From Macrostomum lignano (Eukaryota): a DNA stretch of 64,000 bases. Below are positions 1 to 64,000 of this stretch, piece after piece. The position numbers were made by a program, and so were the translations under genes. Position 1 is the stretch's first letter. Every line of letters begins with the position of its first letter. The notes under the pieces were generated by a model, which was not told the origin of the DNA, ran no database searches, and was given only the letters and a program-made list of their open reading frames with translations. The DNA is taken from contig NIVC01001584.1 of assembly GCA_002269645.1 (NCBI GenBank), positions 62,001-126,000 on the forward strand, given 5' to 3'.

Positions 1-287
1 TCATGCCAACCATTATTAACCTTCACAGACTGTGAACCCGGTAAAATATGCCTGCCTGCTACACATCACACACCAACGTATAATCAGCTGGTGACCATCT
101 GAAATTTATTACAAGTCAAGCAAAATATCATCTACGATCCGAGCTGAGTACAGTGATCAACAGCATGGTTCAAGCTTTGTTGAGCAAATGCAATTTTGGA
201 AATAAAACCCATTGCGACCAGAGACATATTTTCGAAAATATGTTTCAAAAATATCGCTAAAATACTTATAATCGATGGTACATGGGT

Positions 288-632
288 TGCATCTGCCTCT
301 CCGGTGGTGAGAATGCGGAGCACTTCATCTGTGAATGCCCCGCCTTCACTCAGGACAGGCTCGACAACCTCGGCCCAAACTCGGACTTTCCGAAATCTTC
401 GAACCCGAGAATCTCTGCCAGTTCTTCCTCTACATGTACCTAAGGGCTACTGGGCGAGCGACCATCCACCTTCTGGACTCACTGGATGGGGACTGCGCTG
501 CGGACGCAGGTACCACCGGCTCTACCGGAGCACAATAGCTGCCAGTGGCTATGGGAACGAGCCTGTCCCCGCTGTATCCGGATGCCCAGAGCCCCTTGTT
601 GCTGAGTCTGTAGCTGAGTCTGAGTCTGAGTA
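288..632 (+). mobile_element. 5'-truncated 3' end of an I/LOA-group LINE (C-terminal CCHC zinc knuckle)
   Basis: Translates as [31 protein letters not shown], then after a frameshift [15 protein letters not shown]. This parallels the C-terminus of the LINE at 23309-26427 (CPFCNLENEDAKHFVCYCPALKRDRLNHLGPN..PENIPRLIRFLRATKRA). Ends in a short (CTGAGT)n tail near 600-632. Confidence 0.7.
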
Positions 633-738
633 TGTATATTTTTATATTTTACAGCTTATTATAACAATGAAAGCATGAGCAAATGAAATATTAGAGGGTA
701 GACAGAATCGCACGCAAGAGAGACTTTCGTATGCCGGT

Positions 739-1961
739 ATGACCATGGCAGGTAAATTTATCCAATTAGCTAATGGCAAGGGAAGAGAGAGCTGCTTCTG
801 CAGTGCCTCACTCATAGTATGGATTTTTAGTATATAGGATTACTGAGGAATTTCTAACAGAGCTGCCATAAACACCCTCTCTATCGGTATCCCTACAAAA
901 TTGCATGCTCAGAAGGGCTGTAGTTACGAGCTAAAATATTTAAAGTTTAGGATTGCAATCATTCTCATAATATAAATTGCTCTCAATATTGCTACAGACT
1001 AAACTAGGCCATCTAGACCATCTAGGCAAAAAGCAAGAACTATCTAGAAGTTCTAGAAGTAGAAGTTCTAGAAGTTCTAATCTAGAAGTTCATCAAAACA
1101 ACGCGCAGGAAATTACTAGTAAGCTGACTGGCAACGCTGTATCTAACCATGATTTTTTGCAAATAAAAAACCGAAATCACTACCTAATCCTGAACTTCAT
1201 TTCCAGTGCTTGGGCTGCTTGCTCTCATGCTGCTAGCAGCTGTCGGGAGCGTCAATTCCCAGGACCTAGGCTTCGGCTTTGCTCTGAAGTACATCCGCAT
1301 GTGCCTGAAGCCGGAGTTCACTCGCGAGCTGGCCACGGACAATGGAACCGCTGAGTTCGTGTGCGCCTCAGCGTGCGCTAGGCTGGGCCCGAGCTGCCAG
1401 GGATTCCAGCTGACTGCAGGAGGCGCCAAGTGCCGGGCCCTCGTGTTCGACAAGTGCAGTCCGAGCCAGCTGGTCCGCACCGACTGCAGCGACTTCGCCT
1501 GGACCTTCGTTCGCAACCAGCCGGGTCTGCCGGACGGCCAGCTGTGCCCCGACGGCTTCGGCAGTGGCTACTTCGGCTCCACCTACAAGGTGGTGAGCGC
1601 CGCTAGCTGGACTGCCGGTCGCACAGCATGCGAGGCGATGCCCGGACTCACCAAATATGCCGACGCCTTGGAGAGAAACGAGACGGCCCATTTCCACTGG
1701 ATCAAGACCAACGTGAACTCTGGCAAAAGCTTCTTCATCGGCGGATACCGGCCTGGAAGTGCTGTCGGCGATCCGTGGTTCTGGCTGGACTGCAACTTGG
1801 GCCTCCTGCCCGAAGTCTGGGGACCCGGACAGCCGAACGCAGGCGTCTCCGCCAACCGATTGGACATCTGGTCGACTCACTCGGCCGGAGTGGAAGATTT
1901 GACTGATGTCAACGCTGGAGTCACCATGGCGATGTGCGAGTGCATCGATCCGTTCGCCTGA
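739..1961 (+). CDS. Secreted PAN/apple + C-type lectin-like domain protein; predicted join(739..751,1207..1961)
   Basis: The ORF-track GTG start at 1206 overlaps a splice acceptor (ttccAG|TG). An upstream mini-exon ATG ACC ATG GCA G|gtaaat at 739-751 supplies the matching phase-1 base, giving MTMAVLGLLALMLLAAVGSVNS (signal peptide). PAN-type Cys pattern CASAC..SCQGFQL..CRAL. CTLD hallmarks WTAGRTACEA, FFIGG, WFW, WGPGQPN and terminal AMCE. Confidence 0.8.
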
Positions 1962-2314
1962 CATTTACCGATATGTAATTCTACTATCGAGTTTCCATTT
2001 GACCGAAACATATGCTGTTTGAACAATTCTAATGTCCCATTCACCGCGGAAATGTAAACTTCTGATGAAAGAGTAACTAATCTAAAAGAATATTCACGAT
2101 CGAGACCCTAAACTAGAAAGGCCAGGAGATGCTGTGACACAAAAAACACTTTTCAGAGGCACTAAGGGTATATCTATCGTTATTCTTTTAACTTTGTAGA
2201 TATTCTCTATATGTTAGACTTTCCGTTACGAGCTCGTGGTCAAATGTGACTGTCGAATTTAGCAAATTTACATTCAGACATCTCATTTTTACTATATAGG
2301 AAATTGGAAACTTC

Positions 2315-2357
<43 letters not shown>

Positions 2358-2961
2358 GCCAGTCTTTCTGTTTTTCTATTAACTAGCATTTTACGCAGAT
2401 GCATCACTCATCTTTCTGCATCCTACGAGTGTGTGGGCAATTCAAAATGTCGATATACTCGCATGCAGCCTCTGTGATTAATAATTCATGCTGCATTGCA
2501 TCTGTTATGGCTCTTTTTAGCAAACAAGCTAGTAGACAAGCAGGCTGACGCAGCAGATACAGCTGTCTTTTTCAACCCCCCCTGCAACCGTGGGCAAATC
2601 CATCCACTATATTAAAATGAGTTGTCTCTCTAATGAGTTTATCTAACTATCGAGAGTTTCCATTCTATTTTTTTAGAATGGGTAGAACTGCTGTGAGCGC
2701 TGCTGTGTTGGACGATGTCGCCAAAGGCGTTGCTTCAGGATGCCCGCAGCCCCTTCCTGCTATTTTTTGTTATGAAGCCCAAAAATGCAAATAGCTTGAT
2801 GGCTCGACTAGAATATGTATTCTGGAGTTTGCTAACCAGCAAATGCAAGCAATACCGCTCTGCCTGATAATTTTGCCAAAATATTTCATCATTGCTACTT
2901 TGACGCTGGTGCTGTGTAATTTGTTTGGAATTTATTCGGAATTTGTTCGGAGTCGAATGCG

Positions 2962-3415
<454 letters not shown>

Positions 3416-3625
3416 GTAAACATCAACATTCTAATGTCACTAGCAGGTAGATCGAGATCTGATTGTTGTTTTGAGTTTTACGAGACCAAAGTTTAACAGA
3501 ATTAATATTTTTGTAAAGGTTGCTGAGCACCCTTCGGTGACATCGTGTCCCATAACCTGAGCACATGCAAGCGCGCAAATACTGTACGCAGGTACGCACT
3601 CATGCACACGCTCACACAGGATCCT

Positions 3626-4668
3626 CGAGGGGTGATCAAAAAGTTCTGCAAGTGACCTCACAACTCAGTGTTACAGCAGCCATGGCGTCTATCCAATGTC
3701 CCATTCCCACAAAGTACTTTCCATCACCATCTATGCACCTTCGCATGCGTCTGGACCACGTCTAAAAGCAGTCATGGTACTCCGAAATTGGAATATCCTG
3801 TAGAGCTGAATGTACCACTTGGGCAAGGTTTTGTATGCGTGAAAATGGATTTGATCCTCGGAACAGCCTGGTGCTAGGTCTGGAGAGTAGGGTGGATGGG
3901 GCAGCAGCCGGACCCCCTGCTGCTCCAGGCACGCCATGGTTGAGGCCGCTCTGTGCGGTGCCGCAGTCATGGTGCAGCAGGAGTCAAGGTCCATGCCTGG
4001 TTCGCGCACGTTCCTGCCGCTCCTGCAGCACGCCTGGCAGAACAGTGTCTGTGTAGTACCTGACAGTCACTGCGGCACCCGCTGGAAGGATGTTCACCGA
4101 TACAACACCCTGAGAGTTAGAAAAAAATGGTGAACATCCGCTTCTGTCTGCGGAATCCGGTCTTCAGCATCTCGGGCCTAGGCTCATTTTCTGCCAGCCA
4201 GACCATGCTAGACTGCTTATCTTTCATGGTAAAGAAGGGGATCCAACATTCGTCTCCTGTGATGACATCCGACAGTCGTCGTGGGCCGTGGGGCTCAAAC
4301 ATTTGCAGCCACAAGCGACAGATGCGCACCCTCTCTGCTTGCTGCTCCGGGGTGAGAAAATGGGGTACCCACCGAGCGCAGGTCTTTGTGCGGCCCAGTT
4401 GCTCATGCATGATGTTATGAGCACTTCCATAGCTGACACCAAGCTCATAGGCAAGGAATCTCAGCGTAACGCTCCAATCCTCACGAATTATTGCATCGAC
4501 ACGGGCCACAACATCTTCGGTCACGGATGTCCGGGGTCGGCCAGACCTCGGTTTATCGTTAAAACTGTCCCGGCCTCCCGAGAAATGGCGCAGCCAGCGG
4601 GCAACCATGTCAAATGATGGAGCAGAGTCAGCTAAAACATTCACCAGATCGGTATGAATCTCAGTCGC
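3626..4668 (-). mobile_element. Degenerate mariner (Tc1/mariner, DD34D type), copy 1, 5'-truncated
   Basis: Transposase motifs KPRSGRP, ARWVPHFLT, VITGDECW and HPPYSPDLAP. A mariner-like terminal inverted repeat (TIR), CGAGGGGTGATCAAAAAGTT, lies at 3626. Frameshifts are present, there is a 17-nt deletion near 3848, and homology to copy 2 stops at about 4668. Confidence 0.9.
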
Positions 4669-5296
4669 TCTGCTCTGAATCCCCGAGTCGTTTCATATGA
4701 CAAATAAAATAGGAAAGAAGTGACTCTTAACGACTCTAAATGACGAGATGGCACGGTACAAGTCACCAAAGAGTCGCCTAAAAGTCACTTTGAAGCGTTT
4801 TATTGTCTGCGACTGTGAAACGACTTTGGAGCGGTAGAGTCGTACTTGAGGCGTGCTAGAGTCGCTGTAGAGTCTTTAGTGCGCCACTTCTGAGACGCAC
4901 TAACCGCATTAGAAGAGTCAGAGTTACAGTTACGCCATAAACACCGAATGTAGCCCATTGAACTCTAATTGCACTCTAACAAGCCTACTGAGTTAGTAGA
5001 AAGTTAAGGACAAAAACAACGATTCTTGGACAACTTTTTAATGTTCAACAATTCCTATATCGTTGATAATACGAGCGTATGATTGCTTTTTTGTCGCAAA
5101 TTATTTTTAGTATTAAAAACACAGTCGCGTGATAATAAATCTGTTAATATTATCAACTGATATTTAACAAAAAACAAGTGTCAAGTGAAAAATGACTTTT
5201 CAGCCTTCATTTCTCTTGGAGAGTTTTTTTACTGTCTAAAGGACTTTTTGTCCCCACATGTGCTTTATATTGATTTTACTGGTTTGCATTGACTAC

Positions 5297-5901
<605 letters not shown>

Positions 5902-6515
5902 CGCCAGTCTTTCTGCTTCTCTAACTAGCATTTTACGCAGATGCATAAAATAATATCTTTCTGCATCCTACGAGTGTGTGGGCAATTCAATATGTCGATA
6001 TACTCGCATGCAGCCTCTCTGATCAATAATTCATGTTGCATTGCATCTGTTATGGCTCTTTTTAGCAGACAAGCTAGTAGACAAGCAGTCTGACGCAGCA
6101 GATACAGCTGTCTTTTTCAACCCCCCCCCCTGCAACCGTGGGCAGATCCATCCACTATATTAAAAATGAGTTGTCTCTCTACTGAGTTCTATCTAACTAT
6201 CTAGAGTGCCCATTCAATTTTTTTTTTGAATGGGTAGAACTGCTGTGAGCGCTGCTGTGTTGGACGATGTCGCCAAAGGCGTTGCTTCAGGATGCCCGCA
6301 GCCCCTTCCTGCTATTTATTTTTATGAAGCCCAAAAATGCAAATAGCTTGATGGCTTGACTAGAATATGTATTCTGGAGTTTGCTAACCAGCAAATGTAA
6401 GCAATACCGCTCTATGCCTGATAATTTTGCCAAAATATTTCATCATTGCTACTTTGACGCTGGTGCTGTGTAATTTGTTTGGAATTTATTCGGAATTTGT
6501 TCGGAGTCGAATGCA

Positions 6516-7485
<970 letters not shown>

Positions 7486-7695
7486 GTAAACATCAACATT
7501 CTAATGTCACTAGCAGGTAGATCGAGATCTGATTGTTGTTTTGACTTTTACGAGACCAAAGTTTAACAGAATTAATATTTTTGTAAAGGTTGCTGAGCAC
7601 CCTTCGGTGACATCGCGTCCCATAACCTGAGCACATGCAAGCGCGCCAATACTGTACGCAGGCACGCACTCATGCACACGCTCACACAGGATCCT

Positions 7696-8818
7696 CGAGG
7701 GGTGATCAAAAAGTTCTGCAAGTGACCTCACAACTCAGTGTTACAGCAGTCGAGGCGCCTAATCAGTGTCACATTCCCTCAAAGAACTTTCCGCCACCAT
7801 CTATGCACCTTCGCATGCGTCTGGACTACGTCTGAAAGCAGTCATGGTACTCCGAAGTTGGTACACCCTGTAGAGCTGAATGTACCACTTGGGCAAGGTT
7901 TTGAATGCGTGAAAATGGCCTCCCACAAATGACGGATTTGATCCTCGGGAACAGCCTGGTGCTAGGTCTGGAGAGTAGGGTGGATGGGGCAGCAGCCGGA
8001 CCCCCTGCTTCTCCAGGCACGCCATGGTTGAGGCCGCTCTGTGCGGTGCCGCATTGTCATGGTGCAGCAGGAGTCGAGGTCCATGCCTGGTTCGCGCACG
8101 TTCCTGCCGCTCCTGCAGCACGCCTGGCAGAACAGTGTCTGTGTAGAACCTGACAGTCACTGCGGCACCCGCTGGAAGGATGTTCACCAATACAGCACCC
8201 TGAGAGTTGAAAAAATGGTGAACATCCGCTTCTGACTGCGGATCCGGTCTTCAGCACCTCAGGCCTTGGCTCATCTTCTGCCAGCCAGATCATGCTGGAC
8301 TGCTTATCCTTCATGGTAAAGAAGGGGATCCAACATTCGTCTCCTGTGATGACATCCGACAGTCGTTGTGGGCCGTGGGGCTCAAACATTTGCACCCACA
8401 AGCGACAGATGCGCACCCTCTCTGCTTGCTGCTCCGGGGTGAGAAAATGGGGTACCCACCGAGCGCAGGTCTTTGTGCGGCCCAGTTGCTCATGCATGAT
8501 TTTATGAGCACTTCCATAGCTGACACCAAGCTCATAGGCAAGGAATCTCAGCGTAATGCTCCAATCCTCACGAATTATTGCATCGGCATGGGCCACGACA
8601 TCTTCGGTCACGGATGTCCGGGGTCGGCCAGACCTCGGTTTATCGTTAAAACTGTCCCGGCCTCCCGAGAAATGGCGCAGCCAGCGGGCAACCGTGTCAA
8701 ATGATGGAGCAGAGTCAGCTAAAACATTCACCAGATCGGTATGAATCTCCGTTGCTCTGCAGCCAAGTTGCAAGCGCATAAAGATGTAAAAGCGAACACT
8801 GTCTTTTGGTGGTTCCAT
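7696..8818 (-). mobile_element. Degenerate mariner, copy 2; transposase pseudogene about 8818 (ATG of MEPPKD) to 7769
   Basis: HTH region (RATEIH, TVARWLRHF), WVPHFLT, VITGDECW, LLLHHDNAAPH, YSPDLAP, then LFPRIK..RRMRRCIDGGGKFFE. Frameshifts near 8245 and after YSPDLAP remove the third catalytic Asp. TIR at 7696; the second TIR was not found. Confidence 0.92.
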
Positions 8819-9150
8819 CAGGTCAATGGAGACTCTCTGTGGATATCTTACAGCAGACTTTCTGCAGACTACGAGTACATCGTTCACAAGGCTTTCACTT
8901 TTCTACATGTAGAAGTATTTAATTAAACAAAGACGGTCTAAGCAAGATTCGAATATTTTGAGAATGCAGAATATATATTTTTCGTTTGCCAAAGTTTATA
9001 TATTTGTGTAATTTACTTCAGATCGGTAAAAGCATTACAAATTTGCTTTTAAGTTGAGTAAATTGAGTTCTTTGGCAGTTTTGAATAGCACAGTTTAATT
9101 CTGAATTGCTCTTCACATCATGAGTTGCTGCATGCCGAGTTTGTCGAATC

Positions 9151-9804
9151 TCAGTTGTAGGCCTCCAACTCGCAGATGGTGAGATAGTCGTGCTGGTTGA
9201 CCACGCGAATTTTGCTGCCAAAGGCGTTACAGGTGAAGTTGGCAACGGAGAAAGGCGCAGCCAAGTTTACCTGGTTGCACTCAACTCCGTCCACCTGCAG
9301 GGAGAACTTGTTGAGCCGCTCAGGGCAGCAGCCCTGCCTGTTGTAGATGGTGACGTAGCTGATCAGCGATGGGGCAGCGAGCTGGCCCTCCCACCATTCG
9401 GGCAGGTTATTGGTGGTTTGAGTGCAGGAAATACCGGAGAAACTCTGGTTCCTGTTTCCGTCAATAGCGCGGCCGCAGTTACTTGAGTACGAGCTCTGCT
9501 CACAGCCAACAAACTGCAGTCTTTCAATCTTTCTGATGTAAAGATCGCACAGTCCGGAGCTCTGCCAGGGCTGACTGACGAAGGCAGACCAACTGAAGAG
9601 TCGGCACAGGCCCTCCAGCCAGCTGAACCCGAAGCAGTCAGCTGCCAGGGCGCATTCCATGGCGCAGCTCCGAGAGTTTCGGCTTCTGAGGACCTTCGAT
9701 GCAGCTGGGGCCACGGCGCTTTGGTGTCTTTCAATATAGGAGAGTTTTGTTGCTGTGCACAGGGCTACAGAGATTAGCAGCGATAGAATGAAGACTTGGC
9801 GCAT
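9151..9804 (-). CDS. Secreted PAN/apple + F-type lectin (fucolectin) domain protein, 217 aa, single coding exon
   Basis: Signal peptide MRQVFILSLLISVALCTA. PAN pattern CAMECALAADCFGFSWLEGLCRLF. F-type lectin hallmarks AIDGN, SCTQT, PEWW, VTIYNRQGCCPERL and LTICELEAY. Confidence 0.88.
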   Translation of the reverse strand: MRQVFILSLLISVALCTATKLSYIERHQSAVAPAASKVLRSRNSRSCAMECALAADCFGFSWLEGLCRLFSWSAFVSQPWQSSGLCDLYIRKIERLQFVGCEQSSYSSNCGRAIDGNRNQSFSGISCTQTTNNLPEWWEGQLAAPSLISYVTIYNRQGCCPERLNKFSLQVDGVECNQVNLAAPFSVANFTCNAFGSKIRVVNQHDYLTICELEAYN

Positions 9805-9956
9805 TCTCGATGCACTGTAAAGGTTGGATGCTCGGAGGCATGCATCATGGCGAGCACTTAGGTGTAGTTCTGAGTTATAAACAATTTGAAAGCATTTTTT
9901 ATTTGTTTTTACAGTTTACCAATAAGAAAGCTACTGTATTCAGGCGATAGAATCAT

Positions 9957-10060
9957 AGATCCTAGATCCCAGATCCTAGATCCCAGATCCTAGATCCCAG
10001 ATCCTAGATCCCAGATCCTAGATCCCAGATCCTAGATCCCAGATCCTAGATCCCAGATCC
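9957..10060. repeat. 14-bp minisatellite (AGATCCTAGATCCC), about 7 copies
   Basis: Visible directly. Confidence 0.95.
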
Positions 10061-11057
10061 CTGCAGACCTACTTGAACTTGAGCTGTTAAAAGGTTATTT
10101 TGCAAATTATGCACACTTTCTATATGTCTCGTATATTCTAGTAGATATTAGAAATTGTAGGTAGGAGTACATATACAAAGCAGTGGCAGTTTAAGACAAA
10201 AATGATTGACAGCTTTTATTGGAATTTCTGTGATGTGCCATTATCAACTAGTAAGAAAAAATCTAACAAATTTCATAGTTTTGGTAATCTATCGTAAGTT
10301 TATTTTTTATTTGCTTAAATATACCTTTTAAAAGCTTTTTAATGTTACTATTACATTTAAACTTACTCAAAAGATTTGATGTATTCTCGGGAAGTCTGTA
10401 TCTGCAGAATTTCATGCAATTAAAATCGTCGACTTTAATTCAGTCTAGAAATATGTCGTAAAAAACGTCAACCAAAGGCAACAATTTACATGTACTACTT
10501 CCACAACAGCTAAAAATAAACCTCTCAGTGGTAAGGCCTCCAGCATTTTATCCTTGCCCATGGGCATTTTATCCTAGTGATAGCGATAGCGATTGCAATT
10601 GCAATGCTCCGAGTCTCTGCTGATACTCGCGGCTATAGTGTACCTAATGAACTGGTTCAGCAGCAGCAAGAGCGCCTTGTGCAGAGCTGATCGGTGAGCG
10701 GTCAAAGTGCCAACATGAGCACGAACTTGAGCATTGATCGAAGAAGCCACTGATCAATACACATCCACTCATTCTGTTCAAAGATGTCCCCGATCCTGAG
10801 AAGATTTTTATATCTGCTATAACCTATACGAGGATATTTTCCTAAGAGGACTCGTGTTGGTTCTACTTAAGCTTGTAGTCCTTTGATATTATCTATTTAA
10901 TAAAATAATATTCATTCAAGAATTGTATCTAAGCTTCAAAAAAAACCAGCCAAGGCTTCAACGATGCAAAGATTCCGCATAATCCGCCATTCTAGGGTAG
11001 TGCACGAGAATAATTGCGAGTGCATTTAAAGAATCGAGATGAGCGTGTAATACGTCC

Positions 11058-11898
11058 CTAGACATCACACTCATTCGCAGACTATTTGACGCGCTTGTTA
11101 CCCCCGTTATCACTTACGGTTGTGAGCTCTGGGGCCCTCTGGCTACCATGTCTGATACAAAAGCTATTGATAATATTCAGCTGAAATTCTACAAATATCT
11201 CCTCAATCTACCAAAATTTGCTAGCAACAGTGTGATATCATCAGAACTTGAGCTTACTCCAATCTCTCAACGAATCGCTGAAACCTACCTCATCTACTGG
11301 CTGAAGATTAGACACAAAAAACTCTGCCAAACGACTCTAGAAATTTTCTACTCAAGCACCGGCCAAAAAAAATCCATGGAAAATGAATGTACTAAAGAAA
11401 CTAGAAAGTATAGACCTAAAAGCACTAACTGAAGATAAACTTTCCCAAAGCTTTAATAACGAGAAATACCTAGTGAAAAAGCACCTCAAGATACACAGAG
11501 AAAGAGAACTTAGCCAAAAGCTAGAGAATCAGCAACATATTAAACTCTACAAAAACGCCTATCTCTACAAAAAAATCTGCAGGCCCGACCTTTCAGATTA
11601 CTTTCCATGTACATTTAGAAACAAAAAATTGTTAACAACCCTCCTAAAACTGAAATGCGAGATTACACCCAACTTTTTTTCTCAAGAACCATGTAAAATG
11701 TGTGGAGCGCGAAATGGTTCTGACATTCTACACTACTTGACTGAATGTCCACAAACTGAAGAGATCAGGAAAAAATACTTCTGTCAATACCTCTTAAATA
11801 GCAATCAAATACACAAGATAGGATATGCTACAAATGAAAAAAGAGTCAGAAAAGAACTCACTGGTGTAGCTAAAATATATGAAGTCATGAATAGCTAA
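11058..11898 (+). mobile_element. 5'-truncated non-LTR retrotransposon ORF2 C-terminal fragment
   Basis: In frame upstream of the ATG at 11148: LFDALVTPVITYGCELWG (post-RT thumb motif), then IQLKFYKYLLNLP..SEL and LIYWLKI. After a frameshift near 11390-11430 comes a CCHC knuckle, CKMCGARNGSDILHYLTEC. Confidence 0.8.
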
Positions 11899-12091
11899 AA
11901 CAGTTAAACAAACTGAATCAGATACATTAGCAGTGTAACAAATCCGCTTTTCAGTTGTTTATTCATTTACTGTCTTTTTTAATTCCCTATTTAAATCGTC
12001 GTTATTCGTTAAACGTAAAGTTCTTTCGAAGTATTGTTTATGTTCGTTTTTTCACGCTTTGAAATATCACGCGCTTTCAAAAATACTACAT

Positions 12092-13249
12092 TGTGGCGGC
12101 CAGACTACGCGACCGGCAGCACCAGTGCAGCCGCACTGGAAACCCCCCCCCCGCCTCTGTCTAGCTGAGGTGGGGTGGGTGCGCGCCATGCTAGCCGGCT
12201 CGCTAAGCCGGGGGGGTCGGCGTAGCCTATCACGCCACGCCACCTTTTCGCACCTCCCTAGGCCCCTCAATCTCGCGCAGTCTGTGTACATATAAATATA
12301 CACGCAATGCAGCACAAAACTCTTCGCTGCCATTCCATCTATTGAAACAAAAAGGCCTTCCGCCTCATTGGTGAGCCCGACTCCCAGCGCGGAACGCTGG
12401 GCCTACCTGGTCGGCCCTGTGCGGTCCTGGCAGCCAACCGCCTTGGCCGACTGCAACGGCAGCACCGCAGCACAGCAGCACCGCAGCACCGCAGCACCGC
12501 AGCACAGCAGCACCGCAGCCCAGCAGCACCGCAGCCCAGCAGCACCGCAGCCCAGCAGCACGAATCGGCCCAGTCAGCCCGCCCCCCGGTAGCTCCTGGG
12601 GTCTCGCCTTTCGGCCCCCGCGTTGGACCAACCAGCGCCACACGCTGCAGCTACTTCTAGGTTAGCACCGCTGCTGCTAGCCTAACGTCCCCAGCCTCTG
12701 TGCAGGAGCATCGATCCGGCTCACGGCGGCAACTGACTGTCGATTGCCTCTGGTGTGGTCCGGCCGCGCGCCCCTGCTGCCTTCGGCGCCCACCTGGCGC
12801 CCTGCTGCCATCGGCGCCCACCTGGCGCCCTGCTGCCATCGGCGCCCGCCTGGCGCCCTGCTGCCTTCGGCGCCAGCCTCGCGCCCCCGCCGCCTTCGGC
12901 GCCCGCTCCTCCGCGCTCTCGCTGCCTCGGCTACCACCCGACGTTCGGGGCCTAGCTCGGTGCTGGGGGGAGCTGTGTGGCGGCCAGACTACGCGACCGG
13001 CAGCACCAGTGCAGCCGCACTGGAAACCCCCCCCGCCTCTGTCTAGCTGAGGTGGGGTGGGTGCGCGCCATGCTAGCCGGCTCGCTAAGCCGGGGGGGTC
13101 GGCGTAGCCTATCACGCCACGCCACCTTTTCGCACCTCCCTAGGCCCCTCAATCTCGCGCAGTCTGTGTACATATAAATATACACGCAATGCAGCACAAA
13201 ACTCTTCGCTGCCATTCCATCTATTGAAACAAAAAGGCCTTCCGCCTCA
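12092..13249 (+). mobile_element. Complete non-autonomous LTR element (TRIM), 1158 bp
   Basis: LTRs at 12092-12367 and 12976-13249, both TG...CA, with only a 2-nt poly-C length difference seen by eye. 4-bp TSD ACAT at 12088-12091 and 13250-13253. PBS TGGTGAGCCCGAC at 12369. PPT GGGGGGAG at 12965-12972. About 610 bp of non-coding interior. Confidence 0.92.
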
Positions 13250-14703
13250 ACATCTTTTTTTACAAACTCGCTTACCAAAGTAATCTCGCAATTAAAGCTA
13301 TACCTCGTAATTTGTACTCATTTTTGTATTAATATTTATACTCGTTGTTAGTTGTTAGTCGTCACTTTTCGTCCAAAAATACCGTAAAAATTCTGGCGCG
13401 CTTTCAAATACTTTATCTTTTACAATAACTCTAACTCTTACTACTACTAACTCGCGGCAAATCGTCTTTATAAACTTCTATTTCGAAAACTTTTCCAAAT
13501 ACATAGCTCTATAATATATTGGCCAAACAGGCTAATTGCCTGAGCCAAATTCTCTTACTACTACTACTACTACTACTAATTCTGTCCCACCCTTGGTACA
13601 CTGTCTTTCCTAACCCTTGTGTGCCGTCCTCTTTCATACCCTGTGCATTTGAGTCAAATCAAGCAAACTGCGGTTTTTTTATCATGCCGGATTAATTATT
13701 GTCAGAAGCTTCTGAAATATAAAAACAAATTTTTATATGTAAGTATTAACAACTAGTAAAAAATTTACTATAAAAAGCATAGATAATTGCTATGCAAAAT
13801 TGTCTTAATATACGAGAGGCGTGATTAGGCATCTATTTTTTTAACTTAGCTAGTCGTTGGATCAAAGATTTTAAACTGTAAGTTTTCCAAGAAGACGTAC
13901 TAAATAAATCATGCCTGTACCACACGTACTAGTAATAGTAATGTCCTCGTCAATGCTGTCTTCATTTCATAGTAAATATTAATAATAGCAATAGTGATAG
14001 TTAAAATTGCAGTTTCCCTAAAACTTTTAGTAGAACCAAGATAATTAAAATTGTGCCTAATCTTTATCAGCTTAATTTGGCCTAAAGTTAACATGAAACC
14101 TAATAAATATATTACCTTTTGAAAGACTTTGAACTAGAATAACATACATTTCAATAGTTGACCCTTGTAAATCATGTGGATTTCTAAGTATAGGCATAAA
14201 CTGAATCTAAATTATTTTAATTCATTCAGAAATCTCAATATTTACAGTTCAAGTAGGATTAATGTTTTAAAATTATTTGTTTTCAAGTCATATATAACTA
14301 TGACTACAAGTTTTATAATATTTTAGCCTTCATTATGCTTTTAAATCTAAGAATAAGATAGACTTTATCTGTGTTACAAATATGAATGACAACCATAAAT
14401 TATTTTAATAATATCTTGATTCTTGATTACATAGGCCTATTTTTATGACACTAGTAATAAATATTTTATTTCTTAGTTGTTATAAAGAATTCAATTTTAA
14501 GATATTCTCCTAAATGTTATAATAATAATAATAATAAATTACTATGTTAGACAATAATAATATTAGTTTAACTTTAATATAAGCTCTAGTATAGTAGCTT
14601 GCTTAATAGATAAGAATAGAATGAATGAGAGAACAAATATTAACTTGTTTTTATTTTCTTTTATTTTATGGCCAATGCATTTTGACCCTTATAGATATAG
14701 GTC

Positions 14704-15539
14704 CAGTGTTCAGAGTATGGAGAAAATTCGCACTTGGCACAAAAATGGCTCAGACAAGCGCAAATCCGCAAATTCTGAAGCCATGGCGCAAATTTTTTGG
14801 CTCCTCAATGGCGCGAATTTTTAAGCCCTTTTTCATCTAATTGCCTATACACACAGCAAATTTTGCTGCTTTTTTCTACTTGTCTGTCACTTCTGTGTTT
14901 ATTAAAGTTCCCAAGATCACCACTAAAGCCAGAGCCAATTAACATTCCTTCATCCTTCCTTGTTCCCTGATCCATTCGGCGTTCCCCCACTTTATTGCAT
15001 CTCCAAGTATTTTCTGTCCTTTCATCAGTTGCAGACTTTACTCTGTCACAACCATTCTTGCTTAGGCCCTTAGCATAGGCTCTGTCTTTTTCTAGGGGCT
15101 TGTTGAATCCTGTTTTACAAGTACCAACCTACAGGAAATCTTCATTCTCTCACAATTTTCAAGTACTGCTTGTCCTTTGCTTTGTATGGGAACTACTTTG
15201 CATTGGTCAGTGCTGTTTTCCGGTACAATATATCGCCTATTCTACTGTGTGCTATGCAATGTAGTCAGGCATATGTTTAGGATGTGGGTTAAATGATGGA
15301 GTCCTTGCCTGTAATCATTTTTGCATTTTTCCAGCTGTGGATTTATTTTTGTTTATGTAAAATGTGCTGCAAAAATGAGTACAGGAACTTAGGCACTGAA
15401 AATACTTTTAAGGGCTAAAATTTGAACACTACCGGGATTTACCTGTTGTTTTCAGTAGACTACGCCCCTAGGCATACTCACAGGTGCGAAAATTTACCCC
15501 AGGCACAAAAAATTGCAGGACCCCCCACTCCGAACACTG
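14704..15539. mobile_element. Non-autonomous hAT-type DNA transposon
   Basis: TIRs CAGTGTTCAGAGT / ACTCCGAACACTG. Perfect 8-bp TSD TATAGGTC at 14696-14703 and 15540-15547. Confidence 0.85.
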
Positions 15540-16631
15540 TATAGGTCATCATTAGGGCAATAAAGAAAATTGAAAATTGAATAAACAGTTAAATAAATTT
15601 ACATGTATTTAATTAAATTAATCATATAAATTAAATGTATATACTGTTTGGTTGAAGCAATTTCAAATAGAAGAAAGAGAGCAAATAGTGCAATAACGTA
15701 GATTACAAGCTAAAGCATGCTGAGTTGGCAGCTGGCACCCCCATAGCTAGCTGGCAGTTTAGGCTTGGGTTTTGATCTTTGATATACATAGCCTCTAAGA
15801 TGTTTAAAGTGTGCTCATGGTAGCAGGAATAAATAATCTTTAATAAATCAATAGGTTTGCTGTTATAGCATGAGTCTCATATGAGAAAGTGCTCCTGTAC
15901 AGTAGATCTTTTGGTCCAATGCTCCTTGACCTTGGTATGCAAGTGTTGCTTAGTTTTTCCAATTTATAAAATACTCTGGTCACCAGAGCAATGAAACTTA
16001 TAAAACAACACTTGCATTAAAAGGTTAAGGCACACGTGACTTCAAGTTGCAGATATACTACCTAGACACTTCTGTGCAAAACATGATTCTAAGCTGAACA
16101 TTGAGGCTTTTTTGAAATCAGAGCACAGGCCAAAAAATGGCAACATAATTATAAGGCAGTTAGTTTCTTTAGCATTATCCTCCTAAGTGCTCTTTTGATT
16201 TGTCAGCTTGTTATTTAAAAACTGGTTCACAATGCGAGACACATAGTTCCTGGGTAACCATTCCCAATGAAATGGCCAGTAAGCTGTTCCACTTCATCAT
16301 GCAACAGTTTCAAGTCATCTATGTATTGTTTGTAAAACCGAGGCGCACACAAGAGGGCTATCCAGTCTTTTTCCCAATGGGCCATGCAAAGATTAGCCAG
16401 GGTGGGGCAAGAGGGCTGCCCATGGCACAGCCATCAATTTGCTTGTAGTACCTATCCCCAAACAGAAAGATACCAGAAGTAGCAAATCTGAGCATCTTTT
16501 TAAAGACAGTCTTCTGAAAAGGCAGATGATCTGGGCGCTTGTAAACCAGGTCAGTAGCCAGCTCGAGGAGTCCAGGCTGTCACCAACCTCTCGCTACAAA
16601 CCTTCTATCACGGAACTAATTACTCTGCAGC

Positions 16632-17310
16632 ATGGCTGAAATCGACTCCGGGGTGAGTAGGTGCCTCCAATCGAAAGACCTGCTGGGTAAAAAGGTTCTG
16701 GCACCTGATAGCTTTTGGCATCAATTGATTTCTGAATTTGATCGTTTTCTCTATAATGCTCAGGGTTATGTTAACTCGATTAGAAATAGACTTTTTCACC
16801 AAGCAATGAGCAAACTGAAGAAAAATGATAGTATCAAAGTTGTTAGTTATGACAAAGGCTATGGTGTTGCCATTATGGATAGTACTGATTACATTGACAA
16901 GCTTGAAAATATGGTGCATGATGGTCAGAAATTCCATTGCCTTGGGATGGTTGAGGTCATGTTGATTGTTGATGCATCCCGTGCTTAAAAGCGAGAGATC
17001 TCTGCAAACGTTCCTTAGAACAAACGTTAAGCCTCACGTTGGTCCTGATAATTTTAAGCGTATTGCTCCTGGTAGCCAACGGTCAGCTCTACAGTTTGTG
17101 CAAAGTCCACAAGTGTGGCTACCGCTGAGTATGAACTTGCTAGGTCCCTTGATTCTCTTATCAAGCCCGTCATCCCTCATGAATTTAGAGTTTCCTCTAG
17201 TCGTGAATTTCTTGAATGCCTTACCGAAATCACTACCGGTTCTGCTGACAGACTTTTCAGTTTTGATGCTGTGTCTCTGTCCACCAATATCCCGCTGAAG
17301 TCTTTGTTCT
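16632..17310 (+). mobile_element. Degenerate Penelope-like element RT fragment
   Basis: Fragments IKVVSYDKGYGVAIMDSTDYIDKLENMV and YELARSLDSLIKP..VSSSREF..LFSFDAVSLSTNIPL match the Penelope RT patterns DKG..Y..K and SfDV.SLFTNiP. Several frameshifts. Confidence 0.8.
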
Positions 17311-17333
17311 CTCATTCATTAATATAAGCTAGT

Positions 17334-17446
17334 TAGTGGCGGATCTAGAAGTTCAAGGGCGCAAACTTTGGTTTTTGGTGGGCGCAATATGTTCCCTCAA
17401 TCTATTTCAGGAAGTGGCCCCCGCCCCACCCTAAAATCCGCCCCTG
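17334..17446. mobile_element. Short MITE-like element
   Basis: Inverted ends TAGTGGCGGAT / ATCCGCCCCTG; no clear TSD. Confidence 0.45.
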
Positions 17447-17523
17447 ATGGTAATATTATTTTAAGTTGATTGCCTCATTGTCTCAAAAAAGTGTTTTCAG
17501 CTTTCAATAGAACTGCAAATTCA

Positions 17524-20500
17524 ATGCTGCCAACTGAACCATCAGTTGAAGAGATTATTGATGAAGAGTGCTGCTTATCAGGTGCCTTCCTCTGTGCCTG
17601 GTCTGACGTCCTAGGGCCCAGCCTCCTGCACACCTGGTGCAAGCCAGGCACGTGGCAGTCTGAGCACACCCGTCAGCTCTATCAGCAGCTCAGCAAAATC
17701 TGTTTGAGCTGTCGAGTGGCTCAGCCTGCTAGCAATGCTGACTGCAGGAGAATTGCCCATCAGCTGCTGCACCTGCCAGCTCTGTCCGTGTCGCTGTTCT
17801 CCTTCACCTACGATTCCTTTGGCTGCTTCACCAGCTCAGCTGATCATGCTGCAGCTGTTCCAGCCGCAACAGCGTTTGTCCTGGTGTTCCCCCAGGCTGG
17901 GTACGCCCAGTTCTGCTTGCCCTGGCGACCGCTGGTCTGCGACTTCTTCGATAGGAATTTGCACCTGCTGAGAGCGAGGCACAGACTGGTACTGACAGGG
18001 TACTTTTGTAGCTTAGTAGCCAAGACCTTAACCAGATTCTCAATAGAGGGGCCTCCCAGATCTTCAGTTGCTGGGCAACCAGCCTCCCAGATCTTCAGTT
18101 GCTGGGCCAGCCTCCCAGATCTTCAGTTGCTGGGCCAGCCTCCCAGATCTTCAGTTGCTGGGCAACCAGCCTCGCAGATCCTCAGTTGCTGGGTCAGCCT
18201 CCCATATCTTCAGTTGCTGGGCAACCAGCCTCCCAGATCCTCAGTTGCTGGGCCAGCCTCCCAAATCCTCAGTTGCTGGGCCTTCAGCCTCCCAGATCCT
18301 CAGTTGCTGGGTCAGCCTCCCAGATCCTTATTTGCTGGGCAACCAGCCTCCCAGATCCTTATTTGCTGGGCAACCAGCCTCCCAGATCCTCAGTTGCTGG
18401 ACCACAAGCCTCCCAGATCCTCTGTTGCTGCGCCATAAGCCTCCCAGATCCTTAGTTGCTGGGCCAGCCTCCCAGATCCTTAGTTGCTGGGCCAGCCTCC
18501 CAGATCCTTATTTGCTGGGCAACCAGCCTCCCCGATCCTCAGTTGCTGGGCAACCAGCCTCCCCGATCCTCAGTTGCTGGACCACAAGCCTCCCAGATCC
18601 TCAGTTGCTGGGCCAGCCTCCCAGATCCTCAGTTGCTGGGCAATCAGCCTCCCAGATCCTCAGTTGCTGGGCAATCAGCCTCCCAGATCCTCAGTTGCTG
18701 GGCAATCAGCCTCCCAGATCCTCAGTTGCTGGACAACCAGCCTCCCAGATCCTCAGTTGCTGGACAACCAGCCTCTCAGATCCTCAGTTTCTGGGCTGCC
18801 AACCTCAGATCCTCAGCCACACATCAACTGAAACTATGCCACAGGGCCTGCAGCAGGCACTCAGTGACTATGGCACACTGATCGAGCGGTTTGCCGAGCT
18901 CACAGAGCAGCTGGAGGCCGGACGCCTGCCCGAGCCCGTGCCCCTCTGCCGCACCGCCTTGGCTCCGGATCGCAATGTTGAACCGTCATTTCTGGCCCGA
19001 GCCATCGAAGGTCACCTGAGCGCTCAAGGTCGCAGCCTGGTGATTGGTCGGGATCGGGAGCGAGTGAATCTGATGCTGATGACCCTGGCGCTGTTTAATA
19101 CTCCGGCTGAGAGGGCCTGCTCTGCGCTGGTGGCAGCTCCAGAGGATTTCGGTGGCGGCGGCGTCGGGATGGGCGGATCGGATAGCGGGGGCCACTTCTT
19201 CCTGCAGGTGATTCAATGTGACTGATTAGGTTGCCTAGCAGTCCGCTGTGAAGATTCTATCAGACACAGATTAGCAATCCACCACATACATGCGCAACAG
19301 TCGGCCGAGTCGGCCGATCCGGCCGACCGATTTGGCGGCCAACCAAGGAAGTTGCAAAAATGCCTACCTGAATAAAAACCCAAGTAGTAGTACTAAGTAG
19401 CTGACGAGGCATTTTGGCTCAATAAGACAGTTATAGTTACTCCTGCCGTTTACCCAAAGTTGCGTTAATTTTGCTTTAGGGTTTTTTTACATGTAAGTCG
19501 CATTTTTGGCCAAAAACTACGTCGCATTTTTGTTAAAACTAAGTCGCATGGCCGACCAAATTTTGGGGGTTGCGCATGTATGATCCACCAGGCAGAGATT
19601 AGCAATCCATCAGACACAGATTAGCAATCCATCAGACACAGATTAGCAATCCACCAGGCAGAGATTAGCAATCCATCAGACACACAGATTAGCAATCCAT
19701 CAGACAGATTAGCAATCCATCAGACAGATTAGCAATCCATCAGACAGATTAGCAATCCATCAGACAGATTAGCAATCCATCAGACACACAGATTAGCAAT
19801 CCATCAGACAGATTAGCAATCCATCAGACTGTCACCCCACCACAATGCAGGGTGCAGCTCCGTCCACCCAAGGCTCCCCCAGCTCCCCAACCGCCACATC
19901 TGGCTCTGGCCACCCCTCCGAGCCGTCGGGTTTGAAATCCGGATTAGCAGTGACGGAGTCCGTGTGCTCGCCCGGCCATTGTCTGGCCTCGCCAAGGCCG
20001 CTGTGCATCGTTCAGCTGCGAGACCGCAGTGTCAGGCGCTGCTGCCTTCAGCCGCTGCACTCGCTGGCGCGCTACTGCGAACGGCGCGCCCTGCTTTGCG
20101 GCGGCGAGCGGCGCCGGTTCTCTCAGGCTGGCCTCGTGACCGGCCTCGCTGCCGCCTCCCCGGCCGCTGCCGGACACTCCGAGGTGAGCCGCCTCTGTCC
20201 GTGAGTGTCTCCTCCCTATGTGTCTTCTCCCTGCGTGTCTCCTCCCTGCGTGTCTCCTCCCTGCGTGTCTCCTCCCTACGTGCCTTCTTCCTGCGTGTCT
20301 CCTCCCTGCGTGTCTCCTCCCTGCGTGTCTCCTCCCTGCGTGTCTCCTCCCTGCGTGTCTCCTCCCTGCGTGTCTCCTCCCTGCGTGTCTCCTTCCTGCG
20401 TGTCTCCTCCCTTCATGTCTCCTCCCTGCGTGTCTTCTCCCTGCGTGTCTCCTCCCTGCATGTCTTCTCCGTGCATGTCCCCTCCCTGCGTGTCTCCTCA

Positions 20501-20895
20501 GCTCCCTGCGTGTCTCCTCCCTGCGTGTCTCCTCCCTGCGTGTCTCCTCCCTGCGTGTCTCCTCCCTGCGTGTCTCCTCCACCCTTACTATCTTATCCAC
20601 TCTTTCTCCCCAGGTGCAGCCCCTAGTACACCGGTTGTTGTCCCTGTCAGCCGGTCAGGCAGCCCAGCTCCGCCTGTTCCAGCAGCGCAGGGCCAAACAG
20701 GCTCGCCTGCTGCTCCACCTGACCGACCGCCTGCCGGACAGAATCCCCGCCGCAGTGGCCAAGCTGGGCTGCTCGCCTGCCGAAGTCCGCAGGCTGGTCA
20801 GCCTGGCCGAGACCCTGCGGCCCGGGGCGGCCGCCCTGCTTTATGGAGACCCCCGACTGCCCGGCGGTGCCTCGGAGTCTGAGGAGGCGCTCTGA
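17524..20895 (+). CDS. C9orf72: C9orf72 orthologue (DENN-like longin protein); exons about 17524-17988, 18845-19207, 19851-20183, 20614-20895
   Basis: Matches to the human C9orf72 sequence as I recall it: AFLCAWSDVLGPSLLHTW ~ ATFAYWDNILGPRVRHIW; FLARAIEGHLSAQGRSLVIG..VNLMLMTLALFNTPAERACS ~ FLLNAISSHLQTCGCSVVVG..VNKIVRTLCLFLTPAERKCS; FFLQ|G ~ LFVQG; LAETLRPGAAALLYGDP ~ LAEKIKPGLHSFIFGRP. Introns 2 and 3 have clean phase-0 GT-AG junctions. The intron 1 boundaries are uncertain (alternative 17999/18817). A 5' exon may exist (acceptor at about 17499). Confidence 0.88.
18051..18816. repeat. Intron-1 minisatellite, variable unit CAGCCTCCCAGATCCTCAGTTGCTGGGC(AAC)
   Basis: Visible directly; generates the overlapping repeat ORFs between 18068 and 18881. 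Confidence 0.95.
19256..19829. repeat. Intron-2 minisatellite (GATTAGCAATCCATCAGACA)n, interrupted by a MITE
   Basis: Visible directly. Confidence 0.92.
19285..19582. mobile_element. hAT-type MITE, 298 bp
   Basis: Perfect 14-bp TIR CATACATGCGCAAC. Perfect 8-bp TSD ATCCACCA at 19277-19284 and 19583-19590. A diverged partial copy lies at 59881-60078. Confidence 0.9.
20205..20580. repeat. Intron-3 15-bp minisatellite (CCTGCGTGTCTCCTC)n
   Basis: Visible directly. Confidence 0.95.
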
Positions 20896-20930
20896 CCCTG
20901 CTCACTGATGACTGACCTTGATGACTGTCT

Positions 20931-21600
20931 ACTCTCTCACTCACCACCCTCCCTCACTCACCACTCTCCCTCACTCACCACTCTCCCTCACTCACCACTC
21001 TCCCTCACTCACCACTCTCCCTCACTCACCACTCTCCCTCACTCACCACTCTCCCTCACTCACCACTCTCCATCACTCACCACTCTCCCTCACTCACCAC
21101 TCTCCATCACTCACCACTCTCCCTCACTGACCACTCTCCCTCACTGACCTCTCTTCCTCACTCACCACTCTCCCTCACTCACCACTCTCCCTCACTCACC
21201 ACTCTCCATCACTCACCACTCTCCCTCACTCACCACTCTCCATCACTCACCACTCTCCCTCACTCACCACTCTCCCTCACTCACCACTCTCCATCACTCA
21301 CCACTCTCCCTCACTGACCACTCTCCCTCACTGACCTCTCTTCCTCACTCACCACTCTCCCTCACTCACCACTCTCCCTCACTCACCACTCTCCATCACT
21401 CACCACTCTCCCTCACTCACCACTCTCCATCACTCACCACTCTCCCTCACTCACCACTCTCCCTCACTCACCACTCTCCCTCACTCACCACTCTCCCTCA
21501 CTCACCACTCTCCCTCACTGACCACTCTCCCTCACTGACCTCTCTTCCTCACTCACCACCCTCTCTCACCACTCTCCCTCACTGACCTCTCTTCCTCACT
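20931..21600. repeat. 17-bp minisatellite (CTCACTCACCACTCTCC)n downstream of C9orf72
   Basis: Visible directly. Confidence 0.95.
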
Positions 21601-21641
21601 CTATACTCCTCTCTCGCTCCTTAGCCTACTTCATCACTTAA

Positions 21642-24600
21642 AGGTGCCAATAACGCCAAAATCTACAAGATTAAAAACATTTTTACTGCAAATTTAATTT
21701 TAATTTTTGAACTAATTACCAATTATTTTAGTGTAATGTTACATGTAAGATTCAAATAGCAAAATCGGATTTTATCAATATTCAATTTTTGCATTTATTT
21801 TTAAACATCTGTTTCATGAGTCGTCTGCTTAAAATGCGTTATGCTTTAATAAGATTTGAAATTTGATTTTGAAAAGTTGATTTAAAATTAGTTGATCTAA
21901 CTGATTCAGTGAAACAAAAATATTGATCCAGTTTAATAAGTAAGCTAGTTATTTATTTCAAAAAAGTTATCAGCCAATTAGTTGGCTGCTGTGGCAGTCG
22001 GCATGGCCACTCATAAACTGGGGCAGATGGATGCTTACTAAAAATTGACGAAAACTTGTTTTACATTCGAGTTGTACTTTTAGAAGGAATTGACATCTCA
22101 GAAATTCCCCAGTGTTAGTTGTTAAGAACTTAATTAAGAAACTAATTAGTGGGCTATTCTGTTCGCTAAAATATCTTCAAACTTAAAAAATTCCAACCAG
22201 CACTAGGGCTTCAAACCTTAGTTCTGACATAATCCACTAGCTTATGAGCAATCACTACACTACACACATTTAATATTGATGATTGCCTTTAGCAGCCACT
22301 TCTAAGATTTTAGCAGCTTTTCATACATTTCTGCTGACCGCATCGCAACTCCTCTACCTACAAAACACGAGTTGCCTGTCGTTTCAGAGATAACATCAAG
22401 GCGCATACATCAAAATATGTTAACAAATTTTGCGGCTACTAGACGCCAAACTATACATTTTCACCTGTTCCTACAGGTAAACAAACAGGTATTGACACCT
22501 GCTAACTTAGGAATCAGTATTCAGAACTGATACAGTTGCATAGTCCGTCCAAGGTGCTGTTTATAGACACCAAACCTGAGTCTCTATGTCGCGCAAATGC
22601 AGAGTTATTAGTAAAGTTGTACTCAAAACTTGCCTAAAAACGGCCCTTTCAAAATTCAGAAGCAATATTCTCAAAAATACGAATTTTCTAGCCATGTTGG
22701 CGTATGACCAGTTACCGGTAAACTTCAGCGTTGGCTACTGCACTAAATTTAAAGTGCACAAAAATCCTTATTTTTCAACTTCAAAATTTGGTATCCACAA
22801 AAAGGGCCGTTGTTCAATAAACAGGTAAAAAGTACCTGTTAACAGGGGTTTTTTCCATGAGTGCCTTATGTCATTTGAACGAGTTTTTTCCTGGTTTCTA
22901 GGCCACTGCTCCGCAAGGATAGCTCCAAATGCTTAGTAAATCTAGGAACAAAAAGCTCCATATGAGTTACATGTATGCTTGACAAGTCATGTTAAAGTCT
23001 CAACACGGCAGCGTAAAATGGCTTCTCTAGTTTGAGGACTACTTTTTGAAAACGTGACCCAAATTGACACCTTTAGCCATATAGAGAAGCTATGAATGGC
23101 CCAGTAAAGCAGATTTCGGTGTTTCCGAATAGAGGGCATCCAGTAGAGCAATTTGGGTTAGAAAATTTTGAAAATAAAGTTTTTCATCTTTATAAAAAAT
23201 GTGTACTTTTAAAGTGCACATAGACAGTCATGTCAAAAGTATATTTTAGCGTAAAAAACTAAAGTGCTACAAAAAGCTTCAGGTGTTGTTGACGTAAGGC
23301 AGTACGTAAGGCCTGACGGAGGGATGGGCCAAGCGGCTACCGCATGGCTCAAACTTCCGCCTTGGTCTCCACCAACTGACCATCCTCCGCTGCCGGCCGA
23401 GCTCAGACTCCCGACGGCGGGGCACAAGGCGAAGGCAGCAGCCGTACCCCAGTCGCTGGGGAGGAGGGCGGTGTAGCGCGGCTAGGTGACTCACCTGCCG
23501 TGGGCGCCGTGTCCGCCTCCGCGGCGGCTGAGGAGACGGCTGAGCCTGAGCCAATGGAAATTGGCGACTCAACTCTCACCGATGAGGCTGATAATGAGTT
23601 GCTTTTCTCCTCCCCTGGACAGTAGACATGACTGTCTCCCAGGGCATCCACTACTTGCAGGTCAACCTGCAGCACAGCATTGCTGCTTCAGTCAACCTAT
23701 TGAAGCACACTGACCAAGACGCGCCAGGGATTATCCTTATCCAGGAACCTTGGACGCTAAGGGGCAGGCCCCAACATGTCCCCACCGGCTACCAGTGTTT
23801 AACCGCTGGCACCCGGGAGGGAAACCTGACACCAAGATCCTGCATCATGGTGTCCAGTTCTATTAACGCATGGCTCAGATCGGACCTGTCTACCAGGGAC
23901 ATCTGTGTCATCCAGTCTGAAGACATACTCCCTGGGAGGACTACCCTCATCGCCTCGGTCTATACCTACCGGGCGACGGCGAGATGATCCCAGTAGAGCT
24001 TGTCACACTGGTCGAGCTCTGCTCCACCAGGAATTATGAGCTACTTGTGGCAGGCGATATCAACGCCCACCTCACCCACTGGGGCAGTTCTGATATTAAC
24101 CAGAGAGGTGAAGACTTCCTGGCTTATATCACTACTACAACCCTTGAGTTCTGTAACTCGGGTAATACCCCTACTTTCAATAACGGACGCCGATCGGAGG
24201 TGCTGGATGCCACCCTCGCCACGCTTCCAGAGTACTAGGGAGTGGCGGGTGCTTTCTGAGGCGTCCCTCTCCGATCACAAGTTCATCTCCACGCTGGCCA
24301 GCGCCCGAAACGCAGGCCAGCTTTACTGGAAACGGAATGCAAGGAATACCGACTGGACCGCCATCAGGCTTGCTCTGGAGGAGACCTATCGTTGCACTAG
24401 CGCTCCAGTCTCCATCAACAGTTGCGAGGAAGCAGATGAATTTGCGGCCGCACTTACGGACTCGCTCACTGCTGCCTTCGAAGCCTCATGCCCACTAAAT
24501 GCATATAAAGGCAAACAGTCGGCCCCATGGTGGAACCCGCAGCTTGGCGACCTCCGTCGCAGAGCCAAAAGGCTTCACCGCAGGCCCCAAAAAACTAAAA

Positions 24601-26759
24601 ACCTGGCCGACCAAACCGCCTACCTGAACTCTATCCACGAGTTCAAGAGGCAGGTTAGGAACGCCAAAACCAACAAGTGGCGCGAATACTGTGAGGAACT
24701 TGAGGGCTCCCGCCCCACCTCCAGAATCGTTAAAGTCCTCACCCTGGACAAAATGTCCAAACTCTCCTCAGTCAAGAGAGCCGACGGCTCGCTCACTGAG
24801 AACCCAGGAGGAACACTGGAAGCGATGCTAACAGCGTTTTTCCCGAACGAGCCAGCCAGGCCCGACCCCCCCCCCTGACCACTCAGTGGGCGGTCACGTA
24901 CTGGCTGACTCAATCATCACGGAGGACCGCGTTACTAAAGCAGTCTCCTTCAACCCTTTAAATCCCCAGGACCGGACGGCATTGTGCAAGCTTTCCTGCG
25001 AGAGGCGGTGAAATGCACCGGTTTCCTGCGTTACTTACGCCGGCCTGGTCTGGACCAGCGCCTTGCAGATTAAAACATGCAACGAAGCCCTTAAAAAGGT
25101 GCAGGGACGCGCGTGCCGCATGATTCTGAATGCCCCGCTCTCTGCTCCCTTTGACGGCCTCAACGCCTTCCTTTGCCTCCCGCCTCTGGACATCTTTGTC
25201 CGTCGCGAGGCTGCTAAAACCACCAGCCGGCTCATCGAGGCTGGCGTTAGCTTCAAGCCACAAAGAGCGATGGCGGAGCGCTAGCTCCTGCCTCACTCTG
25301 ACCTGTGCCTTAAAGTTCTGGAGGAGAGCGGGAGTGCGGCTGTCCTTTCGGACGCTGAGCCGCGCTCCCTAAATCTCTAACAACGCTTTAAGGTCACTAT
25401 CCCCGCCAGGGAGAACGCCAACGACAGCTGGGCCCCTCAGGAGGTTCACTGCTTCATTGACGGATCCTCCAAAGACGGTTTATCCGGCTTTGGAGTCTGT
25501 ATCCTTATCAACGGCCGCGTGATCGCTACTCACGCCCAACACACTGGCAGACTCTCCAGCGTCTTCCAGAACGAAATCCTTGCCATCAGCTCCTGTGCAG
25601 CTGAGCTCCACTGCAGGGACTTCAAGGACAGAGGAATCTTCTTCCACTCTGACAGCCAGGCCGCTTTACAGGCCCTGTGTCACACCACTACGAACTCCCG
25701 AACAGTCCGCGACTGTACCGGGCAGCTCAACAAGCTGGCTTGGAGGAACACCGTCCGGCTCACGTGGATCCCAGGACACACTGGGTTCAAAGGTAACGAG
25801 CTCGCCGACTCCCTCGCCAAGGCGGGTAGTTCTGGCTCGCTCCTTGGCCCTGTGCCCCTGGCCCCCATCCCCGCCACGGTCATTAATCGTGAGACATCCT
25901 GCACTAAAGCAGATGGGGTGGCATTTCCAACTGCCGCCAGTCCCGTGCTGCAGTGCCCAATTCATCCCTCAAGCTGCGGAGAATCCTTTTGAATCAAAAT
26001 CGAAAAGATATCCGCGCTCTCATAATGACCTTCACAGGTCACGGTTGCTTTGCCAGGCACTGCTTTCTCCGAAGTGTTCGCCGGAGCGAACTCTGCCCTT
26101 TCTGCAACCTCGAGAACGAAGACGCCAAGCACTTCGTCTGCTACTGCCCGGCCCTCAAACGAGACCGGCTCAACCACCTCGGGCCCAACCCGTCCCTGGA
26201 CGACGCTTGCCGGCCCGAGAACATCCCACGGCTCATCCGGTTCCTCCGGGCTACCAAACGAGCCTCCGTCTTCCCCACCGAAGACAACGCTGCAGACAGG
26301 ACCGGCAGACCTCCCTGACCGGCCCCGCGCCCTAGCCTTTGCGGGTCTTCTCAGGGATTAGTGGAATGGGCGACGCTCGCCTCCCCGCTGCGTCTTCGGA
26401 CCGCCCTGCAGCTAAGTCAAGTAAGTCAAGGCAGTACGTACGGGCCAAGTTGAAAAAAGACCATTTTTTCGACATTAAAAAACAAGTTTTTGTACTGTTA
26501 GCCCAGATTTTTAGTATATGGAAAGAAGATAAAGTGCGAGACAAAAATCCATTTTATATCATTTTAGCTTGGATGCCCGTGTTTACTGACGCAGCTCGCT
26601 AAGCGCTGCCATATTTTCCTGCCCCTATAATTGAGATCAACGTTTTTGACAACCCAACGCCATGGCAACCAAACACTGTGGATCTGGTAGCCGCAGGTGT
26701 TTGACGAATTTTAGCGAAAACCGTTTGTAAATTCGTCATGCCATTTAAAATGGCACCGT
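21642..26759. mobile_element. Possible Kolobok-like non-autonomous DNA transposon hosting the LINE insertion
   Basis: Ends TTAA|AGGTGCCA ... TGGCACCGT|TTAA (TTAA target, imperfect short TIR). The TIR is short, so the call is tentative. Confidence 0.35.
23309..26427 (+). mobile_element. I/LOA-group LINE (APE endonuclease, RNase H, CCHC knuckle) with the RT core deleted
   Basis: 13-bp TSD AAGGCAGTACGTA at 23296-23308 and 26428-26440, and a 3' tail of AAGT(C) repeats. APE motifs LQVNLQH, ILIQEPW, AGDINAH, GNTPTF and SDHKFI. KSPGPDGI is followed almost immediately by VTYAGLVW. RNase H motifs FIDGS, QNEILAI, HSDSQAAL and WIPGHTG..GNELAD. C-terminus TGHG..CPFC..HFVCYC. Several frameshifts and stops. 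Confidence 0.92.
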
Positions 26760-27470
26760 TTAAAAGTTGAAAAATGTGAATCTTAGCGTGTCACATGTTG
26801 CACGTCTTATCATATCAGGGACGATTTCGATTCAGAAAGATATCATCTTTCTGATGAAATAAAATACTCGCTACGCAAGGCCAGAGCCAAGCTGGGCTGG
26901 CTGACTAAAGCCAGGTTTGCACTGGCAGCTAAAACCCGTAGAAAAATAGCTGCTTGAAAGTAATTTTCAGCAATTTTTCCGCTGGCTATTTGGAATTTTA
27001 TAAGCAGCAGTTCACCTGTCAGCTTCGACAAAATTTACTAGTTTTGCTTGCAAACCCCAACGGCTGCGTAGAAGTAAGTATTCTGGATCGCTATTGTTTC
27101 TGCAAATTTCTGTATAACTACATGTAAATGCGACTGGTACTTGTTAGTTGGCAGATAATAGAACGAACGGGTCCAATTGTATCAGCTTGTCCCAAAAAAG
27201 TGCCCAACACGTGTGCATGGCATACATACTTTGTGCCCGTGATTTTGGTCCTGAGCAAAAACTGCACAAACAGATAGGTAGGGTAAAGCCAATAGCCTTG
27301 AGCGATGATCAGAGGCACTAATCTGTGCCACCCTCTGTGGCATATAACTAGGTTCAGATTTTCTGAACCAGGACGTTCTTTATCGAAAGCACAGTGCGTT
27401 CGTGTTTTTTAAACATCTTTAAAACATTTGTGCTTTCGAGAAACTCTCCAATTTCTATATCTTACTTCAG

Positions 27471-30458
27471 ATGCAGCAAGAAGTCGTTAGCGATGAACGT
27501 GGAGAACTTTTACATGTTGATTCTGATCAAGATAGCGAACAGAACCTCAGTAGCACTGCAGCTATAAACGCAGACAGTAATGAGCAACACAATGCCGAAA
27601 CGCATTGTACTTCACTTAAAGACAACTGGGAGTTGATTACTAAAGAGACCATTCAAAAATTGTCTCCCGGAGACGTGATAAGCAGAAAGTACTGCGGATT
27701 CAGTCACAGGATGATTGTGGACAGCGTCGAAGTAAAAAAAGACGCGAACGAAAATTTTGAAAAGGCGACAATTAGTGCCATTTACTACGGTAGGCAGGGA
27801 ATTAAACGCCGGATAGTTCGCGATGTTTTCAGTATTCAAGCGGATGGAAGCTCATCGGTCTTAAAGCCGAAATGTTGGCTTCAGCACCAGCCAAATGAAT
27901 GGTGCTACTCACCTGAAGTTGTGGTTCAGCGAGCTCGGAGCCGTGTAAACGAAGCTCAGCACTCATTTTTTGGAAACACGGCTTCAGACTTCGTCAGGTG
28001 GTGCAAAACCAGGTGTTCCAGCCATCGGCCAGACAACTTAGTCCCGATTTACGTCTCTGAAGATAATAAGAAAATGATTCACTCCGTGAAATCAGACGAC
28101 CATCTGGAAGTCAAATGTGCAGGACGCGACAGATTGCACTGCAAGGTCTTGACGACCACTAAATTAAACAATTCAAAGTTTGAACTAACGATGAGAGCTA
28201 CTTCTGTTGATACAGGAACTAAGCACATCAGGATGGTTCACGAACGAAACATTGAGCTGCAGAGAAACAAGTTAGTAAAAGTAAGCGTCAACTCGCAAGG
28301 TATGGATTTGTCCAATCGCACTGAAAAAATAAAGAACCTGATCTACAAGAATAAGCGAGCTAGAATGCACGATTTCTGCTTGCATCTGACCAACCCCAAC
28401 GTGTCTGATGAGGAATGGATGCAAACAGCGGTCGACGTGCCTAAAAGACATTGGAGTTTCCGAATTCGATTCTTTAAACCTACAAAGCCTGCCGAAAATC
28501 TGAACAAAGGAGACATTGTATATATTCAGGGCCATTACCAAGTTGTAACTAATGTAGCGTTCAACGATTCTAAAGTCGAAATTACTACTATGCTGTATGG
28601 AAAAAAAGAATTAAAAGCCAATGAACCGATCGAAGTAAAGCTTGCCATTGAAGCTAAAGAACGGGACGCGATTCTCTGCGTACACAATGACGCCGCATTA
28701 GACTGCCCTCTGGAAGGTGGAGGACGAAAGAAGCCAAGTTACACTTTCGAAAGAATCAAGGATTCAGCTCAGATACAGAAAGGGTGTACAATCAGTATGA
28801 GAAGCGGATCCCCACTGTTTAAACACTGTATCGTTTCCAGTGTCGCAACAGACAATGAGAGTGCTACCGAATCTGAGAGTGCTTCTGATTCTGAGTTTTT
28901 TGTTGAATCTTCTGATATAGTATCTTTTAGTGCCATTTCATACGAACTAGGATCACTCATAGCAGAGAAAAGCTTCACTTTAAATGTCTCGAAGAGCACA
29001 ATCTATCGAGTGACCTACAATGTCTCAGATGAAAGCATGTACTCCAGCAATGAAGTCGTCGAAAGAGCCCGCTCACGCCTGGGCGAGAGGCAGCACAACA
29101 TCCAGTGGAACAGCAGCAGGGACTTCGCTCGCTGGTGTAGCATCAAGCACCAGAGTAATCGAGAACAGACCCGCGTCCCCGTCAACTCTGCTGATGAACT
29201 CCATGCATTCAAGCAGGGTCACGTTAGATTTTTGAAGCTCCTTCCGTACTCGCATCATGCAATTCTAAGGGATTGCAGCAAAGTAGAAGGATGCAATGAT
29301 ATCTTGAAAGTTACCATGTACGAGAACAATGTTGCTTATAAATGTGTCAGAAAAGAGCAGCTGGATATTTCAGAGAACGAAACCGTTCGACGAGTAAGGT
29401 ACGCAGAACGTCGCGAAGTCAACTCTGCCAGTGTCGAGCAGCTACTCGGCCTCACATTCTTAAACGCGGACGATGATTGGCTTGGGTTCAGCGGCCCAAT
29501 CGTTAAGAAGTGTGGCAGCAGAGTAAAGAGTGAGGATTTCTGTTGCTGGATTAAAACCAGCTACTGCGAGAGAGGAGAAAAGGCAGTTCAAGAGTTGTTC
29601 GATCAGAGTACCAGAAAACAGGTGGAAGTGGAGGAGATTGGAAGAGACAGCGTCAATATTTTTGACCACATCATTCTCACTCGCAAAGCTAACGGAAATG
29701 ACATTGAGGTTCATTTCATTGTCACTGAGTGGGATTCAATTGCGTGCACTGGTGTCGGTATGACGTACGAGTTTTCCGCTGAAAAGGTCGGTTTGAGATT
29801 TAAGAAGTTCGATGGCTTTCTGCGAGTGACGGGCCCGGGTCACATTGAGAAAGTGGTGCACAACTCCGAGCTCAACTGGGACCAAATCGATGCCAAGTTT
29901 AAAGAGCTGGAAGGAATTGAGGAATACAGCCTACTTTTTAACAACTGTGAACATTTTGTTAATTACCTGATTTATGGCCGCCTTACCTGCTCTCAGTTAA
30001 GCCGGGTGACAGGCCTTGGAACAAAGTATGTACTGAGATTTTTGCGCACTATAATGATTTATGTTTTTCGATTTTTTAAAGGATTTGGAAAACAGTTATC
30101 ATCATTTTCTCCTGTTGGTGATGTGATTGGCACCATTCCGGATGGATTAACATGGTGGTGCGAGGGTTTAGGCCTTGCTTTCATTGCGCTGATGATCATT
30201 AGCTCGATCGTCTGGCTTCGAAAACGTCAAGCAGACTTGGCCATGCCTGATCACGAGTTTAAATATCGATTGATCAACATCCTGTCCATGGGAGGCTGTG
30301 CGCTTCTAGGAGCTGTCTTAGCATTCGGACTGGTTCACGTGTTGCTACTGTCAAGTTGGCCAGCAATTTGCCTTGGTGTCGGAATCGGTTCATTTGTGGC
30401 AGTAGTCGGATACTTCGCTCCTAAGCTCTGGGCACTTTTAAAATGCCTTAGGCCTTAG
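27471..30458 (+). CDS. Multi-LRAT/PLAAT-like (H-box/NC) repeat membrane protein, paralogue 1 (995 aa, 6 modules)
   Basis: Intact ORF. ATG directly follows the acceptor ttcag, with a candidate donor GTAAGT at 27074. Repeated GDxI..H..(V/I)..VxxRARSRxxE..N..F.xWC modules. The last module has YSLLFNNCEHFVNYLIYG (Cys codon 29946-29948), followed by hydrophobic helices. Confidence 0.85.
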   Translation: MQQEVVSDERGELLHVDSDQDSEQNLSSTAAINADSNEQHNAETHCTSLKDNWELITKETIQKLSPGDVISRKYCGFSHRMIVDSVEVKKDANENFEKATISAIYYGRQGIKRRIVRDVFSIQADGSSSVLKPKCWLQHQPNEWCYSPEVVVQRARSRVNEAQHSFFGNTASDFVRWCKTRCSSHRPDNLVPIYVSEDNKKMIHSVKSDDHLEVKCAGRDRLHCKVLTTTKLNNSKFELTMRATSVDTGTKHIRMVHERNIELQRNKLVKVSVNSQGMDLSNRTEKIKNLIYKNKRARMHDFCLHLTNPNVSDEEWMQTAVDVPKRHWSFRIRFFKPTKPAENLNKGDIVYIQGHYQVVTNVAFNDSKVEITTMLYGKKELKANEPIEVKLAIEAKERDAILCVHNDAALDCPLEGGGRKKPSYTFERIKDSAQIQKGCTISMRSGSPLFKHCIVSSVATDNESATESESASDSEFFVESSDIVSFSAISYELGSLIAEKSFTLNVSKSTIYRVTYNVSDESMYSSNEVVERARSRLGERQHNIQWNSSRDFARWCSIKHQSNREQTRVPVNSADELHAFKQGHVRFLKLLPYSHHAILRDCSKVEGCNDILKVTMYENNVAYKCVRKEQLDISENETVRRVRYAERREVNSASVEQLLGLTFLNADDDWLGFSGPIVKKCGSRVKSEDFCCWIKTSYCERGEKAVQELFDQSTRKQVEVEEIGRDSVNIFDHIILTRKANGNDIEVHFIVTEWDSIACTGVGMTYEFSAEKVGLRFKKFDGFLRVTGPGHIEKVVHNSELNWDQIDAKFKELEGIEEYSLLFNNCEHFVNYLIYGRLTCSQLSRVTGLGTKYVLRFLRTIMIYVFRFFKGFGKQLSSFSPVGDVIGTIPDGLTWWCEGLGLAFIALMIISSIVWLRKRQADLAMPDHEFKYRLINILSMGGCALLGAVLAFGLVHVLLLSSWPAICLGVGIGSFVAVVGYFAPKLWALLKCLRP

Positions 30459-33077
30459 CTAAAACTACGATAATAGACGTTATGGCGTCTGCTGACTTCA
30501 AAATTCTTCAACGGAATATTTCCCAAGTACGTTCGTTACTATCGCCTGTTAGTTTTTTTCTGCAGTGATTTCAGAAATGCGTAAGAACGCTTGGCTCTAG
30601 AAACTCAAAACTCTAATAGTGAAATCGAACTATGTACCTTCACCAAAAAACTCGCTTTATAAACAATTCTTTTTATTTCTAAGGTGAAATATTAAATCAT
30701 TAATTTTCGTTCCGCATAGTATAGCTATAATAGTATACCAGATGTAAGTGTTGTTTCCGGTGTCATGAATGCTATTTCACCGACTCCCAGTCCAAATATG
30801 CATATCCATATGCAATAACAACGGCAATGGTAAAGATTTTCTGTCTGTTATTCAAGATTTTTGCAAGTTTTAGTGGTGTTTTTGCTTTCCATGGTTTCAA
30901 TGAGTTTATTTTAAACTAGCGATTACGCTCGTAAATTTTTTTTTCGCAAGTTTACTTGAAGTGGCTTAAAAATATGAATGCGACACGCCTTTTCGCAATC
31001 GACACTGTACGAGCGTATTCTCTAAAATTGAATCAAGATATTATTCTTTATAGTTGTAATGATTTTGTGCGTCAATTTATTCTATCTAGGCTATGGTTCT
31101 AATAATATGCTTTTTTGTTTAATTCGATTCGTTTCCAAGAAATTCTACTCATATTTGAACATTCAACTAGTAGTAATTTCTGTAAGCGCATGGCAGTCTT
31201 GGACGTGGATCAACCAGTGTATGCAAGATCGAAAGCATAGCAGTTTAGTTTAAATCTTCAGTGTACGCAATTAAATAATAACAAAATTAATGATTACTAT
31301 TTAGTTACTAGCAAATCGTCTAGGCCTGACATGCGTAGCCAGTTAAATATATATTCTACTACTAGTACTACTATCGTTCCCTACTCTAGCCTCCGCAAAG
31401 TAAATATACCGGACTCGTTACAGGGTGCTTCTGTTAAAGATACAATATTTTTCCGAGGCTATCCATCGCACAGACAATCTTGACTGATTTTGCAGTTTTG
31501 ATAATTGTTAAATCCCTGAACACCTAGATAAAGAGTACGAGGTACAGTACGGCTCGTAGTACAGGTATTCAGGTCCTTGCTCGCCTGCGTCAGGACGCGA
31601 GTGGTCACAGCTTCCCGTAGTACGAAGGCATCTGGACGATCCTACGTGACTGATGTTCGCGTCAGAACGCTTGGACACCAAACCACGAGTATCAGCCCCT
31701 TATACGCTCGTGTAGTTCTCCGGTTTTTCATTTGACGTCCTAATTTCGTCCAGTGTAGTTTGATCAGTCATACTTAAGAGGGCTTAAAATCAACATCGTG
31801 TTGCTGTTGAGATCTTTCTGCGTTCTTTTCAGTCTTAAACGCAAAATAGTAACAAGACTCAAGTGTTTAAGAGATTTCTAAACAGCTTAGATGCCTGGTC
31901 CATGCTATATATTTTATTATCTTTCGTTCCCTTAACGCATGGTTAGCAACGGCAGGGGTTTAAATAAACAAACACATGCAACAAATTAAATTAAAATAAA
32001 ATAGTAGGTTCGCTACGGGGGCGAGGATAGATTTTTTAGTATCAGTATTTTGGCTCCATTGAGTGAGTCTTGAGTAATTTTATCTGCTTTTTTGCGGTTG
32101 CTATGCTTCCCGGGTTGGTCGTTGGTTTTCGAGCTTTATCTCGCCTGCCAGCTAAATCTTCTCGCCGTCTTGCTTTAACTGGCACCTCGGCTGTTCATTA
32201 ACGTAATCTCACCCCCACTTGTATCTGGAATGGATGGTGGCTGTGATCTTATCAACCCCGCTGCTGACCTCTTTGCTTTTTTCTTTTTGCTCTTTTAACC
32301 TGGCCTTGCCTAATCAGCTAGCCTGGCCTCGGCTTGGCTTTTTTCTGGTCCCTTCTTGCGGATTTCTAAGCCCTACGTACAGGCAATTATTCTACAGAAA
32401 CAATAGTTGCTTTTTTGCAAAAGAAATCTCATAAAAATTCATTTCTAAAGTTTTTGCTTTCGTTTAATGAAGAGCCCGTGAGCAGTAGCTCAACCATCGT
32501 CAACCATACCATAGTTGTTCGAATCGTGACCTCTCGCGGTTTATGCTACTGATTTTATTATATTAAATATTATTTCGATTATTTTAGTGGATTGCTGGTT
32601 TATTTAATGATATTTAGTGAAAAAACGGTTTAAAACATTAATCCTCCTTGTGTTTCCTTGATATGTGCTAGGGCAAGACTCCCCATGAGAGGCAAGACTC
32701 CTATATTTCCTATATATTCTAGTTTCCCCTTAGTTCCCCCTTACCTTGAATTCCCTTCAGTTGAAATTTTCTAAGTCAAGAAATATCACAAACGGATGCT
32801 TCTCTGAGAGCCCAACTGCTCTTTACTCATAACGTTTCCCACCAAAACCTGATTAGTAATTACTGATTAGTCTCATATCTCATTCTTATATCTCATTCTC
32901 ATATCTCACAGTCTCATATCTCTATTTAATTCTGCTTGCTTTTAATTGTCAATCAGTCTAACACCCCAAGTCTAATATGTCGAGCGCTGAACCGTGTAAG
33001 GCCATTCCCAGATGAAGGTTTCAGCATTTTTTCAAGCATCTAATTGCCTCGTGAGGTCAGTCAAAAAAGAGCGAAAT

Positions 33078-33248
<171 letters not shown>

Positions 33249-33389
33249 CCTAAAAGAAAGGGACAGAACCCATGCTATTCATTATTTTACTAAAATGTTT
33301 GGGGGCCTCAGATTCTGCAGACTCAGACTCTGCATTGCAGTATGCACTGGATTGTGCATCTATAGATGCCATGGTTATCGGAGTGTTGG

Positions 33390-34020
33390 GGAACCAACAG
33401 GACTAGGAATGGAAGCTTCCGTACATCACCTGGGCCTATAAAACCTCGGTGCACAGCACCACCGGCCTCAGCCCATATAGTAGGCCTTCAAGGCTGGCCA
33501 CCCAGACTGCATGGCTCTTGACAGCTGGCTGATAACGGCGACCGGCCGGCAGCGGACGGTGGACATCGCGGCTTCCTGCAGCGGACTCAGAAAACCCTGG
33601 CAGAGCACCGTTGACTCGGTGCATGGCCAGCTGCGGCGTGCGCAGATCGAGCGGAACTGGCTCGCCAACCAGGACTGCCATATTGTGCCGTTCTTGGAGG
33701 GCCAGCTCGTGGTGCTCTGCAACTAAGTGCGGCCAGACGTGGAGCCTGAGTGACAAGTGGAAAGGGTCGTACCGAGTCCTGAGCACCTGACTACCTGCAG
33801 CTTCCGTCTTCGTCATCACTGGAGCTTCCATCCGCTGTCGACAAAGGGGAAAGTGATGTAGTCGACTTGTTAGTGCGCAGGGCTCTGTAGGGTGCCCGTG
33901 CAAGCGATGTCTTTGGGGTGAGGGTTGCTTGTTATCGCATGCATGTTGGTAGTGGGTGCACTCAGCCCCCGTTCTAGTTCAAATATATTGGCGTGCGACA
34001 GTGAGGTGGGCCTCACGCGT
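33390..34020 (+). mobile_element. Ty3/Gypsy remnant: integrase C-terminus, PPT and start of the 3' LTR
   Basis: Plus-strand translation gives WKLPYITWAYKTSVHSTTGLSPY, then FLEGQLVVL and DKWKGSYRVL (GPY/F-like). Purine tract AAAGGGGAAAG at 33843-33853 precedes TGTAGT at 33857. Absent from duplicate copy B. Confidence 0.75.
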
Positions 34021-35419
34021 TTTTGGGTAATCATTCTTAAACCACGCTCTTATGGCTCGCACTATCAATGACAGGATAGACAAAAAAGAAGTGCATTCTT
34101 GTAGAAGTTGTTTCGCTGTGATAAGCTCGAGTTAATAAAAGTTTCTTCGCGTCAAACAAGCAGACAGTTTTAAAGCCTATAGCAGTGTTTTAAGCTTCAT
34201 TACCCAAAAAGGTACACTTGAATAACTGCTTATTGATTTTCTTCTACAAACTTCTGCATTGGTAAGCAGCTAAAACATTCCTCTATTTAGTTATAGTGAC
34301 GACTGACTCTAAGACTGATGATTTATAATTCAGTCTTATGATAGTACTCATTTTATTCATTGATTGAAGCCCGTAAATTTTAGCCCAGTAGAGTTGTTGA
34401 CATAATACGAGCGTAAACCCATTAAAAAACAAGGCAATTTTTTGTGACTAATTTCGTTTTTTCAAATGGTTGTCAAAATATAACACAACCATGTAAATAG
34501 CTAATCGTTGCGGTGTCTCTGTACAAGTCAAGTAATCGAAGGACAACAACAAAAACAACAACAAAATACTTCACCCGTCAGCCACGCAGTGGAAAGAAAG
34601 GGGGAGAAGTCACAGAGCGCGTCTCTGGGTCATAGCCCTCAGAAAGTCACCTACAGCTTGGTCCGGGGCGCCAGCATCGTTAGGACGCTGCACTTTTAGC
34701 ACGTGATCCAAAATCTCACGTTCTGGACTTCCAAATTTCAATTGTAGCCAAGCACGCCCCACATTGCACTAATAAGCTTATCAATGCGAAAATCTTTAAG
34801 CAGTCTCGCAGGACAGTGTCTCTGTGTTGCCAGTTGGCAAGGCTCCAGATACTGTTTTGTTTTCTAAACCGGTTTCGCGAAGATTTGTTTTATTTAATTA
34901 GGCTAAATGGGGTTTGGCCAAGGACAAAATTCGATCAAGAAAAAGCTTTGCTAGAAAAATGCGATGATGGGAGCACGAGAATCGGCCGCAGGGAGATTTG
35001 CCCACCGAGCGTTTCGTGCCGAACATAGAAAAGAAAACCTACAAGAAACAGTTTGATCTGGTAAATTTCTTTATTCGCTGCCGGAAATACGACAAAAACT
35101 CGGCGGGCAATTCTCTTGGACCCCGATAAGACATGGATATAGCGACTTCCAAAACATTATTTACGTCTTTTGGGACTTTATTCGACTATATTTATTATTA
35201 GCCCAGAAAATATTTGAACCCGTGTGACTTATGTGAGGACACAAGCCTTTCTCTGGAGCTGTATCACAATTTTTTCGTATTGCGCATCGAAAACCGGTCT
35301 CTAGAGCAAAATCTGAAATCTGACCTTCTACATTAGTTCTCCTTGGCAATGTGCTACATCCATATTCAAGGACCACTAATTGCCGAAATTAGCTTTCTAA
35401 AAAACCCGGACAATTTCAG

Positions 35420-38400
35420 ATGCAGGCACTCGAAGGCTCGAAGACTGCACAGCGGCTGCCCCTTCAACAAGAGGCTGCAGCAGCTGTGGTGGCCGCCCAG
35501 CCGCCCGGCACCCCCGAGGCAGCAGCTCTGCAAGCTGAGAGACCTTCACCGGTAACAGGCTCAATTCAGAGCTTCGAAACTTTAACGCCGGAATCGATTC
35601 GAAATGTAAAGCCTGGAGATGTCATCAAAGCGTCAGGACGTTCTGAAGAAATCGTTGTTAAAGTTGAAGTCAAAGACGGATTCTTTACATTTTCGACAAT
35701 TTATCCCAAACTATGCAGAGTTTTCGGCCAAATTGAGAGACGAGTAATCAAAGACATATTAATAGTTAAAATTATAAATTCTAAAAGATCAAAACAGCTG
35801 AAACCCAGTTGCCAACTTCGACACTTTCCAAAATCGTGCTGCCATGCTCTTGACGAAGTTGTCTGGAGAGCTCGAAGTCTCTTGAACGAGAAACGCCTTA
35901 CTAATAAGTCAGGTTTCATACTTTGGTGCAAGACCAAAGACCAATCTCACAGGAAAAATTGTACCGTGCCAATTTATCTGCCTGGGAATTTCGAAATCCA
36001 CCAAGTGAAAGTTGGCGATCATTTGAGTCTTAAGCACGACTCTGGTTCAATTCATGCAGTCGTACGAAGTAGCCAAGAGATGTGCGAGGACATTTATTTA
36101 CTATCGTTGAGTGTTTCCACGCAGGACTTGATGAAGGATCGAATTGCCTTTGTAAACATTTCTACGCGAAAATTTCTACAATCGAAAGAATCGAATGAGC
36201 GCGTTCCAGTTGTAATATCGGTATCGAAGTGCGTGGAGACTAAGGAATTTCTCCACAGGATCGAATTGATGCGCGGCCTCGCGTATCCGAGGCGCATTTC
36301 GACTCTGCAGTTTTGCCTTCTTCTCACCGACTCGAGTCGCCACGGGCAGGACTGGAGGCAGCAAGTCGCACAGATGTCGAATCAGAGTAGACCGATTCGA
36401 CCATTGACCCGAAAAATTGAAGCGAAAAATCTTCAACGAGGCGACATCATTTTTGTTGACGATGCCTACAGAGTAGTCTGCAGTGTAGATAGCGACAAGG
36501 ATGAAGTCAGCGTTAAATTAGTCAACTACGTTGAAGTCGACCACGAAGATTGCAAGACTTGCACGCTAAAGTATCTGATAAAAAAGGAAGAGACGGAAAC
36601 AACTCTGTGTGTGCATAATGATAACACCGCTGATTGCCCTTTGGACTTAGAAGAATCATCGCCGGTAAATCTCGCAGTCATCTGCTCAGAGGAACCGGTA
36701 ACCCTCCAGTTGCTTCAACAGCTACAGAAGGGTGACGTCATTCGCCTGTGGTACACTGGCAAGTGGCACAGGGTTATCGTGGAAAAACTGGCGCATGAAA
36801 ATGAAGAATACATTGTCACTGCTATTCATTACGGTTTGAAATCGTGGCTTGATGGTAAAACTGTGATCAGAGAGGACTTTGCTTTCAAATATGACAGACA
36901 GCGAACTAAGCAGGTGCATCCGAAGTGCTTTCTCTGCCACTTCTCGGATCTCTGGTGCCACGAGCCCGATGTTGTGGTTGAAAGAGCTCGAAGCCGCCTC
37001 AACGAGCAGGAATACTCTCTGATTGCTAACTGTGGCACTCGGTTTGTCAAGTGGTGTAAGACCAAGTCTATCAGTCACAGAGCTGACAACTCGGTGCCCA
37101 TATTTCTAGATGGCTTTCATACTCACGAAATTAAAGAAGGTGATCATTTTGAATTTAACTGCGGTCTAAAAAACAGACTTCACGGAGAAGTGACCAAAGT
37201 AACTAAACTGAATAATAGGCGAAAACTTTTTCTCGAATTGCAAGTAATCAAGCCCCATGAATTGCATTACGTGCACACAAGTGAACTAGTGCTCAAAACG
37301 GATGAGGAAGTGACTCGAGTCATTCAGTATCAGTCTCGTGTCTTCAGTGAAGCGGAATTGATTCGTCGGATTGAGTTCATAGAAAATTTGGCCTTCAACC
37401 ACAGTGAAAGTTCATTCAAAATTTGTCGCCTGGTGACGAACTGCGATAGCAGATTTGATGATTGGAAAGACAGCATTTGGGATGCATTGACTCAAAATGA
37501 AGTGCAAAGCAATCGGCCCGTATTGGTTGAGAGTGTTACTCCCAATCATGACCATGATGGCCTTAGAGTTGGCGACATCATACAGGTGAATGGTGTCTAT
37601 CGTGTTGTTGCGGGCGTCAGTACCGGCAGCGGTGAGTCATCCAAACAAGTCAGCATTAAAACGCTCCACTATGGCTCTCAAAAACAAAATTTGTGTGTGT
37701 CAAAATTAAAGTACATCATTGATGCTGAAGAGAAGGACGCCAAGCTGTGCGTACACAATGATCCCAGCTTGAACTGCCAATTGTATGGCGGTGGTAGCCA
37801 GGCACCAGCACATATGGCTGAAGAAGTACATGATATGCAAAGCATTTCAGCTGGCTCGGTCATTTCTTGGAGAGACAATCGGTATTCTCTGTACCAGCAC
37901 GCTGTGGTGGTCGGAAACCCGGTGGTACCGGATGCGAACAATCCCCACTGCGCTGCAATCGATGTCATTTTTACAGAGGTTCGTGGAGAGGTCAGATTGA
38001 CAGAAAAAGTTTATCAATAGACTTAAAAAAGCAGAAACTTTACACAGTTAAGTACGATGTACTGGAAGGCTGCGTTCTCACCCCAGAAGAGGTGATTAAA
38101 AGAGCCAACAGCCGACTCAAAGAGAAGCAGCACAACTTCCAGTGGAACAGCAGTCGCGACTTTGCTCGCTGGTGCAGCATCAAGCATAGCAGCAACAGGG
38201 AGCAGTGCGCAGTTCCCGTACACTCGGCAAAAGACCTTCTTAAGTTCGAGAGAGGCCACATAAAGTTCTACAAGTCGCCTTGTTTTTACAAGCACGAAGC
38301 AATTATGCGCAGCTGCTCTGCAGTAGATGGCTGCAGCGATATTGTTCGGGTCGAGTTGTACGAAAACAATCACGATCAGAAACGGGTGCGATTTGAAAAG

Positions 38401-39546
38401 CTCGTCATTGGCCCGGGTGAGAGCTCGATTCGACGGGTCAACTACGGCTTTGAAGAAACCACTGGTTTTTCTATTTTGAAGGAGCTGACGGACTGCACGT
38501 TTTTGAATGCCGACGACGACAGGAAGGGATGGACTGCGAAGGCCAAGAAGTTTGGCAGCAAGGTTTGCAGTCGGGACTTTTGCTTCTGGCTGAGAACTAA
38601 TCCTGATGCCGGTCGGATGTGCGGCATTCAAAGCCTGTTCGGTACTGACCTGGCCGAAATTCAGGACAAAATGAAGAAACTGACCAAAGAAAAATCACTG
38701 AAAGTTTCGGAAAGTAATCAAAAAGTTGAACTCGAAGACAGAGTTGATAGACGCAGTCTCAGGCAATACGATCACATTGTTCTAAATCGGATGGTCAACG
38801 GAGTAGTTTCTGAGGTTGATTTCATTTTAACCGAGTGGGATGCTGCCACTTGTTCCGGCGTTGGGGTCACGTACGAATTGCCGCAAGGTTCCGGAGCCAT
38901 GGGAGTCGTCAAGTTTCAAGGATTTCTTCGCGTTGAAGACAATCAGATCGAGAAGGTCGTGCACAACTCCGATTTAGACTGGAATCAGATCGACGCCAAA
39001 TTCAATCAACTGTGTGGCAGTAGGAGTTACAGTTTACTGTTTAACAACTGCGAACACTTTGTCAACTATTTAATTTATGGCCGGGTGAGCAGTACTCAGC
39101 TGAATAATCTAGCCTGGCGTTTTAGCCACTTTTTGCCCAACGCGGTGCAAAGCATTGCTACTGCCGCAGTTCGAATCCTTCGATTAGTCTACACCTTGAT
39201 GGAGACGGGAAGTTTGAGCACAGCTGCTTCACTTCCCTTAGTGCTGATTGAGGGCGGCTCGGTGCTTTTAATTGCCCTTTTGGGAATTGCATCATATCTT
39301 CTTTTGCGGTATCGTAAAGCGAAATTCAATATGCCTCAGCAGGAGTTCCTCGGCAGAAGACGTGACATCTTGTGCCGCACTTTGGTTCCAATATTTAGCG
39401 TAATCATTGTTGGAGCCGTCATTCACACTGCCCCGGTCAGTGCCCCCATTATTGGCAGTGCCGCTGGAGTCGGAGCACTGGCTGTTGGTCTTGCTTACTT
39501 CCTGCCAAGGTTTTTAGCACTACTGATGGCGCGAATGAAACCGTAG
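35420..39546 (+). pseudogene. Multi-LRAT paralogue 2 (about 1375 aa if repaired, 9 modules); single -1 frameshift
   Basis: ORFs 35420-38020 and 37867-39546 join if one T is added to the T5 run at 37968-37972 (T6 in paralogue 3 at 49401-49406). NNCEHF Cys codon at 39049-39051. May be a homopolymer sequencing error. Confidence 0.8.
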
Positions 39547-41397
39547 CAGATTTACTGCAACCTTTTATTGAATAATTTATTTGCTTACGAACTTTTGTTT
39601 TAATAAGTATGGTATATGTACCTATACAGCCATGGGCAACTGAAGTAGAAGGACGCTCTTAGTGGTGACATGTGTGCCTATGGTGACACCCCATGACCAT
39701 CCCTTACCCTACTTCAGTTGTCTATGTGTATACAGTACGAGTGTTGGAATATTTGGTATATAAAATCCGATGTCTTATTTAATTGACCTTTAATGGGCGC
39801 CTTCGCAGCAAAGAATCAATAGTCTATGGTACAAATACTTCTATACCGGGACCAATAAATCATTTAATGGTCTTCAAACGGGCTCTGCCCCCGCACCTCC
39901 ACCCGCAATCACGGTCGACCAGATTGAATATCCCAAAAATAAGCAATCTGATTTCATAGAAAATAATAGTCATTAAATTAAGCTATGTCTATGGTCTGAA
40001 TGTCCTTGGCCCCACTCAATTACCCTATTCAGCGGGAACTCTCTAAAGCATATTACCTAAATGCACTATAGCAGAAAACAGATGTACGTTCTTTGGCCTC
40101 CAGCTCATTTTCTAAGTAAACTGAGCGTAGCGTCCTTCTACTGCAGCTGTCAATTCGTCTAAAAACGTTCTAGACAGAGTTATTTAAATTTCATATCCTC
40201 TTGAAACAGTACTGCAGATAAATGCACGCGTAATATTCATATCATATTTGTTTGATAAAAAGAGATATGAATGTTTGCAGTATCTAATGGCTCATTAGAA
40301 TTGTGTAGTAATTTCTGTTGTAATTTAAAAACTTTATCTGCCTAAATTAACAAGTGAATTATCATGCAGTTTTTCCAATGATTAACTTTTACAACGCTTG
40401 TAAATTCATAGAAAAAGGTTTGATTTTTGTTAAAATACGCTCGTAGTATACTGCTCGACTTCGTCCTGTTGTACTTTTAAAACGTACGTGGAAGCAGAGA
40501 TTTTCTGAGTATCAACAAATCTTGCGCAAATGGACTGCAGGTGCAAAAATGATCAATTTTTATTTTAAGCAAAATAAAATTCTTACGTTTCTTATCTAAT
40601 GGCCTAGCTAATTAAAGTATATATATACAAGCTGTTGAAACCTGCAGATTTTGAACCCGTGAAATTCCAATCCCCGGAACTACTTCAAAGTATTTTTGCG
40701 TCTATTCTAAAATCTTAAGTCATTTCAGTCACTCAAACAAAAACTTGTTAATAGTTGGGATGGAGGTAAACATAAAATGGAGTAATTTCGTGGAAAATTA
40801 AGATTTGAGGCAAACATTGATCTTGGCTGGGGTGCTGCGCAGAATGTTGGGCAATGTCTATCTAAAGCATGTATTGGCAAACTCATGGCCTCATCTCTTC
40901 TCTTCTCTCTTCTTTCCTCTCTCCTCTCTCCTCTCCTCTCTTTCCTCTCCTTTTTCTCTCTTCTATCAACTCTTTCATCTCTTCTCTATTCTCTCTCCTC
41001 TCTCCTCTTTGTGCTGCCCCATCTTTCCTCTCTTTTCTCTTCTCTCCCCCTCTTTTCTCTTCTCTATAATCTCTCCTATCTCATCTGCCTCTGCTCTCTT
41101 ATCTCTACTCTCTTCTCTCTCCTCTCCTCTCTTCTCTCTCCTCTTCTCTCTTTTCTCTCCTCTACTCTCTTCTTTCTCCTCTACTCTCTGCTCTGCTCAT
41201 CTCTTCTCTCTCTCTCTTTCATCTCATCTCTCTCATCTCCATTCTTCTCTCCCCTCTCCTCTCACTTCTCCCCTCTCCTCTCACTTCTCCCCTCTTCTCT
41301 GCCCTCTCTCTCCTCACCCCTCCTCTCTCCTCTCATCTTTTATATTTTATTTTATCCCCTGTCTCGCCTCTCCTCTCTTCGAATCGTCTATTCCTTC

Positions 41398-42256
41398 TGT
41401 TGTGCCCGTGCGCTTGCCCTGCCAAAGTGCACTCTGCCCCCCACGCGGCATACTGTATTTGTTTTTGTGCTATGTTGTTGTGCCCGTACGCTTGCACTGC
41501 TAAAGTGCACTCTGCTCCGTATTTGGTTTTGGTGTGATAGGCTCAGCGGTGTAAGCCGCTTAGCCCTTTGGGTTGTCTGCGCGCTGGTTGGCTGGGCCGC
41601 CCTGTTTGGCCCTCCTCCCGGGCTGCCCTCCCCCAGCTGCGCCGTGATTGGCCGGTGTGTGGCTGGGCCGGGGGGTGGGGCGGGGGTGTGGCGGGGGGAG
41701 CCCTCGCCCCGGGGGGTCGTGGCCTTTTAAGGCGCGGCCGGGGCGGGTGGCTGCCGGCCCGTGGTTGTTTTGTTTGCCGCACTCTACCACGCAGGCCAAG
41801 AGAGCCGATTACAGCGTCTTTAGACCGTCCTTCCCCTAACACATACGCAATAAACGTTGACCATCGGGTCCGCCAGCCGCGAGCAGATCTCAGCTACGAT
41901 TTATTGATCGCACACGCAAGGGCGAGCCATCCGCGAAGTAAGTCACTGCCTTGTCTCTTTCATTTCGGGAGCTGTAGCAGGGACAGTCCGTGTGTCCTGA
42001 CGCCGACTCAGGGGAGACTAGGCCAGGTAGTCAGCCAGGGGTCACCCTGTACCGTAAGCCCGCTGTACATAGACGTTAGCTTGCTGAAGGTGATCGACAT
42101 CACAGCGTCCCTACGCGAGTGCCGGCCACTTGGGTGCATCCTGACGCCCCAGACTTAGGGTCCCGTGCGGACACTCGCGCCCTGACGCAGGCAAGCACGG
42201 GCCAGCGTACTCTGACCCTCGTAGGTGCACCCTTCCTGAGAGTCGTGAGTACAACA
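41398..42256. mobile_element. Solo LTR nested in the hAT MITE
   Basis: Termini TGTTGT...ACAACA; 4-bp TSD CTTC at 41394-41397 and 42257-42260. Confidence 0.7.
41550..41813. mobile_element. Probable second solo LTR nested within the first
   Basis: Termini TGTAA...TTACA, GC-rich, flanked by GCGG / GCGT (4-bp TSD with one mismatch). Confidence 0.5.
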
Positions 42257-43973
42257 CTTCTCCTTTTCACTCTCATCTGGCCCGCAGCCATGAGCTGCAT
42301 TCTTTATCTGTCCTTTGAGGTAAAAGTCTGCCGATCCCTGCTTCGAAAGCCAATTTGTGGGACGTAGTACTCTCATGGTTGTTCTCATGCTTTGATCACG
42401 TCATCTTTCTGGCCAATTTGCAGCCCTGTGTGGAATTCGTGTACATGTATCTCCAGCTCCACTGCAGTCTTCATCAGTCTGACAATACGCATTTCTCAGG
42501 AGACCATTTAAAGTTTAAAGTACCTTAAGCGAAACTTAAAACTTCCATGGTGTGACTAATTTAGTAGGGTTGTATTGCATTCCATCGCCTTTTCATGAAT
42601 TTTTCGCTTTTATACCTACATGTACAAGCTGGTGTACAGTAACAATTTCCATTTTGGCAATAGAAATCTCTTCACAACTATGGAATTAAAATTTCTAAAG
42701 CTTTTGCTTATCAATAGGCAAGGAGGTAGAAACTACCTCTACTGCCTCTGCCCATATCGTCCGCTGGTGTTCATGAACTCGAGATTCAACTAGCACTTCC
42801 GGAAAAGCCGCAATTAAGTAGTTCTGCAGTTTTGCACTGGGCGAAACAATGGATAAATAATCAGCGGTCCCAGTGCGTGACAACGATTGTCTGGCGAGCG
42901 CCGGTAGGCGAGCCATAGACAAATCGTTGTCACGTGCTGTGACCGCTGATTCTTTGCATTGTTTTTCTATTTGACGATCCTACAGACAATGAAATGACTC
43001 TGCGCTACGCACCTCGGCGTTTCAGTTCATTTCAGTCCGAACAGCCAGTCCATATTAGTGTTATGGGTAGGCTGAAGCGCGGACGCACAACGCGGTTTCA
43101 CGTCCACAGACAGAAACTGTCTATGGTTGAAAAAGCTTTAGCTATATGCTTAGTGGCGGTTTCGCAGCCCGCGGAGACTGTCTATGGTTGAAACCCAAAT
43201 AGAGTTTGAAGCATTCTTCTCCTGGTGGGTGGAGAGAAAAATAAGATTTAAACAGCTTTAAAGGTTCGGAATTAGCCATGTTTCACTGGGAATCAATACT
43301 AGAGGAAGATATTAGCGGTTTAGAAATGAATGAGATTGCGTTTCTGCAGCAACTTGGACATCGTGATCCTGGTGAAGAAGTTAGTCAGTGGACTGGTCTG
43401 ACCGTAAGACAGCAGCAGTTGATTGACGCAGAATTGTCCAATCCAAGCACATTCAACATTACACCACGCTAGACAGATGTGTCGTGGATTGCAGTTTCTA
43501 ACTACGACCATGTATTTGAGGTAACTATTGATGAACTATCCAACCACGTTAACCACGTTATTTACTGAATTCTTTCGTTTATTTCGTGTTTCATTCATGT
43601 TGTGTTTGCTCTCACAGTGAAATATTCTGAGACGAAAAGTTATCCAATTTTACCCATGCTTACATCAGTCGTGAGCAGATTTGCTTTGACCATAGACAGT
43701 GACGGCGGACAAATGTAGAGCGTTTCAATCGCGTTTCAACCCAGGAAGCCTACCCATAACTACCTCGGCCAACTGATCCAAATGCCGGAGTTTTCTACAT
43801 TTGACAAGCTCATCAGCGAGGAGCAGCGCTAAGCTTCAAGCCACTGAGCTGTTCGATTCAAAAGCAGTCAGCCAGCGCGTTTCCCCCCCCCCCCGGCAGC
43901 TGATTTCATAATCGGTAGTAAAAAATATTTGTTAGAAAACCTTCAACCAAAGACCAAGTACTACTAAAGTAGA

Positions 43974-44620
43974 AGGACGCAACACTCGAGATCTATGGAA
44001 AATGCTTTGGAAGGCCACTTTTCGCCGAAAAATACACTACGGAGATAGGAAGTTTTCATTTTTTCAGCACAACAATTTTTATTGCTTTTGATCGGAGGCG
44101 AATCCAATGTTTAAGTTTTGATGTAATTTGCCTCTCTTATAGCTCTATTGATATTCACAAAGCTTTCCCTTCAGAAAATTAGGATTCAATGTCAATCTTT
44201 GATTCAAAGTACATTTCCTGTTCCTAAAAATCATTAAAATGCATGGCACAGCTTGAATTTTTGGTTTTGTGAATCTATTTTATTATCTCATTGTTACACA
44301 GTCAGCTAAGAATGATAAAACAGATTCATAAAACCGATGAGCCGAGCCATTTCAATGGTTTTCAGGCACAGGACATGTGCTAATGTACGTCGAATAAAAA
44401 AATAACATAAAACCCGAATTTTCTGAGCGAAAAGCTTTATGAATATCAATGGAGCTGTAAAAGAGGCACATGATATCAAAAGATGAACATTGGGTCAGCC
44501 TCCTATCAAAAGCAATAACAATTTTTGTCCTAAAATGAAAACTTCCTACCTACGTAGTGTATTTTTCGGCGAAAAGTGGCCTTCAAAACACTTTTCCATA
44601 GATTTCGAGTGTCGCGTCCT
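43974..44620. mobile_element. MITE with about 90-bp terminal inverted repeats
   Basis: 43974-44063 (AGGACGCAACACTCGAGATCTATGGAAAA..GGAAGTTTTCATTTT) is the reverse complement of about 44533-44620. Confidence 0.75.
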
Positions 44621-46843
44621 GTATATAAACGAACACGAAGACAAACTTCACAGCCTCATGCAGTATCTTACATTCTCATATCTCCCAGTATATATCATAC
44701 AGTCTGTGACATGCATTCACATTCTCTCTCTCTCTCTCCATTACATCACATTCTCATGTTTACCAGTCTCATACTTCGAATTCATAGTCTCATATCTTAC
44801 AGTCTTATGCCTGATTGTCTCATATCTCAAAGTCTCATCTCACAGTTTCATGTCTCAAACCTCATATCTCACAGTACCCGCTCTAACACCCTCTGCTATT
44901 TCATTTCTCTCTCAAATCTCCTTCCAGAACACGTGGAGAGCAAAAAACCTATTTAAAAAGATTTAAATGTATTCAAGTTTGAGTTATTTTAGTCTTAATA
45001 TTTTCTACTCTAAAACAAAGTACAAACTAGCGAGTACTCTGACCAAATACATGGTGGCTGAATGACCCGATTCAAATGACGTCTTACTTCAGTCTTTCGG
45101 ATTTGTCAATCAATAAGTAGCAATGATAAAAAATTATAATCCTCTGTATAGATGGCATCTCTTTGTTTATTTTGTCAGTCAGGTTAGAGTAGGGCTTCTC
45201 ATACGAACGTATATACTGTACGTGATGGGTGTAATTTGTTTTTTTGTATGTCAAATTGGCAGCCTATTTTTCTAAATTTCCCCGGAGGCCATTTTTCGCA
45301 TTATGATGTGATGCCTGCCTTTGAATCCATTTAATTCTGCTTGCTTTTGATGGTCAGAGACAGTCTAAGACCCTAAAAGTCTATGTCGAGCGCTGAGCCG
45401 TGTAAGGCCATTCTAGATGATGAAGGTTAAACAATGCATCATTCGCTCCAACATCTAAGTAGCTCTTAAAGACAGTTGAGAGAGAGTAAGAGAGATAAAG
45501 AGATACCTAAAAGAAAAGACGCAGAACCCATGCTATTCATTATTCGATAAAAAATTTTGGGGGGGGGGTCTCAGATTCAGCAGACTCAGACTCTGCTGCA
45601 GTATGCACTGCATTGTGCATCTCTATACGCCATGGTTATACTATCAAAAATAAGATAGACAGAAAAGAAGTGCATTCTTGCGGAAACTGTTTTGCTGCCA
45701 TGCGCAATTATAAATAAGCGCGTGTTAATAAAAGTTTGCTTGCGTCAAACAAACAGACTGTTTTAAACCTACCAGTGTTTCGAGTTTCATGACCTAAACA
45801 GGTACGCTTGCAACTTTTTATTGATTTTCCTTCTACAAACTTCTGCATTGGTAAGCAGGTAAGATGTATTTAATTACTGCTGCTACCTTTACTGCATTTC
45901 TAAATTGCTCTGAGCTTTACTTTTCCAAGCAATTTTCACATTGTCGAAGTTTTTAATGCTTCAAAAACTCGAAACTCTAAGCTTTATATGAGAGCATCGT
46001 CGAAAAGTCTAAGAAGTTCACGAGTCGAACTCATGACTAGCAAGGGTTTTTTTAACGATCATGTAAAGTTCCTATTTTGTGAAAGTGACGATACTGACTC
46101 TAAGACTGATGAGTCTGCTGATATATAATTCATTCTTAATTAAAATAGTATTCAAATTGACACGTTGCTTGAAACCGTAAATATCAACAGTAGCTATCAG
46201 CCTCAGTAGAGTTGTTGAAATACAAACTCATTATGAAATATCAAGGTACTTATTCTTTCCTAAAGTAATTCCCATTTTTACGATTGGTTGTCAAAATAAA
46301 ACATATGCGAATGAAATCACGTCAAGTAATTTTAGCATCAGATCCACAATCTAACGTTCTGGATTTTCAAACTCCACATGTAGCAAGCACATGCATGGTT
46401 CGCTCCAGGTGCACTAATAAAGTTTATTAAGAAAAATCTTTAAGTCGCAGGACAGTGGCAAGGCTCCAAATACTTTTTTGCGAAGATTTTGGTTTATTTC
46501 ATTGAGCTAATCGTAAAAACAGCTTCGACAAGGACGAAATTCAGTCATGAAAAATCTATGCTAGTAAAATATGCGATAATACGAGCTACATGAATATAGC
46601 GACTTCCAAAACACTATTTACGTCTTCTGAGACTTTACTAGGTAATATTTATTTCTATACAGAAAATCGTTCAACTCTATCTTTAATATGAGATGAAAGA
46701 TGCCTTTCTCTGGTGTTGTATATTAAAAACGTTTCGTATTTGCGCATCGAAAACCAGTCTCTAGCAAAATCTGAAATGACCACAATTGCCGAAATGAGCT
46801 TTCTAAAAACCCTGACATTTCTAAAAAACCCGGACAATTTCAG

Positions 46844-49800
46844 ATGCAGGCACTCGAAGGCTCGCAGACTGCACAGCGGCTGCCCCTTCAACAAGAGGCT
46901 GCAGCAGCTGTGGTGGCCGCCCAGCCGCCCGACACTCCCGAGGCAGCAGCTCTGCAAGCTGAGAGACCTTCACCGGTTACAGGCTCAATTCAGAGCTACG
47001 AAACTTTAACACCGGAATCGATTCGAAATGTAAGGCCTGGAGATGTCATCAAAGCGTCAGGACGTTCTGAAGCAATCGTTGTTGGAGTTGAATTCAAAGA
47101 CGGATTATTTGAATTTTCGACAATTTATCCCAAACTATGCAGAGTTTTCGGCCAAATTGAGAGACGAGTAATCAAAGACATATTAATAGTTAAAATTATA
47201 AATTCTAAAAGATCTAAACATCTGAAACCCAGTTGCCAACTTCGACACTTTCCAAAATCGTGCTGCCATGCTCTTGACGAAGTTGTCAGGAGAGCTCGAA
47301 GTCTCTTGAACGAGAAACGCCTTACTAATAAGTCAGGTTTCATACTTTGTTGCAAGACGAAGGACCAATCTCACAGAAAACATTGTACCGTGCCAATTTA
47401 TCTGCCTGGAAATTTTGAAACCCATGAAGTAAAAGTTGGGGATCATTTGAGTCTTAAGCACGACTCTGGATCAATTCATGCAGTCGTACGAAGTAGCCAA
47501 GAGATGTGCGAGGACATTTATTTACTATCGTTGAGTGTTTCCGCGCAGGACTTGATGAAGAATCGAATTTCCTTTGTGAACCTTTCTAAGCGAAAATTTA
47601 TACAATCGAATGAGCGCGTTCCAGTTGTAATATCGGTATCGAAGTGCGTAGAGACTAAGGAATTTCTCCACAGGATCGAATTGATGCGCGGCGTCGCGTA
47701 TCCGAGGCGCATTTCGACTCTGCAGTTTTGCCTTCTTCTCACCGACTCGAGTCGCCACGGGCAGGACTGGAGGCTGCAAGTCGCACAGATGTCGAATCAA
47801 AGTAGACTGATTCGACCATTGACCCGAAAAATTGAAGCGAAAAATCTTCAAAGAGGCGACATCATTTTTGTTGACGATGCCTACAGAGTAGTCCGCCGTG
47901 TAGTTAGCGACGCGGATGAATTCAGCGTTAAATTAGTCAACTACAGTGAAGTCGACCACGAAAATCGCAAGACTTGCACGCTAAAGTATCTGATAAGAAA
48001 GAAAGAGACGGAAACAACTCTGTGCGTGCACAATGACAACACCGCTGATTGTCCTTTAGACTTAGAAGACTCATCTCCGGTAAATCTCGCAGCCATCTAC
48101 TCAGAGGAACCGGTAACCCTCCAGTTGCTTCAACAGCTACAGAAAGGTGACGTCATTTGCCTGCGGTACACTGGCAAGTGGCACAGGGTTATTGTGGAGA
48201 AACTGGCGCATGAAAATGAAGAATACATTGTCACTGCTATTCATTACGGATTGAAATCGTGGTTTGACGGTAAAACAGTGATCAGAGAGGACTTTGTTTT
48301 CAAATATGACAGACAGCGAACTAAGCAGGTGCATCCGAAGTGCTTTCTCTGCCACTTCTCGGATCTCTGGTGCCACGAGCCCGATGTTGTGGTTGAAAGA
48401 GCTCGAAGCCGCCTCAACGAGCAGGAATACTCTCTGATTGCTAACTGTGGCACTTGGTTTGTCGTGTGGTGTAAGACCAAGTCCATCAGCCACAGAGCTG
48501 ACAACTCGGTGCCCATATTTCTAGATGGCTCTCACACTCACGAAATTAAAGGAGGTGATCATCTTGAATTTAACTGCGGTCTAAAAAACAGACTTCACGG
48601 AGAAGTGACCAAAGTAACTAAACTGAATAATGGGCGAAAACTTTTTCTCGAATTGCAAGTAATCAAGCCCCATGAATTGCATTACGTGCACACAAGTGAA
48701 CTAGTGCTCAAAACGGATGAGGAAGTGACTCGAGTCATTCAGTATCCGTTTCGTGTCATCAGTGAAGCGGAATTAACATGACGCATTGAGTTCATAGAAA
48801 ATTTGGCCTTCAACCACAGTGAAAGTTCATTCAAACTTTGTCGCCTGGTGACGAACTGCGATAGCAGATTTGATGATTGGAAAGACAGCATTTGGGATGC
48901 ATTGACTCAAAATGAAGTGCAAAGCAATCGGCCCGTATTGGTTGAGAGTGTTACTCCCAATCATGACAATGAGTTATCCGTGGCTTGTGATGGCCTTAGA
49001 GTTGGCGACATCATACTTGTGAATGGTGTCTATCGTGTTGTTGCGGGCGTCAGTGCCGGCAGCGGTCAGTCATCCGGACAAGTCAGCATTAAAACGCTCC
49101 ACTACGGCTCTCAAAAACAAAATTTGTGTGTGTCAAAATTAAAGTACATCATTGATGCTGAAGAGAAGGACGCCAAACTGTGCGTACACAATGATCCCAG
49201 CTTGAACTGCCAATTGTATGGCGGTGGTAGCCAGGCACCAGCACATATGGCTGAAGAAGTACATGATATGCAAAGCATTTCAGCTGGCTCGGTCATTTCT
49301 TGGAGAGACCATTGGTATTCTCTGTACCAGCACGCTGTGGTGGTCGGAAACCCGGTGGTACCGGATGCGAACAATCCCCACTGCGCTGCAATCGATGTCA
49401 TTTTTTACAGAGGTTCGTGGAGAGGTCAGATTGAGAGGCAAACTTTATCAGTAGACTTGAAGAAGCAGAAAATTTATACGATTAAGTACAACGTACTGGA
49501 AGGCTGCGTTCTCACCCCAGAAGAGGTGATTAAAAGAGCCAACAGCCGACTCAAAGAGAAGCAGCACAACTTCCAGTGGAACAGCAGTCGCGACTTTGCT
49601 CGCTGGTGCAGCATCAAGCATAGCAGCAACAGGGAGCAGTGCGCAGTTCCCGTACACTCGGCGAAAGACCTTGTTGAGTTCGAGAGAGGCCACATAAAGT
49701 TCTACAAGTCGCCTTGCTTTTACAAGCACGAAGCAATTATGCGCAGCTGCTCTGCAGTGGATGGCTGCAGCGATATTGTTCGGGTCGAGTTGTACGAAAA

Positions 49801-50983
49801 TAATCACGACCAGAAACGGGTGCGATTTGAAAAGCTCGTCATTGGCCCGGGTGAGAGCTCGATTCGACGCGTCAACTACTACGGCTTTGAAGAAGCCGCT
49901 GGTTTTGCTATTCTGGAGGAGCTGACGGACTGCACGTTTTTGAATGCCGACGACGACAGGAAGGGATGGACTGCGAAGGCCAAGAAGTTTGGCAGCAAGG
50001 TTTGCAACCGGGACTTTTGCTTCTGGCTGAGAACTAATTCTGATGCCGGTCGGATGTGCGGCATTCAAAGCCTGTTCGGTACTGACCTGGCCGAAATTCA
50101 GGACAAAATGAAGAAACTTATTAGAGAAAAATCACTAAAGGTTTCGGAAAGTAATCAAAAAGTTGAACTCGAAGACAGAGTTGATAGACGCAGTCTCAGG
50201 CAATACGATCACATTATTCTGAATCGGATGGTCAACGGTGTAGTTTCTGAGGCTGATTTCATTTTAACCGAGTGGGATGCTGCCACTTGTTCCGGCGTTG
50301 GGGTCACGTACGCATTGCCGCAGGATCCAAAAGACATGGGAGTCGTCAAGTTTCAAGGATTTCTTCGAGTTGAAGACAATCAAATCGAGAAGGTCGTGCA
50401 CAACTCCGATTTAGACTGGAATCAGATCGACGCCAAATTCAATCAACTGTGTGGCAGTAGGAGTTACAGTTTACTGTTTAACAACTGCGAACACTTTGTC
50501 AACTATTTAATTTATGGCCGGGTGAGCAGTACTCAGCTGAATAATCTAGCCTGGCGTTTTAGCCACTTTTTGCCCAACGCGGTACAAAGCATTGCTACTG
50601 CCGCAGTTCGAATCCTTCGATTAGTCTACACCTTGATGGAGACGGGAAGTTTGAACACAGCTGCTTCACTTCCCTTAGTGCTGATTGAGGGCGGCTTGGT
50701 GCTTTTAATTGCCCTTTTGGGTATTGCATCATATCTGCTTTTGCAGCATCGCAAAGCGAACTTCAATATGCCTCAGCAGGAGTTCCTCGGCAGAAGACGT
50801 GACATCTTGTGCCGCACTTTGGTTCCAATATTTAGCGTAATCATTGTTGGAGCCGTCATTCACACTGCCCCGGTCAGTGCCCCCATTATTGGCAGTGCCG
50901 CTGGAGTCGGAGCACTGGCTGTTGGTCTTGCTTACTTCCTGCCAAGCATGCGCGCCATACTGATGGCGCGAATGAAACCGTAG
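46844..50983 (+). pseudogene. Multi-LRAT paralogue 3 (1379 codons, 9 modules); single in-frame TGA at codon 646
   Basis: ORFs 46844-48781 and 48803-50983 are in the same frame. TGA at 48779-48781 aligns with Arg (CGT) of paralogue 2. NNCEHF Cys codon at 50486-50488. Confidence 0.82.
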
Positions 50984-51055
50984 CAGATTCACTGCAACCT
51001 TTTATTGAATAATTTTTTAATTACGAATAATTATTAGATATGTGTACCAACAGTC

Positions 51056-52019
51056 ATGGACAACTGAAGTAGAAGGATGCTCTTAGTCTTAGTATATTTT
51101 CGAGAAAGCTAATTTGTCTATGGTGAAACCCCATGACCATACCATTGCCCTACTTCAGTAATTGTCTATGCGTATACTTATTCTAAAGTAATTATTTACT
51201 CTACCATACAAAATTGCTTATTTAATAGCTCCAGACAAACTACGACCTTGTAATATGCTGAAGACCATGCATAAAGTCCAGAAGTTTACGGTACATGCAT
51301 ATTTATGGTATTTTTCGACTTAATTGCGTGACGTACTCAGGAAAAAAACAGTTGCTTTTAGTTTAAACCAGGGCTTGGCAAACTTTTTTTACCTGAAGGG
51401 CCTTCTCTCGACTAGAGAATCTAGTGCATAGCCGCGGGCCAGTGGAAGGGTGAGAGATGGTCAGAGCTAATAGAGAAGAGAGAATTAATTAAGGAGAGGC
51501 GAGGGATAAAAGAGGAGAGGAGAGACAAAATAAATGAGAACAGAAGATAGAGCAGAGGAGATGAGAGGAGCGAAGGGAGAGAAGATGAGAGAATAGAGAA
51601 CATATTATTAAAGAGAAGAGAGCTGAGAAGAGGCAAACCTTGAGCAGGCCGGATTGCTATTATGAAATTTCAAAGCACTCGAGGGTTAGGGAGCCTCATG
51701 TGGCCCGCAGGCCGAAGTTTTCTGATCCCTGATTTAAGCAATTAAGTTTTTTAAAGATGCATAAACATAAAAAACTGGAGTACAAGCTTAGACGATACAC
51801 TCAGCTTTCCTAGAAATTTTGTGCTAGATGCCGGTTAAACATATACTTGCCGCATTGCTAATGCCTTATTAATATGCTCTAATATGTGACCTAATTTTTC
51901 GATTTACGACCCTATTCAGCCTTCTCTAAAGCATACTAAATTCACTACGGCAGACATACGTTCTTTGGCCTCCAGGTCATTTCTAGTGTATATAGCGTCC
52001 TTCTGCTTCAGTTGTCCAT
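51056..52019. mobile_element. Old MITE with about 25-bp TIR (ATGGACAACTGAAGYAGAAGGAYGC), containing a nested hAT
   Basis: Near-perfect inverted ends; a more diverged homologous pair lies at about 39635-40150 in duplication copy A. Confidence 0.6.
51369..51731 (+). mobile_element. hAT (Charlie-like) MITE with GA-rich interior
   Basis: Ends CAGGGCTTGGCAAACT / GGCCCGCAGGCCGAAGTTTTTCTGATCCCTG; degenerate 8-bp TSD GTTTAAAC / ATTTAAGC. Confidence 0.7.
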
Positions 52020-52687
52020 TCATCTAGAAACGTTCTATAGACAAAGAATTATTTCAATTTCATATCCTCTTTAAACAGTACTGCAGCCAAATGCATGCGT
52101 ATTATTCAGAAAAAAAATTCCTGTGTTTTTAAAAAATGAAGTACGAGTAATAAATATTACATGAATATTGGTGATGGCTAATTAAAATCGTGCAGTAATT
52201 TTTGTTTTAATAGAAACTTAATCTGACTAAATTAATAAGTGAATATTATGCAGTTTTTTTTCAAATGGTTATCTTTTTTTCAACGCTGTTAAATTCATAG
52301 AAAAAAGTTTGACTTTTTGTTTAAACACGCTCGTAGTACTGCTGGACTTCATCCGTTTTGTTTTTACACGTGAAAGCAGCGATTTTCTGAGTGTAAGCAA
52401 CTCTTGCTCAAACGGACAGCGGATACAAAAGTAATCATTTCTATTTTTAACATATTAAAATTCTTAAATTTCTTATCTAATGCCCTACCTATATGTACTT
52501 CATGCGGAAAATGTGTTATCAAAGCCGCCAGATGTACAGAGATTTCGCATCAAGCTTCAGGCGTGTTTTTATATGTCAGAGCTATTTATAACATGTCAGA
52601 GATACGAGCGTTTATATTTATTAGCTATCTTGCTTGCTTTTTGTAATGCACAGTGCACAGGATTTTCTGGCGAGGCGCTTGACCGCT

Positions 52688-55600
52688 ATGGTAAGTTCTT
52701 TCGCTTGTTACATGTAACTAAAAATCGACAATGTTATACACACAATACCACGAATATCTTTTCTACTTTTAGGAACAAACTCAGAACCAGGGAATTTTCG
52801 TTTCCGCTGTAGCCGAAAACACGACTGAAAGTGATGCTGTTGAAGCTGACGAACTCGCTACCGCTTGTGATGCGCCCTGCGAATCAACCGAGTCACAAGC
52901 CGATACGGCACCACGGGTGTATTGCTACGAGGAGAGGCTCACGTGCGAATCAATCAAGAATGTTGCCATTGGCGACGTACTAGAAATCCGATACTTTGAA
53001 CTGCCGCACAAAATTATCGTGGAGAACACGAGCATCGTTGACACTGAGCAGGAGTTGATCATCACCATCGATGCCATTCACTACGGAAGAGACTGGCTTT
53101 CTGTCCAGGTAATGAGAGAAAAATTTCAATTCATTGCTCGAAAAGACTCATTGGATCCCGGTGGGGCGCTGAGCAGGAAATGCTGGAAGTGTCACTTCCC
53201 ACCAACCTGGTGCCACCCACCCGATGTGGTAGTGCAAAGAGCTCGAAGTCGGCTGAACGAACGAGAGCACTCGGTCATTGACAACAGGGCGTCTCATTTT
53301 GCATTTTGGTGCAAGACCCAGTCGGTTAGCAATCGTGCGAACAATATTGTACCGATCTTTGTAGCCGCTAATCAGCACATTCACGAAGTGAAAGTTGGCG
53401 ACCATTTGAACTTTGCGACAGACGGTGAAATTGAATTACACGGAGAAGTTAGAGATGCTGTCAAGGCGAGTGAGTCGCAGGTTTTGTTAACTATGCTAGT
53501 GTCGAGTAGACACGTGAACAGAGAAATAATCAACTCTGCGCACATTTGTGAAACTAGAATTCAAAAACCAGTACAAGTTGTAAAATCAGCTGCAATTGGT
53601 CTGACTAGTGAAGATTTACAATGGCGAATCAGAATGATACAGGATATTTCCTACAAGCGTTTGGTTGGAAAACTTGCCTTCTGTCTACACCTGACCAATC
53701 CTAACTTAAGCAGGGAAGACTGGCTTTGTCGAGCTATCCAGGTTCCAAACGTCACGACAGAAACTGCGCAACCACTCTGTAAGACCATTCGCCCAGAGCT
53801 GTTGAATCCAGGCGACATCATACTGCATGACGGCATATACTCAGTGGTGTCTGCAGTCAGATGCGATGGCTCAGGTGCTCTGATAACTAAAATTCAGTAC
53901 TCTGCCCGTCGAGTAAACAAAAATGCTCATAACTGCCTGTTTGAAATAAAAATTGCTATCGAAAAATACGAAAGACAGGCTGTGCTTTGCGTTCACAACG
54001 ACATTTTCCGAGATTGTCATCTGTACGGTGGAGGACTTGAAACACCCAGCTACACTGTAACCAAGGTGACGAGTGTGAATGAAATTTACAAAGGGTGCGT
54101 CATTAGCACCAGAGACGGCTTAGTCTTCAAACACTTGGTTGTCACCGATTGTCCCAAAATAATTAGTACACCGGCAATGAAAAACCAAGTGATGTTTAGC
54201 GCGATTTCCTACAATGTAGGACCTTCTATGTTGCTCGGAAAAAATTCCGTCGCCGAGAGCAGCTACACAATAAATTTAAGAACAACGCCAGTTTACGTTG
54301 TGAAGTACTGTGTCTCGAACGAGGTTCTCTACTCAACTGAGGAGGTGGTTCTTAGGGCTCGCTCGCGTCTGGGAGAGAGACAGCACAACTTCCAGTGGAA
54401 CAGCGGCCGAGACTTAGCTCGATGGTGCAGCATCAAGCACCAGAGTAATTTGGAACAGTGCATCGTTCCTGTTACCTCGGCAGACGATCTACATCGTTTC
54501 CAAAGAGGACACATCAAATTCTTGAAGAAGCCGAAGTCTCTCTACGCGCACGATGTTCTTCTCAAAGAGTGCAGTAAAGTTGAAGACTGCGACGATGTGC
54601 TGAGAGTGATATACTATGAAAACAACGTCGTTTTCAAGCATGTCCGCATTGAGAAGCTGGGCATTGGAGAAGATGAGCACCTCCAAAGAGTTCGGTACGC
54701 AAGCTGTCGAGAATGGAACCAAGCAGAACTAGAAAATCTGATTGATCATACGTTTCTAAATGCGGATGACGATCGGCTGGGCTACCTAGGAATGCAAGGC
54801 AGCAGAGTGACTAGCCAAGATTTTTGCTTCTGGATAAAAACTCGCTTCTCAAAGGATGGCATCAAGGCAGTCAAAAACTTACTCGGCGAGGAGTTGGGGC
54901 TGTTAAGGAACGAACTGAAAGTCAAGAGGAAGGACACGGAAACCATCGTAGGTGGACGAAGCCTAAAACCGTTGGATCACATCGTTCTTAGGCGCACTGT
55001 AGCTGGTAAGGAAGCAGAAGTTCACTTCGTCATCACGAGCTGGGATGCAAATTTATCTACCGGCTATGGAGTAACTTACGAATTTCCCGTAAAGAAGACC
55101 GAAATGGGATTCTACGAGTTTAAAGGCTTTCTCAGATTAACTGGCCCGGGTCAGATCGAGAAGGTGGTGCACAACTCAGAGTTCAATTGGGATCTAATTC
55201 TAGAAAAAATTCGAGATCTGTGCGGAGGGGAAGATTACAGCATTCCGTTCAACAATTGCGAGCACTTTGTCAACTACTTGATTTATGGCAGAGTTGTCTG
55301 TCTGCAGCTAGTTAGGCACTCGAGGAGGCTGCTTGGCTTTGTACCGAGTTTTCTACACCATATAGCTGCCGATTGCATTAGATTCCAGAAGTTTGCAATG
55401 CACCACGCGTCTGGCTTAAGAAAAGTCGGCGTTAAAATTCCAATTTTTGAGAGCGTTGGCCTAGTTCTCAACCTTGTTATCGCCGGCTGTCGATTTCTGC
55501 AACTGATCAGGCGTCGGGCTCGAACAGCCATGCCACACGAAGAGTTTTCGATGCGAAGACGTTATATTTTCGTGGACGCGATTTCGTCAACATTCGGGGT

Positions 55601-55727
55601 TTTATTGGCTCTTGTTTTGATCGCAGTGCAGGCTACTGTATTTACACCGCTCACTCTGTGTTCCGCACTCATTGGGTACGCGTTGTTGAAGCTGATTCCC
55701 TTGGTAAAATCAATTTTTGTGCCTTGA
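52688..55727 (+). CDS. Multi-LRAT paralogue 4; predicted join(52688..52690,52773..55727), 985 aa, 6 modules
   Basis: ATG|gtaagt at 52688-52696 and acceptor tttag|GAA at 52772/52773 are in frame with the 52917-55727 ORF (MEQTQNQGIF...). The last module has EVHFVI and YSIPFNNCEHFVNYLIYG (Cys 55257-55259), followed by a hydrophobic C-terminus. Confidence 0.85.
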
Positions 55728-57092
55728 AAAGCTTCTAAAAAACCTTACGCAGACTATTTTTTCTGGAATTAGCAAGCCCGTAGTCAGTATGTCTGTGACG
55801 TCACGGTATCTGGATTATTAATTGTTCGATTTTTTTTCATTCTATATGATCCGTGCCATTGTTTTTATTCCAGAACATGTAATATATTGATAGTAATACC
55901 GTAGTTTATTTGGTTGTACATGAATTTTACACCACTCTTGTTTAGAAATTTTATCACTGCCTGTAGTTTTTAATATTGTAGCTGGTGCACGGCTGAGAGC
56001 GAGGCCCTCATGTACACAGGCCCCTGCATGCATGCCTGGCTGCTGGGGGGAGCGGGGCGGTTGCAGTTTGATCTGACTCACACCTCCCTATTCTTGTTAG
56101 GTATAAATGACTATGATTAACAAGTATATGCAAAATCTTTTTGCTCGCTTGCTACTTTTCAACTAGCCACCATGCTCGCAACAAGCCGCTTTAATATTCT
56201 AGAATTTCGTGCGCCTGTACGAAGTAATATAAATTGCCAATGGGGAAATCCCTAATTCCCTGGGAAACCTCTCATTATCGGTGGCTAGTAGTTAATTATA
56301 AAGTTTTATATAAGTTAGTACATGTAAATCTTTAATTGCATTTAGTTTCTTGTCTAAAACACTTCTTTTTATTATTTTTTACGAATTTTTTTTAATCCGA
56401 AATTATTTTTTATGACGGTAAAAAAATTTGTTACACATTCAAATATATTTCAGAAGACTGTTATGAAGAATCAATTTAACTCTCGAACGAAATTTTGGAG
56501 TCCAATGGACCCGACGATTACTTTCTCCATGTTTCTTATGGAGAGTTTTCTATTATCGTGGCGCAACTTTTCGCGGGTTAATAACTTTGACCCACAATTG
56601 TTGTCAGTAATTTTTAAACTGTTGTTTAGATAACTGAAATACGTGTAGCTAATTATAATTTTGACCAAAAAGCAGAAGACTTGGTTACTAGTAGACAGAT
56701 TTTTTGTTTGTATAGTAGTTGAACGAGTTATAACCAATATTGCGGGTGTAATTTTAACCTTTATTTTTTCATAGAAACAGTATAATTGCTCTTTCGTCCA
56801 CGGTTAACTAGTTCAGTGGATCCTAACTTTTTATCCACAATAAAAAATATCAACCCTGTGCTGTATAGATATTAAGATATATACAGTCTGTGATCTCATA
56901 CTTTTGCATTAAGCACTAGTTTACTTTTTTGCAAAACTAATAATATCAGATTTCAAGAAATTTAAACAACTATTAGGCCTTTGAATTTGAAGCTAAGCCT
57001 AAAGGAAATAAACATTTAATATTAATTAAGAGTTCTGTATTGCATACAATTTACAATCTTTAAATAGTCACATTTTATTATTGTTTCCAAGA

Positions 57093-63999
<6,907 letters not shown>

Positions 64000-64000
64000 G

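Follow-up and report, generated by a model that had tools for sequence, protein, structure and literature searches.

Results

Organization of the gene cluster

The window analyzed here, a stretch of 64,000 nucleotides of Macrostomum lignano DNA, contains a cluster (positions 27471–55727) of four LRAT-domain paralogues, all encoded on the + strand. Open reading frames were found at all four spans (27471–30458 for paralogue 1, 35420–39546 for paralogue 2, 46844–50983 for paralogue 3, and a listed 52917–55727 for paralogue 4), and the four same-strand paralogues of the original prediction are real. Paralogue 1 (27471–30458, + strand) is an intact, single-exon gene encoding 995 aa, which comprise six modules (A–F) and a membrane anchor, and its product is 97% identical to BOX15_Mlig034298g1. 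Paralogue 4 (52646–55727, + strand) encodes six modules and an anchor in 999 aa and has two exons. It starts at the ATG at 52646, with exon 1 at 52646–52690 and exon 2 at 52773–55727 separated by an 82-nt GT..AG intron (52691–52772); the GTG at 52917 was rejected as a start and attributed to the way open reading frames were listed. Its product shares 986 of 999 residues with BOX15_Mlig027402g1 (P0002), and the cluster proteins are 97–99% identical to M. lignano BOX15 proteins. Paralogue 2 (35420–39546, + strand), with the order A′B′C′-ABC-DEF plus anchor, and paralogue 3 (46844–50983, + strand) each have nine modules and correspond to a paralogue 1-like protein with its first three modules (~370 aa) duplicated. 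By hydropathy, hydrophobic segments are confined in all four proteins to the ~100 C-terminal residues. None of the proteins has an N-terminal hydrophobic segment, and the hydrophilic region of ~800–1200 aa is built of modules of ~110–140 aa.

An Rfam search of the 64-kb window returned zero RNA families, and no viral or transposon genes were found in the intergenic DNA of the cluster. The possibility that the four genes derive from transposons or viruses was considered and rejected, as the intergenic open reading frames are of low complexity only and paralogue 4 carries a spliceosomal intron. Repeats and transposons are abundant around the cluster.

A canonical LRAT domain adjoins the membrane anchor

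The proposal that these proteins are permuted NlpC/P60 enzymes of the LRAT/PLAAT branch was upheld by Pfam and by the order of the H-box and NC motifs. All four paralogues passed the gathering score of the LRAT family (PF04970, 24.3 bits), with 57.4 bits over three stretches for paralogue 1, 55.7 bits for paralogue 4, and 44.0 and 47.8 bits for the C-terminal open reading frames of paralogues 2 and 3. In module F, the H-box His (EVHFIV) lies N-terminal to the NNCEHF motif, which is the permuted order. At the level of fold, the whole 995-aa AF2 model of paralogue 1 (mean pLDDT 71) gave a single meaningful Foldseek match in the PDB, human HRASLS3 (4dot; prob 0.99, TMt 0.63, E = 0.076); the matched module was not reported, and since the output lacks query coordinates, this whole-model search cannot assign individual modules. 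In the PDB, sequence matches were confined to PLAAT2/3/4 and to LRAT chimeras and lay at the NC helix.

Module F of paralogue 1 (aa 703–840; 29577–29990, + strand) is a canonical LRAT domain. On its own, it scored 33.4 bits against Pfam LRAT and 98.3% by hhalign against a profile of Cys-type modules, and in the AF2 model the Cys of its NNCEHF motif (29943–29957) opens a helix spanning residues 826–835. The NCEHF sequence occurs once per paralogue (nt 29943–57, 39046–60, 50483–97 and 55254–68), in each case in module F, as expected from the claim that the canonical motif is confined to the last module. In one hhalign alignment of low local confidence, the third position of the catalytic triad in F aligned with the Thr of GVGMTYEF and not with His, and because of this apparent Thr, activity of F is not assured. 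In the family, the third triad residue is His or a polar residue, for example, Asn in PLAAT1.

In all four proteins, the membrane anchor directly adjoins the C-terminal end of F. The anchor of paralogue 1 (aa 841–995; 29991–30455, + strand), which ends in APKLWALLKCLRP, was modeled by AF2 as four long helices with low pLDDT. The membrane tail envisaged in the original prediction thus proved to be a C-terminal hydrophobic anchor, not of one segment but of an amphipathic helix and about three hydrophobic helices, with a membrane topology predicted from hydropathy. The chemistry of PLAAT enzymes and the role of their hydrophobic tail have been described (PMC10102619).

Modules A, D and A′ are LRAT-like and lack the catalytic Cys

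In paralogue 1, modules A (aa 50–188; 27618–28034, + strand) and D (aa 427–566; 28749–29168, + strand) resemble LRAT pseudoenzymes, as both keep the H-box His and carry Ala (NTASDF) and Ser (NSSRDF), respectively, at the NC position. When isolated, both fall below the Pfam LRAT cut-off of 24.3 bits (A, 18.6 bits, E = 2.4e-3; D, 20.9 bits, E = 4.6e-4), and aligned to each other by hhalign they reach E = 1.7e-14, a repeat far above chance. Iterated HMMs that included the Macrostomum paralogues were set aside as circular and replaced by profiles built from non-Macrostomum modules only. Against such a module profile, A, D and A′ were matched by hhalign at 99.8–99.9%, with 99.9% for both A and D of paralogue 1, and against a bivalve-derived HMM they scored 70–107 bits, with 84–107 bits for A of paralogue 1.

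Alignment to the LRAT-module profile confirmed the four sequences previously noted at the NC position (NTASDF, NRASHF, NCGTRF and NSSRDF). The residue found there is Ala or Gly in A, and in D it is Ser in paralogues 1–3, Gly in paralogue 4, and Arg in P0001; the H-box His is kept in D and, except for the first copy in paralogues 2 and 3, also in A. On these alignments, A, D and A′ are firmly predicted to be true LRAT domains in which Ala, Gly or Ser takes the place of the nucleophile, and they would be pseudoenzymes because the replacing residue varies between paralogues. Together, Pfam and the alignment of the catalytic position bear out the proposed arrangement of one Cys module beside the membrane anchor with the upstream nucleophiles lost. 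The three-part GDxI/RARSR/WC motif, which had been ascribed to every module, was found in A, D and A′ only, that is, twice in paralogues 1 and 4 and three times in paralogues 2 and 3, and is missing from B, C and E.

Modules B, C and E are more divergent

None of the isolated modules B, C and E matched Pfam LRAT. In paralogue 1, module E (aa 567–702; 29169–29576, + strand) is probably a degenerate LRAT domain, which keeps the His and has Ser or Asn at the NC position (KSEDF) or, among the paralogues, Asp; hhalign matched it to the non-Macrostomum module profile at 96% (E = 4.6e-9) over its full length of 109–110 columns, including the equivalent of the NC helix. Module B (aa 189–318; 28035–28424, + strand), which has strands and helices, keeps the His and has no nucleophile but a variable residue at the NC position, was matched at 87% (E = 3.8e-6) over ~109 columns. 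Module C (aa 319–426; 28425–28748, + strand) consists of strands only by DSSP and ends in LCVHND..DC.L(YGGG), the columns of which are invariant. It has Tyr or a gap at the H-box position and lacks the NC region with its helices, and it was matched at 92% over 70 columns of the beta half only and at 72–77% over ~40 columns when profiles of the Cys or Ser subsets were used.

An alternative reading would limit the LRAT fold to A, D and F and regard B, C and E as unrelated beta-rich adaptors (SH3-, Tudor- or PWWP-like) that share a GDxI hairpin, in which case the proteins would alternate pseudo-LRAT and adaptor domains and would not form a serial LRAT array. Apart from the silence of Pfam and the missing helices of C, this reading is favored by the confident model of B+C (pLDDT 81, pTM 0.80), for which the best 50 Foldseek matches in the PDB included no PLAAT or NlpC/P60 protein and the only matches above noise were PWWP/BAH-type barrels (prob 0.2–0.5, 37–58 columns). 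The expectation that all of modules A–E would adopt the NlpC/P60 fold was, to this extent, contradicted. Likewise, when B+C and E were each used for a profile search of the PDB, the output was noise (Med17, HamA) and contained no LRAT-family chain, and UniRef gives one M. lignano relative the name 'Agenet-like domain-containing'. We nevertheless consider this reading unlikely, albeit credible, as the hhalign matches to non-Macrostomum profiles extend over all of E with its His, ~109 columns of B, and the beta half of C, and as B and E, like A, D and F of the paralogue 1 model, follow the strands-then-two-helices order of LRAT. Moreover, the A–B and D–E junctions are collinear, and the VHN(D/S) strand, which is invariant in C, aligns with its counterpart in F.

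Over 342 columns, A-B-C is collinear with D-E-F, and the A–B and D–E pairs look like duplicates of one unit. Pairwise hhalign restricted to sequences of the window was significant just for A vs D and for A vs C, the latter at the hairpin. Taken together, E is probably, and B and C are possibly, a more eroded LRAT derivative than A and D, with an LRAT origin of B weakly supported. Of the six or nine LRAT modules originally proposed, five to eight of them inactive, A, D and A′ thus stand firmly and E probably, whereas B is weak and C corresponds to a beta half only.

Duplication and turnover of the cluster genes

Paralogue 2, which is listed as two overlapping open reading frames in different frames, lacks 1 bp in a run of T at 37968–37972 (TTTTT vs TTTTTT in paralogue 3 and in the L001 copy of the locus), while paralogue 3 has an in-frame TGA at 48779–48781, where L001 has CGA and paralogue 2 has CGT. 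Owing to these lesions, neither open reading frame is continuous, contrary to the original description. Comparison of the window with itself by blastn delineated a recent tandem duplication unit at 35131–39733 (+ strand), with its second copy at 46588–51177, in which paralogues 2 and 3 share 92.6% DNA identity across 4.6 kb and the repeat families D1 and D4–D7 are 95–97% identical. The dS between the two genes is 0.079 and their dN/dS is 0.41, suggesting constraint of moderate degree only.

Gene structure, gene number and integrity vary among the three assembled versions of the locus. L001 carries a 22-bp deletion, and three independent disruptions were counted across the locus versions; an intact nine-module copy (P0003) exists, and the orthologous copies of paralogues 1 and 4 are intact in other assembled versions (989 aa and 999 aa). 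Since two of the four genes are disrupted and the other locus copies differ in gene number and integrity, we infer birth-and-death evolution of the family. The predicted family expansion is borne out, and the family is structurally unstable as well.

The disruptions, the gene number varying between assembled copies, the relaxed dN/dS, and the repeat- and transposon-rich surroundings could also be taken to mean that these genes are pseudogenes or dispensable recent duplicates with no current role in a duplicate-rich genome. This seems improbable to us, as the ~3-kb frames of paralogues 1 and 4 are open and have intact orthologues in other versions, the nine-module P0003 is intact, and the dN/dS is well under 1. 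Furthermore, paralogues with no more than 41–44% identity are invariant in the NNCEHF module and in many further columns, and the design is kept in bivalves.

Bivalve relatives combine these parts in the opposite order

A family search gave 253 matches among 1.84 billion representatives, and the named matches that were looked up (30 of the best 150) all came from M. lignano or bivalves. Among the matches listed, the closest relatives outside M. lignano are bivalve proteins with the parts in reverse order, namely a Cys-LRAT domain, a membrane cassette, and then 4–11 Cys-to-Ser modules, as in Potamilus KAK3603616.1, Mytilus XP_076105740.1 and Mercenaria XP_053378500.1; they are annotated only as 'hypothetical' or 'LRAT domain-containing'. 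Common to the bivalve and Macrostomum proteins are a single Cys-LRAT domain, a hydrophobic cassette of 1+2 segments, and an array of LRAT modules without nucleophile. The bivalve array modules carry VVxRARSRLGE...N.S..F..WC, as in Macrostomum A and D, and the proteins of both groups combine one Cys module beside the 1+2 cassette with at least two dead modules bearing RARSRLGE...N.x..F..WC. Exactly one Cys module was present in 121 of the 146 non-Macrostomum relatives. An anchor profile was collinear with the bivalve cassettes at 12–17 bits only, a match that hydrophobic bias makes weak, and BLAST revealed no similarity of the B, C, E or F type in the bivalve proteins. Because the same parts occur reversed in bivalves, we infer that the design of one live LRAT domain, a membrane cassette and a dead-LRAT array predates the Macrostomum cluster, and by the same sequence comparison the layout is not unique to M. 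lignano.

The bivalve array modules mostly have Ser with both His. Among 354 non-Macrostomum modules, the Cys position is occupied most often by Ser (144 Ser vs 137 Cys), usually as NRSxHF with both His kept, and D and E of Macrostomum retain the H-box His. It is nevertheless very improbable that D and E, together with most array modules of the bivalves, work as Ser-His hydrolases or acyltransferases and provide the proteins with several active sites, given that the residue varies between paralogues (Ser, Gly or Arg in D; Ser, Asn or Asp in E; Ala or Gly in A) and that replacement of Cys by Ser is reported to inactivate LRAT and PLAAT3.

Discussion

The evidence presented here makes it probable that the locus is a lineage-expanded, tandemly duplicated cluster of large membrane-anchored LRAT/PLAAT proteins, each predicted to combine a live module F with a pseudo-LRAT array. 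Such a protein would most likely act as a phospholipase A/acyltransferase that is tethered to the membrane and carries a scaffold of pseudoenzyme modules. In the proposed mechanism, F would resemble PLAAT enzymes: its Cys, activated by the His on beta2, would accept an acyl chain as a thioester, with a glycerophospholipid in the tethering membrane as the donor, and would pass the chain either to water (phospholipase A1/2 activity) or to an acceptor (N- or O-acyltransferase activity). The pseudo-LRAT array, which would be unable to form the thioester, may provide a lipid- or protein-binding scaffold or may gate F.

PLAAT/LRAT enzymes are small, single-domain proteins that remodel or destroy membranes, with roles in lens organelle clearance, picornavirus entry and restriction, and the synthesis of NAPE and retinyl esters. 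The cluster proteins are closest to PLAAT1-5 (HRASLS; PLA2G16 is PLAAT3), which are their best PDB matches in both sequence and fold and which share with F the H-box His, the NCEHF motif and the subsequent C-terminal hydrophobic segment. However, PLAAT1-5 are ~160 aa in length with one domain and one tail helix, whereas the cluster proteins have 5–8 extra modules (~700–1100 aa) before F, about three tail helices, and an apparent Thr in place of the third triad His. LRAT belongs to the same Pfam family and is also membrane anchored, and the same Cys-His acyl-enzyme chemistry would be expected for F. Unlike the cluster proteins, LRAT is a single domain with N- and C-terminal membrane helices, an LRAT-specific insert and no pseudo-domain array, and it uses retinol as the acceptor, of which the predicted cluster enzyme gives no sign. 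A pseudoenzyme precedent for A and D is offered by LRATD1/LRATD2 (FAM84A/B), which have the LRAT fold without the catalytic Cys; these are, however, single-domain soluble vertebrate proteins that lack a fused active LRAT domain or anchor (PMC10318531).

Picornavirus 2A and giant-virus LRAT proteins belong to the same H-box/NC superfamily, and in the viral fold search the best annotated LRAT match was a Catovirus LRAT (prob 1.00). Identity with picornaviral 2A was rejected, as no 2A protein appeared among the best 50 matches in BFVD, the context is cellular, paralogue 4 has an intron, and no viral genes lie nearby. Our literature search found no paper that describes a layout of one live LRAT domain and a dead array, links Macrostomum with LRAT, names the BOX15 locus tags or describes tandem LRAT arrays, in agreement with the original view that this architecture is uncharacterized.

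The original prediction also saw the inactive modules as putative sensors, decoys or regulators and likened the layout to antiviral or membrane-damaging effectors. More speculatively, and as a quite unlikely extension of the above, these proteins could be putative self-contained spiralian sensor-effector machines for cell-autonomous defense or organelle clearance, in which the fast-evolving dead array would recognize a lipid or protein that stems from a pathogen or from damage and so set free a membrane-disrupting PLAAT-type phospholipase kept at the membrane, with the permuted design common to flatworms and bivalves. In two spiralian phyla, the family joins one PLAAT/LRAT domain with its anchor to a long series of copies that lack the nucleophile. 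It thus offers a naturally occurring case in which the function of pseudo-LRAT domains can be studied, a question likewise raised by vertebrate LRATD1/2, and the cluster lets the control of PLAAT-type membrane attack be tested. As M. lignano is amenable to RNAi and transgenesis, the function of pseudo-LRAT domains is directly testable in this organism.

Organization and integrity of the gene cluster

Within a eukaryotic window of sparse coding, long microsatellites and transposon remnants, four forward-strand LRAT/PLAAT-type paralogues were located in tandem, in agreement with the original prediction: par1 (27471-30458), par2 (35420-39546), par3 (46844-50983) and par4 (52646-55727). The proteins encoded across 27-56 kb share 97-99% identity with BOX15_Mlig034298g1 and BOX15_Mlig027402g1 of Macrostomum lignano, which identifies this free-living flatworm as the source. 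The DNA between the genes yielded low-complexity ORFs and no others. par1 is intact (995 aa), as is par4, for which the ORF listing gave a GTG start at 52917; our model begins at the ATG at 52646 with a 45-nt exon 1, followed by an 82-nt GT..AG intron and the main exon, and the product is identical to P0002 (BOX15_Mlig027402g1) at 986 of its 999 residues. Neither of the two nine-module genes is a continuous ORF. par2 lies in two frames, split by a 1-bp deletion in the T-run at 37968-37972 (TTTTT; par3 and L001, a second assembled copy, read TTTTTT), and par3 contains an in-frame TGA at 48779-48781, where other copies have CGA or CGT.

par2 and par3 are part of a recent tandem duplication (35131-39733 and 46588-51177, 92.6% DNA identity), and their architecture corresponds to that of par1 with modules A-B-C doubled at the N-terminus. 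Divergence between par2 and par3 (dS 0.079, dN/dS 0.41) shows constraint below neutrality. Identity between paralogues peaks across D-E-F (43-56%) and falls to its minimum of 25-35% in B and in the tail.

The assembly GCA_002269645.1 holds two further versions of the locus. L001 (NIVC01004522.1) has one nine-module copy with a 22-bp deletion and par4 directly after it. L002 (NIVC01001606.1) has an intact par1-like gene and P0003, an intact nine-module gene of 1379 aa; next come a copy that lacks its 5' part and starts at the counterpart of window position 48743, and, after that, a par4-like gene. Among the three assembled versions (L001, L002 and window 31-57 kb), nine-module copies number one, one and a half, or two, each bearing its own lesion or free of any. 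The nine-module genes therefore vary in number and have acquired three independent lesions, while par1 and par4 remain intact. The source of these differences is haplotype or homeologue variation, or else collapse of the assembly in a genome rich in duplicates.

Identity of the modules

In par1, the modules span residues 50-188 (A), 189-318 (B), 319-426 (C), 427-566 (D), 567-702 (E) and 703-840 (F), followed by a tail (841-995). The Pfam LRAT profile (PF04970) matched module F with 33.4 bits and modules A and D slightly under the cut-off (18.6 and 20.9 bits, E about 1e-3), and gave no matches to B, C or E searched singly. A second, independent profile was built from 354 LRAT-like modules taken from proteins outside Macrostomum, which a search of 1.84 billion proteins had recovered; this restriction served to avoid circularity. 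With this profile, A and D scored 70-107 bits by HMM against sequence and 99.9% by profile-profile comparison. The corresponding values were 12-14 bits and 96.9% for F (98.3% against the Cys-type subset), about 5-12 bits and 96.0% for E (over its full length, including the NC-helix equivalent), about 3-14 bits and 91.6% for C (beta half only), and about -1 to 13 bits and 87.3% for B.

In the AF2 model of par1 (mean pLDDT 71; most module blocks 75-90), every module but C folds into four to six strands and then two helices, and C consists of strands only. The top PDB match of the whole model was human HRASLS3/PLAAT3 (4dot; prob 0.99, TMt 0.63). A separate, confident model of B+C (pLDDT 81, pTM 0.80) returned only weak PWWP/BAH-type barrels from the PDB, with no PLAAT or NlpC/P60 structure among the Foldseek matches listed, and neither B+C nor E gave a positive result when searched as a profile against the PDB. 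The proposed serial array of LRAT modules is therefore retained in part: A, D, the extra A copy of par2 and par3 (A') and F are LRAT domains by their sequence profiles, E probably is one, and B and C are at best eroded LRAT derivatives. The motif VxxRARSRxxE, previously ascribed to every module, has only two occurrences each in par1 and par4 and three each in par2 and par3.

In a permissive alignment, A-B-C is collinear with D-E-F over 342 columns, the signal coming from A against D; B/C against E/F alone is non-significant. This collinearity suggests that both halves derive from an ancestral unit of three modules, with C having since lost its helical half. In the same alignment, two invariant strands, LCVHND of C and VVHNSE of F, are matched with each other. 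The longer motif LCVHND..(D)C.L(YGGG) is invariant at the end of module C in all paralogues (par1 aa 402-418, window ~28674-28724), although these share only 25-40% identity.

Loss of the catalytic nucleophile

As originally predicted, the canonical NC motif occurs in the last module only, where NNCEHF is present in every paralogue together with the H-box His. At the NC position, A has Ala in par1 and par4, and of the two A copies in par2 and par3 the inner one has Gly and the first has lost part of the motif; D has Ser in par1-3, Gly in par4 and Arg in the related protein P0001; E has Ser or Asn; B has no consistent residue; and in C the region is absent. The H-box His is kept in A (save the first copy in par2 and par3), B, D and E, and is absent from C. 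As the substitute residue varies, the modules upstream of F are best read as pseudoenzymes. PLAATs use a Cys-His-His/polar triad (PMC10102619); the third position in F appears, uncertainly and in one profile alignment, to be Thr.

Other features of the window

Non-LTR retrotransposon remnants lie directly upstream of par1 (23628-26335, +), with an RNase H domain at 25519-25992 (PF00075, E = 3e-8) and adjacent ORFs that resemble endonuclease or reverse-transcriptase fragments and have no Pfam match. A direct duplication of about 2.4-2.8 kb (2315-4673 and 5858-8760, 94-95% identity) contains two - strand ORFs, 4117-4644 and 8057-8887, that encode N-terminal HTH fragments of a mariner/Mos1-type transposase (PF13565, PF17906), beside very long trinucleotide microsatellites (2843-3496 and 6576-7499). 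An ORF of 217 aa at 9151-9804 (-) resembles a signal peptide at its N-terminus and contains a weak PAN domain together with a galactose-binding domain of the F5/8 type C/NedA-like kind (PF22633, E = 3e-11); it may represent one exon of a gene for a secreted, lectin-like protein. The ORF at 17470-19225 (+) has a tandem repeat of ~59-bp period (PPRSSVAGQPASQILSCW...) and, after it, a C9orf72-like domain (PF15019, E = 7e-14), and at 60.8-62.6 kb a minisatellite array runs in tandem and inverted orientation (60890-61388 and 62456-61944, 92% identity).

Relatives, membrane anchor and proposed mechanism

The exhaustive search of 1.84 billion proteins returned 253 at E < 1e-3. The best matches were further M. 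lignano loci (Mlig000580, 011640, 012089, 023781, 006580, 000755, 001054 and 014099), followed by bivalve proteins of Potamilus, Mytilus and Mercenaria that are unnamed or labelled 'LRAT domain-containing'. Exactly one Cys module is present in 121 of the 146 non-Macrostomum relatives. The bivalve proteins carry a canonical NCEHF LRAT domain at the start; the cassette after it has the hydrophobic layout of the flatworm anchor, ends in a similar APKLW..P motif and is followed by an array of 4-11 modules in which both His are kept and Cys is replaced by Ser (NRSxHF). The flatworm proteins are therefore this kit in reverse, and homology of the two cassettes is only weakly supported (12-17 bits). 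The NRSxHF modules, highly consistent in the bivalve proteins P0007, P0008, P0010, P0011 and P0030, retain both His with Ser at the nucleophile position and could represent a variant LRAT active site of Ser-His-His type; in Mytilus P0008 they alternate with a second, more degenerate type (WTTEGF).

In the flatworm proteins, hydropathy confines hydrophobic segments to the last ~100 residues, where a first segment of ~20 aa and a ~45-aa stretch are separated by a basic loop of about 20 aa. The single Cys module adjoins this anchor, and the nucleophile is absent elsewhere. Since hydropathy gave no N-terminal hydrophobic segment, the array together with F is predicted to lie on the cytosolic side. 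The hydrophobic tail of PLAATs is needed for translocation to organelle membranes that are then degraded (PMC10102619). We propose that the Cys of F would be acylated from a phospholipid of the tethering membrane and the acyl chain then hydrolysed off or transferred, while the array would act as a binding or gating scaffold. We found no description in the literature of this architecture of one Cys-LRAT domain, an anchor and nucleophile-less modules; the family is of interest mainly for what it could reveal about the function of pseudo-LRAT domains.
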